IMG/VR virus record: IMGVR_UViG_3300008259_000011
Span: 70,144 to 134,143 of that record
DNA: 64,000 nt
Strand: one strand, 5' to 3'
DNA from: a virus
Part shown: positions 1 through 64,000 of the stretch, in pieces
How the letters are laid out: the number at the start of each line of letters is the position of its first letter
Numbering within the stretch: the stretch's first letter is position 1
Position numbers and translations under genes: made by a program
Notes under the pieces: model-generated
What the model was told of the DNA's origin: nothing
Database searches by the model: none
The model's input: the letters and a program-made list of their open reading frames with translations, nothing else

Positions 1-61
1 AAAATCCCCCACTTCCGTTTTGAATGGGTAACGTCAACCCAATTGGATACAACGTAGTCAT
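1..61 (-). CDS. 5' part of gene running off the window; probable gp25/GPW-like baseplate wedge protein
   Basis: MTTLYPIGLTLPIQNGSGGF start; position after baseplate-like genes; only 20 codons visible. Confidence 0.4.
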   Translation of the reverse strand, partial: MTTLYPIGLTLPIQNGSGGF

Positions 62-62
62 A

Positions 63-482
63 TTACATCATTGATACTGAAGCAGATGTTGTTGTACCAC
101 CAGACTTCTTTTTATCAATCGCCTTCATCAATGCAGAATAATTTTTTGTCAAAGCTTGTGCCACCGGAGCAGGTGCATGATCCAAATTGTCCATCACAGA
201 TGGTGGTGACGATAATGACGATGCAACCATGTCACCTTCTCTTGGAATACCACCCACAGTTTCATTCAATGCTTTGTTTAAAAGTTCATTTTGTGTGTAC
301 TTTTTGAACTCTCTTTTGACTGGCTGTTCCTTAACAATCGGTTTCTTCGATGCACTAACCGTTGTTTCTGTGACTTTCTGACTCTTTTGAGTGAAAATCT
401 CAGCCATGACTTCTGGTAACGCGGCACGGACTTCTTCCTGTACCATCTCTCTTATTAGTTGTCTCAATGATTCTTTTGTCAT
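63..482 (-). CDS. hypothetical phage protein with MTxxxLRxLIRE N-terminal motif
   Basis: ORF; likely start MTKESLRQLIREMVQEE. Confidence 0.75.
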   Translation of the reverse strand: MTKESLRQLIREMVQEEVRAALPEVMAEIFTQKSQKVTETTVSASKKPIVKEQPVKREFKKYTQNELLNKALNETVGGIPREGDMVASSLSSPPSVMDNLDHAPAPVAQALTKNYSALMKAIDKKKSGGTTTSASVSMM

Positions 483-520
483 AGTAATATTAAATATCAA
501 ATTTGATAGTGTAAAATGAC

Positions 521-2236
521 TTATATTTGAATTTGACTTATATCGGAAACTTGTCTTCCACGTCTGTCAAAATTGTTAAATCCACCCGGAACACCCTCGC
601 CTGTTTCAGTATTGATACTAACAGGTTCGGCACCATCAGTTATTTTACCACCATTTTGACCCGGCGCATATCCACCACCAGTCAAAAATACACGTCTACT
701 CAATAATGTTGAAAGTCTTTTTTGGAGTTCTTCCAAATCAAATAACTGAACCGGTACTTGTGTAAAAGGTAAAACTGCCCCTCCAGCATCAGGATGTGAG
801 TGATAGTACCAATGAACGTGAGTTTTTAACCACTCACACAAGTCAAATAACCAATCAACAGCGGTTTGTCCAAGTAACGCTGGTTCATTAGTTTCGTTAT
901 ATTGACCCAAATAAATAGCAGGACTGTTAATTACTGTTTTTGTATTTGTACTAATCACTACCTGTTCATGTGCATCTACGGTATATTCGCTGTCGGTAAC
1001 AATAGCATATCTCTTCTTAGAAAAATGAAACGTTTCGGCAAATCTACTACTTAAGATTATACGATCCGTGTTAAGGACATATTGGTCCTTGTTCAATATT
1101 GGATAAGAAAACGTAGTGGCATTATTAGGAGCAAACGCAGTTACTTCTTCTCCCGTTTGATCTCCTGACACTCCAAACATCTTTTTGTAACATGTGGTTA
1201 CATATTTTGAAATCGTACAACCGGACGTAATATGAATCGATGTACCGTCATTGTTAATATCCTCCAACAAATAACCACCAGTATTTCTTTCTGGGTGAGT
1301 TAAATCATCTTCATCAATTGGAGTAATTTTAGGTAATTTTGGATGTAATTGAATTTCTTCTGTCTTTTTTAACGGACGTTGACGGTTCCTAAAAATAATC
1401 ATAGGATTACCACCACCGACTTCATATTTGTTGTTAAAAAAATTATTCTTTTTCTTATTACCTATGTTATAATCAAAATATCCATTTTTAAAATTGTGTG
1501 CGGGATTGTTATCATATGCTTTATCATTTTCACGATTATCGTCATATGCACCAAATCTTATTGATTGTCCAAACCTACTCTCTATTACGGTATCGCCTTC
1601 AAATCGTCTCAATGATCTGATATTTGGATTATGAAGAAAGTATCTTCCCAATGCTCCTTCAAATCCATATCCACCCTGAGCACGTAACTTACTTACTGGT
1701 CCTTTATAATCAATAAACGGATCCGTATCGCTTTTGTATTCCTCACGGTTACCCATATTGGCACCATAAGTCAATTCAAACGCTATATCAGCGTTGTTGT
1801 TTACAAAGTTCTTATAGTTTATTTTGCGGGTGTAATACAGATTGTTATTGTACTTAACCACACCCACAATTTCATTAACCAACGGATATTCAGAGATATT
1901 ATTCTCCAAAGGCATTGCCCATGACAATCCTTCCTTAGGCAAGGTTGTTTGAGAATTCAATAGACGTACTTTTACACGTCCTATCCATGTATAATCATAA
2001 TCATCAATAGAAGGTTTTTGACCGATGTAATTTTCAGGCCATTGATCCGGATCCAAATAGTGTCCATTTTCTATAATCTCAGGATGAGATTCGTCCAAAA
2101 TAATATCCAACACCACCGCTGGTTCATATTGAGGAGTGGATGCAACATCTGTTAACAAAAATTTAAGATCACGTTTTGTTGCCAAAAGATTTACATCTTT
2201 TGACTGATCCATTGCGATTGGAGAGTTTGTACTCAT
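521..2236 (-). CDS. putative baseplate hub/spike protein (gp5/gpV-like)
   Basis: IGRVKVR OB-fold-like N-terminus, EGD..IESRFGQSIRF motif, C-terminal HVH..HSH metal-binding tip motif. Confidence 0.6.
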   Translation of the reverse strand: MSTNSPIAMDQSKDVNLLATKRDLKFLLTDVASTPQYEPAVVLDIILDESHPEIIENGHYLDPDQWPENYIGQKPSIDDYDYTWIGRVKVRLLNSQTTLPKEGLSWAMPLENNISEYPLVNEIVGVVKYNNNLYYTRKINYKNFVNNNADIAFELTYGANMGNREEYKSDTDPFIDYKGPVSKLRAQGGYGFEGALGRYFLHNPNIRSLRRFEGDTVIESRFGQSIRFGAYDDNRENDKAYDNNPAHNFKNGYFDYNIGNKKKNNFFNNKYEVGGGNPMIIFRNRQRPLKKTEEIQLHPKLPKITPIDEDDLTHPERNTGGYLLEDINNDGTSIHITSGCTISKYVTTCYKKMFGVSGDQTGEEVTAFAPNNATTFSYPILNKDQYVLNTDRIILSSRFAETFHFSKKRYAIVTDSEYTVDAHEQVVISTNTKTVINSPAIYLGQYNETNEPALLGQTAVDWLFDLCEWLKTHVHWYYHSHPDAGGAVLPFTQVPVQLFDLEELQKRLSTLLSRRVFLTGGGYAPGQNGGKITDGAEPVSINTETGEGVPGGFNNFDRRGRQVSDISQIQI

Positions 2237-2237
2237 A

Positions 2238-2606
2238 TCAAGATTTGTTTATATTTATTTGACCGCCTGATTTTTCAATCACTTTAATTTCTTGCATAAT
2301 CTGACGTTTTTCTTCTTCGGTCAAAAACCCTGTCATTTCTCCGTCTGCACCAACTGTTTGTCGGCTCATGATACGTTGAATAACCGCAGCTAACTTAACT
2401 AATTGTTCGTCATTTTTTACTTGAACATCCAAATATTCCTTTATCAAAGGAACAATCATCAAAGCATCATTTGCAGTTTTAATCATCGAACGCAAATCAC
2501 TGATCAATATGTCAAGTTGATCCCGATTGTTCTCAGAATTCTTAACTATATCCTTACACAAATCAGAAAATTTCTTGTTTTTGTATATTTCAATATCATT
2601 GTCCAT
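2238..2606 (-). CDS. conserved jumbo-phage helical protein (possibly terminase small subunit-like)
   Basis: 122 aa ORF, coiled-coil character, TATTTATA motif upstream. Confidence 0.6.
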   Translation of the reverse strand: MDNDIEIYKNKKFSDLCKDIVKNSENNRDQLDILISDLRSMIKTANDALMIVPLIKEYLDVQVKNDEQLVKLAAVIQRIMSRQTVGADGEMTGFLTEEEKRQIMQEIKVIEKSGGQININKS

Positions 2607-2632
2607 ATTCAGTACTTACTGTTATAAATAGA

Positions 2633-2658
2633 AAAACCACCCCTTTTGGAGTGGTTTT
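2633..2658 (-). terminator. intrinsic terminator
   Basis: AAAACCAC..GTGGTTTT hairpin with U-tract after sigma-like gene. Confidence 0.7.
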
Positions 2659-2681
2659 CCTTATTTTATTTTAGCAGACTA

Positions 2682-3578
2682 CTAGAGGTTGCCATTATTT
2701 ACATACGACTTGGTGATATTGTTCTGATAGTTTTTCATTCGATTAATCACCTTAGTAATCTGTTGCGTCTTACATGAAGAAATCTCACGAATGTACAAGT
2801 ACAATGCCTTTTTGTTAAAGGCATCAATACGATCACTGTTGCGGAAAAGTTCAATCACCGCATTAGCAATATTGATATCACGTTGTTTGGTAAAAATCTT
2901 ACCCACATTCTTTTCCCAATAGTTCACCATTAGTTGAAGAAACTCACGGTTTTCTTCTTCTCTATAGTGACAATCTTCGTGTTGCAACTTGTAAGTATTT
3001 TCACCGTTATCATCGCCTATTTCAACATGTTGGTTGAATCGTTTGTAATTACTATTATTCTGAAAAATCAGATAGTTCTTAGCAATAATACTGAAATAAC
3101 TAAACGCCTTACCTTTACCGCTCTCAAACTTATGAATATTGGCAACCAAATGAGCAACAGTTTCCTTTTGTACTTCCAAAGGACTTGTCTCAAAATAACA
3201 GAACTTAAACGTGTTAAACACGTTTTCAACTAACTTTTCAAACGCATACTTGATCTTAGTATTGTAGATTTCATCACGTTGTGATTGATCATCACTGGTA
3301 TTATATTCGATAATTGCGTCCTCAGTCTCGGATGTAAAATACATCTTTTCCTTGGGTTTACGAACCCTCTTTGTTTTCTTAGTTTTTGTGGTTTCGATAA
3401 TCGGTGTTTCCGCAATAGTAACAACTGGGGTCTTAATTTTTGCGGAACGAATCTTCTTTGTCTTCTTTTTTACAACCTTGGTTACAGAACGAACTGGTGT
3501 TCGTTTGGTTTTCTTCTTTATGATCTTAGTATTCTTCTTGACTGTCTTTTTATTAGTTTGTTTCTTTGTCTTGAACAT
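2682..3578 (-). CDS. phage sigma-factor-like protein (gp55/late sigma-like) with very basic N-terminal tail
   Basis: KAFSYFSIIAKNYL region-2-like motif; Lys-rich first ~75 aa. Confidence 0.6.
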   Translation of the reverse strand: MFKTKKQTNKKTVKKNTKIIKKKTKRTPVRSVTKVVKKKTKKIRSAKIKTPVVTIAETPIIETTKTKKTKRVRKPKEKMYFTSETEDAIIEYNTSDDQSQRDEIYNTKIKYAFEKLVENVFNTFKFCYFETSPLEVQKETVAHLVANIHKFESGKGKAFSYFSIIAKNYLIFQNNSNYKRFNQHVEIGDDNGENTYKLQHEDCHYREEENREFLQLMVNYWEKNVGKIFTKQRDINIANAVIELFRNSDRIDAFNKKALYLYIREISSCKTQQITKVINRMKNYQNNITKSYVNNGNL

Positions 3579-3837
3579 TGGAGTTAGTCCTTTGATTGAG
3601 TTTTTCTAGTATCAAATATAAATCAGAAAAGACTCCGCCTACATCGTCGTCCTTTTCAAAAATCTGTTTATCATCAACCAACTTTATTTGACGATACACC
3701 TCATTTATATCATCCTTGAATTCTACTATCCAACTCTCATATATGTCAATTTTATTTTGACAATTATATGTCACATAACCAAGTATCACAGTTGTTGCAA
3801 CAAATAGTCCCAACAACAAACTTAAAATAATAATCAT
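3553..3837 (-). CDS. small membrane-anchored protein
   Basis: likely start MIIILSLLLGLF; N-terminal TM helix. Confidence 0.7.
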   Translation of the reverse strand: MIIILSLLLGLFVATTVILGYVTYNCQNKIDIYESWIVEFKDDINEVYRQIKLVDDKQIFEKDDDVGGVFSDLYLILEKLNQRTNSNVQDKETN

Positions 3838-3842
3838 AACTT

Positions 3843-3986
3843 TTATTCTTCTTCCTCGTTCTCGTCTTCTTCTTCCGTACAATAGTTTGTTAAATAGATC
3901 AACGCTTCATCAACTAAATCCCAATCTTTTGTAGTTTTGGCTTCTTTTAGAATTTGAACGATTTCGCAGGTTTCTTCTTGACTCAT
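3843..3986 (-). CDS. small acidic protein (47 aa; not in ORF track)
   Basis: MSQEETCEIVQILKEAKTTKDWDLVDEALIYLTNYCTEEEDENEEE fills the intergenic gap. Confidence 0.6.
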   Translation of the reverse strand: MSQEETCEIVQILKEAKTTKDWDLVDEALIYLTNYCTEEEDENEEEE

Positions 3987-4076
3987 ATACTGTTAACAAA
4001 ATTATTTTTAAGTCTGTACGTTTATACAGACAAAATTAAATAGTATTAATGAATGTAAACGTCAAAAAAAATTGAT

Positions 4077-5135
4077 TTATCTCTGTACGAAATATCTCTT
4101 AAAGAAGTCATCGCCCTGATTATCCATCTTTTTGAGTTCTTCTTTAGTTATATTTTGCAATTCAGTTTCGTCGATTTTACCGTCGTTATTTGTATCGTAT
4201 TTTTCAACGATTTGAGTTGCCTCTTGTGTGTTTACTGGTTCGATTGGTGTAATAGACTGTTCAACAACAGGTGTGGTTACAATCTTTTTGGGTGGCTCTT
4301 CAATTGGTTTTGGTGTCTGTTTCTTATCGTCCGGAATATAAATAGCGTATTCTTTACTAACTGCCATGTTGTATGCCAATATCAACGCAACCGCTAGTGG
4401 ATCGAATACAAAAATCAATACTAGAATAAACCATTTGACGACTGTATTTAAGTTCATATTCAGCTCGTCCGCAACAAATTTGAAAGTCTGAATGTCTTTA
4501 TTAGATGCAGTGTTCAACTTAAGATCTGCAATCTTTTTGTCAATAGTATCTATCGTGGCAGAATACCCGGATGACTTATCATTCTCCGTTTTAATGTTTT
4601 TGTCCGTTTGATCAATCAATTCCATAGTCTGATCTTGTACCTGACGAAACTGGATTGGATTACGTGCCAATAACGCATTTGTATTGATCTCACTTAATCT
4701 GGACTCCTGTGTTTTTCTTAATGCTGATAATGAATCAATACGTAATTTAACTTCATTGATTTTTGATTGTTCTTGTTTCTTTTGATCTTCCAACAATTTG
4801 ATACTGTCCATCATCATAGTGTATTTGATAGAAGACTGTTGATATGCACTGGTAAGATATCCAAATATACCCAACGACGTAATCAACATAAGAATGAATA
4901 CCGCACCACATAAATAAGATTTTAACATCCATTGGGACTTTTTCCAAAATCTATATAAGAATGATGTTGCAACCAATTTACCCAATTCAAGCGAAGAAGC
5001 CATCACCATAGCGGCAATAGACGCACCGGAAAACAATAATCCGATACCCCAAATGGAGAAAAAAGCGGCACATCCAGCAATGAATAATGCTGAAAAGCCA
5101 AGTAACAGATTAAAGTTCAGTATGTTTCTGTTCAT
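4077..5135 (-). CDS. multi-TM membrane protein with coiled coil and C-terminal EF-hand-like loop
   Basis: 3 N-terminal TM helices, coiled coil, FVFDPLAV TM, DTNNDGKIDETE. Confidence 0.75.
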   Translation of the reverse strand: MNRNILNFNLLLGFSALFIAGCAAFFSIWGIGLLFSGASIAAMVMASSLELGKLVATSFLYRFWKKSQWMLKSYLCGAVFILMLITSLGIFGYLTSAYQQSSIKYTMMMDSIKLLEDQKKQEQSKINEVKLRIDSLSALRKTQESRLSEINTNALLARNPIQFRQVQDQTMELIDQTDKNIKTENDKSSGYSATIDTIDKKIADLKLNTASNKDIQTFKFVADELNMNLNTVVKWFILVLIFVFDPLAVALILAYNMAVSKEYAIYIPDDKKQTPKPIEEPPKKIVTTPVVEQSITPIEPVNTQEATQIVEKYDTNNDGKIDETELQNITKEELKKMDNQGDDFFKRYFVQR

Positions 5136-5160
5136 AGTATATAAATATCAAACAAAGTAA

Positions 5161-5187
5161 AAAACCCCCACCTATTAGGGTGGGGGT
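5161..5187 (-). terminator. intrinsic terminator after Hsp20
   Basis: ACCCCCACC/GGTGGGGGT stem with U-tract. Confidence 0.75.
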
Positions 5188-5207
5188 CACATAACTTATT
5201 TGTTTAT

Positions 5208-5696
5208 TCACTTCACAGTGATCTTTTTGACATCTGGCTTAACCGGCTTAACCTTAGGTAACGTAATGGTTAACATACCATTTTGAAACTCGGCTTCAAC
5301 CTTGTCTTTAGAAATATTATCACCCAAAGTAAAACTTCGACGAAAACTTGAACGTTTCAACTCACGACGTATGTACGTTCCAGTTTCACCAGAAACCTTA
5401 TCTGGTACGGTTAACTTGTTTCCTACAACAGTCAAGACGTTAGCTTCAAGTTCGACATTTACATCCGATTTATCCAGACCGGGAATTTCAGCTTCAATTA
5501 CCACACGATCTGAAAAATCAATAACATTTACCTTTGGATACGATCCCTTTTCAAAAAAGTCCACACCAAAATCTTGCGTGAAGTTAGGGACGTTAGCAGC
5601 GAAGAATTCATCGAAGATTCTATCAAATGGAGTTAAAAACTCATCACGATGAACTGCACGAAGTGCATTTTTATTGATCTTACTTAGATTACTCAT
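5208..5696 (-). CDS. small heat shock protein Hsp20/alpha-crystallin
   Basis: PKVNV, EIPGLDK, SFRRSFTL, A.F.NGMLTITLPK motifs; AAAGGA RBS. Confidence 0.95.
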   Translation of the reverse strand: MSNLSKINKNALRAVHRDEFLTPFDRIFDEFFAANVPNFTQDFGVDFFEKGSYPKVNVIDFSDRVVIEAEIPGLDKSDVNVELEANVLTVVGNKLTVPDKVSGETGTYIRRELKRSSFRRSFTLGDNISKDKVEAEFQNGMLTITLPKVKPVKPDVKKITVK

Positions 5697-5802
5697 ATTA
5701 TATTTCCTTTCGTTAATAGTCCTTTTGGACCTATTATCTCTTAATCTTTTGGACTTAAGAGGGTAAAACGCTTTGTCTTACCAAACAATATATAGTGAAA
5801 AC

Positions 5803-6513
5803 CTAGATAAAATATTCAGTTTTGTTGGAAAAATCAAACTCTGGAATCCATATATTCATAGGACCATGTACCCCAAACGTATTTCTTTGTAGGTTCATAT
5901 CCACTGTACATTCTCTTGAGAATTTACACGCAACTTCGTATGGTGCAAATACACACCCATGTTTTTCATACAATAACGCATTGTGAACACATATAACAAG
6001 ATCCTCAGCACAGTAACCATTGTTGTGATGTTTATAGTAATCACCATGCGTTGTGGCAACAAAAGGAACATATTCTTTTGTAGGAACTTCCAAAAGTCTC
6101 TTTGATCTAAAAGAAAATCCTCCATTTCCAACACGTCGTGTGACTCCACTCGGATCTAAAAAATGACCTTCAATTAAAGGCCATGGTGCACCAATATAAT
6201 CATAATTGTAAAAATTATCATCCCAAGCATCGGCATTAACAATAAATCCATCTGTCTGAACTATTAAACAATATTTGGTATCAATGTATCGATGCAAGTC
6301 ATAAATCATAAAATGACTATATGCCTCCGTGGATGTTAAATGTGGACAGTGTTCTACTTTAATCCCGTCTTCATCAGAAACAGTATATTCATGTGTAATG
6401 AATTTTGCATCTGCAAATTCCATTTGATTCATACAATATCGCATAGACATCAACGATTGTTGAAGTCGTACTGAAGACACACACACCAAAGTTACATCGT
6501 TCAACTTTTTCAT
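5803..6513 (-). CDS. DUF5672-like glycosyltransferase-related protein
   Basis: LIVQTDG, YDYIGAPW, VGNGGFSFRS, AED motifs. Confidence 0.8.
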   Translation of the reverse strand: MKKLNDVTLVCVSSVRLQQSLMSMRYCMNQMEFADAKFITHEYTVSDEDGIKVEHCPHLTSTEAYSHFMIYDLHRYIDTKYCLIVQTDGFIVNADAWDDNFYNYDYIGAPWPLIEGHFLDPSGVTRRVGNGGFSFRSKRLLEVPTKEYVPFVATTHGDYYKHHNNGYCAEDLVICVHNALLYEKHGCVFAPYEVACKFSRECTVDMNLQRNTFGVHGPMNIWIPEFDFSNKTEYFI

Positions 6514-7790
6514 AAATTATTTTGCATTTGATGTATAGTTCTATCAAATTCATCCAAAATATACAATTTACAATAATATGACTCTTGCGTTATTACACTA
6601 AAATTAACAGAGACACTTGGAGAAGATGGTTGTTTCAATAACGTCTCAATTAAATTTTTTTCTAAAATTTGAGACACCATTAGTTTATGTTTTGAATTAT
6701 ATATTTCAACTCTCAAAGAGTGTGTATTATCACGATATAATACAGATGTATCAATAACAACGTTCTTGGTTATAGTTTTTAAATCGGAATAACTATTGGT
6801 TTTTCCACACACATAATTTTGATTATATGGTGTTGGTGCATTTTTTCCAGATAATGTATGTACAGAAACAGTCCGATCTAGAAAATTAATACCGGAATAC
6901 CTTTCGTAATCTCTAATCGATCTAACTGATCCCATTTGATATGTCTTAGGAATAGATACATTCACGTCATCTTCCATCTGAAATAACACTCTGTTTCTCT
7001 TATGCGATTGATTGTCACGTTCCCACCAAGATTTTTCTACAACCGAGTGTTTTGTTAAATCGTGATCATCCCAATGTTTTATTCTAGCAGACCGTGTATA
7101 TTCGTGCCACAAAACAACCTTATGTGGATGATACAAATCATAACCATGAGTGAACGCACGAACAGCAATGCTTATTTCTTCGCCATAAAAATAATACTCA
7201 GGATCATGTGGAACTTCATCACAAAAAGATCCATCAGTAAATGCAAAATGAGCAGAATAGAATCTTGCAGGAATAGGCCGAGTTAGTTTATCATGATCTG
7301 TAATCGGATTTGGTACGAATATTACAGTGCCTTCATCTGTAAACGTATGAAAGTCCATTTTCCAAGGAACTTGTTCAAAAGATTCTTTGAGTTCAAATGG
7401 ATCAAATGCAGGCGCATATGTGGTGATAATAGGCTTCTTACTTCCCATATCAACACACTGCGCATACATTTCTTTTAATAAGGTATCCCATCCCTGTACA
7501 AACCTGTGATGAGAGTCTAATTGTAATGTGTATCTTTCTCCGTTATAGTAACGTTGAATCAAATTTCTTGCCCAACATGCCCCTTTACTTTTATAGTAAG
7601 GAACATCGATGATATTGATGTTTGGATAGTTCTGTAAAAAACTTAAATTTTCAACATCATCATGTTGCCAACAAATACAGAGATTTAAATTTTCTGGATT
7701 ATTGGCAGTTTCAAACATATCCACAATGGTTGGTACCAATTCTGGATCTCTATAAGAGGCTATTTGTACAAAAATTGATTCATCGTTCAT
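6510..7790 (-). CDS. GlcNAc-transferase family glycosyltransferase (GT60/Skp1-GlcNAcT-like)
   Basis: IFVQIASYRDPE, GACWAR, LQLDSHHRF..WD, FYGEE, GYDLYHP motifs. Confidence 0.85.
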   Translation of the reverse strand: MNDESIFVQIASYRDPELVPTIVDMFETANNPENLNLCICWQHDDVENLSFLQNYPNINIIDVPYYKSKGACWARNLIQRYYNGERYTLQLDSHHRFVQGWDTLLKEMYAQCVDMGSKKPIITTYAPAFDPFELKESFEQVPWKMDFHTFTDEGTVIFVPNPITDHDKLTRPIPARFYSAHFAFTDGSFCDEVPHDPEYYFYGEEISIAVRAFTHGYDLYHPHKVVLWHEYTRSARIKHWDDHDLTKHSVVEKSWWERDNQSHKRNRVLFQMEDDVNVSIPKTYQMGSVRSIRDYERYSGINFLDRTVSVHTLSGKNAPTPYNQNYVCGKTNSYSDLKTITKNVVIDTSVLYRDNTHSLRVEIYNSKHKLMVSQILEKNLIETLLKQPSSPSVSVNFSVITQESYYCKLYILDEFDRTIHQMQNNL

Positions 7791-7793
7791 AAC

Positions 7794-8489
7794 TTAATTT
7801 TCGAGCTTCCACATATCATATTCACATCTACATGATATATAGTCAGCAACGTGAAGTAGACGCGGCAAATTTGTCTTCAGTTCATGTTCTGGATTATATG
7901 ACTTCAAATATGAAGAGTTAGCTTCATGGTACAAACCATCAGACAACTTGATTGCCAATGTCTCCTTCCAAGTACAAGGAATTTGATATTGTTGTAGAAT
8001 GAACAACGCACGATCAACCACGTCCATATATTGTAGATTGGGGTTGAACTTAAAAATCTCACCACGATTCTTTCGATGCCAATCGCTCTCTTGAATCTGA
8101 TAATACTCGCCCTGTTCCTTGTCACCCAACTTTCCAAGATCATGATGGATGGCAGAAAACGCCAACTCTTCATCAGTGAAGTCGATAGTACCACCACGGG
8201 CTTCATACAACTTCTTGACACCAAAGGAAGTAGTCAAAACATTCATGATGTGGTCAAGGTAACCACCAACATAAGCGTTGTGGAAATGTTCCTTTGCGCT
8301 CGCAGGTGCCATGATGGCACGATAACCGTACTCATTCTCACTATACAGGTATTGCAACTTTTGAAGTCGTTCACCGGAGAAGAATTTTTCGAGTTGTTTT
8401 AGAAATTTTTCGTAATTAGCAAAAAGCTCTTTTTCAGTATAAGATTTTGTCATGAAATACATCCTATACTGAAAAAGAGAATAAGTCAA
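7794..8489 (-). CDS. HD-domain phosphohydrolase (YhaM-like)
   Basis: APAS..HFHNAYVGGYLDH, HHDLGK, LHVAD motifs. Confidence 0.85.
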   Translation of the reverse strand: MTYSLFQYRMYFMTKSYTEKELFANYEKFLKQLEKFFSGERLQKLQYLYSENEYGYRAIMAPASAKEHFHNAYVGGYLDHIMNVLTTSFGVKKLYEARGGTIDFTDEELAFSAIHHDLGKLGDKEQGEYYQIQESDWHRKNRGEIFKFNPNLQYMDVVDRALFILQQYQIPCTWKETLAIKLSDGLYHEANSSYLKSYNPEHELKTNLPRLLHVADYISCRCEYDMWKLEN

Positions 8490-8504
8490 TTTTTTATTTA
8501 CGTG

Positions 8505-9293
8505 TTATAAAATTGCAACACTGCTCGTAAATTCAGCAGACCCGTATGGCGTAGTTAATAAAACTGATGTAATTACATCGTTCACGTTGATTTTAGAAAA
8601 TCCCCCAGACGTTGTAGTATAAACAAAAACGTTAACGGTCTTATTATCATCATATGTTAATGTAGTTTGGTCATTTACAAATTGTGTACCATCGACATAT
8701 ACCCAATTAGAACTTGAATCTGGATGATCACGTAAATTAGTAACCGTTGGTGTTACCGTTGCTGGTGCAAAAACATACTCAATACTACTTGTGAATTCGC
8801 CATCCGATGTTACAACTGTAAAAGTTCCATTTGTATTTACATCGGTTGGAATAGAAAATCCAATTTGATTATTGTTATATACATAAACCGGATCACATTT
8901 TGATGTATTAAAATATATTTGTGTATCACCTGTAATAAAGTGAGTTCCAAACATGTATATCCATTGACCAGATGGTCCAGATGTTGGAGCAAATGATGTA
9001 ATTGTAGGGGTGACAGGGGATGGTGGAACTGGTGTATTAACCGTTAATGTGGCAATATCACTTGTAGTAGTACCGTCAACATTAGTTACAGTTGCATTAT
9101 AATTGCCAGCGTCATTCAATGTAGTCGTTTGAATAATATAAGTATTACCCGTGGCGCCTACGATTTCGACATTATCTTTGAACCACTGATAACTAAGTGG
9201 ACCTTCATCTGAAACGTTAACATTAAATACAGCACCATCGCCCAGTAAAATTGTTTGACTGGATGGTTGTTCGATAATTATAGGAGTTGGCAT
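8505..9293 (-). CDS. Ig-like plus IPT/TIG domain protein (probable virion decoration)
   Basis: PLSYQWFKD, DAGNY Ig motif; PTITSFAPTSG IPT motif. Confidence 0.8.
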   Translation of the reverse strand: MPTPIIIEQPSSQTILLGDGAVFNVNVSDEGPLSYQWFKDNVEIVGATGNTYIIQTTTLNDAGNYNATVTNVDGTTTSDIATLTVNTPVPPSPVTPTITSFAPTSGPSGQWIYMFGTHFITGDTQIYFNTSKCDPVYVYNNNQIGFSIPTDVNTNGTFTVVTSDGEFTSSIEYVFAPATVTPTVTNLRDHPDSSSNWVYVDGTQFVNDQTTLTYDDNKTVNVFVYTTTSGGFSKINVNDVITSVLLTTPYGSAEFTSSVAIL

Positions 9294-9314
9294 ATTTTAA
9301 TATAAATACTAGTT

Positions 9315-10040
9315 TTATGTAGATCTTTTCAATTTTTTTATGATGAATCGAACTAAAGCACTTCTTACAATATCATCTTCATCAAACTTAAATGTATAAA
9401 TTCCATTTTCACAACTTTCTTGGTCGTCAAATGAATTCATCATTTTTAAAAACCCACTTTTTCCATTTATATCACTTTGATCCGGATCGCCCAATATAAA
9501 TACTTTGCTAAATTCACCAACACGTGTAACAAGGGTCACCAGTTCTTTGTATGTCATGTTTTGAGATTCGTCTGCGATAATACATCTAGCATTCCAATTT
9601 AATCCTCTCAAAAATCCAATGGGGATACTATCAATTCGTTGTTCTTTTTGAAGAGAATCAATACTGGCTTTATTCGTCAACTCAGACAACTTTTCAAGAA
9701 GTGGTTGAATGTATGGCGCCATCTTTTCATCAGCTTCACCTGGCAAAAAGCCAAGTTTACTATCAGAACTTTCAACGGCACTTCTCAAATATAAAAGATC
9801 ACTAACTCGTTTTTGATTGAGTAATAGTAACGAAGATAATATCGCCATATATGTTTTTGAAGTGCCGGCCGGACCACTTACAAACATCAATTTGGTGTTT
9901 TTGTCTAATGCGATATCTAAAAATTGTTTCTGTTTGGTTGTTAACTCTCGTTGATATATTTCAATCTCATTCTTAATTTTATGTTTTTGAGGGACTATTG
10001 GACTCTTATCTTCACCGGGTTGTTTTTTATTCTTTTTCAT
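9315..10040 (-). CDS. phoH: PhoH family ATPase
   Basis: GPAGTSKT Walker A variant, LGFLPG, FLRG, DESQN, TRVGE, GDPDQSD, DIVRS. Confidence 0.95.
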   Translation of the reverse strand: MKKNKKQPGEDKSPIVPQKHKIKNEIEIYQRELTTKQKQFLDIALDKNTKLMFVSGPAGTSKTYMAILSSLLLLNQKRVSDLLYLRSAVESSDSKLGFLPGEADEKMAPYIQPLLEKLSELTNKASIDSLQKEQRIDSIPIGFLRGLNWNARCIIADESQNMTYKELVTLVTRVGEFSKVFILGDPDQSDINGKSGFLKMMNSFDDQESCENGIYTFKFDEDDIVRSALVRFIIKKLKRST

Positions 10041-10362
10041 TCAGTTTTTTAGGTTTAACTGCATTATCCAATAACATTTCGACATGTTTTACTCGTCCAC
10101 ACAATTCATATTTTTCTTCTTGAAGATAAAAATTGTAAACATTTTGAATATTATCTCGAAATGCTTCTCGGGAAATAGTAATTACAAAATCGGAATTTTT
10201 AAAATTAAATACTTCTACCATCGGTAGATTTTTTTGAATCGCAAACTCAATAGATGATATAACACGTTCAGTTAAGTCCGTTTTATTAGACTGAACATAC
10301 AACTCCAATTCTTTGAAATCAGAGGGCAACACAAATGGTTTATATTTTGTTTTACCTGCCAT
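10027..10362 (-). CDS. hypothetical protein
   Basis: 111 aa ORF overlapping phoH start; EKYELC UVR-like tail. Confidence 0.7.
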   Translation of the reverse strand: MAGKTKYKPFVLPSDFKELELYVQSNKTDLTERVISSIEFAIQKNLPMVEVFNFKNSDFVITISREAFRDNIQNVYNFYLQEEKYELCGRVKHVEMLLDNAVKPKKLNEKE

Positions 10363-10457
10363 ATAACACTAATAAATATCCTTACGCGTCAGATAAAACC
10401 AATAAAAAACGCCATCGTAAGATGGCGTTTGTAAATCGTAGTAGTTTTACTTGTTGT

Positions 10458-10673
10458 TTAGTTCTTCTTAACCTTAGTCTTAGTTTTGACACTAAGATCA
10501 GGAGCGGTTTGTGCCGGAATCAGATTGCTCAACTCAACGATTCGGAACTTGGCAGTAGACTTCCAAGAATTCTTTGTTCTATCTGAAGCGTACTCAAAGG
10601 TCTTACTCTTTGCGATCAAATCATTGATCTCCGCAACAGATCCAGCGTTCTTAATTTGTTCACGTAGTCCCAT
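10458..10673 (-). CDS. hypothetical protein
   Basis: ORF followed by terminator hairpin near 10405-10430. Confidence 0.65.
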   Translation of the reverse strand: MGLREQIKNAGSVAEINDLIAKSKTFEYASDRTKNSWKSTAKFRIVELSNLIPAQTAPDLSVKTKTKVKKN

Positions 10674-10678
10674 AACTT

Positions 10679-10858
10679 TTACCAGATACGATGCTTCTTA
10701 TCATCCTTTTCAACCACCTCGACAACTGAGCCATCAGGCCAGCGTTTGACGATTGACTTCCAGTGCATCAGTTCCTCGGACGCATCTGCGGGGGTATCAT
10801 ACTCCGTATCAGACACTCGGAGACCACTACGTACAACTACATACTTCTTCTTTTCCAT
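10679..10858 (-). CDS. hypothetical protein (59 aa; not in ORF track)
   Basis: MEKKKYVVVRSGLRVSDTEY...KKHRIW, tightly coupled to the next gene. Confidence 0.65.
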   Translation of the reverse strand: MEKKKYVVVRSGLRVSDTEYDTPADASEELMHWKSIVKRWPDGSVVEVVEKDDKKHRIW

Positions 10859-10942
10859 ATGTGTAACTTCTTTATTTGTTAATGTTTGTACTACGACTTA
10901 CACCATCATCATATCTCAGAATTTAAAAATGTCAACATCTTT

Positions 10943-11257
10943 TTACCAAACTCGATGATTTTCTCTGATGACTTCGTATCCATCACGTTCCGATAGATGC
11001 CAATGTCTAACAACTCTTCCCATTTCATCTATTGTTTCAAGATCGTCAGGTACTGTTAACACTCTCAAATCCGCTCCTTCACCATTGACACGTTCCTGAA
11101 GGAATTCGACCGCATGAATTAATTCTGGCAATGTCCGGTCTTCATAACAATAATATGAATGTGGTTCATCAACATTTAGCAATTCACATGCTATGGTAGA
11201 CAGTTTATATCCACAATTTATTCCTCTTGAACGATTTACGACAATCTTCATATACAT
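10943..11257 (-). CDS. hypothetical phage protein
   Basis: ORF; MKIVVNR..G start, W....DGYE tail. Confidence 0.65.
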   Translation of the reverse strand: MYMKIVVNRSRGINCGYKLSTIACELLNVDEPHSYYCYEDRTLPELIHAVEFLQERVNGEGADLRVLTVPDDLETIDEMGRVVRHWHLSERDGYEVIRENHRVW

Positions 11258-11276
11258 AAATATATAATTATTTCAA

Positions 11277-11681
11277 TTATGTTTGAAATTTATAAGAACC
11301 ACCATCAGGATGAATGACCACACTTTCATAATAAAAGGATTGCATAATATCATCCGTCGCATTATAGATAGTTACTCCGCCAATCGGCCAACTCATTTCA
11401 TCTGGTGTATGTGTCTTATAAAGATAAAGTTTGTAATAATCTGGATATTTGGCAACTAAAACTCTCGTACCTTTCAACGTAAATCGGTCAACCTTACTAT
11501 CATCTTTTACATCCAAAAATATCCAATGTTCTGTACTTGAAGTCTTTGTGACCGTCCGTTGTACCGATTTGAAATATTTACTATTTCCTACATCATATAC
11601 AGGTTCATTTGCCTTTTGTTTTGGTTTTCTAGTAACCTTCTTAGGTTTATCTTTGTTTTTAGTTTTTACTGGTTTCTTCAT
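11277..11681 (-). CDS. hypothetical protein
   Basis: 134 aa ORF. Confidence 0.65.
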   Translation of the reverse strand: MKKPVKTKNKDKPKKVTRKPKQKANEPVYDVGNSKYFKSVQRTVTKTSSTEHWIFLDVKDDSKVDRFTLKGTRVLVAKYPDYYKLYLYKTHTPDEMSWPIGGVTIYNATDDIMQSFYYESVVIHPDGGSYKFQT

Positions 11682-11857
11682 TTTTAGTGCTTAGTAAAAA
11701 ATTGATAATTAGTAATAATTCGATCTTAACAATTGCGTTGAATACAATTTTAATAGTTCAATTTCGAATAACAGTTTGAATATAAGTACCTCCGTAAAAC
11801 AAAAAAACCAAAAACTTTCGTTTGTGGTTTGAATTTTCTATTTTGATAAATTAATTA

Positions 11858-12058
11858 CTATTCTGTCTCTACATCAGCCGCCAATGGAAGTCCTCCAGCA
11901 TCTTCCACAACCGCTTTGATTTCATTTTCCAACTCCTTGATGCGTTCCTTATATCCAGCTGCTACATCCTTAAAATCCTTCTTGGTATGTAGTAGTTTTT
12001 CAGTAAGTTCGTATACTTTCTTCTGTGCTTCTTGCTTTGATAATTTGATGTTACTCAT
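11858..12058 (-). CDS. small coiled-coil hypothetical protein
   Basis: ORF, likely start MSNIKLSK. Confidence 0.6.
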   Translation of the reverse strand: MSNIKLSKQEAQKKVYELTEKLLHTKKDFKDVAAGYKERIKELENEIKAVVEDAGGLPLAADVETE

Positions 12059-12071
12059 AACAAACATACAT

Positions 12072-12305
12072 ATGTATTGTGGTATGGAAGAGGTAAATTT
12101 TCACGATATAAATATTCACAACCATCGTATCACAATCTGGGCAGATCGATTCGTTGTACTACGTCACCCAGAAAAATGTGATCTATACGAAGATGAAACT
12201 TGTCGTGAGAAAATGATCAAGTACCTAACCGACGAAGGTTACATTGATCCCGAAAAACATAACTGTATCGTAATTGATAGTTACATCGACTTTGAACCGG
12301 AATAA
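12072..12305 (+). CDS. hypothetical protein
   Basis: 3' part of track ORF 11916..12305, divergent from previous gene; start uncertain. Confidence 0.55.
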   Translation: MYCGMEEVNFHDINIHNHRITIWADRFVVLRHPEKCDLYEDETCREKMIKYLTDEGYIDPEKHNCIVIDSYIDFEPE

Positions 12306-12308
12306 AAA

Positions 12309-12708
12309 TGGTGGACGTGGGCGGAGTCGAACCGCCGTCTTCAAAAATCGTTATACATCAGACTACACGCTTAGATACTTTTCGTTACGTCAACACACAT
12401 CTAAAATATCAAACTGTGTATGATCGGTGTTTGGAAAGATTTAAATGACAATCCCAAACGTATTGTCATCGTGCCTGATAGTTTACACTCATCACAATTA
12501 TCAGACATCATTGCAATGAATGTGCAGCAACTTAGGCTGCGAGTGCCAAACCACTCTTCTTAGAGGTCTTCTTAGAAGTGAAGTTGTAGCTGATTACCTT
12601 GCTCTTCTTATTAGCAGTTAATTTTTTGATAGATGATTTAAGAGGCCAACTATCGTCCTCTACGTGCCTAACGTACACTAACTCCTGAATCGAAACCAGT
12701 ACACGCCC
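12309..12708 (-). ncRNA. ssrA: tmRNA; tag ANKKSKVISYNFTSKKTSKKSGLALAA (12615-12532)
   Basis: 5' GGGCGTGTACTGGTTTCGA, 3' T-arm GGTTCGACTCC..CACGTCCACCA with G3:U70, TAACT-GCT resume context, tag ending LALAA-stop. Confidence 0.95.
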
Positions 12709-12731
12709 ATGAAAAAGAACACAAATAAATA

Positions 12732-13361
12732 TCAGATAAATTCTCTCTGATATCCAAATTCATTAAATACATCTTTGTATAGATCCCACACAAAATCAAG
12801 TTCTTTTTGAGTATAATAACTTTTATAATCTGTCATTTGTGAATTCTTCGGATCCCGTCGCAATTCAAACGTTTGAGAATTGCCTTCAAACTGATAATTA
12901 TTAGTAGTCAATCCATTTACCAAAGTGTTTGTGTGCGGATCTGTAAAATCTAAAAATGGCAATTTGTGCAAATCTTCAATCATATGTTCAACACGTATGT
13001 AAAAATCAGGTTTACTACTGTGTCTAATGATAAAATGTTCTTCAGACCTATCGTTACACTCTTCATTAAGATATTCTGAAAATGGTTTTTTTGCAACATA
13101 ATTTCCAGTTTCTGGATCCTCTCCAAAATGACGTAAATGCCATGTTGATACTATTTTTGCATAAGGATTTCTTATATTGCATACTAACGTATAATTATCA
13201 CACCCCGGTGGGATATCTGTTTCGTGTGTATATGACTCAGTAACCGGTATATTTAATCTATAATTATAGAATTTATAGTATGCAAGAATTTCAGATACAG
13301 ATCGACTAGCAGTTCGGGTTGGTAACCACCATACTACTTTTAAGTCGTGATTGACATTCAT
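12732..13361 (-). CDS. sulfotransferase family 2-like protein
   Basis: PTRTASRS PAPS-loop variant, IRNPYAK.VS, Y..DF..FGY C-terminus. Confidence 0.7.
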   Translation of the reverse strand: MNVNHDLKVVWWLPTRTASRSVSEILAYYKFYNYRLNIPVTESYTHETDIPPGCDNYTLVCNIRNPYAKIVSTWHLRHFGEDPETGNYVAKKPFSEYLNEECNDRSEEHFIIRHSSKPDFYIRVEHMIEDLHKLPFLDFTDPHTNTLVNGLTTNNYQFEGNSQTFELRRDPKNSQMTDYKSYYTQKELDFVWDLYKDVFNEFGYQREFI

Positions 13362-13369
13362 TATAATTT

Positions 13370-13443
13370 TGGAGCGGGTAGCCGGAATCGAACCGGCACA
13401 TCGACCTTGGCAAGGTTGCAGGCTACCACTACATCATACCCGC
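13370..13443 (-). tRNA. trnG: tRNA-Gly(GCC)
   Basis: cloverleaf, loop ttGCCaa, encoded CCA. Confidence 0.9.
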
Positions 13444-13455
13444 GCTCTTTAAATT

Positions 13456-13530
13456 TGGTGGACCGTAAGGGAATCGAACCCTTCCCTAAAGCTTGCAAAG
13501 CTCCTGTGCTACCACTATCACTAACAGCCC
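13456..13530 (-). tRNA. trnA: tRNA-Ala(TGC)
   Basis: loop ttTGCaa, G3:U70, CCA. Confidence 0.9.
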
Positions 13531-13579
13531 ATTAATGTCACATAAATAGTATTGATAAGTCTAAACCACAAAATTATAA

Positions 13580-14560
13580 TTAGGATTCTTTCCAACAAAA
13601 TAACAATCCATAATTAGAAAAATTAGTATTACCATCAATTTTAAACCCACATCTATCAATTTTTTTAACCATTTTATCATACATGATTTTATATTCATTA
13701 ATATTCATGAAATGATATTCAATTACCATTCTATCGACATTATATTTTAAATATGACTCTTCAATTCGGTCTATAATAGAATATTCGGATCCTTCACAAT
13801 CTAATTTTAGAAAATCGATTTTAGAAATATTATTGTCGAATATATATTGCATCACATCAATCGTTTGAACACTGGTCAACTCAAATATGTCATTATCTCT
13901 AATATAATTAGAGTCTTGTTTTTTTATAGTATTGTCAAACGTTTCAAGACATGACGATATACCATCCGATCTAATATAAAAGTTTTCAACGTGTGTTTTA
14001 TTACTCAATGCAATCGTATCAACTTTTACGTTTGTGAATTTATGACTGGCAATTGTATTTGATAATTTATAATTCGGTTCTATACTATAAACAAATTTAG
14101 CACCATCATACAAAGATTTATATGTAAAAAATCCAATATTTGATCCAACATCGACCACAACATCATTAGTTTTTACAAAACATTTAGGGTGATTATAAAC
14201 ACGATTACAAAAAATTTCATATAGTGGTATTGCAAGCAAATGAGTCGTCGTACATTTTAATCCAATATCTTTAAAATATCCACGTGAGTCGATGTTACTC
14301 AGATTGATACATCCATCAAAGTTTTCAACTTTAAATAAAAGTTCATTTTCATATTCGTCATACACTTCATATATTTTATGAACGACGTTTTGCGGAGTAC
14401 GAACCCATAACAACTCATTGGGATATACATCAACTAATATATTAAAAAAAATTAACTTGGTATAACCATCCAACACTTTTACTTTAACTTTATTTGGTCT
14501 ACCATCGTAAGTAAAATTTATTTTACAGCCGTTATCAGAAAAACTATGAAATGTAATCAT
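13580..14560 (-). CDS. FkbM family SAM methyltransferase
   Basis: VVDVGSNIGFF, SIEPN, IDFLKLDCEGSE, IEYH. Confidence 0.9.
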   Translation of the reverse strand: MITFHSFSDNGCKINFTYDGRPNKVKVKVLDGYTKLIFFNILVDVYPNELLWVRTPQNVVHKIYEVYDEYENELLFKVENFDGCINLSNIDSRGYFKDIGLKCTTTHLLAIPLYEIFCNRVYNHPKCFVKTNDVVVDVGSNIGFFTYKSLYDGAKFVYSIEPNYKLSNTIASHKFTNVKVDTIALSNKTHVENFYIRSDGISSCLETFDNTIKKQDSNYIRDNDIFELTSVQTIDVMQYIFDNNISKIDFLKLDCEGSEYSIIDRIEESYLKYNVDRMVIEYHFMNINEYKIMYDKMVKKIDRCGFKIDGNTNFSNYGLLFCWKES

Positions 14561-14636
14561 AACAATTTATATATTATGAGTCAAACCCTTATCTTTTATT
14601 ATTATTTATAAATAATTGCGTTATATACGATCAACT

Positions 14637-15371
14637 TTATGTAAATAACATCCATTGATTATCATATACTAAAACATTATCAATCACAATAGATCCAAAT
14701 AACTTATTTTCAATTTTATTACGCATTTTAATATTCAACTCAAACTGTTTTGCTGCCCGAATCACATCATGTCGTACATCGTCCCAATACCAGTCATCGC
14801 CAAACAATACCATATTAGGACGCATCAATTGTTCATAACAATCTATTATTTCATTATAAGTTTCATTCTTATAGTGTGCACTATCCAGAAAAATTATAGA
14901 TGGTAAACTAGATATACGATTATGATAACGCATTCTAGCTAACAATTTTATTCCAGTAAGAGATGTACAATTAATCGGTACAATTTTATTTCGATACTCG
15001 TAAGTATTTGCTAAAAACCGTTTGTAAATCGTAGGAATACCATTTTCAAACTGTAAAAACTTATATCCTTCACTCTTAGATTCCAAATCCCACATATTTG
15101 TGTCACCTGTAAATGGATCTATGCATACCACCGAAGAACTGTGTAATCCACATCTATTCAATGATTCAATAATCCGTATACAACTACCACCTACCATTGA
15201 TCCTATTTCTAGAACTGACTCTGGTAAATATTCAGTAAACAAACTATCTAATAAAGCAGGCGTTACATTCGTGTGTGGGTATGAGTTGTCTATATATTTT
15301 ATCACATCACAGTTTGTATACGGTGTGATATTATTATAAATCGTATGATTTAATTCTTTATATATTGACAT
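14637..15371 (-). CDS. class I SAM methyltransferase (Methyltransf_24-like)
   Basis: VLEIGSMVGGS, CIDPF, IFLDSAH, GDDW. Confidence 0.85.
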   Translation of the reverse strand: MSIYKELNHTIYNNITPYTNCDVIKYIDNSYPHTNVTPALLDSLFTEYLPESVLEIGSMVGGSCIRIIESLNRCGLHSSSVVCIDPFTGDTNMWDLESKSEGYKFLQFENGIPTIYKRFLANTYEYRNKIVPINCTSLTGIKLLARMRYHNRISSLPSIIFLDSAHYKNETYNEIIDCYEQLMRPNMVLFGDDWYWDDVRHDVIRAAKQFELNIKMRNKIENKLFGSIVIDNVLVYDNQWMLFT

Positions 15372-15693
15372 ACATTTTAAATATACTCAAATCAACTTCG
15401 TTAAACTTGATGTTGATTTTGTCACAACCCCAGTTGGTTGTCATGCATCTTTTTTAGCTTGATCAACAATTTTTTGTAATAAAATTGCGTGTTCCGATAA
15501 TAAACCTTTCAGTGTTTATATATAGTGTACGTCAAACTAAAAATTAAATTGGATGACCACGACTTGCGAATATACGAGGATTTCACGAAAACGTTCTTGA
15601 TTATCTGTTAACAGCTACATCAATATCTATCTCGTCAACTTCAGTCTTCTCCACCTCAACTGGTGGTGTTTTATAATTCTATATCACTAATGG

Positions 15694-15903
15694 TCAAATC
15701 TTTTCAACAATAATATTGTCTGTCACCGGTTTGCCAAGACATACTCTTGTGTTACAAACCATACAAATCAAATTATTCGTCATAACAGTTATTAAAGAAC
15801 CCTTGATAATACCAAGTTCCTGCAATCTTTGACTAACAACGTTAACCTCGACTATTCGTCCTTTTTCACCAGCTTTTAATTCGGTTAACTTATATCTCTT
15901 CAT
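15694..15903 (-). CDS. feoA: FeoA domain protein
   Basis: LTELKAGEKGRI, RLQELGI..GS.I SH3-like FeoA signature. Confidence 0.8.
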   Translation of the reverse strand: MKRYKLTELKAGEKGRIVEVNVVSQRLQELGIIKGSLITVMTNNLICMVCNTRVCLGKPVTDNIIVEKI

Positions 15904-15908
15904 TAAAA

Positions 15909-15982
15909 TGGTTGCCCGAACTGGATTTGAACCAATACAAAGAGAGTCAAAGTCTCTTGTGCTACCATTACACTATCGGGCA
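15909..15982 (-). tRNA. trnQ: tRNA-Gln(TTG)
   Basis: loop ctTTGac, U1-A72, CCA. Confidence 0.92.
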
Positions 15983-15994
15983 ATTAAAATCTAC

Positions 15995-16120
15995 TTACTT
16001 CTTACGTCGATGTCCTCTAACAGTACTCGACTTCACTCTAACATAAGATGTTCCACCTTTACGACGAATCTTTCGAACCGTCGATTTTCTATGATGTGTT
16101 CTTCTCCATGTTGTTGCCAT
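15995..16120 (-). CDS. 41 aa highly basic microprotein
   Basis: MATTWRRTHHRKSTVRKIRRKGGTSYVRVKSSTVRGHRRKK with TAAGGA RBS. Confidence 0.7.
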   Translation of the reverse strand: MATTWRRTHHRKSTVRKIRRKGGTSYVRVKSSTVRGHRRKK

Positions 16121-16128
16121 ATATTTCC

Positions 16129-16257
16129 TTACTTAGTACGACGTTTAGCGTGAACCGTCTTCGAATGTTTGACTCGGACTGTCTTAGTTCCAGTCTTCGT
16201 CTTGATCGTCCTATTATGTCCCTTTCGGGAGTGCGCCTTAACTGATTTAGTTCCCAT
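16129..16257 (-). CDS. 42 aa highly basic microprotein
   Basis: MGTKSVKAHSRKGHNRTIKTKTGTKTVRVKHSKTVHAKRRTK with AAAGGA RBS. Confidence 0.7.
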   Translation of the reverse strand: MGTKSVKAHSRKGHNRTIKTKTGTKTVRVKHSKTVHAKRRTK

Positions 16258-16276
16258 ATATTTTCCTTTCTTAAAT

Positions 16277-16350
16277 TGGAGCGGGTAGTGAGAATCGAAC
16301 TCACGCATAGGCTTTGGAAGAGCTTCAGGCTACCATTACATCATACCCGC
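16277..16350 (-). tRNA. trnG: tRNA-Gly(TCC)
   Basis: loop ctTCCaa, U73, CCA. Confidence 0.9.
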
Positions 16351-16355
16351 AAAAT

Positions 16356-16445
16356 TGGCGGTTGGGGAAGGATTTGAACCTTCGGGGGCTTTAAGACCCC
16401 GGAGCTTTAGCAAAGCTCTGCATTAGACCACTCTGCCACCCAACC
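16356..16445 (-). tRNA. trnS: tRNA-Ser(GCT)
   Basis: loop ttGCTaa, long V-arm, G73, CCA. Confidence 0.92.
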
Positions 16446-16450
16446 ATAAA

Positions 16451-16984
16451 TCATGTTTTATTTTGAACATTATATCCATTATGTTCAAGAACATCTTTAC
16501 ACAATTTAATAAAATCGTCAAGCAATAAATCTCCTTTTGCCATATTAGCATCTTTACACGCTAAACCCAAATTGTCAATATCACATCCACCACCTTTAGA
16601 TACTGGTATTATGTGATCACAATTGTAAGTTTTTGGCTCTAAAAGATCTATTTTTCTGCCTGTCAAATAACATACCGGATTGTTTGTTATTTTTGTTTCA
16701 AATTCTTTAATTGAAAAGTCTAAACTTTTTCGTTTTCCTTTTCCTATTCGTCTACCATTTACAAAACTAAAGTTATCTTTTTTCCGTCTCAATATACCTT
16801 TTAAGGTTTTTCTATTTGATTTGTTTCTTGTTTTTGTTTTTTCTTTTTGACCAACACCACAATGGTATGAAATAGTTCCTTTTGAACACTTCAACAACTT
16901 TTGTATCTCTTTGTACGATTTGCCTTGTTTTCTCAATTCTAATATTAATGGTTTCACATTAATATATAGTTTGGGTTCGAACAA
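16451..16984 (-). CDS. HNH endonuclease with N-terminal HTH (homing-endonuclease-like)
   Basis: CYLTG, DHIIPVSKGG..IDNL..AC..AN..K; lies between two tRNA-Ser genes; start uncertain. Confidence 0.85.
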   Translation of the reverse strand: MFEPKLYINVKPLILELRKQGKSYKEIQKLLKCSKGTISYHCGVGQKEKTKTRNKSNRKTLKGILRRKKDNFSFVNGRRIGKGKRKSLDFSIKEFETKITNNPVCYLTGRKIDLLEPKTYNCDHIIPVSKGGGCDIDNLGLACKDANMAKGDLLLDDFIKLCKDVLEHNGYNVQNKT

Positions 16985-17027
16985 AAATTAATAATAATTA
17001 TTCGAACTCGTTTTTATTTTCAAAGAA

Positions 17028-17115
17028 TGGCGGTGAAGGAGGGATTTGAACCCCCGGTGGTTTTACCCACTGCAGTTTTCAAGACTGCTGCAATAAACCG
17101 CTCTGCCACCTCACC
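17028..17115 (-). tRNA. trnS: tRNA-Ser(TGA)
   Basis: loop ctTGAaa, long V-arm, CCA. Confidence 0.93.
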
Positions 17116-17124
17116 GTTTAAAAT

Positions 17125-17216
17125 TGTCTACCGTTCGAAGCCGCCTTCATAGAATTACCTATGAGTCTAAGCGGAGTATATCTCCTCGTCCACCGTGTGG
17201 TTACGTTCAAACTAGC
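17125..17216 (-). ncRNA. unclassified multibranch structured RNA candidate
   Basis: closing stem GTTTGAA/TTCGAAC enclosing three hairpins; sits in a tRNA-sized slot. Confidence 0.35.
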
Positions 17217-17220
17217 AAAT

Positions 17221-17304
17221 TGGTGGGCGTAGTAGGATTTGAACCTACACGGATCGCTCCATGAGTTCCTAAGACTCACGTGTCTTCCATTTCACCATAC
17301 GCCC
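17221..17304 (-). tRNA. trnL: tRNA-Leu(TAG)
   Basis: loop ctTAGga, V-arm, CCA. Confidence 0.92.
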
Positions 17305-17310
17305 GTAAAT

Positions 17311-17387
17311 TGGTCGGAGTGACAGGATTTGAACCTGCAACAACTTGCTCCCAAAGCAAGTGCTCTACCAAGTTGAGCTACACTCCG
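17311..17387 (-). tRNA. trnP: tRNA-Pro(TGG)
   Basis: loop ttTGGga, C1-G72, CCA. Confidence 0.93.
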
Positions 17388-17397
17388 ATAAAAATTT

Positions 17398-17562
17398 TCA
17401 ATGAACACCAAGAAGATCCAAATACTTTGTCTCCGGTTGTGGTAGAATTTCATCTGCCACAGTCATAATTGCCTTATAGTAAGCATATGACGGATACTGT
17501 TCCGTAATCTTCATGTTCTTAAGATACTCGAAAAGAACTTTATTGTCAACATCAATTTCCAT
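17398..17562 (-). CDS. small hypothetical protein (54 aa)
   Basis: MEIDVDNKVLFEYLKN...LLGVH fills gap between tRNAs. Confidence 0.5.
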   Translation of the reverse strand: MEIDVDNKVLFEYLKNMKITEQYPSYAYYKAIMTVADEILPQPETKYLDLLGVH

Positions 17563-17582
17563 ATTTTTCTTTCTTTAAAAAT

Positions 17583-17657
17583 TGGTACACGGTGAGGGAT
17601 TTGAACCCCCGACAGCCACGGTGTAAACGTGGTGCTCTGCCGCTGAGCTAACCGTGC
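17583..17657 (-). tRNA. trnV: tRNA-Val(TAC)
   Basis: loop ttTACac, CCA. Confidence 0.92.
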
Positions 17658-17674
17658 ATCTCAATCGTTCATAC

Positions 17675-17702
17675 ATACTAACACCGAATCTGAAAATGTC
17701 AA
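17675..17702 (-). promoter_or_regulatory. sigma70-type promoter upstream of tRNA array 1
   Basis: TTGACA-16nt-TAGTAT. Confidence 0.65.
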
Positions 17703-17716
17703 TGATCTTTTCAAAC

Positions 17717-17781
17717 AAAAAACCGTTGATCTTTTGGACCAACGGTTTCAAATCTGAGCAATTGTTTTTTAACCGTTAGTC
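17717..17781 (-). terminator. attenuator 1: intrinsic terminator (17717-17748) with competing antiterminator strand (17771-17781)
   Basis: AAACCGTTGGTC-CAAAA-GATCAACGGTTTTTT; upstream GACTAACGGTT can pair with the terminator 5' arm. Confidence 0.8.
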
Positions 17782-17785
17782 TAGT

Positions 17786-17857
17786 TTAGCTTGCGCTAGG
17801 GAGTAGCGATGGACTTGGTTGTCCACTGGCTACACTTGACTGTACGGATAAATTCAT
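17786..17857 (-). CDS. leader peptide 1 MNLSVQSSVASGQPSPSLLPSAS (putative attenuation sensor)
   Basis: 23 codons; from codon 4 only Ser/Val/Gln/Ala/Gly/Pro/Leu(CUN), the amino acids of array 1 tRNAs. Confidence 0.8.
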   Translation of the reverse strand: MNLSVQSSVASGQPSPSLLPSAS

Positions 17858-17881
17858 TATGACAATACATATAGTTAAATT

Positions 17882-18814
17882 TCACAAATGTACATTATTT
17901 TTGAACCAAAAGTAAGTTTTTTCCAAACCGTCCATCAAATTTGTACGAGGTTTCCATCCCATCGATAAGATTTTAGAACTGTCCATGATCTTACGTGGCG
18001 TACCATCAGGTTTGGCAGTATCCCATACAACTTCACCTTCATACCCCACAACTTTACATACAGCTTCAGTTGCCTCTTTAATGGTAATATCAGATCCATA
18101 TCCCACGTTGATATGTTGATCAGCGCTGTAATTTTCCATCAAAAACACACACGCTTCCGCTAAATCATCAACATACAAAAACTCTCTCATAGGAGTTCCA
18201 CTTCCCCAACAAACAACTTGAGAATCATTCTTGATTTTTGCCAAATGGAATTTACGAATCAATGCGGGTAACACATGAGAGTTAATTGGATCGAAGTTGT
18301 CCTTGATACCATACAGATTGCATGGCATAGCACTGATAAAATCACACCCATATTGTTGACGATACGCTTGACATGTACGTATACCGGCAATCTTTGCAAG
18401 AGCATACCACTGATTGGTTGGTTCTAATTCACCGGTTAACAGATACTCTTCCTTAATTGGTTGCTGTGCAAACTTCGGATAAATACAACTGCTACCCAAA
18501 AACAACAATTTGTTTACGTTATATACGTATGACGCATTAATGATGTTATTTTGTATCTGTAAATTATTGTATATAAAATCAGCTGGGTATGTACTGTTGG
18601 CAATAATACCGCCAACTTTTGCTGCTGCCATTATCACATACTCTGGCTTTGTAGTTTCAAAAAATTTATTTACAGATTGTTGATTGGTAAGATCCAATCC
18701 ATTATGACCCACACCTATTAAATTCGTATAACCATTATTCAATAGTGTTCGCCAAATAGCAGATCCAACCATTCCGTTATGTCCGGCTACATAAATCTTC
18801 GAACCTTTATTCAT
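17882..18814 (-). CDS. fcl: GDP-L-fucose synthase
   Basis: AGHNGMVGSA, AAKVGGI, FLGSSCIYP, YALAK, SHVLPALIRK, WGSGTPMREF; likely start MNKGSK. Confidence 0.97.
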   Translation of the reverse strand: MNKGSKIYVAGHNGMVGSAIWRTLLNNGYTNLIGVGHNGLDLTNQQSVNKFFETTKPEYVIMAAAKVGGIIANSTYPADFIYNNLQIQNNIINASYVYNVNKLLFLGSSCIYPKFAQQPIKEEYLLTGELEPTNQWYALAKIAGIRTCQAYRQQYGCDFISAMPCNLYGIKDNFDPINSHVLPALIRKFHLAKIKNDSQVVCWGSGTPMREFLYVDDLAEACVFLMENYSADQHINVGYGSDITIKEATEAVCKVVGYEGEVVWDTAKPDGTPRKIMDSSKILSMGWKPRTNLMDGLEKTYFWFKNNVHL

Positions 18815-18884
18815 AGTCTTAATGGTACATATCAAATAACATATTATTAAAATGAAAAAACCACCCAAAGGTGGTTTTCTTTTT

Positions 18885-19118
18885 TCATCCATTCAAACGT
18901 GGCTTGTCACAACAATTGCTAAGTTTTAGAATTTCATCAAGTGACTCTTTAACCCGAATAGGTTCATGACGATTCTTGATAAAAATCAAACTGTGAACCT
19001 TGGACGGTTCAATGTTAATAACCATATCCAAGTTAATCAAATTTGGATTATACTCACGTTGCTTAGCGTTACCGTCATGACTAGGATCAAGTACGTTGAG
19101 TTTAATAAAGTGTGCCAT
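18885..19118 (-). CDS. FlbD-like small protein
   Basis: FIKL...IN.D.V..IE....VKESLDEI pattern. Confidence 0.55.
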   Translation of the reverse strand: MAHFIKLNVLDPSHDGNAKQREYNPNLINLDMVINIEPSKVHSLIFIKNRHEPIRVKESLDEILKLSNCCDKPRLNG

Positions 19119-19195
19119 AAATTGTGTCTATAAATAGTTAACCGGCAATGACATTACATCATTGCCGGTTGTTTGTCAACTATTATCGTCTAGAA

Positions 19196-19891
19196 TTAGA
19201 AGGTCAACTTAAGACCACCGGAATAAACGACGGTTCCAGAGAACTCACGATTTGCCCAATTATACTTGGCAGCATTGAAATCGTTATCGAACCATCCAAC
19301 TTCAGCAAATGGAGTCAAAGTACCCCAAGCAAAAGTGAACGGACGAGCAACAGTGCCCTTAAAGCTAAGGGACTTGTAGTCATTAACGTATCCATACTCA
19401 GCAGCTGGGGTGACAGTCACACCATAAAACAAATTCTGAGTACGGCTAAGTCCAACGAACACGCCTTGCTGATTAAGGTCAATATCGAATGCACCACGAA
19501 CATATGGAGTAACATATGGGTTGTTCAAGGCAACCTTGGCACCAAACTCAGTAGAGTTAGGAATACCAAATCCGCCAGCTTGGTGACGAGTAACATCAGC
19601 GGTAGTACGCAATGAAAACTTCTCGGTCAAACCAAAACTCTTACCAGCACCAAGTGTCCAGTGACTCTGATCTTGATCACCAGTTGGTAGCAACACACCA
19701 CCAGCATACACATCAGCATACTTTAGACTCTTGATTGCGTTGACACCAACAAACGGAGTTCCCCCAGAACGAGAAACACCATTGACCACATAGTGGTTAT
19801 TATAGCCAGCTTCGACTCCAATACTAGAGTCATTAGCCTTAGCGATTAGGGCAGCACAAAGAACTGCCAATACTGCGATCATCTTCTTCAT
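19196..19891 (-). CDS. outer-membrane beta-barrel protein with signal peptide
   Basis: MKK..AKA signal peptide, alternating beta-strands, C-terminal GGLKLTF. Confidence 0.8.
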   Translation of the reverse strand: MKKMIAVLAVLCAALIAKANDSSIGVEAGYNNHYVVNGVSRSGGTPFVGVNAIKSLKYADVYAGGVLLPTGDQDQSHWTLGAGKSFGLTEKFSLRTTADVTRHQAGGFGIPNSTEFGAKVALNNPYVTPYVRGAFDIDLNQQGVFVGLSRTQNLFYGVTVTPAAEYGYVNDYKSLSFKGTVARPFTFAWGTLTPFAEVGWFDNDFNAAKYNWANREFSGTVVYSGGLKLTF

Positions 19892-20140
19892 ATATGTTTA
19901 TTTCCTTTCGTTACTACACTTTTTATAACTACCTTAACACTCATTAAGTTTGTTATAGATTGATGTGATTCAAAGATACACATTCAATCATGTACGTGGA
20001 CAATATACCGTTAAACACCAAAAGTGTCAACGAATTTTTTCCAGTGATATATAGTTTTTACTTTTTTGAAAACTACGACGTTTTTTAGACCATATATACG
20101 CACAAAAAAAGCCAAACAACTTAATGTTTGACTTTAAATT

Positions 20141-20229
20141 TGGTACCACCGGCCGGACTTGAACCGGCACAGGATTTTACTCCCTGCGGATTTTAAGTCC
20201 GCTGTGTCTGCCTATTTCACCACGGTGGC
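20141..20229 (-). tRNA. trnL: tRNA-Leu(TAA)
   Basis: loop ctTAAaa, V-arm, CCA. Confidence 0.92.
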
Positions 20230-20239
20230 ACTATTAAAT

Positions 20240-20323
20240 TGGTGGGTATGGAGGGAGTCGAACCCCCACGCCTTTCGGCGGTTGATTTTGAGTCAACTAC
20301 GTCTGCCATTCCGTCACATACCC
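20240..20323 (-). tRNA. trnL: tRNA-Leu(CAA)
   Basis: loop ctCAAaa, V-arm, CCA. Confidence 0.92.
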
Positions 20324-20331
20324 GTAAATCA

Positions 20332-20418
20332 TCAAACTCATCGTGCTTCCTACCTACACTACGCCTCCTCATTGATTTGAGAGAGTGACGGACCTTGAAC
20401 CCGTCCCTATGCGTTTGA
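20332..20418 (-). ncRNA. circularly permuted tRNA-like RNA (YrlA/Y-RNA-like arm order)
   Basis: T-arm GGTTCAA precedes a closed acceptor-like hairpin and a D-arm-like segment; ends pair TCAAAC/GTTTGA. Confidence 0.5.
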
Positions 20419-20422
20419 AAAA

Positions 20423-20514
20423 TGGTAGCCTCATGCAGAATCGAACTGCCCAGAACGCCAATCGAGCGATTATAGAGATTATAAGTCTCCCCATGCACCT
20501 TACATCTTGAGGCC
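20423..20514 (-). tRNA. trnI: tRNA-Ile(TAT) with long variable arm
   Basis: loop ctTATaa, ~22 nt extra arm, T-arm, CCA. Confidence 0.75.
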
Positions 20515-20720
20515 ACTAAATGGTAGCGGGGCAGTCCTATTAAATTTTAAAGAACCAAATTGAAATTGGGTCGGATGTATCTATTGAACACTTTATCCAT
20601 CCGACAAACAAAGTGTACCATGTACTAGCCCCGCAACCAAGAAGTTTTTTAAGAGATCTTCAATACTCTAGGGGTTGTGGTTTAACCCTCCACCATGTTG
20701 TTTACGAGAAACAACCAAAT

Positions 20721-20796
20721 TGGTAGTCCATAGGAGAATCGAACTCCTATTAACAGGTTGAAAACCTGCTGTCCTAAACCATTAGACGAATGGACC
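20721..20796 (-). tRNA. trnE: tRNA-Glu(TTC)
   Basis: loop ttTTCaa, CCA. Confidence 0.9.
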
Positions 20797-20804
20797 GTTA
20801 AAAT

Positions 20805-20877
20805 TGGAGCAGGTCCGAGGAATCACACCTCACCAACTCACTAGAATGTGAGCATGCTCTCATTACATCTGACCCGC
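20805..20877 (-). tRNA. aberrant Gly-like tRNA, anticodon undetermined
   Basis: Gly-type acceptor and U73-CCA, but 6-nt loop ATTCTA and T-loop TGTGATT. Confidence 0.5.
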
Positions 20878-20886
20878 GTTAAAATT

Positions 20887-21175
20887 CTGGAAGGACTCCT
20901 GACTACCTTCAATTTTCACAATACTACATGCATTCGTCCACAGTCCACATGGTCAATTACTCCGTGTGTTGATGACTGGTGGGCCTTATTTTCCCCACAA
21001 CGACCTACGATATATCAGATATTATATTAGCTACGATGTCGTTACGCTTGGATTTCGGTTGATCGACCTAGATCCGCCATAGACTTGCCACATAGTATTA
21101 TTACTCATACCTTGCCTTGGTTCTTCACCTCAGCAGTGCGTTACCCCTATAAGAAGAGTTATTCCGCCACTAGAA
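20887..21175 (-). ncRNA. ~290 nt structured ncRNA candidate
   Basis: no plausible ORF, several helices, TTGACA..TATACT promoter just upstream (~21203-21230). Confidence 0.45.
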
Positions 21176-21240
21176 ATTGTCAAAGATCTAATATACCCTA
21201 GAGTATATATAGAGTGTTGAACTTGTCAACACAAAAAATT

Positions 21241-21315
21241 TGGTGCGTCCGGCGAGACTTGAACTCGCAACCAACAGATTAAAAGTCTGCTGCTCTACCA
21301 TTGAGCTACGAACGC
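21241..21315 (-). tRNA. trnK: tRNA-Lys(TTT)
   Basis: loop ctTTTaa, CCA. Confidence 0.93.
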
Positions 21316-21321
21316 GTTTGT

Positions 21322-21432
21322 TTAAAGATCATCATCTTCGTACCTAGAATTCATACCACAGAACCTAGCAACCATCAAGAGAAAAATGATGTAAATTGTA
21401 AGTCCGATAAGAAGTCCAAGTGCCAGTTTCAT
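21322..21432 (-). CDS. 36 aa single-TM microprotein
   Basis: MKLALGLLIGLTIYIIFLLMVARFCGMNSRYEDDDL downstream of a TTGACA promoter. Confidence 0.5.
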   Translation of the reverse strand: MKLALGLLIGLTIYIIFLLMVARFCGMNSRYEDDDL

Positions 21433-21466
21433 TATGGATACATCCTACACCGAGAATGTTGTTCTG

Positions 21467-21649
21467 TCAACTGTTTTTGTGAGAATTTTCTTTGATCCAA
21501 TCAAGACGGTGTTTGTTCACCCAATCTGTTAGTGCTTTTTCAAATCCAATATCAGCGTTGGCTTTTTCAGATTCGATCCACTTGTGTTTAAGAATTTCAT
21601 CCCGTATCTTAAGATATTTTGCATATGAAGATGTCGGTTTGGAACTCAT
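21467..21649 (-). CDS. DUF4032-like small protein
   Basis: EILKHKWIESEKA..DIGFE.AL.DW motif. Confidence 0.75.
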   Translation of the reverse strand: MSSKPTSSYAKYLKIRDEILKHKWIESEKANADIGFEKALTDWVNKHRLDWIKENSHKNS

Positions 21650-21706
21650 ACTCAAATAAATAGTTGTTCGTAACAAAACCGTTACATTTGAATGTATAAA
21701 TAAAAT

Positions 21707-21781
21707 TGGAGTTCCGTGTTGGATTTGCACCAACCTAATGCTGTTTTGCAGACAGCCGCCTAACTACTCGACCAACGAAAC
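21707..21781 (-). tRNA. trnC: tRNA-Cys(GCA)
   Basis: loop ctGCAaa, U73, T-loop TGCAAAT. Confidence 0.88.
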
Positions 21782-21787
21782 ATAAAG

Positions 21788-21866
21788 TGGGGTGTACGGC
21801 GGGATTCGAACCCGTATCTGCCAGACTCACAATCTGGGGCATTAAACCAGTTATGCTACATACACC
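21788..21866 (-). tRNA. trnH: tRNA-His(GTG)
   Basis: loop ttGTGag, G-1:C73, CCA. Confidence 0.92.
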
Positions 21867-21874
21867 ATTAAAAA

Positions 21875-21948
21875 TGGAGCCTCCAGCTGGTATCGATCCA
21901 GCGTTTCATCATTACCAATGATGTGTAATACCTTTATACTATGAAGGC
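21875..21948 (-). tRNA. trnT: tRNA-Thr(GGT)
   Basis: loop ttGGTaa, T-loop ATCGATA, CCA. Confidence 0.88.
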
Positions 21949-21953
21949 AAAAG

Positions 21954-22031
21954 TGGTACTGCCGGTAGGAGTCGAACCTACAACCTTCTGATCCGTAGTC
22001 AGATGCTCTAATCCAATTGAGCTACGACAGC
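21954..22031 (-). tRNA. trnR: tRNA-Arg(ACG)
   Basis: loop ctACGga, CCA. Confidence 0.93.
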
Positions 22032-22040
22032 ATTATAAAT

Positions 22041-22117
22041 TGGCGCACCCGGAGGGACTCTAACCCCCAACCTTTCCGGTAGAAACGGATGGCTCTATAC
22101 AATTGAGCTACGAGTGC
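22041..22117 (-). tRNA. trnR: tRNA-Arg(TCT)
   Basis: loop ttTCTac, T-loop TTAGAGT, CCA. Confidence 0.85.
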
Positions 22118-22127
22118 GTTAAAATTA

Positions 22128-22529
22128 TTAGTTATGCATATTACTACCAGCTCCATATCCATTTTGTAATTTTGGAGTATTTAAGATTTCATCTTTTGGA
22201 TCTGGATACACACTGAAAAAATAATGAATGTCATCATTCTTTTTATTTGTGGAATATAATAAAAAATTTACATTACCATTTGGATGTCCTCTACCGTCAA
22301 ATATATAATAATATTCAGGATCAGTGCCAGATAAGGCTGCTTTTGGCACATCTTTAACATATTTAAAGAACACCTCCGAAGATATTCTATATACATTATC
22401 ATCATCACCTAATGTATTTTGCATCCACATAGCCGGTTCTGTAGAATCATCACCCAATCCAAATTGACATATTAATCCTACACAATTACCCAAATATTGT
22501 TCTTTTAGTAAACTTGATAATTTAATCAT
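22128..22529 (-). CDS. hypothetical protein with MIKLxxLLxE motif
   Basis: likely start MIKLSSLLKE just after TATTTATA. Confidence 0.7.
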   Translation of the reverse strand: MIKLSSLLKEQYLGNCVGLICQFGLGDDSTEPAMWMQNTLGDDDNVYRISSEVFFKYVKDVPKAALSGTDPEYYYIFDGRGHPNGNVNFLLYSTNKKNDDIHYFFSVYPDPKDEILNTPKLQNGYGAGSNMHN

Positions 22530-22558
22530 AACTATAAATATATCAAACTTATTTAAGA

Positions 22559-22632
22559 TGGTAGGCAATCACGGTTCCGCCCCGTGGTCTTTCGATTATC
22601 AGTCGAATGCTCTACTATTGAGCTAAATGCCT
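22559..22632 (-). tRNA. trnI: tRNA-Ile(GAT)
   Basis: loop ctGATaa, atypical T-loop GGCGGAA, CCA. Confidence 0.85.
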
Positions 22633-22638
22633 ATTAAA

Positions 22639-22717
22639 TGGCGAGGGTAGCCGGATTCGAACCGAGCAAGTCTGCACAGTGACAGTGTGCTATGTTAGCC
22701 AATTACACTATACCCCC
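22639..22717 (-). tRNA. trnD: tRNA-Asp(GTC)
   Basis: loop ctGTCac, G73, CCA. Confidence 0.88.
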
Positions 22718-22728
22718 ATTAAAATTAA

Positions 22729-22833
22729 TCACCAACACGATAGTTAGCTCATAGGCATATTCGGTTATTGTTCGTCGTCAACAATAATCCCGCTATCTCT
22801 TTTACCACACGACCTGCTTCATAGAGTTGGTGA
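22729..22833 (-). ncRNA. structured RNA candidate
   Basis: perfect 8-bp terminal stem TCACCAAC/GTTGGTGA plus internal hairpin, exactly filling a tRNA spacer. Confidence 0.35.
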
Positions 22834-22836
22834 AAT

Positions 22837-22914
22837 TGGTGCAAGTGATGGGATTTGAACCCACAACCTTTCGGGTAAGAGCCGAATACTCTGATCCAGT
22901 TGAGTTACACTTGC
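22837..22914 (-). tRNA. trnK: tRNA-Lys(CTT)
   Basis: loop ctCTTac, CCA. Confidence 0.88.
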
Positions 22915-23100
22915 ATAAATGGTTTTCCTAGGATTTCACAGTTGTTCTCTTGTTTCGTGCCCTACTCCAAGATCTATCTAGTTCCGCCAGGTGCACCGAA
23001 ATTTTGGTATCACCTGTAAAATTTGTATCTATTATTGTCAACGAACGATAAACATCTTACCACACTTTATTGTTCCGTCAACAATATTCTTAAAAAAATT

Positions 23101-23853
23101 TTAAGTACTAACTGGTTTCTTTGGATAAGGTTGAACTGGTTTAACCAAGTTTGCCAGAATGTTCTTTCCTTCACTAGAGTTTGTACCGGATAAAATGTAA
23201 ATATACTTATGTTTACCGTAATCAATCCGTAATTCAAACGGACTGTCAGGATTTGTTTTTAAATCACGAACTGCATCTCCAGCAGTTTTAAATCCATATT
23301 TTTCTATCTGCGGTTTTCTATTAACCCATCTATCTTCATTTTTATCCCACAAACGTTTTCTAGTTCTACTCTTACCTAGATAAATTGCGTTTGTAGCTTG
23401 ATATACAGTGCCAGTGTGTCCTTGTTCACTATCAGACCGAGTAATAATTACTTTTACTTTAGGATAATTTTGTTTGATCGTTTTATTACCTAATCCAATT
23501 ACGTATGATGCCAAATTATTTTTTAATTCAGGTATTTCTTTCACTTCTGGTTTTAGATATAATCTTAACAATTCTAATAATTCATTCTGTTTAAGTAAAC
23601 TATTACCTTTATCATCCACAGCTATTTCTTGAAAATCTTGTGGCTTGGTAGTCTGTCCATATACAATAACCCCAACCATATCTACATTGCCATCAGGCAT
23701 CTTGTACATCACACCATAATTAACAGTAACCGCTGTTGGATACTTCTTTAGATAATGTTTGTTTATAAAGTCTATAACCTCAGACTTACTCTTTGGTTCT
23801 AGATATACACTATCTTTTAGAGATTCTATCAACAAACTCTTAAATGTTATCAT
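23101..23853 (-). CDS. Mom-like (GNAT-fold) DNA modification protein with MITFKSLLIE motif
   Basis: INKHY, GVIVYG, LELLRLY, SD.EQGHTGTVYQATN.IYLG match the Mu Mom family pattern. Confidence 0.7.
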   Translation of the reverse strand: MITFKSLLIESLKDSVYLEPKSKSEVIDFINKHYLKKYPTAVTVNYGVMYKMPDGNVDMVGVIVYGQTTKPQDFQEIAVDDKGNSLLKQNELLELLRLYLKPEVKEIPELKNNLASYVIGLGNKTIKQNYPKVKVIITRSDSEQGHTGTVYQATNAIYLGKSRTRKRLWDKNEDRWVNRKPQIEKYGFKTAGDAVRDLKTNPDSPFELRIDYGKHKYIYILSGTNSSEGKNILANLVKPVQPYPKKPVST

Positions 23854-24156
23854 ATCGTATAAATAGTAAACATTGAGGATTTCACGGGGGATAATTACTT
23901 CTAGAGAGTAAGTCCCAAACGGCTGTATAGCCTTACCGTTCCACATTTTATACTCCTTCACCAGAGGGAATCGAACCCCAGAGAAATGTGTCTATCTCAA
24001 AAATATATGAGTGGTAGCTGCACCCACTCTCCGTCTTCCCAAGTTTCTCGTCTGGCCACATCTAAGGGCATCCACTTGGATAGTTGATATCGGAGTATAG
24101 AGGCAATAACTCTTTGTTCAGATATGAACAATCCTTTACAAGTCTTGTTCAAAAAA

Positions 24157-24232
24157 TGGCCCGATAGGTTGGTAACGCTCCAACGTCCCTTCGTCTTCAG
24201 CGAAGTGCTAATACTATCTCAGCTACTACCGG
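24157..24232 (-). tRNA. trnF: tRNA-Phe(GAA), atypical
   Basis: loop ctGAAga, T-loop AGCGTTA, G73, CCA. Confidence 0.8.
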
Positions 24233-24245
24233 ATTATAAATTAAA

Positions 24246-24328
24246 TTGACAAGTCAAAGGAATCGAACCTTTTCGGAACAGCAGCATCACTGCTCCTTTA
24301 CCACGCCCTGCGCACTAGCACCTGTCAA
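24246..24328 (-). ncRNA. tRNA-like RNA without CCA
   Basis: terminal stem TTGACAGG/CTTGTCAA, canonical T-arm AAAGG-TTCGATT-CCTTT, no standard anticodon loop. Confidence 0.45.
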
Positions 24329-24334
24329 AGTAAA

Positions 24335-24433
24335 TAACAGAGTGGTTTTGAACCAATCCCATAGAGAATCGTGCATCTTGCCTGGCGTCAAACTCCAAGC
24401 CTTCATTGCTAATTCGATCTATACACTCTGTCA
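24335..24433 (-). ncRNA. structured RNA with T-loop-like hairpin
   Basis: 10-bp terminal stem TGACAGAGTG/CACTCTGTTA, GGTTCAAAACC. Confidence 0.4.
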
Positions 24434-24450
24434 AATCGTTTTTTGATACA

Positions 24451-25278
24451 TTAAAATCTAATATCATCAGTGGAATCGTCAAATCTTTTCTCTAATGGAA
24501 TTGGAACTCCATCGTCATCATAAGTAATCAACTCCGCTGATTTAACTTGATTTGGGTTAAAAACTGCATATACAATTCCTGTACCCGAATGAATTTTTCC
24601 TTCAAATCCACGATTTTCAATTTGAATAAATCCTGTGTATCCTTTGTTCTGAATCCATTCTCTTAAAGACAGCCACTTTCCACCATTTCGGAAAGCCCAT
24701 AATTCTATAATAGACCAAGAAGATTCATCAATAGCTTGATATACAGAATCTATAACTTTAACTTTATTAGAGTCGTCGTATCGTCTATAATCTGGATCTC
24801 TCCACGCCCATTCATGTTCATATTCATCTGTTAATTCTTGAGGTATGTAGTGTGTTGGATTATCCGTTCCAGACATTCCGAATAAAGAGTATTCTGTTCC
24901 AGGCATCATTCCATTTTCTTTCTCTTTTTGAAGTTGCCATTCATAACATTTTTTTATAACAGATTTTAAAAACTGTTTCGTTTTTGAATCTCTCAAATCA
25001 AAGAAATTGGCTTTTAGATAAACTTTGTAAATTTTACTATTTTTACCGAACGACGTTGTACCTTGTCCTGTCTCTTTTTTATAAATTTCCGCATGTTCTT
25101 TATTATCAGTAAAATATAACGCTCCTCTTTTTGAGACTCTAAAATTGTTAAAGGATTTATCACCTATAACAGTTCCGTGAAATAAAGGTCCGACAGTATA
25201 ACCTTTACTATTTGCTGCTTTTTTAACGTCGGCTTCATCCCATTGAGATTCCACAATTAGAGATTTAAGTTTAATCAT
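24451..25278 (-). CDS. ADP-ribosyltransferase-like (ART-PolyVal-type) protein with MIKLKSLIVE motif
   Basis: FHGT, LYFTDN...A..Y, VYLK, GYTG, YAVFNPNQVKSA. Confidence 0.7.
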   Translation of the reverse strand: MIKLKSLIVESQWDEADVKKAANSKGYTVGPLFHGTVIGDKSFNNFRVSKRGALYFTDNKEHAEIYKKETGQGTTSFGKNSKIYKVYLKANFFDLRDSKTKQFLKSVIKKCYEWQLQKEKENGMMPGTEYSLFGMSGTDNPTHYIPQELTDEYEHEWAWRDPDYRRYDDSNKVKVIDSVYQAIDESSWSIIELWAFRNGGKWLSLREWIQNKGYTGFIQIENRGFEGKIHSGTGIVYAVFNPNQVKSAELITYDDDGVPIPLEKRFDDSTDDIRF

Positions 25279-25309
25279 ATATCATATAAATATAACAAAT
25301 CAAAAAAAC

Positions 25310-25418
25310 TAATCTGCATGGTTGGAATTGAACCAACGGCCCGTGCTTATTCACACTTTTACGGTGTCATTTACCATCATAGTGAGCACTGATCTACCTC
25401 TGAACTACACACAGATTA
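25310..25418 (-). ncRNA. tRNA-like RNA with ~37 nt expanded anticodon loop, no CCA
   Basis: acceptor, D and T arms present; GTGCT/AGCAC stem encloses a long insert. Confidence 0.55.
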
Positions 25419-25421
25419 AAA

Positions 25422-25484
25422 TGGTGGGGAGCCTTTCAGCGCCAGATTTACAGTCTGGACCATCTCTTTAATGGTATAATACCC
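25422..25484 (-). pseudogene. truncated tRNA-Tyr(GTA) lacking the T-arm
   Basis: CCAGA-ctGTAaa-TCTGG anticodon arm and CCCCACCA end, no TTCRA arm. Confidence 0.6.
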
Positions 25485-25494
25485 CGAAAAATTT

Positions 25495-25764
25495 AACGTC
25501 ATATGTTTGTTTCACCATATGACAGTGACTGAGGTTCTTCTTTCACCGTTACGTTCTAGTTATCCTCACCTATGCACAGGTAGAACGGCTTTAGTCACTT
25601 CAGAAGATGGCTATTCGATGTTGGGTTACGGGATGACTTACACAGTCTAATTATAACCTACAGTCAGATATCTTGTTGTAGATCAACCCACTCACTCTCC
25701 ACGACTGCCTCACTTGCAATTGAAGCATCTTTCTTCAGCATCGTGAGTCTGCTGACATCGAATA
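25495..25764 (-). ncRNA. ~270 nt multi-domain structured RNA candidate
   Basis: long-range stems TATTCGATGT/ACATCGAATA, AGTGACT/AGTCACT, GTCATATG/CATATGAC; no ORF. Confidence 0.5.
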
Positions 25765-25768
25765 AAAT

Positions 25769-25894
25769 TGGCTCCAGAGGAAGGGCTCGAACCTTCAACA
25801 TTTCGGTTAACTTCAGCCTTGTGAGATTTGCACTCTCTATTAAATAGTACTTTATAGCCCACAGCCGAACGCTCTACCATTGAGCTACTCTGGA
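25769..25894 (-). tRNA. trnN: tRNA-Asn(GTT) interrupted by 51-nt insert in the anticodon loop
   Basis: removing 51 nt restores a canonical 75-nt tRNA with loop ctGTTaa. Confidence 0.8.
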
Positions 25895-25902
25895 ATTGAA
25901 AA

Positions 25903-25976
25903 TGGCTCTCGGAAAAGGAATCGCACCCTTATCATTCGGGTAACAACCGAAGGTAATACTATTATACGATCCGAGA
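25903..25976 (-). tRNA. trnN: tRNA-Asn(GTT), atypical
   Basis: loop ttGTTac, T-loop TGCGATT, G73, CCA. Confidence 0.82.
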
Positions 25977-26146
25977 ATTAAAAATTGATTTGAAAGCGTG
26001 GATTCTCTTACCACTACTTGGGGTGCGTTGCACTTCCGTTCTGATTTCAACAGACTCTCTTTCAAAAATGTTTACTGGATTTCACAATTGTTCCACTTAC
26101 TAATCACAATCTCGTCAGACTGTGATTTTCAATGTCTATCAGTGTC

Positions 26147-26265
26147 AATACATTACTTACTACTTCATCACCTTTTATTGATCGGATTCGAACCGATACT
26201 TCCACCGTATCGTGGTGTTGTTCTACCATTTAAACTACGTGTGTGTTGCCTTCACCTAATGTATT
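26147..26265 (-). ncRNA. tRNA-core mimic on a long stem
   Basis: D-arm, anticodon-like arm and T-arm GGTTCGAATCC without acceptor/CCA; closed by AATACATTA/TAATGTATT. Confidence 0.5.
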
Positions 26266-26272
26266 TGAAAAT

Positions 26273-26347
26273 TGGCATGGACGGTGGGTAACGCTCCCAC
26301 ATTAGGCAGTTTTGGAGACTGCTACATTTCTTGTCTGTCACGTCCAT
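26273..26347 (-). tRNA. trnW: tRNA-Trp(CCA), atypical
   Basis: loop ctCCAaa, G73, T-loop AGCGTTA, D-loop lacking GG. Confidence 0.8.
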
Positions 26348-26355
26348 ATTAAAAA

Positions 26356-26434
26356 TGGCAGCCTCACTCGGAGTCAAACCGAGTTCTCCGGATTGAGAAT
26401 CCAGAATCCTATTACATTCGTAGACGATGAGGCC
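26356..26434 (-). tRNA. trnE: tRNA-Glu(CTC)
   Basis: loop ttCTCaa, CCA. Confidence 0.82.
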
Positions 26435-26498
26435 ATTACATGAGAGTTTTGATGGAACGCATCAACATCGGTCATCTACCGATACTCTCGAAAAAGTG

Positions 26499-26587
26499 AG
26501 CCTCCAGTCAGGTTCGAACTGACAAAGGATTATTAGTCCATTCTCGATTACAAATCGAGGCCGATAGCCAATTCCGGTCATGGAGGC
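26499..26587 (-). tRNA. trnT: tRNA-Thr(TGT) with long variable arm, CCA not encoded
   Basis: loop ttTGTaa, GCC/GGC acceptor, ~18 nt extra arm. Confidence 0.78.
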
Positions 26588-26758
26588 ATAAAAAATTTTC
26601 ACTTACTTCCAATGGATTTTTCACCTATCGTTGGTAGCCATACTATTCCCAGTACGACCGGCGTCTCCTATTCCTTGGCCCGCCTCTACGGTGTTTTGAT
26701 AAGTTCAAAACTTCAAAAAACTCAAGGACAACCGTGTGCCGTCCTTCATCATGTAAAC

Positions 26759-26787
26759 ACTCTATCACCGACTTCCCTCGCCGTCAA
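26759..26787 (-). promoter_or_regulatory. sigma70-type promoter upstream of tRNA array 2
   Basis: TTGACG-17nt-TAGAGT. Confidence 0.6.
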
Positions 26788-26788
26788 C

Positions 26789-26873
26789 AAAAAACCGTCA
26801 CTTTTTTAGGGTGACGGTTGATATTGTTCAAGAAAGGTAAAAGATGAGTCAGAGTACACAATATCAGCCGTCA
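26789..26873 (-). terminator. attenuator 2: terminator (26789-26819) with 16-bp antiterminator (26858-26873 pairing 26812-26827)
   Basis: AACCGTCAC-loop-GTGACGGTTTTTT; TGACGGCTGATATTGT pairs ACAATATCAACCGTCA and overlaps the leader stop codon. Confidence 0.85.
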
Positions 26874-26935
26874 ACACATTCACAATCTCTTGTAAATGTA
26901 TTCCAGCGTTTAATATTGGTATACAAATGGTTCAT
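26864..26935 (-). CDS. leader peptide 2 MNHLYTNIKRWNTFTRDCECVDG (putative attenuation sensor)
   Basis: 23 codons; codons 2-20 all match anticodons present in array 2; TATTTATA motif 7 nt upstream. Confidence 0.85.
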   Translation of the reverse strand: MNHLYTNIKRWNTFTRDCECVDG

Positions 26936-26969
26936 TTTCAAGTATAAATATACGTAAATTTCGAAAACA

Positions 26970-28421
26970 TCAATTTATTTGTATTTTTCCACCTTTTATT
27001 ACAAACGTATGTGGTTGTTGATCATTCAACTTCGCAAGTGTGGCAGGATCTTTGAACGCTGCACCAATCGATCCCATGAACTCTCCAAGTTTGGCTTGTA
27101 ACGATGACAAAAACTTCTCTGCAGCACCTTTAACGTTGGCAACAACTTTCTTAACGGCATCTACACCACGTTGTATAATTCCAGCTTCACTTATTCCCGC
27201 CAACTCCATCAAACGTGGATGACTGTACTCGACACTTTCTTTTCTCCACAAATCACTACCTTTAGTCCACGAACTAAACTTTTCCATACCACTAAATATT
27301 TTATCAATAGTAGAATCAGGAACACCTTGTGTAAGTTGACGAACACGTGTGGCAAGATCTATCTGTAATCCACTCACTTTAGTGCTTGTAATGTCAACCA
27401 CATCAACTTTGTCACGGGTAACATTATAACTTACCTGTTGTACTTTACTAATAACCACACCATTGTGTGTAAATTCACAATTTGATACAACTAATTGGTT
27501 ACTAGAATTAGTTTTAACGGTTCCAGTTATTGTACCATCTTCTCCCAATATGTCATTAAAATCTCTAAGTGAATGGGTTTTCATAGAAACATTGGCCGAC
27601 ATCTGTGTTCCTTTAAATGATTGTTCCTCCAACATTCTATTCAACTTAGCCAAGTTAACGATACGACGAACGGTGTCATCACCTTTAAGATTCTTGATTT
27701 CATCCATCGCACTTTGAAAATCCGCATAAGCAGGATCATTCATCAAATCTGTAGGAGCAATACCATGATCCGCATGTGATATGGCTCTAGCACTATCTTT
27801 ATCCAAAAATTGAGGATCATTCACATCCATTCCCATATCAGCTACCGCTTGACTAATTCTATCTTTCAACGTCTCATCATTCATGTTATTCAACCGTTCC
27901 AAATTATCCAGTTGATCACGTAGATCATCAGCATCACCCACGTTACTTGCATCCATATCAATACCCAACTTTTCAAATATATCATTGAACGCATCCGGAT
28001 TTTGTGAACTCTCAAACCCAGCAACTGCACTTCCAATCAAAGTCAAAACCATCATCGCTAAACGAATCTTGATGAATGCCAACTTTGGATTCTTGGCAAA
28101 AAAACTAACAACCTTTCCAAGAATACTCAACACCAACCCCTGTTTCTTATCTTTTGATTTGTTCTTTAACGACTCAATAGTGGTTGCTAATTTATTTGCA
28201 GACGCTGCATAAATTTTTAAAGAAGCATCATTCAACGCACTACCGGTCTTATTCACTGCAAATGAAATCAAATCACTTGCCTTTTTACCAGCATCCTTAA
28301 TATTAAACTCATTGATCTGACGACCCTCTTTCAACAAAAAAGAATAATCATAAAATTCATTAATGGCACGTTGCGTATCAACATCAATATTTTCAACAAG
28401 AAGAGGTTTTAACTTGATCAT
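26970..28421 (-). CDS. hypothetical, probable virion-internal protein (MIKLKPLLVE motif, one hydrophobic helix)
   Basis: 483 aa ORF. Confidence 0.75.
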   Translation of the reverse strand: MIKLKPLLVENIDVDTQRAINEFYDYSFLLKEGRQINEFNIKDAGKKASDLISFAVNKTGSALNDASLKIYAASANKLATTIESLKNKSKDKKQGLVLSILGKVVSFFAKNPKLAFIKIRLAMMVLTLIGSAVAGFESSQNPDAFNDIFEKLGIDMDASNVGDADDLRDQLDNLERLNNMNDETLKDRISQAVADMGMDVNDPQFLDKDSARAISHADHGIAPTDLMNDPAYADFQSAMDEIKNLKGDDTVRRIVNLAKLNRMLEEQSFKGTQMSANVSMKTHSLRDFNDILGEDGTITGTVKTNSSNQLVVSNCEFTHNGVVISKVQQVSYNVTRDKVDVVDITSTKVSGLQIDLATRVRQLTQGVPDSTIDKIFSGMEKFSSWTKGSDLWRKESVEYSHPRLMELAGISEAGIIQRGVDAVKKVVANVKGAAEKFLSSLQAKLGEFMGSIGAAFKDPATLAKLNDQQPHTFVIKGGKIQIN

Positions 28422-28439
28422 ATATCATAATAAATATAA

Positions 28440-29042
28440 TCAATAACGTGAATCCATCAAAGGTGCAAAGTTATTTCGTATTGTCTGTAACAACTCAATA
28501 TCTTTGCTGACTACTCCCAATCCATACGAATTGGTGAAATTTAATTTTGGTTCTTGTATTTCATGAAACCATTCTTTCACCGAAAGCCATTCAGTGCACG
28601 TATCATGTAATAACACCACGCCATTTGGTTTCAAAAATTTTGTCCATTCACGATAATCGTGACTTACAGCATCATACGCATGATATCCATCAATATGTAA
28701 AATATCAATTGGCAAAGTCCAATCACGTAATGCATCATCAAATGACATGTGCATTATATTAACATTGAACAAATCTAACACATTTATATGCTTCATCACT
28801 TCAATTTTAGTCTTTTCATCTCGGTATCCAGTATTAGGATCTCCTCTGAACCAATCAATACCATATACAGTGCCTATTCCACAAACAGCAAAACTAAACG
28901 TACTACACCCAGAATCAACACCCAAATCGACCATCACTGATGGATTTTTGTAACGCATCAACCAATCGGCAAATTTACTGTGTCCCGACCATACACTGGG
29001 TACAAATTCTTTTATATAATTACACTTTTCTTGTATTGTCAT
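28440..29042 (-). CDS. class I SAM methyltransferase (Methyltransf_24-like)
   Basis: VDLGVDSG.S, GIDWF.GD, IDILHIDGYH.Y, GVVLLHD; start uncertain. Confidence 0.88.
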   Translation of the reverse strand: MTIQEKCNYIKEFVPSVWSGHSKFADWLMRYKNPSVMVDLGVDSGCSTFSFAVCGIGTVYGIDWFRGDPNTGYRDEKTKIEVMKHINVLDLFNVNIMHMSFDDALRDWTLPIDILHIDGYHAYDAVSHDYREWTKFLKPNGVVLLHDTCTEWLSVKEWFHEIQEPKLNFTNSYGLGVVSKDIELLQTIRNNFAPLMDSRY

Positions 29043-29063
29043 TATTGTTTTATATATATCAAT

Positions 29064-29339
29064 ATGACCGAAAAAACTAAAAAGATTACTGAACATAACG
29101 AACTTATCGCAACCAGAGTACCACCCGGAGATAGATGGACACTCGTTTCAGACGCACGAAAAGTAATCTATGGCAGCATCACCGACGCTCTTGAAGCCTA
29201 TTTCAACTACTGCCAATTCAAAGGCGAATACAGACTCGCCCCACTCGAAAGCAAACTATTCGCAATAAAAACCGTAGAGGAAGAAGTTAAGCCAGAACCG
29301 CCTAAACGTCTCAACCTCTACGGTGATAGACCCGAATAA
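29064..29339 (+). CDS. conserved hypothetical phage protein
   Basis: likely start MTEKTKK; RVPPGDRW motif. Confidence 0.65.
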   Translation: MTEKTKKITEHNELIATRVPPGDRWTLVSDARKVIYGSITDALEAYFNYCQFKGEYRLAPLESKLFAIKTVEEEVKPEPPKRLNLYGDRPE

Positions 29340-29344
29340 GTTAG

Positions 29345-29905
29345 TTACTTTTTCTTCTTTTTATAAAACATCTTCCAAGCAGTGGCATACACCACGCCCA
29401 ATCCCTTTTTCTCACCATACTGTTTAACAAAACGCTCCTTGTTGGCTTTAACCCACGGTTCCATGCCAGGAGGAGCCTTCTCTGTCAATATATCTTCTTC
29501 CAATTGACCACTCGAAATCGCCTCTTCCCATGTCTCACTCATATAAGGCTTCTCACCACCATGACTGCCACGATATCCATGAACTTGTCCCAACAAACCT
29601 TCCAACTCACTATCGTTGTTAACAATATCCTTCTCTTCTTGGGAAATATTACGATTCTCTATAAAATCGTTGACCTTCTCCGCATCTTGAAACATTCCTT
29701 CATAATGATCACCATTAGGATCTTGGTCGTTATCAACCATTTTCAAGTGAGTTTTCAACGAATCTTTAAGATCATTCAACCACTCACCAACATGATCCTC
29801 CGCAGAATCCATCGGCTCATATTCATCATAATCAACAGCGCCAATCTCATTAATAACTTCATCGACGCTCTCTCTAATAAGTTTCTTTAGTTGTTCTCTG
29901 TTCAT
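29345..29905 (-). CDS. hypothetical protein with MNREQLKKLIRE motif
   Basis: acidic ORF; C-terminal F.KQYG......YATAWK module. Confidence 0.75.
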   Translation of the reverse strand: MNREQLKKLIRESVDEVINEIGAVDYDEYEPMDSAEDHVGEWLNDLKDSLKTHLKMVDNDQDPNGDHYEGMFQDAEKVNDFIENRNISQEEKDIVNNDSELEGLLGQVHGYRGSHGGEKPYMSETWEEAISSGQLEEDILTEKAPPGMEPWVKANKERFVKQYGEKKGLGVVYATAWKMFYKKKKK

Positions 29906-29909
29906 AAAA

Positions 29910-30299
29910 TTATTTCTTTAAATTTTCAAAATCCAGAACAAGATTTAGACGATCAATCTCCAATTGCGTCTTTTGTTTCAAAATAGGAATAACACGTTCG
30001 TAATACTCATCTTCACTTTCATCGTCTTTCTTAGGAACATAAAACTCCAATTCCTCAATTTTATACGATAATTGCTTTATACGTGCAATAATATTTACAG
30101 CCTTTGATAAAGTACTCGCAGGCTTCATCTGTGCCAACTTTTCATCGTCAGCTTTAGACTTTGCATCCTTATCAGCCTGTTGTTGCTTAAACTTCTCAGC
30201 AGCAGCACGTATCGCAGCGTTGTATCCCATGGGACTGCTACGAATACGACTCTCAGCGATAACTTGCTTGATTACCTCTTTCAATTCATTTCTCGTCAT
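29910..30299 (-). CDS. hypothetical protein with MTRNELKEVIKQ motif
   Basis: ORF after TATTTATA. Confidence 0.7.
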   Translation of the reverse strand: MTRNELKEVIKQVIAESRIRSSPMGYNAAIRAAAEKFKQQQADKDAKSKADDEKLAQMKPASTLSKAVNIIARIKQLSYKIEELEFYVPKKDDESEDEYYERVIPILKQKTQLEIDRLNLVLDFENLKK

Positions 30300-30341
30300 A
30301 TGATTTATAAATATGACACAAATAATAAAATCCCTCTTTTT

Positions 30342-30551
30342 TCAAAGAAGTTCCACTCCAATTACATAACTGTTCTCGATATTCCTCAATACCTTGACTT
30401 TATCAGTACTACACAACTGTTGCAACGCAATGCAAACAAACTCACTGTCCCCACCAACACACGTCAGTTCCAAATAATCAAATCGTTCATGAATTATACA
30501 TTCGGTCACACCATAATGCGTCTTTAAAGTTTGTACGATGGTCTCTCTCAT
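30342..30551 (-). CDS. hypothetical protein
   Basis: 69 aa ORF. Confidence 0.55.
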   Translation of the reverse strand: MRETIVQTLKTHYGVTECIIHERFDYLELTCVGGDSEFVCIALQQLCSTDKVKVLRNIENSYVIGVELL

Positions 30552-30592
30552 ATATAATAAACATACACCAAATCATAACCATCGTCAACTTA

Positions 30593-31060
30593 TTATAACC
30601 CAGCCGTCTTGTAGTCCATCTTTACATCACCACGATCAATCAATAACTTGCGGTTTGCCATATGCTTATCACGTACACTTTCCTTGTTCTCACCCATATA
30701 CTTTACAGCATAGTTCTTAGCAATCAACTGTTCATTCAATACTTCCTTGGTATCAGGATTAACAATCTCACCCAATAGTCTTCCAAACTTCTCACGCCCA
30801 CTATCATCAGTACCCTCACTAATATGTGTACGTATAATCACCTTGTTCTTACACGCAGCCACAAACTTCTTACAAAAATCCTTGCTGGCCATTCCAAATA
30901 CCTTCTCCACTTTGTCGCTGGTTCTACTCTCAGGTGTATCAACTCCCAATAAACGAACTTTCTGGTTCGTAAACATCACGTCAAAACCCAAATCAATGTC
31001 AACAACAATCGTATCACCGTCAACCACTTCAGTCACGGTAGCATTATATTCATATGGCAT
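30593..31060 (-). CDS. thermonuclease (SNase-like) family protein
   Basis: VVDGDT, VRLLGVDTPE, KFGRLLG. Confidence 0.92.
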   Translation of the reverse strand: MPYEYNATVTEVVDGDTIVVDIDLGFDVMFTNQKVRLLGVDTPESRTSDKVEKVFGMASKDFCKKFVAACKNKVIIRTHISEGTDDSGREKFGRLLGEIVNPDTKEVLNEQLIAKNYAVKYMGENKESVRDKHMANRKLLIDRGDVKMDYKTAGL

Positions 31061-31091
31061 AATGCCACATACATATTATAAATATACCCAA

Positions 31092-31589
31092 TCAATTCAA
31101 CTTCTTTATCAGCTTGTGCGCAGCGTTCTCACGCATATAACGGTTAAAATCAACCACCATCTTACGACTCTTCAACCGAGCCTCAATCTCCCAAGGAGCA
31201 GTAAAGTAATCCATATGAGTCTCAAAAGTGTCATACTTCACACCGTTAAACTCATACGTCATATCAGCATCATTCTTGCCAAAAGCCTTCAAACGACCAT
31301 CACGATGCTGCGTCACATGAATCAACTCATGAGCAACACTCTCCACAACCAAATCACCACTAATACCCTCCCGGTTGCTAAGAGAAACACAATAACGTTT
31401 ACGACGACCACCAGGCATCTCTACACACGCAACCGTCTCAGTGTCACCATACACATTCTCAACACCCTCGTTCTCATTCAACTTCGTAGGATCAACAAAA
31501 CGCAAAACAACCTTGGTACGATCAATCCCCAAAATCTCACAAAAATAACCAAACGCCTTAGTAGCACGCTTCTTGCAAATGTCGTTCAT
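31092..31589 (-). CDS. HEXXH zinc metallopeptidase-like protein
   Basis: VAHELIHVTQ..G, Y...PWEIEA. Confidence 0.75.
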   Translation of the reverse strand: MNDICKKRATKAFGYFCEILGIDRTKVVLRFVDPTKLNENEGVENVYGDTETVACVEMPGGRRKRYCVSLSNREGISGDLVVESVAHELIHVTQHRDGRLKAFGKNDADMTYEFNGVKYDTFETHMDYFTAPWEIEARLKSRKMVVDFNRYMRENAAHKLIKKLN

Positions 31590-31767
31590 CGTGAGTACAC
31601 TCTACAACAAGAGTTACTCCACGTCAACACTTTTTTGAAACTTTGCCCTCCGACAATACACCTTTCGACTGTCAATCCTACGAGTGCAAGGATTCATCTC
31701 ACCCCACGTCTTCCTAACCTTTATCTTAACTTTCATACACGCCACCCTACCACAACTATAAAATAAG

Positions 31768-32346
31768 TCAATCACCTTTTTCTTCGTCATGATACTCAAC
31801 CATAAACGTTGGGTTTTCCTTGATAATCTTGCTCAAACGCTCATCCAAACGACCATCACTCTCCTGCAACTTGGTTCTCAAATAATCCTTCAAAGCAACC
31901 AAATGCTTACACAAACTCGGCTTTCTGCGGGGATTAGTCTTGTTCGGAGGATTACCATTACACTGATTCAACGTATCTGCACCAGTATCACCCGCTTCCT
32001 GCGCAGCATTCGCATACGCCCACCTATACTTGTAATCAGGACAACTACAGTCAACCTTACACATCACATCATCCATACTACGCTTATTCTTGTACTTCAC
32101 ATAAGCATCCTTCTCAAACGATATACGACCAGTATGAGGACGCATCGTTGTAATGTGATCACGGTCACTCTTGTATCCGAAATTCCACTGCTCCTCATCC
32201 TCATTGGCAGTTCCAGCCAAACTACGCACCCTCATACGACTGCCACGATCAATACGACCATCGTCCGTTTGTGACAACAACTGCTTGAAACTCATCTTCT
32301 CAAACAATAATGACGGGTTTCTCAATATCTCCATTAACTTGATCAT
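31768..32346 (-). CDS. SWIM zinc-finger protein with MIKLMEIL motif
   Basis: CSCPD.....CKHL. Confidence 0.75.
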   Translation of the reverse strand: MIKLMEILRNPSLLFEKMSFKQLLSQTDDGRIDRGSRMRVRSLAGTANEDEEQWNFGYKSDRDHITTMRPHTGRISFEKDAYVKYKNKRSMDDVMCKVDCSCPDYKYRWAYANAAQEAGDTGADTLNQCNGNPPNKTNPRRKPSLCKHLVALKDYLRTKLQESDGRLDERLSKIIKENPTFMVEYHDEEKGD

Positions 32347-32395
32347 AAACAATAAATATACCCAGTTATACTTATATCACCATATTTATAAACAA

Positions 32396-33928
32396 ATGAA
32401 CGTGGAAAATATCAAAGAAGAAGCACGCACGGTATTCAAAAAGAACAAAAATCACATCCATATCATGGACGTACCAATGTTCTCACTATACATCCACAAA
32501 GACTTGCTCAAAAATACAAATATAGCAAACCAAGACTTCAATATAATGATCTATAGCATGTTTGCTATCGCAGATAAAAACTTCCCCGGACAACTTCCAA
32601 AAGATTGGCAACCAAATTACCCATCAGATGCTCCAAAAGACGAATACCTGAAAAAAGTAGAAAACTTCCTCAAAACCATATTCTCAAAAGCAAAAAATCA
32701 AATAAACGACATCGGCTTTAGTTCAGCTCACGCAAATGTCGTATTTAACGAAATGGAAGATTTAGGTACCGCTTCATACGCAGGATATATATCCTTAAAC
32801 GTAAAATACGTAGACACCAGTGTACAAGATAACCCATCATTCATATCCACCATCGTTCACGAATGGGCACACCTGTTCATGTTCAATAGATCCGCCCAAT
32901 TCAAAAACGCAGTAATTACTCTATACAAAGACATTCTATCCAAATCCAAAGACAAATTCAAAGATCCCACTATAAACCCTTTCGATATCGTTAAACCAGA
33001 AAAACTATCACCAACACTCGAAAACGTGATTCTAAAATACTGGACCGGTATCATCGCAAACATACCAGCCAATATATCACACCTAAAATCAACCACCATT
33101 AAAATATTCTCCAAACACCCCTTCAACTTTGACCTATACCACCACCTACCTCACCTCATAGAATTTAACGGTAAACTCAAAGACAATACCACACTGTCCA
33201 CCTATAATTACGATTCCATCACACTGCCAAAAAACTCACAAGTATATATACTAAAAGGATCAACCGGCTGGATCATCGGCGCTAGACAAAATAACAAACG
33301 ATACGAAATCGTATGTAAACCAAACGAACTCGAAAATTACGTCACCGGTACCAATACCCCTTCCATCCTACCAGATATACAAAAAGCCATCGCCACTTAC
33401 ATAAACAAAATACCACCCCAAGATCGAATATCAAACATTCCAGAAAAAATTCACGAACATATGCAATCATCATTCAAACAAATGATGTCCAATATATTCG
33501 CATACATACCCTCCAAATCAGAACTAGATGACATAAAAGATTTCACAGACGAATACATAATACCAAGAGTATATGACATGATCAATGACCCAGAAGCAAT
33601 AACCCTCACCAATAGAGACAAAATATACGACTACCTATGGGTACAAAACCCCCACAAACCCTTCGGTACAAGCATACTCAAATATATCGACTCCAATATA
33701 TACAAAAATATACAACTCAAAAACCTTAAACAAGACCTAGATAAACCAGACTTCACAGGCCCATTTTTCGAAAAACATAGAACAATCCTCCAAAAATTAT
33801 CCAATTGGATCAACTCCTACGGTATGTCCAATAACCTTGAACTGTGGTCCACAGCAATCGAATACTTCTTCCAATTACCAAAAAATTATAGAAAAGATAT
33901 AGTCAAACTCATGTATATGGCAGAATAA
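32396..33928 (+). CDS. large hypothetical protein with HEXXH motif
   Basis: TIVHEWAH plus distal Y...N..E; likely start MNVENIK after TATTTATA. Confidence 0.7.
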   Translation: MNVENIKEEARTVFKKNKNHIHIMDVPMFSLYIHKDLLKNTNIANQDFNIMIYSMFAIADKNFPGQLPKDWQPNYPSDAPKDEYLKKVENFLKTIFSKAKNQINDIGFSSAHANVVFNEMEDLGTASYAGYISLNVKYVDTSVQDNPSFISTIVHEWAHLFMFNRSAQFKNAVITLYKDILSKSKDKFKDPTINPFDIVKPEKLSPTLENVILKYWTGIIANIPANISHLKSTTIKIFSKHPFNFDLYHHLPHLIEFNGKLKDNTTLSTYNYDSITLPKNSQVYILKGSTGWIIGARQNNKRYEIVCKPNELENYVTGTNTPSILPDIQKAIATYINKIPPQDRISNIPEKIHEHMQSSFKQMMSNIFAYIPSKSELDDIKDFTDEYIIPRVYDMINDPEAITLTNRDKIYDYLWVQNPHKPFGTSILKYIDSNIYKNIQLKNLKQDLDKPDFTGPFFEKHRTILQKLSNWINSYGMSNNLELWSTAIEYFFQLPKNYRKDIVKLMYMAE

Positions 33929-34496
33929 ATACCATATATACAAAACCCCCATCAAAAAATCTACCCCGCCGCCAAATTCAGATTTAACCCAAATCAGTGC
34001 AAAAAGTACCCCATAAAAACAGGGTCATATAACCAAAATAACAGGTAAAACGCTGCGCAGCGTATATATAAAAGTCCCCATAGAATTTTTACCATGTTGG
34101 GGGCAAAGGTCAGGGGGGGTGGGAGGGGTCGCGCGACCCCCATGTTCAGAAGTAAAACCGGGGGGGTGGGGTGGGGGGATCCCCCTGTTTTTGACGCGTA
34201 AAACAAGGGTATGGGTGGGTAGGGGACACCCCGGTTTTGTCAAGTAAAATAAGGGGGTGCCCCCGGAGGGGTCATTATTGAAAGTACACGTCCGGCCATT
34301 TGCCGGAATAGGTTCCCGTGACGGGACACCTTTTCAAGTGTCTTACCCCAGCCGCAACAGCCATGTGGCAGACCAGCGATAGCCACCGGCAGATAAACCG
34401 CCGGTCCCCGGTGGTTTGGATGAAGGATCGAATCCCTCAGCCGTTCCGCTGCGAGTGAATGAATGGTGTTCTTCATAGGACGAGGACAGTCTAGGT

Positions 34497-34512
34497 TGTT
34501 CCATGTGGAACA
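34497..34512. promoter_or_regulatory. parS-like palindrome
   Basis: TGTTCCATGTGGAACA. Confidence 0.6.
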
Positions 34513-34686
34513 CAACACTTTTTTTCAATTATTTTGAGTAGTCAGCGTAGGTGACGGAGTGGACAACTGACGCGTAAAACTTTTGAGGTTGACAAAGATG
34601 AGCGACGGTGGTAAACGGGTCTGACGCGTAAAACTTTTGAGGTTGACAAAAGGCCCGTGGACGTATCCACGGGTTTGATTACCCCG

Positions 34687-34821
34687 TCACTCTAGTGAGT
34701 CCCCATCGAGGACTTCCACCCCGGTGTAGATGACTATCTGCCCGGTGTTGTCGAAATCGACCTGACAACCAAGTGCTTGAAGTTGTCGGGTCAGCTCAAG
34801 AATCTGCCTTGTTTCGTCCAT
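34687..34821 (-). CDS. 44 aa protein, paralog of 36859..36999
   Basis: MDETRQILELTRQLQALGCQVDFDNTGQIVIYTGVEVLDGDSLE with own promoter and terminator. Confidence 0.7.
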   Translation of the reverse strand: MDETRQILELTRQLQALGCQVDFDNTGQIVIYTGVEVLDGDSLE

Positions 34822-35040
34822 GGTAGTGTTTGAGTAGTCAATAACCAACGGACCAGACCCTACCAGACATCATCGAACCGTCAATTGTTTTTTCACAATT
34901 TTTCCTACCGGGGGACGCGTAAAACTAATGACCTTGACCAAGTAGAGAGCCGATGGTAAACGAGTCTGACGCGTAAAACTTTTGAGGTTGACAAAAAAAA
35001 TACTGTTTACCAGATGAGTGATAAACAGTATCTTTGTGTA

Positions 35041-35238
35041 TTAGAAGTCCATTCCTCGTTCTATCTTATCTGCACAACTATTGCAATAAGCGTAGTGTGG
35101 TTGAATATTGACCATTCGTTCACAACCTCGACATTTCTTATTGACGTTGGTTTTCTGGCAATGGTGATAGAACGATACCATTTCAGGATCGTCCATTTCG
35201 TCCCAAGTGCCGAAGTTATCATCGTGATAAATAGGCAT
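35041..35238 (-). CDS. small CxxC zinc-binding protein
   Basis: MPIYHDDNFG...CRGC...CNSC. Confidence 0.65.
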   Translation of the reverse strand: MPIYHDDNFGTWDEMDDPEMVSFYHHCQKTNVNKKCRGCERMVNIQPHYAYCNSCADKIERGMDF

Positions 35239-35702
35239 AATAGTAATAGTAGTAGTGTAACCGACGTTGATGGAAAGAACAAACCGACGTTGAAACTGTC
35301 TCAAATCGAAATCTGGTTGTCTACATTTATTTCAAATTATTTTTACCGGGGGACGCGTAAAACTTATGTTCTTGCCAAAAGCGTTCGACTGTGGTAACGG
35401 CTGACGTAAAACTTTGGGTGTTGACAAAGATGGACAACGATGGTAAACGAGTCTGGATTGTGGTAACGGCTGACGCGTAAAACTTTTGGGGTTGACAAAG
35501 TTGACCGACGATAGTAAATGAGTCTGGATCGTGGTAACGACTGACGCGTAAAACTTTGGTGATTGACAAATCGTGGGTTTTTATCAAGGAACCCACAAAC
35601 CTTTGTCGATTTACTACTACTCTACTACCCCTCTATTACTAGAGGAGAAATTGATAAACAGGGGTATTTGTGATATTGATACCCCTCTAGTGATAGTGGG
35701 AG

Positions 35703-35897
35703 TTATTTAGATACTTTACGTTTGGCACTACGAAGTGCCATACCTCTCATGGGTGTGACAGTATCTTCTGTTCTAAATCCTCGACGTAGTTCCCAATCAC
35801 GGAACTTCTTATTGAAGTCTTCGATATTGATACGAGTATCAGTATGTCCAACGGTATCAGTAACGTAGTTTTCTCTTTTGAAACTTGGTTTGTGCAT
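35703..35897 (-). CDS. hypothetical protein
   Basis: 64 aa ORF. Confidence 0.55.
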   Translation of the reverse strand: MHKPSFKRENYVTDTVGHTDTRINIEDFNKKFRDWELRRGFRTEDTVTPMRGMALRSAKRKVSK

Positions 35898-36096
35898 TGT
35901 AGTAGAATAGTAATTGGGTTTTTAGGATTACCCACAACCTTTTATGGATACGGTGAATGCTGTGATGATTCACACCTGTAGATACCACAAAGTATTTACA
36001 AGTTGACGCAATATCCAAAGTGATAAAGTAACGTGGGTTTTTATCAAGGAACCCACAAAACCTTTACCTATGAACCAACAAACAACACTAACCTAC

Positions 36097-36654
36097 CTAT
36101 TCCCGAAACAATTTATCGAGATTTAGAACCTCGGTATTTATGTTCCGAAAAGTGATTTTGAGGATACTATCCATCGAAAACGTAATAACACTACGTTTGA
36201 AAGGTTTGATACTCGCGGGTTTATTGATAAAGGTCTTGAGAACTTCAACCTCTTTATCTGTTAGACGAATACCGTTATGGTAGTATGTATTGTTGTAAGA
36301 CCGGAATGGGAAATACTGCAGATATTTCTTGGTATGGTCTTTCTTTGATTGACAAAGGGCAAGTGCATTACCATTAGTGTCATGCTCATGGACATACCAT
36401 ATTTTACCGGGAACATAAACGGGTTGTTCAATACCCGCCTCTTTCATTCGACGGATGATTCCGTCGAGGTAGTTGATATTTACAAGTCCATTCCGACGGG
36501 ACCGTTTGGTCGCGCCGACAAATGGGTTGTTGGTTTTTCTGGCATCAACCTCGACTTCCGTTTCCATGGAGATAAACCGGCAAGCGGTTCCCAAGGTGCG
36601 GAGGTAGTCTGGCAGACTCTCGACTGGAACTTTCTGGGTAGGTAGGTTTTTCAT
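36097..36654 (-). CDS. hypothetical phage protein
   Basis: likely start MKNLPTQ after TTGACG promoter. Confidence 0.7.
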   Translation of the reverse strand: MKNLPTQKVPVESLPDYLRTLGTACRFISMETEVEVDARKTNNPFVGATKRSRRNGLVNINYLDGIIRRMKEAGIEQPVYVPGKIWYVHEHDTNGNALALCQSKKDHTKKYLQYFPFRSYNNTYYHNGIRLTDKEVEVLKTFINKPASIKPFKRSVITFSMDSILKITFRNINTEVLNLDKLFRE

Positions 36655-36858
36655 ATCGACGGAGACACAGTAGCCCGAAACCGTGTTTCCGTCAAAACAT
36701 TTCGCCACTTTTCTCCAACTATTTTCACCATGACCACCACCGTCCCGACGCGTAAAACTAATGACCTTGACAAAGTTGAACGACGATGGTAGACGAGTCT
36801 GACGCGTAAAACTTTTTGGATTGACAAAAGACCCGTGGACGTATCCACGGGTTTGATG

Positions 36859-36999
36859 TCAACCTATGCTGTTCTCGTCTAACACCTCAACTCCGGTGTA
36901 GATGAGGAGTTGGTTGTTGTTGTCCATCCCAACCTCACAACCAAGTTGATGGAGTTGTCGGGTCAGCTCAAGGATCTTTCGTTTCGTTTCTTCGTCCAT
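36859..36999 (-). CDS. 46 aa protein, paralog of 34687..34821
   Basis: MDEETKRKILELTRQLHQLGCEVGMDNNNQLLIYTGVEVLDENSIG. Confidence 0.7.
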   Translation of the reverse strand: MDEETKRKILELTRQLHQLGCEVGMDNNNQLLIYTGVEVLDENSIG

Positions 37000-37090
37000 G
37001 GTAGTATTTTTAGGTAGTTCGGTAACCGACGATGAGACCCTAACACAACCACCAACGGAGTAAATATGTATTTTGAACTATCTTTGACCA

Positions 37091-37106
37091 TGTTCCGCAT
37101 GGAACA
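37091..37106. promoter_or_regulatory. degenerate parS-like palindrome
   Basis: TGTTCCGCATGGAACA. Confidence 0.45.
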
Positions 37107-37245
37107 ACAACCTGACGCGTAAAACTTTTGATCTTGCCAAAAGCGTTCAACTGTGGTACCGACTGACGCGTAAAACTTTTGGGGTTGACAAAGTTAGGTA
37201 CTGTCTATCCGGTTATTGATAAACAGTACCTATGTTAGTGATTTA

Positions 37246-37635
37246 TCACACTTTTCGTTCGTAAATGTATGTACATACAGTATCAGGTAGTGGATGTGAC
37301 ATACCATGTGTCACTGCTACTACATCTCGACCTTCTCGTCGTGCGTCTCTTATGTAATTGAATATAGCAGTAGATTCGTGTTCCCATAGATATCTGTAGC
37401 CAGTGCAATTCTGACGACAATGAAACATAACTCCGTTCCGTACATAGCCCCGTTTTATTGCACTACGGTATTGCAGTGTCACACTTTTGATCATGTCTTC
37501 TGTTACACAGTTGTAATAATACAGAGATTTGTTGTATTTGTAGGACGTAGGGTGATAGTGAAACGTGGGTTTGACAGTAGCAGTATCAGTCGCAGTGGCG
37601 GTAGCAGTGGCAGTAGCGGTAGCAGTGGAGTTCAT
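37246..37635 (-). CDS. hypothetical protein with (Thr-Ala)n N-terminus
   Basis: 129 aa ORF. Confidence 0.65.
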   Translation of the reverse strand: MNSTATATATATATATDTATVKPTFHYHPTSYKYNKSLYYYNCVTEDMIKSVTLQYRSAIKRGYVRNGVMFHCRQNCTGYRYLWEHESTAIFNYIRDARREGRDVVAVTHGMSHPLPDTVCTYIYERKV

Positions 37636-37722
37636 ACGGTAGTAGGTAGGATGTGAACCGACGATGAGACCCTACCACGTCCATCAACGGTGTAAACATG
37701 TATTTGCAACTATCTTTGACCA

Positions 37723-37738
37723 TGTTCCACGTGGAACA
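37723..37738. promoter_or_regulatory. parS palindrome (perfect)
   Basis: TGTTCCACGTGGAACA matches the bacterial chromosomal parS consensus. Confidence 0.7.
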
Positions 37739-37876
37739 ACAACCCGACGCGTAAAACTTTGGTGGTTGACCGTATTGACCAACCATGATATTGATTGGGG
37801 AGGGGGTTCGATCTGACGCGTAAAACTTTTGGGGTTGACAAAAGTGAGTGGGGGGTGTACCCCCACCCCTCTCCTA

Positions 37877-38302
37877 CTAGGATATCTTACACACTTGTGG
37901 AGTCAGTTCTCTCCAATTAGACTCTCCACTACGGTATTTCCATTGACCATTGTCAAATAGATATTGATAGTCACACCACCCTTTGTTTCGTGACATCTTG
38001 TATTCAATGTCACTACTGACAGTCTGTTTCTCGTTACCCATCTCATTACGTTCCCGAAAGTAAAACACACAAACATTGTCTTGTGATTTACCAAACGTGT
38101 GAGGTTTATCAGGAGAAGGATCAATTTGTTCTCCCAACGAACTAATGTTACCGTTATCCAGTAACTTGTTGATAATCTCCTTGTTGTTGTAGTGATTCAA
38201 CAGAATCCTACCATTATGTTCAGGATAACCGTCCCAATGACAATAGACATAGGTAACTGTATTATCTTCGTTGACAATACCAATGTGTGAACGAGTTGAC
38301 AT
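37877..38302 (-). CDS. conserved phage hypothetical protein
   Basis: MSTRS.IG...YCHWDGYP..NG motif. Confidence 0.8.
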   Translation of the reverse strand: MSTRSHIGIVNEDNTVTYVYCHWDGYPEHNGRILLNHYNNKEIINKLLDNGNISSLGEQIDPSPDKPHTFGKSQDNVCVFYFRERNEMGNEKQTVSSDIEYKMSRNKGWCDYQYLFDNGQWKYRSGESNWRELTPQVCKIS

Positions 38303-38324
38303 AGTAGTTTAGTAGTGTAATAGT

Positions 38325-38645
38325 TTATTGTGAAATGTAACCGACTCCGAGTTTCAAGAACGGACTGACAATATCAAAGAAAAGGTCCGTGTCAAACGTA
38401 ATCCGACCGTCCAAGTCAAAACCGTACCCTTCCAAGACACGTCGATCAAAACCCACGGTGTCAAGAGTTTTCGAGTGGTAGATTCGGAGACCCCGATACC
38501 CCTCCCAATAGGGTGAGAGGAACAGAAACGTACCATCCTCCAATTTGACATGGAGGACACCTTCATGGGATTCAATCTTGTGAGGGAAACGGTATTCATG
38601 TTGAGTCGATAGGATGTTCTGATAAAGACGGTCCAAGTAGGACAT
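38325..38645 (-). CDS. hypothetical protein
   Basis: ORF after TTGACA promoter. Confidence 0.6.
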   Translation of the reverse strand: MSYLDRLYQNILSTQHEYRFPHKIESHEGVLHVKLEDGTFLFLSPYWEGYRGLRIYHSKTLDTVGFDRRVLEGYGFDLDGRITFDTDLFFDIVSPFLKLGVGYISQ

Positions 38646-38694
38646 GACCCGACACTACAGACCCCCATAGGGTTGTCAAAACTTTTTTCAAAAA

Positions 38695-38710
38695 AGTTCC
38701 ACATGGAACA
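38695..38710. promoter_or_regulatory. parS-like palindrome
   Basis: AGTTCCACATGGAACA. Confidence 0.5.
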
Positions 38711-38904
38711 TCCTCACCGACGCGTAAAACTTATGTTCTTGACACCAACCACGGTTTCTAATCTAGTCCGACGCGTAAAACTTTTGTCCTTGACACCATG
38801 AACCAACCGTGATACTCACCATCACAACTTCTGACGCGTAAAACTTTGAGGGTTGAAAAACTTGTGAGGGTTTATGGTTTACCCCCAACCTTTTGTATTG
38901 ACTT

Positions 38905-39135
38905 TCAGATAATCCCGAGTGCGATCAACGGACTCGGACATCCATGTTCACACGTTCCATCCGGTTCCACTTCACAACCTTCCGTGCAACAAGCCGGAAC
39001 CACGCTGTCATCACAAGCCTCTGTGATGAACTCGGTTACGTCGTCGTACCCATAACTCTTGGCCAGTTTGGACAGTTTGATACGATACGGGTTGGACTTC
39101 TCAACACGCTTTACAATGTCGTTCAAGTTGCTCAT
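38905..39135 (-). CDS. small Cys-rich protein
   Basis: CC...CEVEPDG.CEHGCPS. Confidence 0.65.
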   Translation of the reverse strand: MSNLNDIVKRVEKSNPYRIKLSKLAKSYGYDDVTEFITEACDDSVVPACCTEGCEVEPDGTCEHGCPSPLIALGII

Positions 39136-39433
39136 GTCGATGTTTAGGTTAGTTGGTTCAGTACAGTTGTCAATCCACAATCAAAAACTTTTTGCGTCCA
39201 ATCCTCGCCACTTCATCCAACGCTTCAGCGTTCCATTCTCCGTTGAACTGTTTGGCCTGCCATCGAATCACCTTGGCCACGGCTGCAATCGTCGTGTGAA
39301 CGGGTTTGAAGTGCGCGGTGAATAGGTTAGGTGGTTTTAGAACAAAGTCAATGGGTAGTTTGGCAAAAAGAGAGAGGGGGGTGGTGGTACTCCTCTAGTG
39401 GGGGTGGGCATCCACCCCTCTCTCTATGGTGAG

Positions 39434-39661
39434 TCAAGTCACATAACACGGTAGTGGTTTTCCATCGATTTCAACAATGATGACACCAGAACCACCATCA
39501 TGTTTGGCCTGTTCCTTGGATTCCTTGGCCTCCGCTTCGGTGGCATCACGAAGGAAACTGCCGTCAAAATAAGCGTGCAGTTTCAACGTGTCAATGTCGG
39601 TTGGGATTTCATCGTAGAGTTCCCGATAATCCTGTCGGATAAGGTCGTAGAGTTCGTTCAT
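39434..39661 (-). CDS. hypothetical protein
   Basis: ORF; start uncertain. Confidence 0.55.
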   Translation of the reverse strand: MNELYDLIRQDYRELYDEIPTDIDTLKLHAYFDGSFLRDATEAEAKESKEQAKHDGGSGVIIVEIDGKPLPCYVT

Positions 39662-39680
39662 AACGGTGATGAAACTAGGA

Positions 39681-40025
39681 TCAACCGGCCCAGATGTCAA
39701 TCCACCTTTTTGCGTTTTTCAACTTTTTTTCGGTGGGAAAACCGATTGACATACTCTTCATTTCAGGAATGAAGTTGAAGATCGTTTCACTCCAAACTTC
39801 CCTTTCAAGGGCATAAACCAGTCCATGAGTCCTGTCAAAGTAAGTGCAGTTGCCATTGCAATCCCTGAAAACCACACCCTTGTAACTCTTGTTAGCGTTA
39901 CGAAAGAATCCAACCGGAACGTAGGTTGCGTTACGCTGACACAAATCGTCTCCGGTGAAATCACGATACAGGTCCACACCTTCAACCGACTTGTCCTTGC
40001 GAATCTTCAATGAAGCCGTTTTCAT
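39681..40025 (-). CDS. hypothetical protein
   Basis: likely start MKTASLK. Confidence 0.55.
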   Translation of the reverse strand: MKTASLKIRKDKSVEGVDLYRDFTGDDLCQRNATYVPVGFFRNANKSYKGVVFRDCNGNCTYFDRTHGLVYALEREVWSETIFNFIPEMKSMSIGFPTEKKLKNAKRWIDIWAG

Positions 40026-40391
40026 TGGACTCAATCTATCAGAACTGTCACCACCGTCAAAACTTTTTTCAAACTTTCTCACCAACCCGACGCGTAAAAA
40101 TAATAACCTCGACAACCACCACGATTTAGTATCCATCACCACCGACGCGTAAAACTTATGGGTTTGACTTTTTCTAAAAAACCACGCTTAAAGCGCTTGC
40201 TTATGCTTATTGCTTGATATTATCTAAAAGATTAGAGAAGCTTGATTTTGTTTGTTGAACTTGACTGCGCATCATGCGCTTGTTGCGCTAATAGGTAGTT
40301 TTAGAAAAAGTCAAGTAATTATTTTATTTTAGAGATAATAGTAGATACAGTTAGGGGCTTGTTGCGCTGACCCCAAGCGTAGCGCTTACAA

Positions 40392-40715
40392 TCAAAAAGG
40401 CTGATTGTCAACACTATTCGTATTTTTATCTGCATCAGTAGCAATACGATACAGAATCGTAGGCTTGCCACGAACGCTCTTGCGAGTGCCACAGATAACC
40501 ATAAGGCCAAGTCTCACTTGATCCTTGACGTAGTGGTAAATGGTCGCATGAGACACAGGCTTATTCATGGCCATGGCTTCGTTGATGCTCCATTCTCCGG
40601 AACCAAAGATCAGCGTGCTTCGATCAATGATGCGTCCACGGCGCTTTGGCGTTGCGGTTTCGATAGACGTTTCAGTGGTTGCGGTTTCAGCTGCGGTTTC
40701 AATGGTGTTTTCCAT
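40392..40715 (-). CDS. small winged-helix-like DNA-binding protein
   Basis: basic; SHATIY..V, RGKPT.LY. Confidence 0.5.
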   Translation of the reverse strand: MENTIETAAETATTETSIETATPKRRGRIIDRSTLIFGSGEWSINEAMAMNKPVSHATIYHYVKDQVRLGLMVICGTRKSVRGKPTILYRIATDADKNTNSVDNQPF

Positions 40716-40756
40716 AGAGTCTTTAGAATAACTGGTTATTTTAGGTTGTCAACGGT

Positions 40757-41020
40757 TCAATCAAACGAATTGTTTGATCCAAAGCTCACCTGATATTCAT
40801 GGTAATACCTTGAATCATAGGTGTGGTCATCGCACTCCTCTCCTACTGGAGGGGGTGGAAACACTTCAGAGTGAATCTGCTCCAGCAGGTCCATCTTGTC
40901 TTGGTAAGCCCTCTCCATATCGGGAGAGAGCGGTGGAAGTAGCGCCACATACGCGGATAGCTCTTCCAGAAATTGCAAGTCTGCAATTCGTGTTAGTTCA
41001 TCATCTGTTAGTTCTTCCAT
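40757..41020 (-). CDS. hypothetical protein
   Basis: 87 aa ORF coupled to upstream gene. Confidence 0.55.
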   Translation of the reverse strand: MEELTDDELTRIADLQFLEELSAYVALLPPLSPDMERAYQDKMDLLEQIHSEVFPPPPVGEECDDHTYDSRYYHEYQVSFGSNNSFD

Positions 41021-41361
41021 CAGGGTTCCTCATAATAATAGTCAGACGGTTCTGGTTCATCACCGTCACAGTCATCACCGGCTTCATCTGTAATGCTATT
41101 GGCCCAGTCATCCAACATTGTTTCAATCATGGAGTCAATGGTCTTGATCTCCTCGGCAGTCATTCCGGTCTTGTCGTAACTGTAATCCTCAATGGTCACA
41201 TAATCGTGACCACGGTCGAATCCAACAGATCCCCAGTACTCATAGGGACCAATACCATCGTTCTCCCAGTAGTAGGAGAGTGTGACTTCGATTGACGTAA
41301 CATCAGGACGGGAAGCAATTTCAACTTCATCCAGCGTTCGATAGGCAGTGCGTGTGCTCAT
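41020..41361 (-). CDS. very acidic hypothetical protein
   Basis: NDGIG.YEYWG motif, D/E-rich. Confidence 0.7.
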   Translation of the reverse strand: MSTRTAYRTLDEVEIASRPDVTSIEVTLSYYWENDGIGPYEYWGSVGFDRGHDYVTIEDYSYDKTGMTAEEIKTIDSMIETMLDDWANSITDEAGDDCDGDEPEPSDYYYEEP

Positions 41362-41394
41362 AGTTCGTGCAGGTTATCTACAGTTTAGAGAAAG

Positions 41395-41625
41395 TCAAGC
41401 CCCCACCAACACTTTTTCCAAAAGTTTCTGCGCCCCCGTCTTGGTGTTGTTCCATCCCATGAATTGGGTGGCCTCACCGATGCCACGGTGGATGCGCCAT
41501 TCGTTCTTGTCAGTCTTGGTGTCGTGAGGCTTGTAAACGAAGCCAACCTCCACGCCCTCCACATACAACACGTTGAGGTTCGGCAGGCTCGACTGGACAC
41601 GCTTCCAAGCAAACTTGATCTTCAT
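41395..41625 (-). CDS. hypothetical protein
   Basis: ORF after TTGACT promoter. Confidence 0.6.
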   Translation of the reverse strand: MKIKFAWKRVQSSLPNLNVLYVEGVEVGFVYKPHDTKTDKNEWRIHRGIGEATQFMGWNNTKTGAQKLLEKVLVGA

Positions 41626-41667
41626 GGACAAGAGACTAAACGAGTGAATGGTGGAGTCAACAACTTT

Positions 41668-42186
41668 TTAGAAAAAATCACTCTGCTTTCGTGGGGTTGT
41701 CCTGACGTTTGTCAAGCACAAATCGCACATATTCCATCTCGACATTGCCAACCATTGCTCGTATGATGCAAGGTTTGGTCCGTCTAACGTGTAGTGAATA
41801 GGTCCATCGGCATCCAGCGTTACCATATCGTTGTCAATGATAACTCGGATGGCTGGATTGTAGGTGATTGCAACGCTTCGACTGGTGACTGTGGTGTGGC
41901 CATTGTTTGCAACAACGTGGTATGTACCCGCATCACCTTCTAGGAAATAGTCAAGCACAAAAGTGGCGTTAGTTGCACCTGGCAACACTTGACCATCCTT
42001 GAACCATTGATAACTGCATGGTTGGTTGGCTTGACTACGCAACACATACCATGACGCTTCTGTTACTGTGTCAGCGTGTGGTTCCAACGTGAATGTCAAC
42101 GGACGTTCGGTGGATATCCAGACAGACAACGCTAGTGTGATAATCATCATCAGTGCAATCTTCATGCGGTGAAGACTACACTTCAA
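41668..42186 (-). CDS. signal-anchored Ig-like domain protein
   Basis: SYQWFKDG..LPGAT, DAGTYHVVA. Confidence 0.7.
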   Translation of the reverse strand: MKCSLHRMKIALMMIITLALSVWISTERPLTFTLEPHADTVTEASWYVLRSQANQPCSYQWFKDGQVLPGATNATFVLDYFLEGDAGTYHVVANNGHTTVTSRSVAITYNPAIRVIIDNDMVTLDADGPIHYTLDGPNLASYEQWLAMSRWNMCDLCLTNVRTTPRKQSDFF

Positions 42187-42207
42187 AGATGTACCGTCAA
42201 TACCTTT

Positions 42208-42402
42208 TTATTCTTTGTCTTTGGGATCGACGCGTAAAATTGAGACCCACAAAGCGATGACATCACCGATCTTGTCGATGAGCATGGTACAGAAACTTGT
42301 CAAGAGAAAATAAGCGAGGATCATCATCAGTAGCACGCTGAGATAATTGGGGATGCTCTCAAGCATGAACTTGACTAGATCGTTGATGTTTAGAATAATC
42401 AT
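42208..42402 (-). CDS. small membrane protein
   Basis: hydrophobic 64 aa ORF. Confidence 0.5.
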   Translation of the reverse strand: MIILNINDLVKFMLESIPNYLSVLLMMILAYFLLTSFCTMLIDKIGDVIALWVSILRVDPKDKE

Positions 42403-42435
42403 GGTCTCCCAGTGTAACCTAGGAGACCATGTTTG

Positions 42436-42753
42436 TCAAGCAGTGATCTTGACTTTGAGTTGTTCCTGCTTTTCAGGAGGAATGAAACCGATCACTTGAC
42501 GAGAGTACTTTGGCAGTTTCCGATGTGCGATTGCCAGTTGTTTGGCTGTAAGGGATCGACCCTTGAGCAGTTGTTCTGCGAAACTGGAGAGGATTACCGC
42601 ATCCAATCCGTTGAATCCGACACCATTGTTCTCTTTGGTGAGACCGGAACATTGTTCGTCCATGGTCTGGCACTCATAGAGTTTCACGATGGCACGGCAG
42701 GCCCATGCGGGATCCGAGGATAGTTTTTCCTTGACATAATCGACGAGCTTCAT
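42436..42753 (-). CDS. conserved phage hypothetical protein
   Basis: QT.DEQ, N.VGF...DA, KY..Q motifs; likely start MKLVDY. Confidence 0.7.
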   Translation of the reverse strand: MKLVDYVKEKLSSDPAWACRAIVKLYECQTMDEQCSGLTKENNGVGFNGLDAVILSSFAEQLLKGRSLTAKQLAIAHRKLPKYSRQVIGFIPPEKQEQLKVKITA

Positions 42754-43230
42754 GTTAGTCCTTGAGTTTGATGTTGAGAGTGGCACGAAACCGAGCGTAG
42801 TCCCGTGCGACCCGGATGGCATTAGCACGAGCAACACGTTCAGTCAACGACAATCGTTGGTTGATGGAAACCCGAAGGTTGTCCTTGAGATGGTAGCGAG
42901 CAGTAGACTTCATACAGAAGACACAGTAGTTTGGCATTATCGGGAAATCAACAACTCTTTTCAGAAATCTTTGGGTTGGGGGGACGCGTAAAACTTTGAG
43001 CGTTGACTTTGATGGGTGGTTAGTATCTAGGACGACGCGTAAAATCTTTTCCGTTGACAAAGTTGGTCCGGTAGTATCCAGAAACGGTCATAATGCCAAA
43101 CCAATCATTAGATAAAAAAGTTGTAGAATTGTGTGGACTCCGGTGCGACTAGGTGGTAGATTGTACTCGTCAAGTCGGTAATGGATACCGATGAGGACAC
43201 AGAAAACAAAAATTGTAACATAAACTCAAT

Positions 43231-43773
43231 ATGAGCAATACTAATACGATCCTGTTCGGATCATACATCAACAAGAACAAGAACATCAACACCGTCGTTT
43301 CGGCGCCATCCCTGACTCTTGAAAGTCAAATGGCCAATGAACTGAGCGACTTTCGAGCCAAGCTGGGTTTGACTTCCGTTCGTAACGTGTATCCGTGGTG
43401 GACATACACCTTGGCTGCCTTGACCTACTTTCCCAAGGGTCATTATTCTTCACTCATTGACATTGACGCGTTTCTTCAAGATGCGAACATTCGTATTCGT
43501 AATCTTACGAAGCACGCGACTCTGTTGAACAATTCTATCGAAGGACAGGCACCTTCCAAGGTGGCCCGTGAGTACACCGGGAAACTTCCCAAGATGGTCC
43601 GTATGTTGAAGTTGAAGAGTGAACGGATGACGGCCAATCATTACGGCCGTGGCCGGAAACCCATCGGTTTCTCGTATGTCGATCCGGTTGCTGCGAGGGC
43701 TACCCTGTTGGAACAGTACCCCGATACTCTCCATCTCTTCGAGCAGCTTGACTACTTTGTGAAGGGGAACTAA
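43231..43773 (+). CDS. hypothetical protein
   Basis: 180 aa ORF, first gene of plus-strand early block. Confidence 0.7.
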   Translation: MSNTNTILFGSYINKNKNINTVVSAPSLTLESQMANELSDFRAKLGLTSVRNVYPWWTYTLAALTYFPKGHYSSLIDIDAFLQDANIRIRNLTKHATLLNNSIEGQAPSKVAREYTGKLPKMVRMLKLKSERMTANHYGRGRKPIGFSYVDPVAARATLLEQYPDTLHLFEQLDYFVKGN

Positions 43774-43889
43774 ACACCCCTCTCACTATGGTTAGGGGTT
43801 ACCCAAGAAAACCCCGGTACACCTACCCCCAAACTTTTTCTAAAATCCTCTGGACAACCCCTCTCCCACACACTAGAGTCGTCTCCGTT

Positions 43890-44585
43890 ATGCCAAACCA
43901 TACCGCTAACAACTTCACCATCACCGGACCCAAGGATACTGTTCTGGCATTTATCGAACGTGCCAAGGATAAGAATCCCGATGAACTGGACCCTCAACAG
44001 TTGTCGTTCAACTCCCTACTTCCTCTTCCGAAAGAGTTGAAGGGTATTGCAAGTCCCGTGAGGATTATGACCCAAGACCAAATTGATGAAGTCTGGGCTG
44101 TGTGGAACGAACGCAAGAGTCAAGGAAAACTTGGTGCGTTTGAAAAGAACGGTCCCTTTGGATTGGGATTGACAAGGGAGCAGAGTGAGGAACTGATTTC
44201 CAAATACGGCGATTGTGACTGGTACAGCTGGTGCGTCTCTAACTGGGGAACCAAATGGAACTGTTACGACGTTACCGAGTGGAACGTCCATGATAAGGGG
44301 GATGGAACCATGAGTGCGACCATCTACTATGAAACCGCATGGAGTCCTGCCACCATTTTGTGGCTCAAGGTTTCCACAGAGTACCCTGACTGTGAGTTTT
44401 ACCATGAGTTTGCGGATGAGGGTGGCGGTTTCTTGGGTAGTGAGGTTATTCTGAATGGCGGGGTTATTTCGGAGGAAGAGCTTGACTGGAACAGTTCCGA
44501 TGGCATTGAACTGCGTGAAGGACTGGGAAGGTACTGGCCGGGTGAGGAAGAAGAAAACGTGGATGAGGCTCGGGTGAACGAGTAA
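43890..44585 (+). CDS. DUF1281/YubB ferredoxin-like fold protein
   Basis: MPNH..N, WY.W...NWGTKW, ETAWSP. Confidence 0.8.
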   Translation: MPNHTANNFTITGPKDTVLAFIERAKDKNPDELDPQQLSFNSLLPLPKELKGIASPVRIMTQDQIDEVWAVWNERKSQGKLGAFEKNGPFGLGLTREQSEELISKYGDCDWYSWCVSNWGTKWNCYDVTEWNVHDKGDGTMSATIYYETAWSPATILWLKVSTEYPDCEFYHEFADEGGGFLGSEVILNGGVISEEELDWNSSDGIELREGLGRYWPGEEEENVDEARVNE

Positions 44586-44665
44586 AAGTCAAGAACAAAA
44601 AAACCTTGGGGTTAGGTGAAAAAGCCCCTTGACTCTTTCCAATACCCTGATAACTTGAACCCGAC

Positions 44666-45175
44666 ATGAAGATTCGCAAGAACAACATTGTAAAGACCAA
44701 CATCCCTCTGACCGTGGGAGTCTACGACATCAAGACGCTTCCGGTAGGTACTCTCCTACAGGTTTGGAAGACTACCAAGCAAGGTGAACTGTACTGTACG
44801 ACTCTGGACAGGAAACTGTGCAGCCATACCGTTATCACCAACGAAGCGTCTGTTACCAAGGAAGAACAACCGCTTCCCACGGTCAAGGTTGGTGACATCT
44901 TTGTTTCGAGCTGGGGATACGATCAAACCAACATTGATTTTTACAAGGTGTTGAATGTCAAGAACAAAACTGCGATTCTGGCAGAAATCGGTCAGAAACG
45001 TGAGTACACCGGGCACATGAATGGCAGGTGCGTTCCCAATCCTGATGTGGTTGGAAAAAAGACCTTGACAAAACGGATTATGTCGATGCAGGGGTTGCCC
45101 TGTTTCAAGATTACCAATTACGCTTCGGCGTATCCTTGGAGTGGTTTACCCTGTGGATTTTCAGAATGGGCTTGA
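44666..45175 (+). CDS. hypothetical phage protein
   Basis: GDIFVSSWGYDQTNIDFY motif. Confidence 0.75.
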   Translation: MKIRKNNIVKTNIPLTVGVYDIKTLPVGTLLQVWKTTKQGELYCTTLDRKLCSHTVITNEASVTKEEQPLPTVKVGDIFVSSWGYDQTNIDFYKVLNVKNKTAILAEIGQKREYTGHMNGRCVPNPDVVGKKTLTKRIMSMQGLPCFKITNYASAYPWSGLPCGFSEWA

Positions 45176-45209
45176 CAATTTGACTGAATCGTCTAACCTG
45201 TTCCTGACA

Positions 45210-45437
45210 ATGAAAACGACCTTTGTTGACCGTCAAAAGACCACACTCTACAAGTACGAAGTGGACTTCCGTAACAAGACCTACTCGGTGGAATACTTCA
45301 CCGATGGTAGTGGAAAGTGTGTCAAGGTGGACATCCTGAACGAATGGGGTGTGAGTCAGTTTGAAGTGGAAGACGATGACGTACTTTCAGAAATCTTCAA
45401 TGCTGTCAAGTACGAAGTTGACAATTTGGACAGGTAG
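45210..45437 (+). CDS. hypothetical protein
   Basis: likely start MKTTFV. Confidence 0.6.
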   Translation: MKTTFVDRQKTTLYKYEVDFRNKTYSVEYFTDGSGKCVKVDILNEWGVSQFEVEDDDVLSEIFNAVKYEVDNLDR

Positions 45438-45518
45438 GACATAGGGGTGGAAAAGGTTGTGGGTGATCCGTAAAAACCCTCTTGACTTTCTCTAAAACTT
45501 CTCTAAACTGTACACACG

Positions 45519-45824
45519 ATGAATAAAGATAAGATCAAAATTATCCTCGGACTTTTCAGAAACTATCAGGTTTGGATCAATCAAGACTTTTTTTACATTG
45601 ACAATGTAAATGTACACCTCGCTGAGGTTGAGTTTGAACCAAACAACGAAGTGGTGTATCTTTCTTGGGAAGGATCGGACGGTGAAGAATACCGTATCAA
45701 GTTTGATGAATCGGGATTGTCCAACGCCCGTGTCAAAGATGGAAACTTGATTGTCGAAGATACCGAAGGTGATGAAATTGAACTCACCTTCAACAAACTC
45801 ACAAAATACGTTGTTCAACTGTAA
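45519..45824 (+). CDS. acidic hypothetical protein
   Basis: ORF after TTGACT..TAAACT promoter. Confidence 0.65.
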   Translation: MNKDKIKIILGLFRNYQVWINQDFFYIDNVNVHLAEVEFEPNNEVVYLSWEGSDGEEYRIKFDESGLSNARVKDGNLIVEDTEGDEIELTFNKLTKYVVQL

Positions 45825-45870
45825 GAAACCCGTTGACTTTCTCTAAAACTTCCTATACCTTATTTAAACG

Positions 45871-46251
45871 ATGAACATTGAACTTGCCGTGGGTGACAAA
45901 TTCATTCATACTGACATTCTTGGCAAAAAATGGGAGTTAACGTATACTGGAACTCGCCGTGAAGTCAAAGGTTGTGAGTTTGAATTTTTTGTAGATGATA
46001 AAGGTGTTGGTTGTTTCTTTACAGATAGTGAAGTAGCTAAAATGGAGAAGATTACCCCCCAAATGAAAACCTACAAAGTTCCCGTGGTTTGGCAGATGTA
46101 CGGCTACGTTGAAATGCCTGCCAATTCGATTGACGAGGCAGTCAAAAAGGTGGAGAATGGTTACGGCGACGTTCCACTTCCCGCTGACGCTGACTACGTT
46201 GAAGGAAGTTTTGAAATCGACTACGAAGCTGTTGACTTCTCCGCAAACTGA
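45871..46251 (+). CDS. hypothetical protein
   Basis: ORF after TTGACT..TATACC promoter. Confidence 0.65.
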   Translation: MNIELAVGDKFIHTDILGKKWELTYTGTRREVKGCEFEFFVDDKGVGCFFTDSEVAKMEKITPQMKTYKVPVVWQMYGYVEMPANSIDEAVKKVENGYGDVPLPADADYVEGSFEIDYEAVDFSAN

Positions 46252-46595
46252 ACTAGAATGATACCCACGATGAACGAACCGCTTTCATTTTCTGAATGGT
46301 GTTATGAGGTTGATATTGAAACTCAGTATCAACAATTTTATGATGAATATGGTGATGCGGCTTGTTTACTTTGTGAATACAAAGATCGTCATTACCGAGA
46401 ATATTTAGAGAATTTTGAAAAAAGCTGTTGACTTTCTGAAAAAAGCTGATAATCTATTACCACGATGAAGATCAAAGTTACTGACATTGTTTATGACACT
46501 ACTGACAATGAGGAGCTATATCTGAATATGGATCTTCCTACTGAGTTAGTGTTTGACATTGATGGTGATAGTGATGATATTGAGTATGAGATCGT

Positions 46596-46955
46596 TTGAC
46601 ACCGTTGAAACACGCTGAGAGTTCTGTACGACGATGGGGTGGTTCCGTTACCGACTACATCGACCTACATGACTGGTTTGACGAGACCAAAGCCTTTACC
46701 GGAGATTGGACCCATCGAGCGCTTCGGCATCACTCGGCTGGTATTCAATGGGCTGTTGAGAAGTTTGGTCATGTGATTGTCAACAGTAAAGGTAACAATG
46801 TTCCTGTCAAGATGTTGGCGGAGCAGCACGTGGAAGAGGATTGTGGATTTATTCCCACGGTTCAGGATTACCTCAAGGCGTTGTCCAAGAGTCCTGAACC
46901 GTGGATGTTGAAGGTTGGCAAAAAAACTATGACAGCCACCCTAGAAATCGTTTGA
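46596..46955 (+). CDS. DUF6915-like protein
   Basis: P..HA.SS..RWGG, H.WFDETK, HRALRHH..GI, EQHV.EDC. Confidence 0.75.
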   Translation: MTPLKHAESSVRRWGGSVTDYIDLHDWFDETKAFTGDWTHRALRHHSAGIQWAVEKFGHVIVNSKGNNVPVKMLAEQHVEEDCGFIPTVQDYLKALSKSPEPWMLKVGKKTMTATLEIV

Positions 46956-46987
46956 CTTTCGGTAATAAACAACTAGACTAGAAACGT

Positions 46988-47338
46988 ATGGAAATTGAAC
47001 CGCTGAGCAAAGAAATCTACAACAAGGCCAAGGCGTTGGGAATCACCAAGATTGTTCTCAACTTCTCCGGTGGCAGTGATGAGGGTTACCTCAACGTCAC
47101 GTTGTACCCGTGGGACCAAAACAAGTCTGATGAGCACAACAAGTTGAACGCCGAGGTTGAGAACTGGGCGTGGGATGTTTATTCCTACTCTGGCGCTGGT
47201 GATGGTAGTGACTATGGTGATGACATTGAGTACGACCTTGAGAACAACAAGGTTTCGTCTCAAGAGTGGTACACGGCAAGGACCGATGGTGATAGTGCCG
47301 AGATTGACTTGGTTCTTGACGAGAACGAACAAGATTGA
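46988..47338 (+). CDS. DUF6878-like acidic protein
   Basis: FSGGSDEG motif; adjacent to DUF6915-like gene. Confidence 0.6.
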   Translation: MEIEPLSKEIYNKAKALGITKIVLNFSGGSDEGYLNVTLYPWDQNKSDEHNKLNAEVENWAWDVYSYSGAGDGSDYGDDIEYDLENNKVSSQEWYTARTDGDSAEIDLVLDENEQD

Positions 47339-47590
47339 GTGGTAGGGGTTTATTCTCTTCCCCTTCATTATGGGTTTGCGGTTATCCCACCACAAAAAAC
47401 CGTTTGATCTTTGTGGGAGAATATGGAGTATCGTGACACCATAGGTTGCTTTGTGTTTCTACTTTCGTTCCTATGTAATGTTTGGTAATACTTAGCGGTT
47501 CATTTGTTTTTCTCATTTTGCAACGTGGTTACCGCACATATTCTTTTTATCATAGGTTTTTGGTTATCCTATCACAACAAAACCATCTAC

Positions 47591-47667
47591 GGGCCATTAG
47601 CTCAATTGGTTAGAGCAGGGAACTCATAATTCCTTGGTTGTCGGTTCAAGTCCGGCATGGCCCACCA
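47591..47667 (+). tRNA. tRNA with CAT anticodon (Ile2-lysidine or elongator Met)
   Basis: canonical cloverleaf, loop ctCATaa, G1-C72 paired so not initiator. Confidence 0.9.
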
Positions 47668-47714
47668 TTTTTCCCCTTGACTTTCTCTAAAATCCTCCTA
47701 GACTGTACACCGTT

Positions 47715-47966
47715 ATGACAAAGACCTATCAACGTATTTGTGACCCCGGACACTCTTGGCTTGAAGTGCCCGTCGAAGACGTGCGTGACCTTGCCGGGGT
47801 GTTTGATGAAATTACCAACTACTCTCCTATCAAGAAACGTAAGTTCTATCTTGAGGAAGATTGTGACCTTGATACCTTCTTTATGGCAATGCGTAACAAA
47901 GGATACACGGTCAACATGATAAATATCAATGTGCCAGACTTTGATTCGTATCTGGCCAATCAGTAA
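47715..47966 (+). CDS. hypothetical phage protein
   Basis: DPGH.WL.V, YLEEDCD motifs; terminator follows. Confidence 0.75.
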   Translation: MTKTYQRICDPGHSWLEVPVEDVRDLAGVFDEITNYSPIKKRKFYLEEDCDLDTFFMAMRNKGYTVNMININVPDFDSYLANQ

Positions 47967-48055
47967 AACTTACAAATGCCAAACTAACCACCTGTAAAAA
48001 GGTGGTTTTTTTATGTTGACAAATCTACACTATCCTGATAGACTTATGGTGTAAT

Positions 48056-48406
48056 ATGACTAAAATCTCAAATAACTTTACCGGAAACATTGATGAACTT
48101 CTCAACCATTGCGCTAGCGTTGATGACGCTACTATTGACCAAGCTCTTGAACTTGAACGTGCAATCGAACACGTTATGACTGAATTGGAAATGGACCGTG
48201 AGGAAGCCATGCAGCTTATCCAAGACATTCATCTTGCCGAAGTTCAACAGACAGTTCTTGATATGGTTGACAAGGGATTGTTGGAAGTGACTGGATTCAA
48301 TGAAGATGGTGAACCTCTTTATGGCCAAACTGAACTTGGTAAGAAGTTGTCTCAAGATAGCGATATTCTTGGTTCCATCGACCAACAACGTAAGTCCGAC
48401 GCGTAA
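48056..48406 (+). CDS. hypothetical protein
   Basis: 116 aa ORF. Confidence 0.65.
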   Translation: MTKISNNFTGNIDELLNHCASVDDATIDQALELERAIEHVMTELEMDREEAMQLIQDIHLAEVQQTVLDMVDKGLLEVTGFNEDGEPLYGQTELGKKLSQDSDILGSIDQQRKSDA

Positions 48407-48703
48407 AACTTATTGTCTGGACACAATCAAGTCAGGGTTGACGCGTAAAAGTTTCAACCTTGACTTTCTTCATGCGTTGGTGTATTGGACGCGTAAAAGA
48501 CGACGCGTAAAACCCACAATGGTTGACTTTTCCATTGTGGGTTGTTATGTTATCTGGCTAAACAAAAAACAGCATATTGCTATGCTGTTGCAGTATCTTG
48601 CGTCAATAGGATTTACCGAAGGATGTCAGTTATGAATGAATACCGAAGACCTATTGATCACAGATGAACTCCGCAAGCGGTCATAGCAATATACTGTCAA
48701 AGA

Positions 48704-48892
48704 TCACTTGATACGTAGCAATTGATTACCACGACCAATTGCAACACCTTTACTATCAACTGTAGTATCAGTTTTACTATTATACGTGCCAATCGTTCGA
48801 TTGTTACTGTCGTTCAACCGAGTGATGTTACCTTGCGTTTGGACGCTAGCAACAGTTCGGTTATTCATGTCCTTGATATATGATTTACTCAT
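48704..48892 (-). CDS. hypothetical protein
   Basis: 62 aa ORF with repeated D.NNRT. Confidence 0.6.
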   Translation of the reverse strand: MSKSYIKDMNNRTVASVQTQGNITRLNDSNNRTIGTYNSKTDTTVDSKGVAIGRGNQLLRIK

Positions 48893-48926
48893 GTTGAATA
48901 TATACTACTATGGTTTACTAACAAAG

Positions 48927-49355
48927 TCAACGCTTTTTCTTGCGTTTTTCCAGCTTACTTTGCAATTCCAAGAACTGTTTTACCTTTTCCGGTTCTTGCA
49001 ATTCTCCTTCTTTGGCATATTGTACATTGATAGGTTGAGCAGCGTTTTCAAACACTTTGCTGGTCAAAAACGGTTTATACATAGATGGTTTATCTACGTC
49101 TTTGGCTTTACATACCAACGTTACCAAGCTAAACATGGGTGTGGCTGGATATGGTGCGTCACAATCGGGGTGAAAGTAATCTACTCCAGTTGAACTATCC
49201 ACTAAACTGATCAATTCACATTGATTGTTTAGTTCTTTCATACCAAACACTGCTTCTATAGCCTGGGTAGCCGCCTCCATATAGGGAGAGGGGTGCTTTG
49301 TATCAATAGATACCCTTACCTTCCAATTGCCAGTATCAACAATGTAGTCAGTCAT
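48927..49355 (-). CDS. hypothetical protein
   Basis: 142 aa ORF after TATTTATA. Confidence 0.65.
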   Translation of the reverse strand: MTDYIVDTGNWKVRVSIDTKHPSPYMEAATQAIEAVFGMKELNNQCELISLVDSSTGVDYFHPDCDAPYPATPMFSLVTLVCKAKDVDKPSMYKPFLTSKVFENAAQPINVQYAKEGELQEPEKVKQFLELQSKLEKRKKKR

Positions 49356-49389
49356 AGTTACAATATAAATATGACCAACTACATCTGTT

Positions 49390-49641
49390 TTACTCCAAAA
49401 GTGTCATGTATGGATGATATTGTATAATCGTCCGACTATAGTTCTTATCCGTCATCGGTTCACATATATACAATACATTGTTGTACTTCAACAAACACTG
49501 ATTCATATGATCAGTAAACAACATACGATCAATAGTACCCTTTACCGCAGATAACTCCACATCCTCAATAACAGGATACTTCTGCAACGTAGCGTTAGAC
49601 GACTTTGGCCAAGTAATACCAATAACTTTAGTGGTGGTCAT
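49390..49641 (-). CDS. hypothetical protein
   Basis: 83 aa ORF. Confidence 0.55.
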   Translation of the reverse strand: MTTTKVIGITWPKSSNATLQKYPVIEDVELSAVKGTIDRMLFTDHMNQCLLKYNNVLYICEPMTDKNYSRTIIQYHPYMTLLE

Positions 49642-49644
49642 ATA

Positions 49645-51060
49645 TTACCAAATACGAATATCTCCAGTCAAATCACCATCGTTCAACAAATCCATGTTGT
49701 CAATCTTGAACTGTACACGTTCACAACAACGTTCCTCAATCGTACCAGACGCAAATATAATCTTTTGGATACACGGTGTCTTTCCTTCAGCCCGATGTAT
49801 ACGTCCCAACGCCTGTGACAAATGTATAGCACTAAACGATGGATTCAATATAGCACCCCTAGCATACTTGCCATTCAAATCATGTAACCCAATACCATCA
49901 TTACCCGCAGCCATATTCACCAACATAATACGTTTACGATCCTCCTGAAACGCATCAATAATGCTTTGACGTTTCTTACTACTCTGCCCACCCACAATAA
50001 TGCCAACCTCATCACCATACAACGCTTCTAACCTCGTCTGCAACGCTTCAATAGTCTCAGTGAAGTTCACAAACACAACCGGACTAATATTCTCCCGGTA
50101 CCATTCAGTAACCATATCAATCATCGTTGGTACCTTCAAAACTTCAGCCATACGACGAGCCCTAACCATCTGCGCAAATACATGAGAACTATACTCACTA
50201 GCATCCTTGTCCAACCTGTCAATCTCCGCCTGCATCAACTCATACACCCGTTGAATCTTTGAAGTATTATCACCCATATCCACACACTCAGCAAATACAC
50301 GATTATCAGGAAACAAAGACTTCATCTGTTCCCGCGTCAACCTACTAGCCAATTGCTGAACATTAAACAAACTATTATGTATAGTCCTCATTCCCTGTTG
50401 AGTACGTGCACTAGCCAAATTCAATTGCTGTCCAAATTGTGTCTGCACAACATCACAAACACCATCCACCCACGCCTTAAACGTATACCCACTATGCAAA
50501 TTAGTAGCATACCCAAACGCCCTCATCTCCGTAGGCATAGTAGCAGCACTAGCACTCATCATCAATACCTTATAACCCTCACGCTTAAACCGTATCGGTA
50601 TCACACTCGTAAGACTACTGCCACCCTTACAACGATGAATCTCATCCATGATAACCAAACTGTTCTTGGGTATCTTGATCTTAATACCACATTCCTTGTC
50701 CCATATACTAGAACGCATAAACGTATTGTTATTGAATTCCAATAAATGGTGACACTTTGTCCCACGAATCAATTGCTCATAGTTGACAATATGGTTGTTA
50801 CAATAACCATCAAACGCCACCGCCTTACCATTCAAAGCACTATTAACCTTAATGCCAACGCTATTCAATATACGTTGCCATACCGGAATAACACCTTTAG
50901 GACAAATAACCGTGATAGGCACATTCATCTGTTTGGCAATCCATGTTGCCACATACGTTTTGCCACATCCAGTTTCACTCAAATCTGCAGCAACTCCATT
51001 GAGATACAAACTATCCAACAGACGCTTAGCATGATCCACCTGCGGTTCCAATAATGTCAT
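49645..51060 (-). CDS. SF2 (SNF2-like) helicase
   Basis: ETGCGKT, DEIH, SAS, GIGL, QALGRIHR. Confidence 0.9.
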   Translation of the reverse strand: MTLLEPQVDHAKRLLDSLYLNGVAADLSETGCGKTYVATWIAKQMNVPITVICPKGVIPVWQRILNSVGIKVNSALNGKAVAFDGYCNNHIVNYEQLIRGTKCHHLLEFNNNTFMRSSIWDKECGIKIKIPKNSLVIMDEIHRCKGGSSLTSVIPIRFKREGYKVLMMSASAATMPTEMRAFGYATNLHSGYTFKAWVDGVCDVVQTQFGQQLNLASARTQQGMRTIHNSLFNVQQLASRLTREQMKSLFPDNRVFAECVDMGDNTSKIQRVYELMQAEIDRLDKDASEYSSHVFAQMVRARRMAEVLKVPTMIDMVTEWYRENISPVVFVNFTETIEALQTRLEALYGDEVGIIVGGQSSKKRQSIIDAFQEDRKRIMLVNMAAGNDGIGLHDLNGKYARGAILNPSFSAIHLSQALGRIHRAEGKTPCIQKIIFASGTIEERCCERVQFKIDNMDLLNDGDLTGDIRIW

Positions 51061-51091
51061 AAATTTTATAGAAAGTAGAGTCTACCACACT

Positions 51092-51832
51092 TTAGACGGT
51101 TGTCAACCCCTTACGACCCTGATTCTTATCGGAATAACCCATAATGCCAACCTTCCTCAATTCACTAATAGCCTTGCTGGCTTTGCTACCCTTCGGCTGC
51201 TTTCCATGAATCAATAACGCAAAATCACCCCCGGTACCATACGCATGACTATCATCATGATCAATAGCTAACCCCATATCACTCGCTTCCTTCTCACTAT
51301 ACACCACAACTGCACTACGCAAATCATGTTGCTTAATCAAATAATCATGCTTGCCACCATAACTAGCAGTCAATCGAAAGTTAGCCGGTATCTTATCCAA
51401 CCTATTCACCCAATACACCAAACTTTTCGTATAAGCATAAAAGATACAGTCAGGACGCTCAATTGCCACCCTCAACCAAGCATCAAAGTACTCCTGACTA
51501 TAAAAGTCACCAGCCACATGAATACGCACCTTCTTAGCCTTACGACTCAAACTGATATCAATCAACTCATACATACAGTCCTTGGCAGCCACCAACAAAT
51601 CAAAGTTATGCCACCTGCTAATCCTCACATTAGGATACAAATTCTCCTGACTAGCACTAAAACACCGAAATACAGCATTCTTTCCATCAACCAAATGGCC
51701 ACCCCCACGATTCACTTTTGCCAAACATTGTTCCGCAAACGGACAAGTCCATCCACTCGGTAAACTAAACGTGTAAATCTCCTTGTCCAGTTTAGCGTTA
51801 CCACGTCCAAACGAAAGCGTTTCAATCATCAC
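51092..51832 (-). CDS. GP88 family protein
   Basis: FSLPSGWTCP.A..C, RIHVAGDFYS..Y...W, FYAYTKS. Confidence 0.8.
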   Translation of the reverse strand: MMIETLSFGRGNAKLDKEIYTFSLPSGWTCPFAEQCLAKVNRGGGHLVDGKNAVFRCFSASQENLYPNVRISRWHNFDLLVAAKDCMYELIDISLSRKAKKVRIHVAGDFYSQEYFDAWLRVAIERPDCIFYAYTKSLVYWVNRLDKIPANFRLTASYGGKHDYLIKQHDLRSAVVVYSEKEASDMGLAIDHDDSHAYGTGGDFALLIHGKQPKGSKASKAISELRKVGIMGYSDKNQGRKGLTTV

Positions 51833-52139
51833 GAACGCAGTGTAAACGACCCACAGCCACTTTCAACACCTTTCTTCAACTTTCTCACACACCCCCAGAC
51901 GCGTAAAACCCAAACACCCAAACAACCCATCGACGCGTAAAACCTTTAGTCTTGACCAAACCTAAGCGTTAGCGTATCCACCCAGACGCGTAAAACCATA
52001 CCCCTTGACAAAACACACCAACCATGATACCCCAAGACGCGTAAAACTTTAGCGCTTGACATCCTACCCAAACCATGATAAACTATTAGCGTACACCCCC
52101 TGCGCAAATTCGATAACCACAACCCCATCACTACCATTG

Positions 52140-52980
52140 TTTCACCAACGCTAGCGTTTGTCAACAGCAAACATACCTAGTGCCAAACTTGGTCGTCCCT
52201 TTACCAAAAATCGCTTGCTCTGTCAAGCACTTTCTAACGCAGCGTTTGTCAACCTCAAAAGCGTTCGTGAAGCGTTCGTGACGCAGCGTTGGTAGCGTTT
52301 GTCAAGCGTCAAAGTAGCGTTAGTGAAGATAGTATCGTAAGTAACGTAAGTATCGTGAGTTCATAACCACCAACGCTTGTCAAGCGTATTCGTATTACGC
52401 GTCGTGGTCATATAACGCTTTGTTGTAGCGTCAGCGTCATAGCGTAGCGTTGGTTAATGCAGCGTTAGTAGCGTTTGTCAAGCACATTGCTTATGTTAGT
52501 ACCGTAAGTACCATACTATCTTTACTCACGTTATTGACACAAATAACGCTTGACAAACATACGCTTTTGTGGGAAAATGAGAGGTTTGACGCTATATATA
52601 CGAAATTCGTATGAAAAATGGGGTTCGACGCTAACGTCTGGTTATTATTGAGCGTTCAACCATATATACGTATATACAGTTTTGTATATATGAGTTTATA
52701 GTAATGTAGTATATATACAAGCGTTTGATCATATATACGGATACTTTTTATAAAATAGTTATGTTAACTGGGGGTATATTTGTGGGGGTATTTGGGTAAT
52801 TATTTAGCGTTGGGGAGGGGGTATTGTGAGCGTTAGTGGGGTAGTGTATATATGAGTGTAGGGTAATATATATAGCGTTGGTTGGGGGTGAGTGTTGTGG
52901 TTGTGTGTGTGTGTGGGGGTGGGGGCAATCCTCTCCCTATGGGGAGGGAGGGTGTTTTGAATTGACGTTATGAGGTGGGT
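52140..52980. other. non-coding repeat-rich region at a GC-skew inversion (origin or terminus candidate)
   Basis: repeated AGCGTT/GCGTTTGTCAA, TATATA-rich stretch, C-rich to G-rich switch, divergent genes. Confidence 0.5.
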
Positions 52981-52988
52981 GTGGTAGT

Positions 52989-53513
52989 GTGTGTTGTATG
53001 AGTGTGGATAGTGTTATGGATAGGCAATTTATGAAGGTGGAGAGGGTTATGAATATGCATATGGAGTATGCGGTGAGCAATGGGGAGTGGGTGCGTAGCA
53101 ATGGTTATTATACGTTGTCACAGTTTATACAGAATGAGTTGTGTATAGTGGGAGATGGCATGAGTTTGTATTCGTATAGGGGGGTGGGGTATTATTATGT
53201 GCGTAATGTGTATGGGTTAGAGTATAGGAGTTGTAGTGGTAGGTATGTTGGTGGAGTGGAGACTGGCAGGGCGATATTGGATCCGTGGGGTAGGGTATTT
53301 AGTGTATTTCCGTATCAGCGTAGGATGGGTGGTAATATTATACATGGGTATGATGGGTATTATAGTGGGGTGGTGAGTAGTGTGGTATATCATGATGAGC
53401 GTAAGGTGGATAGAGATAGAATAGTGGATAATGTTATGGTATTGGTTACGAGTGTGAGTGGGGTTGCGGTGTATTGTGTGGATATATTGGCTGGTGAGTA
53501 TGATGGAGTATGA
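52989..53513 (+). CDS. hypothetical protein, paralog family A
   Basis: YYVRN.YG.EY, DPW.R.F.VFP, VYC.DILAGEY; start uncertain. Confidence 0.7.
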   Translation: MCCMSVDSVMDRQFMKVERVMNMHMEYAVSNGEWVRSNGYYTLSQFIQNELCIVGDGMSLYSYRGVGYYYVRNVYGLEYRSCSGRYVGGVETGRAILDPWGRVFSVFPYQRRMGGNIIHGYDGYYSGVVSSVVYHDERKVDRDRIVDNVMVLVTSVSGVAVYCVDILAGEYDGV

Positions 53514-53539
53514 TGTGATATTTTATTTTATCTGTATAT

Positions 53540-54016
53540 ATGAAGAGTGATAATAATAGTCATTTGGAATACCCGGTGGTTAATGTTGAGTGGGTATTGA
53601 ATAATAGTGGGCATACGTTATGTAATTTGATGGGCAACTGGTTAGATATTAAAAATAGGGATACCGGGCGTGATTTGTTGAGGTATGCTGGAATAACGGA
53701 TTATTATGTTAGGAATGAGTATGGGTATGAGTATAAGAGCAGTAGGGATGTTCATGGTTTATTAACTAATAGGTATATGAAGGATCCGTGGAACCGGGAG
53801 TTTTTGGTATTTCCGGGTGATATGAGTGGCAAGGTAGGCAAGCATGGGTATGAGCGTTATTATAGTGGTGTTGTGTATAAGACTGTGTATCACAATGAGT
53901 TTAAGGGAGGTGATACGAGTTATATTAGGCACAATGTGATGTTATTGACTACTACTGTTAATGGTAGCGTTGTGTATTGTTTGGATATATTGGCTGGGGA
54001 GTACAAGCATTTTTAA
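53540..54016 (+). CDS. hypothetical protein, paralog family A
   Basis: same motifs as the upstream gene. Confidence 0.75.
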   Translation: MKSDNNSHLEYPVVNVEWVLNNSGHTLCNLMGNWLDIKNRDTGRDLLRYAGITDYYVRNEYGYEYKSSRDVHGLLTNRYMKDPWNREFLVFPGDMSGKVGKHGYERYYSGVVYKTVYHNEFKGGDTSYIRHNVMLLTTTVNGSVVYCLDILAGEYKHF

Positions 54017-54112
54017 GTCATATATATTGGTGTACCGGGCGAAGAAATGAGGGTGGGTGGGCACAAATAAACCTCTCTATATGGGGGGATGGTTATATTT
54101 ATTTGATAATAT

Positions 54113-54526
54113 ATGAACTACCGGGATTTTTATAAGGATTTATTATTAGAACTTGAATTTAATGTTGCACCATATCCTGAACATCCGCATGGGTTTATTG
54201 GATGGAAAGGAAAAATGGTATGGATGTCACCGGACAAGTTTCTTTCATTGGCTAGAAAGTTGGATTTTCCATATGAAGATTCATTGGAATCGTTAAGACA
54301 GGCAATGAAACTAGGTCAACCTATTCCTCATCTTATGTTGGGGGTTGATATGGTAAAGAGAAAAGTTGTTGATCATGAGGGTAGGCATCGTGCGACAGTT
54401 GCCAAAGAGTTGGGTATAGAGAAGGTTCCTGTGTTTATTTATACTGGAAACTACACAAGAACTCCGAGTTGGACTGAAGAGGACCATGATGTTGTTGATA
54501 ATTTGAAATTTGACCGTGAGGGTTAA
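54113..54526 (+). CDS. ParB/Srx-like domain protein with MNYRDFY motif
   Basis: HEGRHRA..A..LG...VPV. Confidence 0.75.
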   Translation: MNYRDFYKDLLLELEFNVAPYPEHPHGFIGWKGKMVWMSPDKFLSLARKLDFPYEDSLESLRQAMKLGQPIPHLMLGVDMVKRKVVDHEGRHRATVAKELGIEKVPVFIYTGNYTRTPSWTEEDHDVVDNLKFDREG

Positions 54527-54562
54527 AAAGTATAAAAGGTGACGAACATATATTTATAGCGT

Positions 54563-55078
54563 ATGCAATACCGTGATTTTTTTATTGAAAGTTTGAGTGA
54601 TTCGTATCGTTATAGTGATGGTTTCAAAACTGAGACTATTGATTATGAGGATGAGGATACCGGGGAAGTTTATAAGAAAGATGTATTACAACCGGTTCAG
54701 ATAATTCGTTTTGTTGGTGGTGATGGTACGCCCTATATATGGTATGCTCGGCAAAATCATTATGACAATACGTTGTGGACTATAGCGTTTGGTATATTTA
54801 CTGGTATTGATGCACGTGGGTCTAACAAGTTGGACATTAATTTGAGCAACAAGAATGATGCTTTTAGGGTATTATCTACTGTGATTGACATTACCAATGA
54901 TTTTGTGGATTTTGATGGAGATAATTATGAGGTACAGCGTATGATGTTTACGTCTGAGGGTGATAAGCGTACATCGTTGTATTTGAAGCGAGTTGTTCCA
55001 CGTATTAGGAATTTCAAAGTTGACAGTGTGGATAAGGTTGGAACTGAGAGTACGGTTATGTTAGTGAGGACCAATTAA
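54563..55078 (+). CDS. hypothetical protein with MQYRDFFIE motif
   Basis: 171 aa ORF after TATTTATA. Confidence 0.7.
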   Translation: MQYRDFFIESLSDSYRYSDGFKTETIDYEDEDTGEVYKKDVLQPVQIIRFVGGDGTPYIWYARQNHYDNTLWTIAFGIFTGIDARGSNKLDINLSNKNDAFRVLSTVIDITNDFVDFDGDNYEVQRMMFTSEGDKRTSLYLKRVVPRIRNFKVDSVDKVGTESTVMLVRTN

Positions 55079-55087
55079 AGTTTTGGT

Positions 55088-55525
55088 TTAGTGTTTATTG
55101 ATGATTCTCCATACGGTTACTTCTGACCATGGTTTACTGTATCTGGTTTTGATATTTTGTTGGTTTAGGGTATGGGCTATTTGTTTGAGGGTATGGCCTT
55201 GGTTGTAGTATTGTACTATGGTGGGTTTGATATTTTTGTAGAAGTCCAGGCATTTTTGTCTATTTGCGACTCTGCCTATTTTTGATACTTCGTTTATGTT
55301 GGGACTGCCGAATGTTCTATCTGGGTGTTGTTGTTTCCATTTTTGCATACCGTTTTTGATTAGGGATGACAGCGATATATTTCTTGGTTTGAGACTGTGC
55401 ACTTTATCGTGGCATGGTTGACATAGAGGTATGGTATTTTTGCCACCTAGGGATTGTGGTACTACGTGGTGGTGTACGATATTGTTTGGTGATTGGCATT
55501 CGAAGCAGTTGTGTATATTTTTCAT
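55088..55525 (-). CDS. HNH endonuclease with recombinase-type DNA-binding C-terminus
   Basis: CFEC, HHVVP.SLGG, LCQPCH..VH; IA..LN...I.T....W....V. Confidence 0.8.
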   Translation of the reverse strand: MKNIHNCFECQSPNNIVHHHVVPQSLGGKNTIPLCQPCHDKVHSLKPRNISLSSLIKNGMQKWKQQHPDRTFGSPNINEVSKIGRVANRQKCLDFYKNIKPTIVQYYNQGHTLKQIAHTLNQQNIKTRYSKPWSEVTVWRIINKH

Positions 55526-55604
55526 AGTTGATGTGTATGATATATAGGGTACTATGAATATATAAAAATTGTATTGATAAACTATAACAGTATTTATAGT
55601 TTAT

Positions 55605-56627
55605 ATGGAGGGTGTTATAAGTGATAATGATAATTGTGTAAGTACCGGGGGTGAAAAAGCGTTAGAGAGTGAGGTTGGTGTTGGTGGGTGGTTTGTTGAC
55701 AATCGTGATCGGGTGATATGGTGTAAGCGTGGTGGGCGAGTTATCAATGTGTGGGATGAGTATGTGGCGATGTTGGGTAGTATACGGGAGTTTTTGTTTG
55801 GTGGTGAGTTTTTGAGTAATGAGAAGTATCGGCGTGGCAGTAAGAAGACGTTGGATGTACAGACTGCGGTTAGGAGGTATATACGTGATGTTTATGGTTG
55901 TAGTTTTTCACAGACGTATAGTCTTGTGCATGGTGTTAGTGTGAATGTGAATCACAATGTTATATATGATGCGTTGATTGATTATTATGGTATAGATGGT
56001 ATGGATTGGGGGTATTTGTCTAGGGGTGTGAGGTGTTTTTATACGGACAATGACAAGATACTGGAGTATATTGCGAATGACACGTTGGTTAAGGGAGGAA
56101 TGTATGATTATTTTATTAAGAACCACGCGTTAAAAGTTGATGGTGTTGGTATTAATACGAGTCGTAGAGATGGTCGTTCACGTAAGGTGATACGGTTGAA
56201 GTGGAGAGATGGTGGTAGGACGTGTGATTTATCAGAGTTGGTGGTTAACAAGCGTCATGCGTGGAAACATATGACTAAGGATGAGGATCGTGTTGGCATA
56301 CGTGATTATGATAGATTTTTGGATGGTAGAGATGAGAGTTTGGTGATGCCAGATCGTTGTCCTGTGTTTGGAAATGTTGTTTTGAATTATACCGGGATTG
56401 ATTTCAACAATGGAATGAAGAACAAGAAGCGTTGTAGTTTGACGGTGTATGAGGGCAGCAATGAAATTGAGTGGAGTGCGGCTAGTATAGATAGAATTGA
56501 TAGTAACAAGGGGTATACGTATGACAACATACGGGTTATTAGTGATTTTGCGAATGGGTTAAAGAATTGTTATAGTGAGTATCATTTTGAGCGTGTGTTG
56601 GAGTATGTTAGGAGTAACCCGAAGTAG
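55605..56627 (+). CDS. putative HNH-like endonuclease
   Basis: CPVFG, SIDRIDSNKGY..DNIRVIS..AN..K. Confidence 0.75.
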   Translation: MEGVISDNDNCVSTGGEKALESEVGVGGWFVDNRDRVIWCKRGGRVINVWDEYVAMLGSIREFLFGGEFLSNEKYRRGSKKTLDVQTAVRRYIRDVYGCSFSQTYSLVHGVSVNVNHNVIYDALIDYYGIDGMDWGYLSRGVRCFYTDNDKILEYIANDTLVKGGMYDYFIKNHALKVDGVGINTSRRDGRSRKVIRLKWRDGGRTCDLSELVVNKRHAWKHMTKDEDRVGIRDYDRFLDGRDESLVMPDRCPVFGNVVLNYTGIDFNNGMKNKKRCSLTVYEGSNEIEWSAASIDRIDSNKGYTYDNIRVISDFANGLKNCYSEYHFERVLEYVRSNPK

Positions 56628-56720
56628 ATTTGGTATATGTGTGTGGTGCAATGCCCCTCTATATGGGGTGGGAGGATGTTTGTATGGTGTTTGTTACTTT
56701 GTTATTATATTTATGTTGAT

Positions 56721-57446
56721 ATGACCGGGAATAATAACAAACAACGTTGTAATGAAATAGGTGTTGGTGATGTTATCAGTATTGCAAGTGGTATTGTGTT
56801 GGCTATATTGGCGATACCGGTGGTGGGTGCTGCGTTTTTGAATGTGATTAAAGCGATGATTGGGTACATGATACCAATTGACAAGATCAAGGCGAAGATT
56901 GGATACAAGAAGGGTACGATGAGATTTGCCAATGATAAACGTGGTCATTTGGATGTGCAGAGACATCCTGAGGAGTTACCGATTAACAATGTGTTTACTA
57001 ATTATATATTTCCGTTTGTGGAGTCGATAGTTGAGTATGCTGATCAGATTGCGATTGCGTATATTAATGGTATAATGAGGATATTGAAGAAGGTACCTAA
57101 ATTAAAGAACAAAAGTGATAGTGATTTGAAGCATATAGCGTTGACTTTGTATTATACGTTGACTGTGGGGTTGATAATGAAGTTGGTGAAGTTATTGATG
57201 TTAAAGAAAGGATTGGTGGGTGATACTGCTGCGTATAAGAGTATACGTGATATAATCACCAATGGTTTGAAGTTTGGCAGTTATGATTTGGATTTTGATG
57301 ATATGGAAAGAGAGAGCAACATTATGTTTTCTCACAAGTCACTTGCGCCTATTGTGAAGGAGTTGACTGATAGAGTTGGTAGTATGTTACATATATTTGA
57401 GGATCAAAGTGTGAGTTACCGTGATTTTTATGATGATTCAAAGTGA
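56721..57446 (+). CDS. hypothetical protein with hydrophobic helix; C-terminal YRDFY
   Basis: likely start MTGNNNK. Confidence 0.65.
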   Translation: MTGNNNKQRCNEIGVGDVISIASGIVLAILAIPVVGAAFLNVIKAMIGYMIPIDKIKAKIGYKKGTMRFANDKRGHLDVQRHPEELPINNVFTNYIFPFVESIVEYADQIAIAYINGIMRILKKVPKLKNKSDSDLKHIALTLYYTLTVGLIMKLVKLLMLKKGLVGDTAAYKSIRDIITNGLKFGSYDLDFDDMERESNIMFSHKSLAPIVKELTDRVGSMLHIFEDQSVSYRDFYDDSK

Positions 57447-57532
57447 TTTGTATATATGATTTAAGAACCCCGTTCATTTTGAAGTGGACGGGGTTTTTTG
57501 TTGACATTTATGGTGTGGGTGGTAAGTTTAGA

Positions 57533-57911
57533 TATGATACGTACATCAAGTGTTATAAAGGATGGTGCATTGGTTAAGAGTCATACTGATTATCCGGTGA
57601 CCAATAAAACGTGGAAGTTGATGGAAATTGAGTTATCTGTGTATTTGGACAGTTTAAATTTAACGGATCCAACGAATAGTATATTTGAAAATTATAATGA
57701 TATTTGGAATTGGTATTTAAGGTCACCAAATCGTAATGAGTCAAATTTGGATCCGTGGAATCGATTTTTTGTATTTTATCCGCCTGAAAAGATACCTTCT
57801 CAAGCTGCTTTGTATAAGTATCAAATTCTTACCCACGACAATTTTGCTGTGTATGTCATTGTGACTACTGTAAATGGTGAGCGGGTATACTGTGTAGATA
57901 TAATATTGTGA
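57533..57911 (+). CDS. hypothetical protein, paralog family A (divergent)
   Basis: DPWNRFFVFYP, VTTVNGERVYCVDI; start approximate. Confidence 0.65.
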
Positions 57912-57953
57912 TAAGTTATATTTTATGTTATTGGTTATGTATTTATTTAATAT

Positions 57954-58436
57954 ATGACCAAAAACGAATTAAAACAGTTGATCCGTGAGATAATTGAACA
58001 ACAGATTAGTGAAGGTGGCGTATCAAGATTCTTTCCCGGTAAAGATTTCAGTGGAATACCGGGCGGAGAACATCCTGATGCTGTGGATGCTGGTGATGAA
58101 CGATTGCATCCTAGAGTAATACCACCAGAGGCATTGCGGTCAGATGAAATTACACCAGAGTATTTGAAAAACCCTAAATTTTTCAAGTTATTGGCATTAA
58201 AAGGTGGCTTAACTGACAAAGAAAGGGATGTTATTAATTTTCGATATGGCAGTCTAACAACTGAGTTTGATTCTCTTGCGAATACTGCTATTGCAATGTC
58301 CCGTAAGTATAAGAAGAAGTTTACTAAAGAACATATCATTCAGCTTCAGGCTAGGGCGATACATAAGTTAAGAGTTGGGTTATCCAAGTTGAACAGTGCT
58401 GAAAGGGCGGAGTTTGAGTTTGGAGCTGAGAACTGA
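57954..58436 (+). CDS. sigma70 region-4-like HTH protein with MTKNELKQLIRE motif
   Basis: LTDKERDVINFRYG...TKEHIIQLQARAIHKLR. Confidence 0.7.
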   Translation: MTKNELKQLIREIIEQQISEGGVSRFFPGKDFSGIPGGEHPDAVDAGDERLHPRVIPPEALRSDEITPEYLKNPKFFKLLALKGGLTDKERDVINFRYGSLTTEFDSLANTAIAMSRKYKKKFTKEHIIQLQARAIHKLRVGLSKLNSAERAEFEFGAEN

Positions 58437-58520
58437 CATGTAATGTTTATGAAATACCGCAATTTTTAATTTGGGTATTGGAAACTTAGATATTGTGAGT
58501 GTTTGATTTGGTATACTTAT

Positions 58521-61500
58521 ATGGATATGACACAAGATATTATACCGTTGACAGAGGAGTTGTATTTTCAAAACGACACCGCAACGTTGTTTCACAGAAC
58601 GAGACTTGAATTAGATAAAATATCTCAAATTTTAAACAGTGGGTGGTCTGATAGTGGTAGTGGATTGTATGGTCGAGGTATTTATACAACATACAAGATA
58701 GACCAACAGTTTACCGGTAAAATGTCCGGTTATGGTGATCGACTATTGAAATTTAAACGCACTACACTTAAAAATATTATTTTCTTTTCTGAGAAATTGG
58801 CTAAAAAAGTACATCCAGATGGTCCATCTCTCAAAGATCAGTTTAACAAGATTTATCCAAAACACAGAATTACCGATGCGGAGTTTGAAGACTATCAAAA
58901 ACAGGTTGAGTCAAGTGTATATTCAGCGGATGTTGCAAAAAGAGTATATGATGATCATCCTGACATAGCTATGCATGTGCCAGGAATTGAATATTTTGGA
59001 AGACAAGATGGTCCATGTATGTTGATATATCCTCCTGCCAAAGATACGATTTTATTGGCTGCAGCGAATGTTTCTGGTACAGAAAAAATTGATTTTGATG
59101 ATATCCCATGGATAAGTGTTGGTGGTGCCCGTCAAGTGAGTCAAAAAGCATTTGATAGTGGTTTGTATGGAGTTCCAAAACATGTATTGCAATTAAATTT
59201 AAAGAAATTAGACAAGTCATCATTTCAAATTTTTAAAAGAATAACAAGCAAAGAAAAGTGGTCTTTGGAGGACATGAAAAGTTTAGTTCAAACTCTAAAT
59301 CCTACATTCGCATTTAATATCATAAGTAATAATGAACACAAGTTTCCCAATCCATATGATATTGACTATACACTTTTGATAGAAATGATTGCTATAAATC
59401 AGAACAGTAAATTGCTTACTAAAATTATTAAACACGTGGTTGATAGCAAACTATTGGACGAAAGACAAAAAAATATATTTGTTAGTCGATTACATCATCA
59501 TGCGATCAATATTCCACAACTTCCTCCGTTAAATTTAGAGGATATAAATGAACTAATTAATTTAGCAAGTCAATATCCATCTGTTGTTGGGTTTTACAGT
59601 TACGCGGTGTTATTATTTACACGTAGTAATGTATTTAATAATGTTTCGGATCATATAAGTACGTTTAATAGATTTGAACAAATTAAACAAGGTGGACTGA
59701 ATCTTAAGACTACGGTTGCATATAATTCATTCAAGTCACTTTCTAGTGTTTATCTTATACGTTTAATTCAAAACGGTACTATTTTTAATCAAATAATATC
59801 ACATATACAAAACACGTATAAAAATTATGGCCTATCTATATACTTTAAATTTGTAGACACTCTTTTACAAGATTCGCCTAACATAGAGTTTTTAAAATTA
59901 ATTGTGTCGATTTTGGACGGTCCAAGTCACGATCAGTTAGATCCATCGTTTTTTGCTGCTTTTGAGTCATCGAAGACGCAATATAGACGATATATTGCGG
60001 ATTATCTTATCAGTTTTAAGTTTAATCAATTAAAAACCGACAGTCATTTGTTTATAATAAAGACATATGTCGATGACGACGCTGCTGATAATTTACAAAA
60101 CTATCTGCAAAAACTAGAACCAAAAACTGGAGAGATTTTAAGTTCGGTATTAAAACAAAGTTCCAGTGAATTGATGACCCGGTTTTTAAATTTAAATTCG
60201 GAGTTCACAAAATACATCCCCGATATTGATGGATTCGATTTAGCTGATTATTTACGTAAATCTGACGGCGCAACTTTTCAACGAAATGTAAATGGAGTAA
60301 TTAACGCTTTTTCTACTAAACGTTTACTGTCTTTTTCAGATCTTAGTGGTATTGTTTTTGCAGCAGATTCAAAAAACGAACTTTTTAATATTTTTATCGA
60401 TAAGGTTTTTCCTGATTTGTACTCAAAAAAATCACTTTTTGAACAGAATGTATTTGACTTGGAAAATGTAATATTTTTGGCAACAGATTCAGTTCAAAGA
60501 CAATATGAATCGATACCACGTCTGATACAAGAGTTTTATAAGGTTGCTCCTAATGAGTTTACTGTTTATAAAAATGCTGCAGATGGACCTAAATGGTTTT
60601 CGGACACGATTGGACTATTGTCAGAAGGACTTGACAGAAACGCAATAATGGTTGGCATTACACTATTGTCTGATCCTATATCACTGTTTCCTCCATCAAA
60701 ACTTGATCCGAAACTCATTAATTTATTTTTAAATTCCGTCAGTCAACGATCATTAACTTTTGGTTTATTATCACAAATAGTGAATGACGATAACATGTTT
60801 ATTCCAAAAAAAGAAGATAATGATGAAGTTAATAGTATTTTGATGATACTTTTTTCAAGTCCACTTTCAAATGAAACATTAATTAAAATTAAAAAGTTTA
60901 ACCCGACTTTTTTTGAAACGATTGATGATAGCAATTTAATAAAAATAACAGGCGATATAGGATCAACACTAAGAAATACGGTAAGACCGGAAGGGACAGA
61001 TAAACTTAGTTGGGATGGATATTTGATTCAGAACTTAAGGTCTATATTCGACCAATTGAAAAAGAACCCAAATTTATCCAATATCGATACCTTTGTTGCG
61101 TTTTATTTAAAAACATTACGAGTGTCATCCAATCCAGAAAAGTTTGTGGAATTTGTAAAATTTCTTGTGGACTGGAAAGGCGCATCTTTAGGTATACGAA
61201 ACATAAATACAATTGTCGGTTCATTGGATCAAACAGATTACAAAACAAAACGTGAATTACTTTATAATAACAAAGGATTATCTGAAGTAATTTTTACAAT
61301 TTTAGGTGATCTATTGAGATTCGCTAATGATCCTGTTTTCAAGTTTGTTTATAGATTCTCAGTGAACAAAATGTTTATTCTTTCTAAATATTTGGAGTCC
61401 AGAGAAGAATCCGCAGATTCAAATATCGTTAGTGACATGTATGATTATACCCCTGATAATTTAAAGGGAGAGTTTGTAAAGAAAATATACGCTGATAACA

Positions 61501-63242
61501 AAGTGGTGTTCGACGCAGATTTAACTGGTAAATTACTCGCGTCAACTCAAACACCACAAACAGCTGAACTTTTATTGAATCGCACAGATCTTGATAACTG
61601 GAAAGTGTGGCAAATATTAGAACTTTTTAGATATAATGATTCTATTAAATCGACTGGAGTAAAAACATATGTATATAAAAGACTCGCAAAGTATTTTCCA
61701 AAGTTTACTGAAGATGACTCTCAAGATTTTATTTTCGGGTTGTATAGCTTTAACTCCTTGCTTTTCTTTTTAGCCAATAAACCTAACATTACAAAGAACT
61801 CGATTTACGTTTTATTTAATAAGGCTTTGTCTGACGATATCTCCAAAGATAACGTTTTTAGTCGAACAGAATCAATCGCTAAAGTAATTAACCGATATCA
61901 CAATCCAATGGTTATGACTTGGTTTATAGAAGCAGCTAATTCATCTGCGGCGAGTTCAGTTTATTATTCTACGTCGTATGATGATTTATATTTGAAGATT
62001 TTAGATTTACAAAAAAATAGAATCTCACCATTTACGGTAAGAGAAATGTTAAATGGTATTTCACGTGAAACCAAAGATGTCAATGATAAACTTTTTAAAT
62101 ACGTAATATCGTTTGCAACGTCTTTAATTAAAAATAACGGATCTAATATCAATCCAGATATAATTGAACAGGTTTTAAATTATACGAGCAAACGTTTAAC
62201 TTCAAAAAATAAGTTTAAAGAAATACTAAATTTGTTTCTGACAGCCACAAAACCAAATCTAAATGACCGTTTGGTTTATTTGTTCATGGACACTTTAAAT
62301 GCAAGCGCTGATTCCGATCAATCATATGAAGTAGCTAAACAGATAATTAGAAGTGTTGGTCCATCTATAACTACATCAATGATCCACAATATTATTACAA
62401 AAGGAATTGATCCCACACATGACATTAAATTTCAAAATAAAGAGTTAGTGACTAAAATCATAAACTTAAAAAACAATAAGTTAACAAGAGATGATATTAA
62501 AACATTGGTGTTGGGATCTAATGATCCCAAAGATACTGTTAACAAAGTTAAGGATTATGTGGACAATAATTGGCTTAAACAACTGGCATCAGTGTATCGT
62601 ATTCCGGTTGATGAAAGTTTAATTAAATATTCAGATTATTACAATATTATGAACGAGGACAAAAAACAAGCATATCAAATGGATTTAAATCAAGCATTCG
62701 ATGTTTTTGATCAATCCTATAAAAAAGCAACAGGAAAGAGTTGGGATAAACAAAAGTTTATTTCACGTGCTCAATCGTGGACATTCTTTGGCGATGACGC
62801 TGGATATGTTGCTGTACGTGAACAACGTGGGGGTATGGTTAAATTAGTAGGTGTTGCTGGCAATCCAAAAAGTGTATTACGTGGGTTTCGTGAAATGACA
62901 GCCGAATACGCAGGTAAATCAATATGGGGTGCTGTCAGTTCTGATATAGCAGATATGACAATAAGAATTGATCCGAACTTTAAAAAATTAACTGTGCCAT
63001 CAGGTATGGTGGGTAAATTAATGTTTAATGCAATTAAAGCAATTATCCCCCCTCAAGTATTCGGAGGCGCTGTAATCAAACAAGTTAATGCTGATGGTAC
63101 AATTACTTTCGATTATCCGGATGTGGGTGAAACTAACAAAGTATTGCTTGGAAACACAGAATATTTCGATTTTCTTAAGACACAAGTATTGAGTGATCCA
63201 AGAATCGCACCATATAAAAACATCATACAGAAATTGTTTTAA
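58521..63242 (+). CDS. very large protein with N-terminal ADP-ribosyltransferase-like domain
   Basis: LFHRT, GLYGRGIYTT motifs, then long helical region; start uncertain. Confidence 0.6.
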   Translation: MDMTQDIIPLTEELYFQNDTATLFHRTRLELDKISQILNSGWSDSGSGLYGRGIYTTYKIDQQFTGKMSGYGDRLLKFKRTTLKNIIFFSEKLAKKVHPDGPSLKDQFNKIYPKHRITDAEFEDYQKQVESSVYSADVAKRVYDDHPDIAMHVPGIEYFGRQDGPCMLIYPPAKDTILLAAANVSGTEKIDFDDIPWISVGGARQVSQKAFDSGLYGVPKHVLQLNLKKLDKSSFQIFKRITSKEKWSLEDMKSLVQTLNPTFAFNIISNNEHKFPNPYDIDYTLLIEMIAINQNSKLLTKIIKHVVDSKLLDERQKNIFVSRLHHHAINIPQLPPLNLEDINELINLASQYPSVVGFYSYAVLLFTRSNVFNNVSDHISTFNRFEQIKQGGLNLKTTVAYNSFKSLSSVYLIRLIQNGTIFNQIISHIQNTYKNYGLSIYFKFVDTLLQDSPNIEFLKLIVSILDGPSHDQLDPSFFAAFESSKTQYRRYIADYLISFKFNQLKTDSHLFIIKTYVDDDAADNLQNYLQKLEPKTGEILSSVLKQSSSELMTRFLNLNSEFTKYIPDIDGFDLADYLRKSDGATFQRNVNGVINAFSTKRLLSFSDLSGIVFAADSKNELFNIFIDKVFPDLYSKKSLFEQNVFDLENVIFLATDSVQRQYESIPRLIQEFYKVAPNEFTVYKNAADGPKWFSDTIGLLSEGLDRNAIMVGITLLSDPISLFPPSKLDPKLINLFLNSVSQRSLTFGLLSQIVNDDNMFIPKKEDNDEVNSILMILFSSPLSNETLIKIKKFNPTFFETIDDSNLIKITGDIGSTLRNTVRPEGTDKLSWDGYLIQNLRSIFDQLKKNPNLSNIDTFVAFYLKTLRVSSNPEKFVEFVKFLVDWKGASLGIRNINTIVGSLDQTDYKTKRELLYNNKGLSEVIFTILGDLLRFANDPVFKFVYRFSVNKMFILSKYLESREESADSNIVSDMYDYTPDNLKGEFVKKIYADNKVVFDADLTGKLLASTQTPQTAELLLNRTDLDNWKVWQILELFRYNDSIKSTGVKTYVYKRLAKYFPKFTEDDSQDFIFGLYSFNSLLFFLANKPNITKNSIYVLFNKALSDDISKDNVFSRTESIAKVINRYHNPMVMTWFIEAANSSAASSVYYSTSYDDLYLKILDLQKNRISPFTVREMLNGISRETKDVNDKLFKYVISFATSLIKNNGSNINPDIIEQVLNYTSKRLTSKNKFKEILNLFLTATKPNLNDRLVYLFMDTLNASADSDQSYEVAKQIIRSVGPSITTSMIHNIITKGIDPTHDIKFQNKELVTKIINLKNNKLTRDDIKTLVLGSNDPKDTVNKVKDYVDNNWLKQLASVYRIPVDESLIKYSDYYNIMNEDKKQAYQMDLNQAFDVFDQSYKKATGKSWDKQKFISRAQSWTFFGDDAGYVAVREQRGGMVKLVGVAGNPKSVLRGFREMTAEYAGKSIWGAVSSDIADMTIRIDPNFKKLTVPSGMVGKLMFNAIKAIIPPQVFGGAVIKQVNADGTITFDYPDVGETNKVLLGNTEYFDFLKTQVLSDPRIAPYKNIIQKLF

Positions 63243-63263
63243 TTTTACATAATAAATAATATT

Positions 63264-64000
63264 ATGACAAAAGACGAACTTAAAAATTTGATTAGACATC
63301 CTGATACAATTAAGAAGGTTACTGATCTATTGAAGAACAGTAAAGTTGACTTTGACTTGTATTTTGTAAATAAACCGGGATTAAGAAAATTTAGTGAACG
63401 TGGTAGAGTTACTTATGATTTTATTAAGAACCCATATCCTGATGGATTGGGATTAAGTCCAGATGAAATCAAAATAAACAGCGATAATATTACCGTTTTC
63501 TTTGTAAGTAATACCGCAGCGGATAAGGTTCCAATGACTCCTTGGACAATTGTTCATAGAATTGGACATGCATTGAACCGAGTTGATCCATTTCAGGAGT
63601 ATACCAAGTGGTTAGATAAAGAATTTGATGAATTACTTGCTTTATATGGTAAACAAAAAGTAAGTAGAACCTATGATAATGATTACAAAAAGATAAGAAA
63701 ATATGAATTAGCTAAGGGTAGATTGTTTGAACTTATAGGAACAATGAACAGTGCTAGAACTGGTAGACTACATCTTAGACCATATGAGTTTTATTATGAG
63801 TTGTTTGTACAGTATATGAAAGATGGTGAAATCGAGTTTAATCCGTTAACCCAAAATATATTGGTTGGGTTTGGTCCGTATGGTCGAAAATCTATTGCCA
63901 AAACACAAAACTTGGAAGAGGCACAAGACAAGTTGGATATGATTGCTAGAACCATACCTTATTATCTTAATGATGTATTGTATGCTAATGTCGGTGAGAT
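63264..64000 (+). CDS. partial hypothetical protein (MTKDELKNLIR start), runs off window
   Basis: reading frame appears open to the end of the window. Confidence 0.7.
   Translation, partial: MTKDELKNLIRHPDTIKKVTDLLKNSKVDFDLYFVNKPGLRKFSERGRVTYDFIKNPYPDGLGLSPDEIKINSDNITVFFVSNTAADKVPMTPWTIVHRIGHALNRVDPFQEYTKWLDKEFDELLALYGKQKVSRTYDNDYKKIRKYELAKGRLFELIGTMNSARTGRLHLRPYEFYYELFVQYMKDGEIEFNPLTQNILVGFGPYGRKSIAKTQNLEEAQDKLDMIARTIPYYLNDVLYANVGE

Follow-up and report, generated by a model that had tools for sequence, protein, structure and literature searches.

Codon-matched leader reading frames ahead of two phage tRNA gene arrays suggest a pair of ribosome-mediated attenuators

Multivalent leader-peptide attenuators such as those of the enterobacterial ilvGMEDA and thr operons, together with the trpL, hisL and pheL leaders, place a short open reading frame (ORF) upstream of the regulated genes, the codons of which name what is sensed, and the position of the ribosome on this ORF decides between a terminator and a mutually exclusive antiterminator. 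T-box riboswitches likewise read the state of tRNA and act on a terminator downstream of them; each makes direct contact with a single uncharged tRNA, and translation is not required. Clusters of tRNA genes are carried by T4- and T5-like phages, many of the genes lying on one strand with homing-endonuclease genes between them, and such clusters could plausibly sustain translation in a cell whose host tRNAs are failing. To our knowledge neither a leader ORF nor an attenuator has been reported upstream of them, and a literature search found no published account of one ahead of phage tRNA clusters. A role for phage tRNAs in countering tRNA-cleaving defences is among the points made in one source (PMC11555353).

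The DNA analysed here (the window) is a 64,000-nt stretch, positions 70,144-134,143, of the IMG/VR record IMGVR_UViG_3300008259_000011, the whole phage genome being 134 kb; the habitat of the phage is freshwater. Within 13.2 kb of the window lie 27 intact tRNA genes, all on the minus strand and arranged in two blocks (ARAGORN and Rfam; Table 1), and, as in the T4/T5-type clusters, mobile endonuclease and other small genes are found between them, which is the arrangement that characterizes a phage tRNA gene cluster. Array 1 runs, in transcription order, Val-TAC, Pro-TGG, Leu-TAG, Ser-TGA, Ser-GCT, Gly-TCC, Gln-TTG, Ala-TGC and Gly-GCC, with an HNH endonuclease gene and two methyltransferase genes among the tRNAs. 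In array 2, ARAGORN counts 16 tRNA genes, three of which (Ile-TAT, Trp and Thr-TGT) have no Rfam match at gathering score, and Rfam adds Ile-GAT and Glu-CTC to give 18 intact genes; the array also holds two tRNA-like genes with inserts and two remnants, and ART-PolyVal, Mom-like and 146-aa ORFs are scattered through it. One of the remnants retains the GTA anticodon arm, the variable arm and the CCA-bearing 3' end of a tRNA-Tyr gene whose T arm and 5' half are gone. These results bear out the gene contents that the original prediction, made from the letters alone, had listed for both arrays, as well as the Tyr remnant, the tmRNA that follows array 1 on its strand and the lone CAT tRNA lying apart.

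Table 1. Positions in the window of the tRNA arrays, their leaders and associated features
Feature	Position	Strand	Remarks
tmRNA	12309..12708	(-)	ARAGORN and Rfam (142 bits); downstream of array 1
Array 1	13370..17657	(-)	9 tRNA genes, ARAGORN
HNH endonuclease gene	16451-16984		Within array 1; absent from G001
Promoter of sigma-70 type, leader 1 side (candidate)	17675..17702	(-)	TTGACA-16-TAGTAT with TG; abuts tRNA-Val
Leader 1 terminator	17719..17749	(-)	13-bp stem, then T-run
Leader 1 antiterminator 5' strand	17770..17782	(-)	4-16 nt past stop codon
Leader 1	17786..17857	(-)	23-codon ORF, MNLSVQSSVASGQPSPSLLPSAS then stop; translation putative
Terminator-like hairpin	20108..20135	(-)	6 nt past last array 2 gene
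Array 2	20141..26587	(-)	18 intact tRNA genes, Thr-TGT to Leu-TAA
Internal promoter-like site	21202..21229	(-)	TTGACA-16-TATACT, 11/12 matches
tRNA-Ile-GAT	22562-22632	(-)	Rfam; array 2
tRNA-like gene	25313-25414	(-)	Rfam; ~30-nt insert in anticodon loop
tRNA-Tyr remnant	~25418..25465	(-)	Matches Tyr-GTA genes of relatives
tRNA-like Asn gene	25772-25894	(-)	Rfam; 51-nt insert in anticodon loop
Acceptor-less tRNA remnant	26180-26238		Rfam; array 2
tRNA-Glu-CTC	26359-26434	(-)	Rfam; array 2
Second hairpin with T-run	26746-26724	(-)	After leader 2-side promoter
Promoter of sigma-70 type, leader 2 side (candidate)	26759..26787	(-)	TTGACG-17-TAGAGT; between terminator and array 2
Leader 2 terminator	26793..26819	(-)	9-bp stem, then T-run
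Leader 2 antiterminator 5' strand	26857..26874	(-)	Covers last codons and stop codon
Leader 2	26864..26935	(-)	23-codon ORF, MNHLYTNIKRWNTFTRDCECVDG then stop; translation putative
Lone CAT-anticodon tRNA (Met-CAT)	47591..47667	(+)	ARAGORN and Rfam; outside both arrays

The same prediction had stressed that the arrays share no anticodon and that leucine is divided between them. The former is true but trivial, because the 27 intact genes carry 27 different anticodons and any split of them is therefore non-overlapping. Leucine is indeed the only family split, but random subsets of nine genes split the amino acid families as little as array 1 does in 3% of trials; when the gene order is cut at a single point, 15 of the 26 possible positions divide no more than one family, and the gap between the arrays (2483 bp) barely exceeds a gap within array 1 (2378 bp). 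The non-trivial part of the partition is the pair of leader ORFs, which are matched to their arrays far beyond chance.

In leader 1, 20 of 22 codons fall in boxes read by array 1 (set A), including every codon from 4 to 23, and all 8 of the boxes are sampled. When all six frames of the 134-kb genome were scanned, it was the sole non-repetitive run of at least 20 set-A codons, and 0.0009 runs of its length are expected by chance (pA = 0.377). In leader 2, 19 of 22 codons fall in the boxes of array 2 (set B), all 13 of which are sampled; codons 2-20 all belong to these boxes except Tyr, the single orphan codon, the tRNA gene for which has decayed here and is intact in relatives. Among 96 windows of 19 codons (genome-wide, six frames), leader 2 is the only one that contains 13 of the 13 set-B amino acids, the runner-up having 11, and in simulation 13 set-B amino acids arise in 19 set-B codons 112 times in 100000.

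The locus resembles the enterobacterial attenuators in having an upstream ORF with codons corresponding to what is supplied, here tRNAs, and an intrinsic terminator between this ORF and the genes; a mutually exclusive antiterminator governed by the position of the ribosome may be a further point in common. The phage device differs in that it heads tRNA genes and a tmRNA rather than biosynthetic enzymes, in that its leaders sample 8 or 13 codon boxes one to five times each while in enterobacterial leaders one to three amino acids recur in runs, in that two complementary leaders jointly cover 21 codon boxes, and in that a candidate promoter lies past the terminator. It may share with the T-box the sensing of tRNA status, by way of translation in this case; a gathering-score scan of the whole window, leader 2 at 26793-26935 included, gave no T-box match, and between 11800 and 26700 neither a T-box nor any other known leader family was found even with E allowed up to 1.

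The same partition, for which the original prediction had proposed a test in related phages, is kept in four of them (G025, G011, G027 and G014), contrary to random assortment. The pairing of leader and array is kept in all four though the peptides differ: the tmRNA-proximal block of Val, Pro, Leu-CUN, Ser, Gly, Gln and Ala genes sits behind a leader of those amino acids, and the other block behind a leader of the remaining ones. The block-1 leaders vary in length and order and use the same seven amino acids, sampling 7 of 7 boxes in G011 and 6 of 6 in G014, and the block-2 leader of G014 has an unrelated sequence, although the array behind it reads 19 of its 23 codons. In the relatives the mirror is looser, and in G011 neither adjacent block supplies a tRNA for 7 of the 24 leader-2 codons. 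In all four relatives in which the region is visible (G001, G011, G014 and G020), the tmRNA is found inside block 1 or right after it, and array 1 of G001 has an identical gene order without the HNH gene. No leader of this kind was found among 134 small ORFs tested in the fetched tRNA regions of seven more distant relatives (G006, G007, G008, G009, G010, G013 and G016).

A hairpin with a T-run follows every leader examined, and a strand at or just past the stop codon, which in the relatives overlaps or follows it, is complementary to the 5' strand of the terminator. For leaders of the leader-2 type, the antiterminator duplex is predicted at -17.8 to -21.1 kcal/mol and the terminator at -10.9 to -13.1 kcal/mol, and none of 300 shuffles each gave as good a duplex in seven of eight cases, the exception being G014 with two; in the window, the pairing with 26811-26828 reaches -21.1 kcal/mol (RNAduplex; 0/300). 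The leader-1 antiterminators beat shuffles only moderately (4-35 of 300 as good), and that of the window, formed with 17737-17748, has -16.2 kcal/mol with 16 of 300 as good. Across eight homologues of leader 2 the antiterminator helix is 94.8% paired, compared to 28-58% when it is slid, while the terminator is 98.6% paired with one compensatory change. The antiterminator helix shows no two-sided change in these homologues, and 500 of 500 shuffles reach its observed covariation; this predicted helix is conserved, but without covariation.

In equilibrium folds most simulated stall positions leave the terminator intact: that of leader 2 in the window is flipped only by stalls with codons 9-11 in the A site, and no stall position flips it in the four leader-1 sequences folded. 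In modelled transcripts that lack the 3' strand of the terminator, its 5' strand is sequestered when the ribosome is upstream, and it is released with the ribosome on the last codons in four of the eight leaders modelled (G011-L2, L104-L2, G011-L1 and G014-L1). A footprint model leaves the leader 1 antiterminator strand never fully uncovered nor fully covered, and in the ribosome-free minimum free energy fold this strand pairs with codons 2-7 (17838-17852). As weak evidence, a contig from an RNA library spans 26716-26893 across the leader 2 terminator with zero mismatches; such contigs show no ends, strand or level, and no regulation.

Shine-Dalgarno sites are lacking in the genes of this phage, with even a loose match in only 15 of 91, and 24 of the 82 TATTTAT motifs end 0-19 nt before the ATG of a long ORF, where 1.0 is expected. 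Leader 2 carries TATTTAT and leader 1 a copy with one mismatch, and each leader ATG is preceded at 7-11 nt by a motif of late-promoter type. Candidate sigma-70-type promoters, conserved in relatives, lie between attenuator and genes at both arrays, and the TTGAC(A/G) -35 and TAnnnT -10 of the array 2 side recur there in relatives. The classical arrangement, in which the genes are reached by read-through only, is therefore not found here, and read-through could be only one of two inputs because these promoters lie past the terminators; the arrays could be expressed without the leaders, each terminator simply ending an upstream unit.

In a rival account the partition is history only: inherited modules, enlarged by duplication and insertion, are expressed solely from their own sigma-70-type promoters, and the small ORFs and terminators end upstream units or are non-functional. 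In addition to the promoters after both terminators, the automatic non-overlap of 27 anticodons in 27 genes and the absence of covariation in the antiterminator, this account draws on the syntenic block order in relatives, with homologous 231-aa and 77-aa ORFs in the gap, and on a module of Arg, Lys-TTT, Glu-TTC, Met, Ile-TAT, Leu-CAA and Leu-TAA that in G011 lies 76 kb off on the other strand. The internal promoter-like site of array 2 heads the sub-module Glu-TTC, Ile-TAT, Leu-CAA and Leu-TAA, to which the G011 module corresponds, and array 2 is a fusion of two ancestral modules. This internal site and the protein genes scattered through array 2 count against the attenuator reading. History alone is nevertheless an unlikely explanation, since it leaves unaccounted for the match of codons to boxes in the forward (20/22 and 19/22) and reverse (8/8 and 13/13) directions, the outlier status of both ORFs in the genome, the composition kept in G011, G027 and G014 despite changed peptides, and the stop-codon strand complementary to the terminator.

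Two further alternatives concern what the leader regions do. If the leaders act as translated sensors of decoding, their output could be the stability or processing of tRNA precursors, termination by Rho or some activity of the peptides themselves; this is improbable, even though the core of the leader-2 peptide is conserved at the amino acid level in eight contigs, a strong 13-bp hairpin, with the codons for T-F-T and C-E-C as its arms, lies within the leader-2 ORF, and a conserved 80-nt element accompanies the second hairpin after the promoter, because the sequence of the leader-1 peptides is not conserved, changes towards the C-terminus of leader 2 track RNA pairing rather than peptide, and the stop codon is placed on the antiterminator strand, as classical attenuation needs. 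That hairpin, and a G+C content of the leader 1 region above its surroundings, could also mean that both regions are non-coding structured RNAs whose apparent codon make-up follows from base composition and hairpins. Against this very improbable reading, all 12 leader sequences examined retain an ATG and an in-frame stop and measure 17-28 codons; indels stay in frame (a 3-nt insertion between leader 1 of the window and that of the close relative G025, and 12 versus 18 nt between G011 and the L104 type); the chance expectation of a set-A run is, as given above, very small; and the G014 leaders share composition while differing in sequence and hairpins.

The reading that is considered likely, if well short of certain, is that the genes form two tRNA regulons, each headed by a ribosome-mediated attenuator with a 23-codon sampler of its own codon boxes, and that each tRNA set is probably made on demand. 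The sensor-effector design with two channels that had been predicted is supported by the mirrored leader codons, the terminators, the alternative pairings and the recurrence of the partition in relatives. Observed are the genes themselves, their match to the leader codons, the terminators, the complementary strands and the retention of these features in relatives; translation of the leaders, promoter function, read-through upon stalling and the purpose of the system are inferred. In outline, the late-type motif would start a nearly leaderless transcript just before each leader ATG. When all sampled codons are decoded fast, the ribosome would reach the stop codon and cover the antiterminator strand, so that the terminator forms and transcription stops; when any sampled codon is slow, its tRNA being scarce, uncharged or cleaved, the ribosome would stall upstream and the antiterminator would base-pair with the terminator's 5' strand, letting RNA polymerase into the array and, in channel 1, on to the tmRNA. 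The sigma-70-type promoters past the terminators would provide demand-independent, probably early, expression, and the division into two sets is inherited, the tmRNA-proximal block as an old module and array 2 as two fused ones.

More tentatively, the whole may act as a two-channel homeostat of the tRNA pool, in which the samplers monitor 21 codon boxes and each turns on only the failing half, as an inducible counter to tRNA-cleaving defences or to phage-induced tRNA exhaustion, with leader codons that co-evolve with array content. If this is true, the tmRNA that channel 1 adds would rescue stalled ribosomes.

Both tRNA arrays, the tmRNA and the separate CAT tRNA were recovered by ARAGORN, which called no further tRNA or tmRNA genes in the rest of the 134,143-bp genome, and together with Rfam it bears out the amino-acid lists that the original prediction had drawn up for the two arrays (the features are collected in the table below). 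The predicted tRNA-Tyr remnant is likewise present and matches Tyr genes that are intact in relatives. Rfam further places in array 2 an acceptor-less tRNA remnant and two tRNA-like genes whose anticodon loops carry inserts of 51 and ~30 nt. A joint in the RNA contigs of two studies (runs X15 and X18), 25809 to 25861, omits exactly the 51 nt of the tRNA-Asn insert; this would reflect either splicing of the insert or the presence of relatives that do not have it. The other insert-bearing gene, at 25313-25414(-), scores 40.6 bits with Rfam, and removal of its insert would give the anticodon GAA and, unusually, T at position 37. Three of the ARAGORN calls (Ile-TAT, Trp and Thr-TGT) have no Rfam match at the gathering score. 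Ile-TAT (20423-20514, 92 nt) and Thr-TGT (26498-26587, 90 nt), both on the minus strand and called by ARAGORN only, have long variable arms; the codon for the TAT anticodon of the former is the Ile codon AUA, and Ile-TAT is also called by ARAGORN in the relatives G008, G010 and G011, the last of which has two, of 92 and 93 nt.

Features of the two tRNA arrays and their leaders, in window coordinates
Feature	Position	Strand	Details
tmRNA	12309-12708	-	ARAGORN; strand of both arrays
Array 1	13370-17657	-	9 tRNA genes (ARAGORN)
Sigma-70-type promoter match, 3' of leader-1 hairpin	17702-17675	-	
Leader-1 terminator hairpin and T-run	17749-17719	-	13 pairs
Leader 1	17857-17786	-	23 codons, encodes MNLSVQSSVASGQPSPSLLPSAS
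Array 2	20141-26587	-	16 tRNA genes by ARAGORN
Ile-GAT	22562-22632	-	added by Rfam
tRNA-Tyr remnant	~25418-25465	-	GTA anticodon arm, variable arm and 3' end kept
tRNA-Asn gene with 51-nt anticodon-loop insert	25772-25894	-	Rfam
Glu-CTC	26359-26434	-	added by Rfam
Sigma-70-type promoter match, 3' of leader-2 hairpin	26787-26759	-	
Leader-2 terminator hairpin and T-run	26819-26793	-	9 pairs
Leader 2	26935-26864	-	23 codons, encodes MNHLYTNIKRWNTFTRDCECVDG
Lone CAT tRNA	47591	+	ARAGORN

The division of these genes into two arrays would, on its own, be ordinary. The claim that the arrays share no anticodon is true but uninformative, because every one of the 27 intact genes has an anticodon of its own and any partition of them would qualify. 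Leu is the only amino-acid family divided between the arrays, a split which random 9-gene subsets equal in 3% of trials, and at most one family is split by 15 of the 26 possible single cuts of the gene order. The gap between the arrays (2483 bp) barely exceeds a gap of 2378 bp within array 1, and the arrays are interrupted by genes for an FkbM-type and another methyltransferase, an HNH endonuclease, and Mom-like and ART-PolyVal-domain proteins. The HNH gene (16451-16984(-), between Ser-TGA and Ser-GCT) looks like a recent insertion because the close relative G001 lacks it at the corresponding position. Four-fold boxes make up 6 of the 8 codon boxes of array 1 and 2 of the 13 of array 2 (Fisher p = 0.018, post hoc), an imbalance from which we draw no inference.

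The short open reading frames ahead of the arrays are of a different kind. Each codon was scored by whether its box is served by an array-1 or an array-2 tRNA, with Leu, Ser and Arg separated by their first two letters. Among the 22 scored codons of leader 1, 20 fall in array-1 boxes, two in array-2 boxes and none in neither, and all 8 of its own boxes are sampled; the corresponding counts for leader 2 are 19 codons in array-2 boxes, two in array-1 boxes and one (Tyr, whose tRNA gene has decayed in the window) in neither, with 13/13 of its own boxes sampled. Even the CUN/UUR division of Leu is echoed, by CTA and CTC in leader 1 and TTG in leader 2, codon 3 of leader 1, a TTA, being the exception. 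Runs of at least 20 codons for array-1 amino acids (set A) occur 8 times in six frames of the genome, against an expectation of 0.0009 from coding frequencies; all are low-complexity repeats except one, leader 1. Leader 2 alone, among 96 windows of 19 codons for array-2 amino acids (set B), contains all 13 of these amino acids (the runner-up has 11), a result reached in 112 of 100,000 random draws. Kinship of the two leader regions was considered and rejected, as they have only a 13-nt terminator tail in common. A T-box is ruled out for the leaders: Rfam yields no T-box or other leader, either across the whole window at the gathering score or in 11800-26700 at E up to 1, and weak matches to wcaG, Phe_leader, YrlA and Plastid-ycf2, all far under the gathering score, were taken as chance.

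Downstream of each leader come, in order, the terminator hairpin and the sigma-70-type promoter match listed in the table. No strong terminator-like site was found within either array, and a terminator-like hairpin lies 6 nt past the last gene of array 2. Shine-Dalgarno sites are lacking in the phage genes (a loose match in 15/91), and of 82 TATTTAT motifs 24 have their end within 0-19 nt of a long ORF's ATG, on its upstream side, where 1.0 would be expected. Such a motif stands 11 nt ahead of the leader 2 ATG and a one-mismatch copy 7 nt ahead of that of leader 1, and the leaders therefore start like the phage's other, probably late, genes. In leader 2 the putative antiterminator strand (26874-26857) stretches over the final three codons and the stop codon to the seventh base beyond it, and is complementary to 26828-26811, which takes in the 5' strand of the terminator; the predicted duplex (-21.1 kcal/mol, as against -11.8 for the terminator) is equalled by none of 300 shuffles. 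In the ribosome-free fold the 5' half of the ORF holds this strand and the terminator forms. The corresponding strand of leader 1 lies 4-16 nt past the stop codon, its duplex (-16.2 kcal/mol) is equalled by 16 of 300 shuffles, and in the free fold it is paired with codons 2-7. When a ribosome was modelled as a 30-nt footprint on transcripts cut before the terminator 3' strand, the terminator 5' strand was sequestered with the ribosome at upstream positions and freed with it on the last codons in four leaders of relatives (both leaders of G011, the block-1 leader of G014 and the block-2 leader at locus L104), the pattern was partial in leader 2 of the window, and it was not clear in the block-2 leader of G014, in leader 1 of the window or in the close relative of the latter; in the equilibrium fold of the whole sequence the terminator mostly wins. 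The geometry of the leaders thus fits classical attenuation, for which the folding evidence is no more than suggestive.

By its major capsid, portal and terminase proteins the virus is placed among the distant T4-like myoviruses. Its capsid protein shares 55-57% identity with the counterparts in Microcystis phage Mel-JY01 and Flavobacterium phage immuto and 63-98% with those in many uncultured viral contigs, and 78-90% of sampled words from 17500-27100 are present in lake-water and freshwater metagenome runs. At the DNA level, a megablast search of 13000-27000 against phage records returned only one 57-nt tRNA-Pro match, and an exact 45-nt tRNA-Val word had no match in viral contigs. A 483-aa ORF upstream of leader 2 also retrieved no relatives. 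An epimerase was rejected as a kinship marker, since its matches are cyanophage sugar genes that are uninformative on kinship, and Mel-JY01 and immuto_3-5A, with one and three tRNA matches respectively, were set aside as cultured counterparts for want of comparable arrays. The window is the right-hand 64 kb of the record, whose G+C content is 37.9%; within the window there is a G+C step from ~35% to ~45% at 34 kb and, in places, a very strong GC skew (-0.32 to -0.41 at 28-34 kb, -0.41 at 50-52 kb and +0.41 to +0.46 at 52-58 kb).

The uncultured relatives make it possible to determine whether the partition and the codon match persist, and in several of them both do. In G001 (capsid 98% identical) the order Leu-TAG, Ser-TGA, Ser-GCT, Ala, Gly-TCC, Gln-TTG, Gln-CTG, Ala, Gly-GCC, tmRNA is that of array 1 minus the HNH gene. 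In G011 (295 kb, rated complete, capsid 67% identical) the block equivalent to array 1, block 1, reads tmRNA, Gly-GCC, Ala, Gln, Gly-TCC, Ser-GCT, Ala, Leu-TAG, Pro, Val; it is followed by a 5.9-kb gap holding a homologue of the window's 231-aa ORF, and then by a His-to-Cys block. A third block of G011 (Arg-TCT, Lys-TTT, Glu-TTC, Met, Ile-TAT, Leu-CAA, Leu-TAA, Ile-TAT) lies 76 kb off on the opposite strand, and array 2 is therefore composite, because the equivalent of this block forms its 3' end in the window, behind a promoter-like site at 21229-21202. The two-block layout recurs in G014, G027 and G025, so that the partition put forward in the original prediction is found, with matching leaders, in four related phages. 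The block-1 leaders, each with a terminator and then a TTGAC(A/G) promoter downstream, encode MNSVSQPSQASQLPSGS in G011, MNLISQPSQASQLPSGS in G027 and MNTFVQLFVVGPALASAASQPSLVLG in G014, and that of G025 is a near-copy of leader 1 with an in-frame 3-nt insertion. A degenerate search found leader 2 homologues in 8 contigs. In 7 of these the leader immediately precedes a Thr/His/Arg/Glu/Trp array, and in the remaining one, L106, the examined DNA stops just past the leader's terminator. The block-2 leader of G014, MIITRTANKNHYWFNNKTDRSDDC, is of the same kind and unrelated in sequence to leader 2.

In G011, 12 of 16 codons of the block-1 leader and 16 of 24 of the block-2 leader belong to their own block, with 7/7 and 10/10 own boxes sampled, and 7 of the 24 have no tRNA in either adjacent block; the G014 values are 15/25 and 19/23, with 6/6 and 10/13 boxes. 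The mirroring of array by leader is thus conserved in relatives, more loosely than in the window. Across the 8 leader 2 homologues, antiterminator pairing is kept at 94.8% (28-58% when slid) and terminator pairing at 98.6%, the sole compensatory change being in one terminator pair. Screens of more distant relatives covered parts of genomes, namely the tRNA regions of G006, G007, G008, G009, G010, G013 and G016, in several of which Ser, Val, Pro, Leu-CUN, Ala and Gln tRNA genes remain neighbours. In these regions the set-A/set-B filter returned positive controls only, and among 134 small ORFs compared with the tRNA block that follows them no non-control survives correction; the best two are a 37-aa ORF before a two-tRNA block of G006 (p = 0.0015, uncorrected) and a 12-codon ORF of G010, MLTKTSTIFTIE (~2640-2678 of locus L093; p = 0.002, uncorrected), which precedes a Met/Ile-TAT/Lys/Thr/Glu block that reads 8 of its 11 codons and which might represent a third type of sampler leader. 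A conserved element of ~80 nt (window ~26620-26700(-), shared blocks CCGTAGAGGCG, GGAGACGCCGG and GGCTACCAACGATAGGT, no Rfam match) separates the sigma-70-type promoter from the first tRNA of array 2 in the window, but is found before block 1, just ahead of tRNA-Val, in G014 (L098) and G027 (L114); a second, different conserved element of ~120 nt occupies a comparable place in G011 and G014.

Four metatranscriptome runs cover parts of the region as assembled contigs, from which ends, strand and amounts are not readable and in which DNA carry-over is possible; gaps and depth differences were therefore not counted as evidence, and only the bridging of 26716-26893 and 17368-17622 was used. A mismatch-free contig (26716-26893) joins the end of leader 2 to its terminator and promoter, a second, 93% identical, spans 26592-26830, and a third crosses the Val-Pro spacer (17368-17622). 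Such contigs, subject to DNA carry-over, give a weak hint that RNA crosses the leader 2 terminator. Separately, contigs pile up at 20896-21136(-), between Lys-TTT and Glu-TTC, with word depths of 2350 (X15), 427 (X16) and 36 (X18) against about 1-70 in neighbouring bins, and with Illumina adapter letters at both ends; this suggests an abundant small RNA of ~240 nt, without an Rfam match, originating in the non-coding stretch that follows the promoter-like site at 21229-21202.

The two-set split is an inheritance from old modules, and the leaders track the sets. We think it probable that a leader-peptide attenuator controls entry into each tRNA block and that its leader samples the codon boxes of that block: slow decoding of any sampled codon would let the polymerase read into the tRNA block, and the sigma-70-type promoters past the terminators would add expression that is independent of demand. 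Of the two-channel sensor-effector design first proposed, the codon-matched pair of leaders stands and is kept in relatives, and sensing and read-through are the proposed part. The main rival would have history and independent promoters explain everything; it can draw on the inherited sets and on the promoter matches, but it leaves unexplained the codon match, the conservation of that match under sequence change, and the placement of the stop codons, and we regard it as unlikely. The tmRNA, for which shared control with array 1 had been suggested as a possibility, does lie downstream on the same strand. In each of the four relatives in which the region is visible (G001, G011, G014 and G020) it lies inside block 1 or directly follows it, and no strong terminator-like site was found between array 1 and the tmRNA of the window; shared control is therefore plausible.

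Leader-peptide attenuation is a textbook mechanism of amino-acid operons and a few other systems, and to our knowledge it is not known for tRNA genes. The mechanism proposed for the window leaders is the one by which multivalent attenuators control amino-acid operons; the differences are that the targets here are tRNA genes and a tmRNA, that the sampling is wider, and that there is a complementary pair of leaders with a promoter behind each terminator. In the main texts of openly accessible papers, we found no description of tRNA arrays preceded by an attenuator or leader peptide, nor the terms "tRNA array" and "attenuator" together. The single genome acts as an internal control, in that two leaders with complementary codons precede two complementary tRNA sets, and relatives alter the peptide sequence yet preserve the match of leader to array. 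If the attenuation reading is true, then such leaders are compact natural sensors for the state of many tRNAs simultaneously, and phages can regulate their tRNA supply by gauging decoding speed itself, which would bear on the question of whether phages carry tRNAs to match codon usage or to evade defence.

Follow-up and report, generated by a model that had tools for sequence, protein, structure and literature searches.

The arrangement of a small open reading frame (ORF) and an intrinsic terminator immediately ahead of a tRNA array in a lake phage raises a question: does the state of translation in the infected cell determine how far the array is transcribed? To our knowledge, the control of large phage tRNA sets is largely unknown, and we know of attenuation so far only as the textbook mechanism for amino-acid operons. 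The locus lies in a 64,000-nt stretch of the viral record IMGVR_UViG_3300008259_000011 (hereafter, the window). In our judgment, analysis of the sequence supports the interpretation that the unit acts as a transcription attenuator of the ribosome-mediated, leader-peptide type and controls how often transcripts from a phage start box read through into the array, here called array 1; we put the probability of this reading at about 0.65. The phage would then probably make more of the array's tRNAs when ribosomes read the matching codons slowly. The features on which the argument draws, in window coordinates, are these:

17873-17888, minus strand: AT-rich upstream element TTTGTGAAATTTAACT, overlapping the end of a GDP-fucose-synthase-like gene
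17864-17872, minus strand: phage start box ATATGTATT, 6 nt ahead of the leader ATG
17857-17786, minus strand: leader ORF MNLSVQSSVASGQPSPSLLPSAS, 23 codons plus TAA, with conserved frame and codon roster
17834-17852, minus strand: region 1, spanning codons 2-8, the 5' strand of a long-range helix with region 2 in the minimum-free-energy fold
17803-17833, minus strand: inner hairpin GUAGC / GUGGAC-AACCAA-GUCCAU / GCUAC, inside the leader ORF
17787-17798, minus strand: small hairpin UAGC-GCAA-GCUA, which holds the first two bases of the stop codon
17768-17785, minus strand: region 2, the antiterminator strand, of which 17781-17771 (GACTAACGGTT) pairs with the 5' arm of the terminator
17749-17717, minus strand: intrinsic terminator, a 13-pair stem (17749-17719) with a T6 run to 17717
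17748-17737 and 17731-17721, minus strand: terminator arms, region 3 (AAACCGTTGGTC) and region 4 (GATCAACGGTT), separated by the loop CAAAA
17675-17702, minus strand: sigma-70-like promoter TTGACA-16-(TGT)TAGTAT, between the terminator and tRNA-Val
12309-17657, minus strand: the downstream unit, array 1, with nine tRNAs, interspersed protein genes and a tmRNA at its end
26935-26864, minus strand, as is the first leader: leader 2, of the same design, heading array 2

We first consider the coding content of the leader. The 23-codon ORF that the original prediction had placed at 17857-17786 on the minus strand is present in the sequence. Counting confirmed that its codons 4-23 are restricted to Ser, Val, Gln, Ala, Gly, Pro and CUN-Leu, with CUN the only type of Leu codon beyond codon 3 in the window's leader, and all of the codons named as exact cognates of array tRNAs (GTA, TCA, AGC, GGA, CAA, CCA, CTA and GCA) were found in it. 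The nine tRNAs of array 1 are Val-TAC, Pro-TGG, Leu-TAG, Ser-TGA, Ser-GCT, Gly-TCC, Gln-TTG, Ala-TGC and Gly-GCC; the leader holds Watson-Crick cognates for eight of them, the one missing being GGC, the cognate of the Gly-GCC tRNA, which is absent from the leader codons. All 20 codons from 4 to 23 fall within the seven amino-acid classes of these nine tRNAs, and all seven classes are present. With the phage's own codon usage, the chance of such a 20/20 match is P = 2.9e-9 (range, 1.5e-9 to 2.9e-9), and it was reached by none of 200,000 mononucleotide and none of 50,000 dinucleotide shuffles (0/250,000 in total). The leader's 20 codons also form the longest in-set run among the small ORFs of the genome (n = 1354); the runner-up has 11. 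Moreover, the match is specific to the frame: the remaining two frames score 12/19 and 6/19. Another ORF, which starts from an ATG inside the box (MYCHNEF... in the window), was rejected because it is not conserved across relatives: the box of L001 contains no ATG, and elsewhere among the relatives the reading frame is a different one or ends early.

Homologous units were found in uncultured phage contigs, as 17 unique sequence versions that encode 13 peptides. They came from terminator-pattern scans, in which 12 of 21 viral-contig matches and 18 of 47 metagenome matches contained the unit; the other matches (9 and 29, respectively) were unrelated terminators and were dropped. Left uncounted were a truncated homologue with no box or ATG in its contig (L088) and a locus cut at tRNA-Val (L002). 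All 17 versions have the ORF with its restricted amino-acid set, a conserved spacing between stop and antiterminator, the terminator and the promoter that follows it, with the same tRNA isotypes downstream. The original prediction had staked itself on the leader being conserved and matched to the tRNAs in relatives, and the 17 versions retain both properties. No frame other than that of the leader stays open throughout the 14 ORF variants, whose inner codons specify V, P, L, S, G, Q or A in 219 of 220 cases, vs. 56 of 84 at the two ends. Every unit for which downstream sequence is present heads a Val-Pro-Leu-(Ser/Ala/Gly/Gln) array; the upstream genes differ among some versions.

The exceptions to the roster are few. 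Asn occurs at codon 12 in L011 and L026. TTG occurs in L098 and L104, where the only Leu-CAA/Leu-TAA seen lies ahead of the leader, in array 2. Elsewhere, the Leu UUR codons of the leader mostly track the array that holds the matching Leu tRNA genes: all six variants with Leu-CAA or Leu-TAA in array 1 have UUR codons in the leader body, and such codons are absent beyond codon 4 in three of the four groups that keep Leu-CAA/Leu-TAA in array 2. The peptide ranges from 18 to 25 residues, and its sequence varies widely among versions. Certain residues are kept by position (S-[VL]-Q...G-Q-P-S) with synonymous changes at the conserved residues (TCC vs. AGT, CAG vs. CAA, GGA vs. GGT), and CCTAG, directly upstream of the small hairpin, is invariant. 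This position-specific conservation goes beyond composition, so a sequence-specific role for the peptide or the RNA is possible.

The search for relatives was also extended outward. A relaxed search in the fetched parts of three more distant relatives (L004, L006 and L007) gave no convincing module. DNA and protein searches of a phage collection for cultured relatives returned matches only at the level of the tRNAs or of the fucose synthase; thus, no cultured relative supplies context. With the fucose synthase as an anchor, we found 33 loci; two of them (L028 and L029, both known contigs) come from this phage group, and the remaining 31 lie in unrelated phages that lack the array.

An attenuator of this kind needs RNA strands that can pair in mutually exclusive ways, and the original prediction had named two of them. 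The first, an antiterminator strand said to start 5 nt past the stop, corresponds to GACTAACGGTT at 17781-17771, whose first paired base is the fifth after the stop. The second is the 5' arm of an intrinsic terminator, and the terminator is indeed there, with its 13 pairs and its T run. The predicted duplex between the two strands, i.e. between regions 2 and 3 (2:3), has an energy of -17.0 kcal/mol in the window, equaled by none of 500 shuffles. In the 17 versions, the terminator is always present (-13.3 to -17.6 kcal/mol), the 2:3 pairing always comprises 10-14 contiguous pairs, and the first paired base of region 2 always lies 1-5 nt past the stop. The 2:3 duplexes range from -15.9 to -22.7 kcal/mol, and in all eight representatives none of 500 shuffles equaled them. 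Given the size of a ribosome's footprint, this position of the stop codon would let a terminating ribosome mask region 2.

The bases of region 2 (17785-17768) can also pair with region 1 (1:2). The leader of the window folds with -48.8 kcal/mol (z = -6.46), and the minimum-free-energy folds of all 17 versions contain the 1:2 helix, the inner hairpin and the terminator. The advantage of the 1:2 pairing over shuffles is modest (fractions of 0.016-0.208), and a cross-pairing matrix, with a cognate mean of -13.6 vs. a non-cognate mean of -11.5 kcal/mol, is not decisive. The inner hairpin, which may serve as a transcription pause hairpin, recurs at its position in every relative, made of different sequence.

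The original prediction had proposed a covariation analysis. Region 2 varies at five positions, and its pairing with region 3, standard or wobble, is kept at each of them. Region 3 itself is invariant; therefore, there is no two-sided covariation for 2:3 or for most of the terminator stem (3:4). RNAalifold on a MAFFT alignment recovered the terminator alone, with no two-sided compensation in 10 pairs; the alignment puts the distant clade in the wrong place upstream. Scans anchored on the ORF yielded no homologue with a different terminator arm; all of the matches (4/4 and 7/7) were known loci, so the scans provided no two-sided covariation for either the 2:3 or the 3:4 pairing. No Rfam family, T-box and the Thr, His, Leu, Trp and Phe leaders included, overlapped 17717-17875 at E values up to 1. 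The sole Rfam leader match was Phe_leader at 18828-18884 on the plus strand, which lies elsewhere and is sub-threshold (27 bits vs. a cut-off of 55, E = 0.69).

How might transcription and translation of the leader begin? The start box, of the pattern ATAT[GAT]TAT[TA], may act as a phage-specific promoter or start signal, from which a leaderless or near-leaderless mRNA would arise. Variants of the box stand 3-10 nt ahead of the ATG in many phage genes, and of 122 crude gene calls, 27 have a box no more than 25 nt away; a Shine-Dalgarno motif is found in just 19 of the 122, most genes having none. In the 16 unique units tabulated, the gap from box to ATG is always 5-7 nt. The AT-rich upstream element may be part of the promoter, and comparable T/A-rich blocks stand 4-5 nt ahead of the box in relatives and also ahead of leader 2. 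In the window, the GDP-fucose-synthase-like gene upstream has its stop at 17884-17882, 24 nt ahead of the leader ATG. In one relative (L003), a separate terminator precedes the box, and the unit therefore needs its own promoter.

The original prediction had added the caveat that a TTGACA-16-TAGTAT promoter follows the terminator. That promoter is real (17702-17675, with TG) and conserved: in every homologous unit seen, TTGAC and, 16 nt on, TGnTAnnnT follow the terminator, and in every version the promoter lies 15-40 nt behind the T run. Both the terminator and this promoter are good matches to consensus. The expectation that the array is transcribed by read-through alone, with no promoter behind the terminator, does not hold in any version. 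Because of this conserved promoter, read-through can only add to array transcription and is not its sole source.

Downstream, the unit heads tRNA array 1 as had been claimed, with tRNA-Val first behind the promoter. Between 17719 and 12309 on the minus strand there is one terminator-like site only, a weak one at 13116, and array 1 through the tmRNA is presumably a single transcription unit. Metatranscriptome contigs from three RNA runs cover 17340-17622 (tRNA-Pro, a 54-codon ORF and tRNA-Val) and leave the leader without cover. A fourth run has one 151-nt contig at depth 2 (17673-17824), which extends from the leader ORF via the terminator to the -10 box. From such contigs neither the strand nor the start and end of a transcript can be read, and they may stem from DNA carry-over; they were counted neither for nor against the attenuator.

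The ORF, its codon roster, conservation, alternative pairings, geometry and the promoter were computed; where the transcript starts, that the leader is translated and ribosomes stall on it, which way regulation runs and how the two promoters share the work are what we infer, in the following scheme. A short transcript would begin at the ATG or just ahead of it and be translated at once. Nearly every inner codon would require one of the seven amino-acid classes served by the downstream tRNAs. Slow decoding at any such codon would make the ribosome lag in the ORF, leaving region 2 free to pair with region 3; this pairing would block the terminator, and RNA polymerase would continue into the tRNA genes, probably to the tmRNA. 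With fast decoding, the ribosome would reach the stop and cover region 2, whereupon the 3:4 terminator would form and the transcript would end at 17717. With no ribosome, 1:2 pairing would lead to termination as well. The sigma-70-like promoter would furnish a supply independent of the attenuator, presumably early and via the host polymerase; on top of it, the attenuator would let through further transcripts, started at the phage's own class of promoter, according to demand.

A second leader allows a comparison within the same phage. The combination of box, small ORF and terminator has exactly two instances in the 134-kb genome, and both head tRNA arrays. The claim that the two units share an architecture and are unrelated in sequence holds. 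Leader 2 spells all 12 amino-acid classes of array 2 (P = 1.7e-7), its antiterminator pairing has an energy of -21.1 kcal/mol (0/500 shuffles equal), and it is conserved in relatives. The amino acids are divided between the two leaders almost exactly as they are between the two arrays. Tentatively, and with rather less confidence than we place in the attenuator itself, we suggest a two-channel homeostat: the twenty amino acids would be split over two arrays, each under the control of a leaderless "roster" ORF in which every isotype of that array is sampled. The loss of any single tRNA (e.g. through host anticodon nucleases or host shut-off) would cause read-through within seconds and replace the whole set; for array 1, it would also raise the phage tmRNA that rescues stalled ribosomes.

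Several other explanations of the locus deserve consideration. The unit could be a real attenuator that responds to the cell's overall capacity for translation or its supply of amino acids (charged tRNA from whatever source, ribosome availability, stress) and not to how much of the phage's own tRNAs is present, in which case the link to isotypes would be a by-product of the codons most used or limiting. Host tRNAs decode every leader codon too, so the sensor cannot distinguish phage from host tRNAs, and the array has a promoter of its own. In addition, the nearest published case that we found, the Anabaena trn operon, is described as answering general translational stress (PMC8421152). A stress sensor, however, would not need two leaders that split the amino acids as the arrays do, or Leu UUR codons that mostly follow Leu tRNA genes between arrays, and we regard this explanation as unlikely. 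Another proposal is that the unit is an insulator, in which translation-dependent termination keeps late transcripts off the sigma-70-like promoter and thereby avoids occlusion, the codons merely tuning ribosome speed. The constant proximity of that promoter to the T run suits such a role, but a plain terminator would do, with no need for an ORF, an antiterminator or a codon roster; we consider it very improbable.

Two further explanations dispense with attenuation altogether. In one, the locus is an independent small gene, encoding a Ser/Gln/Pro-rich micropeptide or a structured RNA of ~140 nt that acts in trans; termination would be constitutive, and the position of the gene would have some other cause. 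The positional conservation of S-[VL]-Q and G-Q-P-S despite synonymous changes, the strong fold and the unit's own start box and terminator are what such a gene would show, and trans functions of attenuator RNA and leader peptide have been reported for Sinorhizobium trpL, as far as the portion of that literature consulted goes. This explanation leaves unaccounted for the complementarity of the post-stop strand to a terminator arm in 17/17 versions, the identity of the composition with the array's isotype set, and the unrelated second peptide that heads the other array with the same wiring; a peptide of such variable sequence and length also fits it poorly. We deem it improbable. In the other, the terminator simply ends the GDP-fucose-synthase-like gene, the promoter serves the array, and the 23-codon ORF arose by chance in the spacer. 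The quality of the terminator and promoter and the short distance to the upstream gene are compatible with this notion. Yet ORF, frame, composition and stop position are conserved over 17 versions, some of which have different upstream genes, and L003 has its separate upstream terminator; with chance probabilities of about 1e-9, the notion is already contradicted by the comparative data and is scarcely credible.

If the leader-peptide attenuator is real, ribosome-mediated attenuation extends to tRNA genes, through a leader whose codons spell out the isotypes under its control. It would offer a directly testable model of why phage tRNA genes sort into arrays, and a natural multi-codon sensor of decoding speed that could report tRNA depletion, e.g. 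by anticodon-nuclease defences. It would also supply a search rule for metagenomic phages: a small ORF that matches the downstream isotype set, with an antiterminator strand right past its stop. Were the homeostat correct as well, this attenuator would be the first one known for tRNA genes; as a sensor, it would also be the first to monitor the tRNA pool itself, not a single amino acid.

In the literature, judged mainly by titles and the openings of abstracts, we found no published account of leader-peptide control of tRNA genes. The trn operon of Anabaena sp. PCC 7120, a long tRNA array, is described as silent until translation is impaired (PMC8421152; PMC10272220). It resembles the phage unit, in the parts of these reports consulted, as an accessory tRNA array that answers the translation state; unlike the phage unit, it is regulated through a repressor, TrcR, and direct repeats that span the -10 box and the start of the transcript. 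The terms "leader peptide" and "attenuat" have no occurrences in PMC8421152 and PMC10272220. In mycobacteria, leaderless polycysteine short ORFs are presented as cysteine-responsive attenuators (bioRxiv 10.1101/834739). As in the phage, where the leaderless start is our supposition, the short ORF there probably lies at the transcript 5' end, with its translation coupled to downstream expression. Unlike the phage leader, the mycobacterial ORFs sense one amino acid and control bacterial protein-coding operons, and the portion of the description consulted does not indicate a terminator/antiterminator pair.

As in T-box riboswitches, the decision between terminator and antiterminator would be set by the tRNA pool. 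A T-box binds one uncharged tRNA directly, via a specifier codon and the T-box sequence and without translation, and controls aminoacyl-tRNA synthetase and amino-acid genes; in the phage unit, by contrast, the reader would be a ribosome that samples many tRNAs, and the locus has no T-box match. Multivalent attenuators are familiar from enterobacteria: the thr leader contains Thr and Ile codons and the ilvGMEDA leader those of Ile, Leu and Val, alongside trpL, hisL, pheL and leuL. The phage unit differs from these in that it precedes tRNA genes and a tmRNA, not biosynthetic enzymes, and in that its leader samples seven classes with at least one codon each, instead of a run of one to three. It also lacks a Shine-Dalgarno sequence, having a start box 6 nt ahead of the ATG, and it is phage-borne, with a conserved promoter behind the terminator and no match to an Rfam leader family (E up to 1). 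Common to both are a short leader ORF with many regulatory codons, pairings (1:2, 2:3 and 3:4, predicted in the phage) that exclude one another, a stop at which a terminating ribosome would cover region 2, and an intrinsic terminator with a U run; the phage leader has ~63 nt between the stop and the U run.

The unit upstream of array 1, the nine minus-strand tRNA genes that end in a tmRNA gene, is real and conserved. We regard it as very probably a translated leader that carries a terminator/antiterminator switch, and the best explanation of its function is that it senses the tRNA pool on behalf of array 1; judging from sequence, we put the probability of this reading at about 0.65. The window is the final 64 kb of one 134,143-bp contig, which looks like a phage genome. 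The genome has 26 tRNA genes and one tmRNA gene, plus five further tRNA-like genes (Rfam) in array 2, the other tRNA array; glycan genes, a helicase-like gene and an HNH homing endonuclease are also present. DNA similar to this phage was found in lake and freshwater metagenome runs, and DNA and protein searches of a phage collection found no cultured relative. The ORF, antiterminator strand, terminator and promoter of the original prediction are all present in the sequence, arranged as follows.

Features at the head of array 1 (window positions)
18892-17882, minus strand: GDP-fucose-synthase-like gene
17872-17864, minus strand: start box ATATGTATT, six bases before the leader ORF
17857-17786, minus strand: leader ORF of 23 codons, MNLSVQSSVASGQPSPSLLPSAS
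17781-17771, minus strand: antiterminator strand GACTAACGGTT, four bases after the ORF, with a 22-base spacer to the terminator
17749-17717, minus strand: terminator AAACCGTTGGTC-CAAAA-GATCAACGGTT and T run
17702-17675, minus strand: sigma-70-like promoter TTGACA-16-(TG)TAGTAT, between the terminator and tRNA-Val
17657-17583, minus strand: tRNA-Val-TAC, first gene of array 1

Array 1 continues with Pro-TGG, Leu-TAG, Ser-TGA, Ser-GCT, Gly-TCC, Gln-TTG, Ala-TGC and Gly-GCC tRNAs, then the tmRNA. Codons 4-23 of this leader (leader 1) were said to be restricted to Ser, Val, Gln, Ala, Gly, Pro and CUN-Leu. This is correct, and these are exactly the seven amino-acid classes of the nine tRNAs. The seven classes make up 37.4% of phage codon usage, giving a probability of 2.9e-9 for 20 of 20 codons (1.5e-9 with all seven represented). 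Shuffling the leader’s 60 bases never reached 20/20, either by mononucleotides (0/200,000; maximum 18) or by dinucleotides (0/50,000; maximum 19), and the remaining two frames have 12/19 and 6/19 codons in the set. The whole genome has 1354 ORFs of 16-41 codons that start with ATG, and leader 1 has the longest in-set run of them all: 20 codons, vs. 11 for the next.

Homologues were sought via the homing endonuclease within the array and with the terminator pattern, in viral contigs (unit in 12 of 21 matches) and in metagenome contigs (18 of 47). Some loci were one contig retrieved twice; the deduplicated set, which includes the window, comprises 17 unique nucleotide versions, with 14 ORF variants and 13 peptides of 18-25 residues (e.g., MNLLSVQSVVASGQPSPSALPSAC, MKNQSVQSSVVAGQSSPALLPSLS, MNIQLSSSSLVSALLSAAPQPSLG, MSSNFQLSSGSPALSAGGQPSLS, MKNSLQSSLLVLAGQPSLT and MRNSLQPSLSVAGQPSLT). 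The leader frame is the sole frame open across all 14 variants, and the box lies 5-7 nt from the ATG in the 16 units tabulated. A 24-codon ORF starting from an ATG inside the box, in another frame (17796-17868, minus strand, MYCHNEFIRTVKCSQWTTKSIATP), occurs in window-like versions only and was rejected as not conserved.

Inner codons, from codon 6 to the third from last, specify V, P, L, S, G, Q or A in 219 of 220 cases; the one exception is an Asn codon in loci L011 and L026. The ends are looser: of the 84 codons that make up the four positions following Met and the final two, 56 belong to the set, which fits sites at which a ribosome that stalls would either not have finished initiation or already mask the antiterminator strand. 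The conserved peptide positions could also reflect a function of the peptide itself or of the RNA. At conserved residues, the clades differ synonymously (TCC vs. AGT, CAG vs. CAA, GGA vs. GGT, CCA vs. CCT), pointing to selection on the ORF as it is translated.

In every case with sequence beyond the unit, the array that follows starts with Val-TAC, Pro-TGG and Leu tRNAs, and Ala, Ser, Gly and Gln tRNAs come next. The leucine codons provide a further comparison. Six variants with Leu-CAA or Leu-TAA in array 1 (L008, L016, L086, L027, L096 and L003) have UUR codons in the leader body; the window, the L001/L013/L022 group and the L011/L026 group have these tRNAs in array 2, and their leader bodies use CUN only. 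The exceptions are L098 and L104: TTG stands in the body, and Leu-CAA (L098) or Leu-TAA (L104) appears solely in array 2, upstream of the leader. In these loci, the visible part of array 1 amounts to the first four tRNAs (L098) or three (L104). The leucine pattern supports a probably genuine leader-array link, in cases that are few and not phylogenetically independent.

Leader 1 folds with -48.8 kcal/mol (z = -6.46; equaled by 0/200 shuffles). The fold joins region 1 (codons 2-8, 17852-17834) to region 2, the antiterminator strand after the stop (17785-17768), by a long-range helix, with an inner hairpin, a small hairpin across the stop and the terminator. All 17 versions share it, while the inner hairpin and region 1 differ in sequence between clades. 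In all 17, region 2 pairs with region 3, the 5' arm of the terminator, by 10-14 contiguous pairs beginning 1-5 nt past the stop. The 2:3 duplex has -15.9 to -22.7 kcal/mol, unequaled in 500 shuffles for each of eight representatives; as hairpins, the 2:3 form (-13.1 to -20.2 kcal/mol) compares with -13.3 to -17.6 for the terminator. At five variable positions in region 2, pairing with invariant region 3 is standard or wobble in every variant. Region 3 was fixed by the initial search patterns; two ORF-anchored scans found only loci with the identical arm (4/4 and 7/7). A shared strand that stays invariant as its two partners vary is predicted of an attenuator, and because region 3 is invariant, two-sided covariation is absent. 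The putative 1:2 helix is modestly supported: shuffle fractions were 0.016-0.208, and cognate pairings averaged -13.6 vs. -11.5 kcal/mol for non-cognate ones. RNAalifold on the sequence alignment recovered the terminator only.

On the best reading, these elements would bring ribosome-mediated attenuation of the classical type to tRNA genes. If any codon on the leader’s roster were decoded slowly, the ribosome would be held within the ORF, 2:3 pairing would follow and polymerase would enter array 1; with quick decoding, the ribosome would reach the stop and mask region 2, and the terminator would form. Read-through might extend to the tmRNA, as only one weak terminator-like site intervenes. Roster exceptions exist, if few, and the locus departs from the classical attenuator in a defining feature: a promoter is present downstream of the terminator. 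Since this sigma-70-like promoter is conserved, array 1 also has an unregulated supply; the two promoters may act at different infection stages.

A box, ATAT[GAT]TAT[TA], lies 3-10 nt upstream of the ATG in many phage genes (e.g., 25293, 22541, 30314 and 5148, minus strand). The form ATATTTATA and these variants occur at genes across the genome. Among 122 crude gene calls, 27 have a box within 25 nt, 91 have T before the ATG and only 19 have a Shine-Dalgarno-like word; such words being rare in this phage, their absence at leader 1 means little. Together, these traits suggest a phage-specific promoter with leaderless mRNAs or a non-Shine-Dalgarno host. L003 has a separate terminator upstream of the box, which means that the unit needs a promoter of its own, and we infer that the box is probably a phage-specific promoter yielding leaderless or near-leaderless mRNA.

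Box, small ORF and terminator are combined exactly twice in the genome. The second case, leader 2, was said to share the architecture of leader 1 with unrelated sequence; this holds, and the wiring is identical.

Leader 2 unit
26786-26951, minus strand: box ATATTTATA, ORF 26935-26864 MNHLYTNIKRWNTFTRDCECVDG, antiterminator overlapping the stop, terminator, and TTGACG-17-TAGAGT promoter

Codons 2-20 of leader 2 span all 12 array 2 classes, plus Tyr (P = 1.7e-7). It is conserved in many contigs (consensus Y-T-[NH]-I-K-R-W-[ND]-T-F-T) and always heads Thr/His/Arg/Glu/Trp/Asn/Lys/Asp/Ile/Phe/Cys arrays. Its fold has -44.0 kcal/mol (z = -5.96), and the antiterminator that overlaps its stop codon -21.1 kcal/mol (0/500 shuffles). 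No tRNA-Tyr was found in the genome despite the Tyr codon; relatives have Tyr-GTA in array 2.

The thr and ilvGMEDA leaders are multivalent leader-peptide attenuators. We liken leader 1 to them; it differs in its target, which is tRNA genes, and in its breadth of seven classes, its start signal and an additional promoter. Leader and T-box models of Rfam gave no match at the leader 1 locus. Translational stress is reported to induce the Anabaena trn array via promoter repeats and a repressor rather than a leader (PMC8421152, PMC10272220). The leaderless polycysteine ORFs of mycobacteria, as described in a preprint (bioRxiv 10.1101/834739), are a partial analogue. In literature judged mostly by titles and abstract openings, we found no account of leader-peptide control of tRNA genes.

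Several other features of the tRNA regions were observed. The tmRNA gene (12309-12708, minus strand; tag ending ...GLALAA) may be co-transcribed with the array 1 tRNAs, no strong terminator lying upstream of it; it is likewise downstream of array 1 in L002, L003 and L019. Between tRNA-Ser-TGA and tRNA-Ser-GCT lies the 177-residue HNH homing endonuclease (16451-16984, minus strand), with an N-terminal helix-turn-helix; its patchy occurrence among relatives would fit a mobile gene. Contigs of three metatranscriptome runs span tRNA-Pro, a 54-codon ORF and tRNA-Val (17340-17622) contiguously at near identity, compatible with co-transcription and possibly with DNA carry-over.

In array 2, the five tRNA-like genes that ARAGORN missed by default lie at 25772-25894, 25313-25414, 22562-22632, 26359-26434 and 26180-26238, minus strand. 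The Asn-GTT-like and Phe-GAA-like genes are long, each carrying ~30-50 nt of inserted sequence within or close to the anticodon arm; besides these there are Ile-GAT, Glu-CTC and one truncated copy. A non-coding stretch of ~150-170 nt runs from the sigma-70-like promoter to the first tRNA downstream of leader 2 in the window (26588-26758, minus strand). It is absent downstream of leader 1 in the window, and comparable stretches follow leader 1 in L003 (8245-8399) and L016 (~7570-7715), these two copies being alike (GGTTGGGGTTGAAACTCT...). The stop of leader 2 has another frame position in relatives, which retain the RNA strand GGCTGATATTGT. Finally, L113, another relative, has a different small ORF, MMTTKHNFNNRKDCQGGNG, with a leader-2-type terminator (1420-1540), downstream of Glu and Met tRNAs and upstream of tRNA-Gln-TTG, possibly a leader of a third type.

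Follow-up and report, generated by a model that had tools for sequence, protein, structure and literature searches.

Leader-peptide attenuation and accessory tRNA operons

Leader-peptide attenuation is known for amino-acid operons and for some synthetase operons, with leaders that report on one to three amino acids through runs of codons. The trp, his, leu and phe leaders, and the leader of the E. coli synthetase operon pheST, each sense one amino acid by means of tandem codons and control genes with a protein product. Enterobacteria also possess multivalent leader peptides: the thr leader reports on Thr and Ile, and the ilvGMEDA leader on Ile, Leu and Val. T-boxes, which control synthetase and amino-acid genes, bind uncharged tRNA directly, with no need for translation.

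The element considered here comes from an uncultured freshwater giant phage, in which it precedes a group of tRNA genes (array 2). On the strength of its sequence, it is likely to be a ribosome-mediated (leader-peptide) transcription attenuator reporting on the decoding of the array's own codons, and the phage probably makes more of the array tRNAs when ribosomes read those codons slowly. The initial annotation of this locus had recognized an attenuation geometry of the trp/his type, and every testable prediction of this proposal at the sequence level held, also across relatives of the phage. Like the thr and ilvGMEDA leaders, the element has a short ORF (leader 2), mutually exclusive helices 1:2, 2:3 and 3:4, an intrinsic terminator and a stop codon placed for the masking of region 2, and it would sense more than one amino acid. 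Unlike them, it precedes tRNA genes rather than genes for biosynthetic enzymes, and its leader devotes one to three scattered codons to each of 12 amino acids, as opposed to runs of two or three. The presence of two leaders with complementary codon sets in one phage genome, the lack of a Shine-Dalgarno sequence, the probable near absence of a 5' leader and the extra promoter behind the terminator also set it apart. The attenuation geometry is common to the trp, his, leu, phe and pheST leaders, and pheST illustrates that attenuation need not control amino-acid synthesis but can act on the translation apparatus, but the phage leader samples 12 amino acids without tandem codons and the genes regulated would be tRNAs. 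With T-boxes, the element would share a coupling of tRNA state to the choice between terminator and antiterminator; no T-box is present among the 38 Rfam matches at E <= 1 over positions 12000-28000 of the window (the whole stretch of 64,000 nucleotides analysed). Rfam offers no family for the element: its leader families (Thr, His, Leu, Trp and Phe) have no match at 26780-26960 with E <= 1, and the only leader-family row, a Phe_leader match at 18828-18884 on the plus strand, falls short of the gathering score of 55, at 27 bits.

A described system with a related logic is that of Anabaena PCC 7120 which, according to the main texts of the reports concerned, has a silent trn operon of 26 tRNA genes that is induced under translational stress and controlled at its promoter by TrcR, a repressor of the RHH family (PMC8421152, PMC10272220). 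As far as those texts go, this is an accessory tRNA array whose expression increases when translation is impaired, carried by a bacterial megaplasmid and controlled by a repressor (PMC8421152, PMC10272220). The phage array would respond similarly, but through a putative attenuator. Words beginning with "attenuat-" and the term "leader peptide" have no occurrence in the main texts of PMC8421152 and PMC10272220. The literature searched, mostly in the form of abstracts, yielded nothing on the attenuation of tRNA genes. The presence of attenuator-like leaders before the tRNA-Phe genes of E. coli was considered and found to be unsupported: pheV and pheU have no annotated leader, and the sequence upstream of pheV contains no obvious leader ORF.

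Anatomy of the element and of array 2

All the parts of the element lie on the minus strand. The leader ORF was found where the initial annotation had placed it, at 26935-26864, with 23 sense codons and a stop codon at 26866-26864. A promoter-like gene-start motif (26943-26951) stands 7 bases 5' of its start codon. The 134-kb record contains 43 copies of this 8-base motif in the same orientation as at leader 2, 13 of which stand 2-8 bases 5' of the first ATG of ORFs of at least 80 aa, and no copy in the reverse orientation is found within 8 bases of such ORF starts. There is no Shine-Dalgarno sequence before leader 2, and words resembling one are rare throughout the phage (19 of 120 ORF starts). 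Leader 2 is a short ORF with the usual start context, between a putative promoter and the genes presumed to be regulated. Transcription would begin a few bases 5' of the start codon, at the gene-start motif, and the resulting mRNA would therefore have almost no 5' leader.

The leader ORF forms the 5' half of a long hairpin (fold z = -6.4, with none of 200 shuffles folding equally well), and this completes a 1:2 / 2:3 / 3:4 geometry that the initial annotation did not contain. Region 1 (26904-26924, codons 5-11) is the partner of region 2 in the MFE fold. Between the two lies an inner hairpin of 13 bp with a 4-base loop (26873-26902), possibly a pause hairpin. Region 2 (26854-26873) spans the stop codon and pairs either with region 1, through 26870-26854, or with region 3, through 26873-26858. 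It is followed by a spacer (26828-26853) that constitutes the antiterminator loop, and then by region 3 (26812-26827), the 3' half of which is the 5' arm of the terminator and the 5' half of which extends beyond the terminator stem. The antiterminator had been annotated as having one mismatch, spanning the stop codon and sequestering the 5' arm of an intrinsic terminator. These features are all present: 15 of 16 positions pair between 26873-26858 and 26827-26812, with a single C/A mismatch, and the helix includes the stop codon and most of the terminator arm. The intrinsic terminator, helix 3:4 (26789-26819), is likewise as annotated, with a 9-bp stem (26819-26811 with 26801-26793; -11.8 kcal/mol), a 9-base loop and six T (26794-26789). 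A consensus terminator scan reports this hairpin on the plus strand only, and the missing minus-strand listing is taken to result from the 9-base loop, given a scan maximum of 8. Helix energies are -27.1 kcal/mol for 1:2, -17.7 kcal/mol for 2:3 and -11.8 kcal/mol for 3:4. The three helices are mutually exclusive, 3:4 has the stem and T tract of an intrinsic terminator, and the stop codon is placed such that a ribosome finishing the leader would mask region 2 but not region 3.

Array 2 (20141-26587, minus strand) is presumed to comprise the regulated genes. It serves Thr, Glu, Trp, Asn, Phe, Lys, Asp, Ile, Arg, His, Cys and Leu (UUR-reading). ARAGORN finds 25 minus-strand tRNA genes, from 13370 to 26587. 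The Ile(gat) gene of the initial annotation is missed by ARAGORN but matched by Rfam (22562-22632, 56 bits), which also adds Glu(ctc) at 26359-26434 and three tRNA-like genes that are partial or bear inserts. A sigma-70-like promoter, P2 (26759-26787, minus strand; 9/12 matches, TG-extended), lies directly behind the terminator, and there are promoter-like sites inside the array, both as annotated initially. P2 looks constitutive, and of the 20 distinct downstream sequences, 19 have a similar site 1-30 bases past the terminator (18 by pattern and one by eye). This conservation supports the caveat, already raised, that attenuation gates only the transcripts begun at the leader's own promoter; given P2 and the sites inside the array, the bulk of array transcription may bypass the attenuator. 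Contigs assembled from RNA libraries cover the element and lend the proposal weak support: one record of 151 bases corresponds to 26791-26941, another of 178 bases bridges the terminator (26716-26893), and a record from one relative spans the terminator region. As assemblies, these contigs are silent on RNA ends and levels and may include DNA carry-over, and their depths are given per contig and cannot rank the leader relative to the array. Stretches of 25900-28400 that lack a contig in the runs X15-X19 are uninformative.

Codon content, the sister leader and the proposed switch

After its start codon, leader 2 contains Asn and Thr three times each, Arg, Cys and Asp twice each, and His, Leu, Tyr, Ile, Lys, Trp, Phe, Glu, Val and Gly once each. 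By our reading, under standard wobble rules, tRNAs encoded downstream, in array 2, can decode 19 of these 22 codons. The three others, as noted initially, are the single Tyr codon and, towards the end of the ORF, those for Val and Gly, which have no reader in array 2. The Tyr copy in the array is, as had been suggested, a remnant (anticodon arm at about 25444-25458, no T arm), and no intact tRNA-Tyr was found in the 64,000-nt window. The leader contains no codon that is an exact partner of Glu(ctc), Lys(ctt), Ile(tat) or Leu(taa). In terms of amino-acid class, 20 of the 22 codons belong to array 2 and two to array 1, and all 12 array-2 amino acids are represented.

A sister element, with leader 1, heads tRNA array 1 (17717-17857, minus strand; fold z = -6.3). 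It comprises an ORF (17857-17786), region 2 (17781-17771) and a terminator (17747-17717), and is followed on the same strand by a promoter (17702-17675) and then by tRNA-Val at 17657. These two units are the only places in the 134-kb record at which the gene-start motif, a short ORF and a terminator with a perfect stem occur together. Leader 1 opens with one to four residues of array-2 class, but its overall composition mirrors that of leader 2, with 20 of 22 codons of array-1 class and two of array-2 class (Fisher p = 5.1e-8). The permutation test proposed in the initial annotation favours a match between codons and tRNAs: among 45,021 open, composition-matched shuffles, 170 (0.38%) are as array-2-pure as leader 2, 0.17% cover all 12 array-2 amino acids, and only four (0.009%) do both. 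For leader 1, one shuffle in 111,680 is as array-1-pure. Among the 823 small ORFs of the record, 12 match the purity of leader 2, whereas that of leader 1 is reached by leader 1 alone. The codon-to-tRNA link suggested by these sequences is modest for leader 2 alone, and strong once the complementary leader before the other array is counted. Leader 2 is enriched in codons that would report on the regulated product, as expected of an attenuator, but in an unusual form, with scattered codons and no tandem runs.

The initial annotation had suggested that the leaders might co-vary with the tRNA set in related phages. Both leaders occur together in 10 other contigs, in which the leader-1 peptides diverge greatly in sequence but maintain a Ser/Gln/Pro/Ala/Gly/Val/Leu composition. 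Co-variation is inconsistent at codons 3-4 of leader 2, which encode Val in most relatives and Gln in some, with a Val or Gln tRNA inside array 2 in only some of them; as ARAGORN misses some tRNA genes, this comparison, based on 10 contigs, is usable neither for nor against co-variation.

According to the mechanism that we favour, a ribosome would translate the 23-codon ORF while RNA polymerase advances. With prompt decoding, the ribosome would reach the stop codon and cover region 2, leaving 3:4 to pair, and transcription would terminate at 26794-26789. A stall within approximately the first 16 codons would hold region 1 open and leave region 2 free to pair with region 3 before region 4 exists, preventing terminator formation and allowing read-through into the tRNA genes. 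Since every one of the 12 array amino acids is represented in the leader by one to three codons, scarcity of any one of the corresponding charged tRNAs should raise array output, in a feedback by the operon's own product, and leader 1 would perform the same role for array 1. A broader reading, held with somewhat more confidence than doubt, is that giant lake phages run a tRNA homeostat, in which sub-arrays may be autoregulated via a leader ORF sampling every amino acid served, such that a shortfall, caused for example by cleavage by a host anticodon nuclease, would open the array able to repair it; any involvement of anticodon nucleases is speculative. The switch known from biosynthetic operons appears here to govern tRNA genes, with a leader that samples each amino acid of its array and a second, complementary leader for the other half of the code. 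If the homeostat reading is correct, these would be the first tRNA genes under leader-peptide attenuation and the first paired leaders to divide the genetic code between them. Phages would then meter their tRNA supply by demand, rather than express their arrays constitutively, and phage tRNA arrays would be tied directly, at the molecular level, to starvation or to host defences targeting tRNA. Such leaders would also be compact natural sensors of decoding rate for many codons at once. The question of why large phages hold near-complete tRNA sets, and how they use them, becomes testable: inhibiting individual aminoacyl-tRNA synthetases is expected to elicit opposite responses at leaders 1 and 2.

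Ribosome footprints were modelled on partial transcripts lacking region 4, a simplification rather than a kinetic simulation. With the footprint on codons 2-15, 12-15 of the 16 region-3 bases pair upstream in 20 of the 21 distinct sequences of the element available from lake phages, as against 0-10 with the footprint on the stop codon. For leader 1, the same model gives 11 of 12 region-3 bases paired, versus four with the ribosome at the stop codon. When full-length transcripts are folded at equilibrium, masking by a ribosome footprint removes the terminator in only 11 of the 21 sequences, and for the partial transcript the MFE structure is the antiterminator in 16 of 21 even with no ribosome; the switch must, therefore, be kinetic. 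Masked equilibrium folding was rejected as a decisive test because attenuators act kinetically.

These models bear on an alternative that we consider unlikely, although more probable than the others: the element could be a translation-coupled attenuator responding to overall translation capacity (be it ribosome supply, elongation rate or global stress) and not to particular tRNAs. Any unfinished ORF would then lead to read-through, and the codon bias would be a by-product, for example of a history shared by leader and array. The folding of partial transcripts is in keeping with this possibility, since an antiterminator favoured without a ribosome implies that not reaching the stop codon suffices for read-through, and in leader 1 helix 2:3 is disrupted only by a ribosome at the stop codon. 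The codon pattern can be read in the same way, as one to three scattered codons per amino acid, without runs, may confer low sensitivity to any single tRNA. However, a sensor of general capacity does not account for two mirror-image codon sets, each matched to its own array (Fisher p = 5e-8, together with the shuffles), or for a leader-1 composition that is kept despite the divergence of its sequence.

Conservation in lake-phage relatives

The element recurs in 25 lake-phage contigs, corresponding to the 21 distinct sequences used above. Neither the region nor the upstream protein had a match in a phage GenBank collection (megablast, blastn and tblastn), no related locus was confirmed in viral contigs searched with the single 483-aa upstream protein, for which Pfam and PHROGs gave nothing, and a back-translated pattern of the first 13 codons of the leader had no matches in viral contigs. 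Of the 18 loci from one pattern search, 16 were unrelated coding matches and two hold the element; seven of the 24 loci from another were unrelated terminators.

The initial annotation had made the conservation of ORF and stems a decisive point, and both are kept across the 21 distinct sequences. The two alternative folds remain 91-92% paired: pairing is retained in 92.3% of 794 cells for the terminated fold and in 91.1% of 315 cells for the antiterminator (15 pairs), as against 26-54% in slid controls for both folds, and none of 500 shuffles reached the observed pairing or covariation score. The terminator helix is paired in 98.9% of cells, with seven of nine pairs invariant. The region-1:2 helices are 89-100% paired; their outermost pair is changed on both sides, and one pair of the inner hairpin (columns 99/133) is A-U in 11 sequences, C-G in five and G-C in three. 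RNAalifold, unaided, recovers a 9-bp half of the 2:3 helix. The spacer has no conserved columns and varies in length, and the 5' half of region 3 is conserved despite its position outside the terminator stem.

The element might instead be an untranslated structured RNA, such as a small RNA, a hairpin for processing by an RNase, or a terminator or insulator at which transcripts of the upstream gene end, with an incidental ORF. The long hairpin (z = -6.4), the near-invariance of the terminator, the separate promoter of the array behind the element and the missing Shine-Dalgarno sequence would all suit such an RNA, but the last of these is the rule in this phage, the gene-start motif lies at its normal distance and has seven invariant columns in all 21 distinct sequences, and the history of the reading frame makes this explanation improbable. 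All 24 contigs with a whole ORF (19-27 codons) have an open frame that begins at the homologous start codon, and the open frame is kept through indels in 21 of 21 distinct sequences; the start codon itself is retained in 20 of 21 aligned sequences. Distances from the start codon to region 2, as we read the alignment, are 65, 66, 69, 71 and 72 bases, and just two of the three frames are consequently used. Both end at a stop codon inside region 2 (five distinct sequences, by our reading) or just past it (15), whereas the third frame, which reads through the terminator, is used in no sequence. The stop codon lies 24-43 bases 5' of the 5' arm of the terminator in 25 of 25 loci, and a tRNA gene is found 3' of the element in all 22 loci with at least 400 bases of downstream sequence. 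An incidental ORF also leaves the codon-class mirror with leader 1 unexplained.

Codons 5-15 of leader 2 form a highly conserved peptide core in which changes are mostly synonymous: variable sites number six, zero and three at codon positions 3, 2 and 1, respectively, a bias that is statistically weak (p = 0.04) in sequences related by descent, and all amino-acid replacements remain within the array-2 class. This conservation could equally reflect the overlapping RNA helices or a function of the peptide itself. An ordinary small-protein gene with its own terminator, encoding a functional peptide and for which the 2:3 pairing would be irrelevant, would explain this core, but is highly improbable given that the C-terminal third of leader 2 differs from group to group in both frame and sequence, with the RNA pairs intact, that leader-1 peptides diverge almost completely yet hold their composition, and that the extension of region 3 complementary to the stop-codon region is conserved without a coding role.

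In L007, L010 and L020, identity to the flanking 483-aa protein is only about 56%. The one aligned sequence that differs at the start codon, L050, uses another ATG; its leader (L050/G006) is divergent, and it has only three tRNA genes within 18.7 kb downstream.

Anatomy of leader 2 and its tRNA genes

The leader 2 element (26789–26950, minus strand), which heads tRNA array 2, contains the 23-codon ORF of the initial annotation (26935–26864, minus strand), beginning 34 bases after the stop codon of a gene for a 483-aa protein to which no known family was assigned. Array-2 tRNAs can decode 19 of its 22 post-start codons by standard wobble pairing. Three fall outside: the Tyr codon, and the late Val and Gly codons that were originally named as exceptions. 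Also located where described are the 16-base antiterminator with its single mismatch, the terminator (a 9-bp stem followed by six T) and, immediately downstream of the latter, a sigma-70-like promoter (P2). One feature was absent from that description: codons 5–11 form base pairs with the sequence surrounding the stop codon, and the ORF is thereby the 5' half of an extended hairpin (z = -6.4). This completes a set of three helices, 1:2 (-27.1 kcal/mol), 2:3 (-17.7 kcal/mol) and 3:4 (-11.8 kcal/mol), in which 1:2 and 3:4 make up the terminated fold and 2:3 the antiterminator.

ARAGORN predicted 25 tRNA genes and one tmRNA downstream of leader 2 on the same strand, and Rfam added five tRNA-like genes missed by ARAGORN with default settings. 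The Ile(gat) gene on which the codon match partly relied does exist (22562–22632); it was matched by Rfam and missed by ARAGORN. A Glu(ctc) gene (26359–26434) and two tRNA-like genes with inserts of about 30–50 bases in or near the anticodon loop (25772–25894 and 25313–25414) were matched by Rfam and called by ARAGORN with relaxed or intron options, and Rfam also matched a partial tRNA copy (26180–26238). The Tyr gene is, as claimed, a remnant (about 25400–25470), which keeps the anticodon arm, the 3' end and a hairpin resembling a variable arm but lacks a T arm. All of these lie on the minus strand. In several relatives (loci L010, L020 and L022; phage records G001, G002, G005 and G009), the corresponding array position holds an intact Tyr(gta) gene. 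In five related phages, ARAGORN called a tRNA-like gene whose anticodon has four bases, located between Arg(acg) and either His or Thr (L069, L070, L071, L076 and L077, array 2 of G001, G004, G005, G007 and G008); it called none in the window.

Conservation and RNA pairing in relatives

Judging from comparison with related phages, leader 2 is a real, conserved feature. The upstream 483-aa protein has 40 relatives in public data; metagenome and viral contigs were scanned with an alignment of these relatives, and 20 loci were examined, in three of which the element directly follows a gene of this type, with a protein only about 56% identical. In the closest relatives of the gene (L002 and L003), the next gene resembles it at the N-terminus and no leader is present there, so the junction of this gene with the tRNA region is variable. 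Three DNA-pattern scans raised the total to 25 contigs, of which 24 contain the complete ORF; together they represent 21 distinct sequences. A tRNA gene lies 176–1662 bases downstream in all 22 loci with at least 400 bases of downstream sequence, and the first such gene is Thr(tgt) in 17 of them (ARAGORN). Of 20 distinct sequences, 19 have a promoter-like site behind the terminator.

Both conformations were folded, as had been suggested, and each remains 91–92% paired across the 21 aligned sequences (92.3% of 794 cells for the terminated fold and 91.1% of 315 cells for the antiterminator). Sliding the 3' partners by one to three columns reduced pairing to 26–54%, and none of 500 shuffles equalled the observed pairing or covariation score. 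The sequences are close and true double changes few (5 and 3 pairs), so the weight falls on three other features: wobble changes leave pairing intact, the loop that separates regions 2 and 3 is free to vary, and the portion of region 3 beyond the terminator stem is conserved. Unaided, RNAalifold recovered the inner hairpin and the terminator, together with a 9-bp half of helix 2:3. Metatranscriptome contigs constitute weak evidence of transcription, as contigs reveal neither the ends nor the abundance of an RNA and may stem from carried-over DNA; one 151-base record covers 26791–26941, a 178-base record bridges the leader 2 terminator, and a record from a relative spans the terminator region.

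Codon content, paired leaders and translation

Taken alone, the codon composition of leader 2 is moderately unusual. In a permutation test, its purity in array-2 codons (those for amino acids, or the Leu codon family, served by that array) was equalled by 0.38% of composition-matched open shuffles; 0.17% contained all 12 array-2 amino acids, and 0.009% were both pure and complete. Among 823 small ORFs of the record, 12 were as pure. A sister element, leader 1 (17717–17857, minus strand), has a 23-codon ORF (17857–17786, minus strand) with the same 8-base motif 7 bases upstream. Its region 2 lies just after the stop codon and is complementary to the 5' arm of its terminator, and the order is ORF, region 2, terminator, consensus-like promoter and a Val-first array 1. 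After the start it encodes eight Ser, three Pro, three Leu, two Val, two Gln, two Ala, one Gly and one Asn. Array-1-class codons number 20 of 22 in leader 1, whereas leader 2 has 2 of 22 (p = 5.1e-8, Fisher's exact test), and one of 111,680 composition-matched shuffles was as array-1-pure as leader 1. A scan of the whole 134-kb record returned exactly two units combining motif, short ORF and perfect-stem terminator, so these leaders were not selected from many candidates. The pair is present in 10 other contigs, in which the leader-1 peptides are almost wholly different in sequence and use the same seven-amino-acid palette, as would be expected of a leader read for its codons rather than its peptide.

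Several features indirectly suggest that the leader 2 ORF is read. Of the 21 aligned sequences, 20 share its start codon, and L050 departs there and begins at a different ATG; the frame is open in all of them. Changes in length between start and region 2 use only two of the three possible frames, both of which terminate within region 2 or immediately beyond it; the third, which would run through the terminator, was not seen in any sequence. The divergent member L057 has several codon-sized insertions. Nine variable sites in codons 5–15 fall six, three and zero times at codon positions 3, 1 and 2 (p = 0.04), a bias suggestive of translation at positions that are also constrained by pairing, and all amino-acid replacements there remain within the array-2 class. 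Leader 2 has no Shine-Dalgarno sequence, which is normal for this phage, in which 19 of 120 long-ORF starts have one. The oriented 8-base motif, an A+T motif that stands 7 bases before leader 2, is invariant across the family; it also occurs 2–8 bases before 13 long ORFs across the window and the preceding 70 kb, where gene starts seem to be nearly leaderless. Whether this motif is a promoter for nearly leaderless mRNAs or a translation signal, leader 2 appears to be equipped like the real genes of the phage.

Attenuation model and genomic surroundings

The ORF, mutually exclusive helices, terminator and codon/tRNA link expected of a leader-peptide attenuator at the sequence level are all present, which supports the initial reading, and leader 2 is probably a ribosome-mediated attenuator gauging the decoding of the array's own codons. 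A finished ORF would lead to termination and a stalled ribosome to read-through, and a share of array transcription may start at P2 instead of passing through the attenuator. With the ribosome modelled as a 30-base footprint on a transcript lacking region 4, 20 of 21 sequences kept 12–15 of the 16 bases of region 3 in upstream pairing when it stalled at codons 2–15, and a ribosome at the stop codon left 0–10; leader 1 behaved alike. These modelled results fit classical attenuation logic. In full-length equilibrium folds the terminator persisted despite the footprint in 10 of 21 sequences, and in partial transcripts without a ribosome the antiterminator was already preferred in 16 of 21; kinetics must consequently settle the outcome, as they do in known attenuators. 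That the element also serves to counter anticodon nucleases is a sensible speculation.

Multivalent leader-peptide attenuators are found in the thr and ilv operons, and leader 2, with every sequence-level hallmark of that mechanism, would work in the same way. Unlike them, it would control tRNA genes; it also samples 12 amino acids without runs, belongs to a complementary pair, starts without a Shine-Dalgarno sequence and has a promoter just behind its terminator. The Rfam search at the element matched neither a leader family nor a T-box, and a literature search at the abstract level yielded no account of attenuation of tRNA genes. The closest published function found is the stress-induced trn tRNA array of Anabaena, which is controlled by the repressor TrcR; attenuation is not mentioned in the main text of either paper (PMC8421152, PMC10272220).

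Just after P2 lies a terminator-like hairpin (26724–26746, minus strand; nine pairs and a T-rich tail), which overlaps a 15-codon ORF and belongs to the initial 40 bases of the transcript presumed to start at P2. This stretch is conserved in L007, L020 and L040; the frame of the ORF is not. A conserved segment that appears to be structured (about 26600–26700, minus strand; also L065, about 1380–1490) separates P2 from the first tRNA, and it turns up again ahead of the Val-first array in another phage (G004). A different shared module takes its place in L026, L064 and L066, and the segments seem to be exchangeable leader modules placed before tRNA genes.

The window makes up the second half of a 134,143-base IMG/VR record (38% G+C; CheckV completeness 51%), and relatives reaching 296–304 kb indicate a giant phage. 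No match to the stretch was found in the GenBank phage collection; the sequencing runs containing it are lake and freshwater metagenomes. The phage tmRNA gene (12309–12708, minus strand) closes array 1, has the same position in relatives, and encodes a tag peptide whose end is like theirs. Protein genes are interspersed in the arrays (13580–14560, 16451–16984, 17882–18892, 23101–23961 and 24451–25278, minus strand); the proteins are an FkbM-type methyltransferase, an HNH endonuclease, an NAD-dependent sugar epimerase, a Mom-like DNA-modification protein and an ART-PolyVal ADP-ribosyltransferase domain protein.
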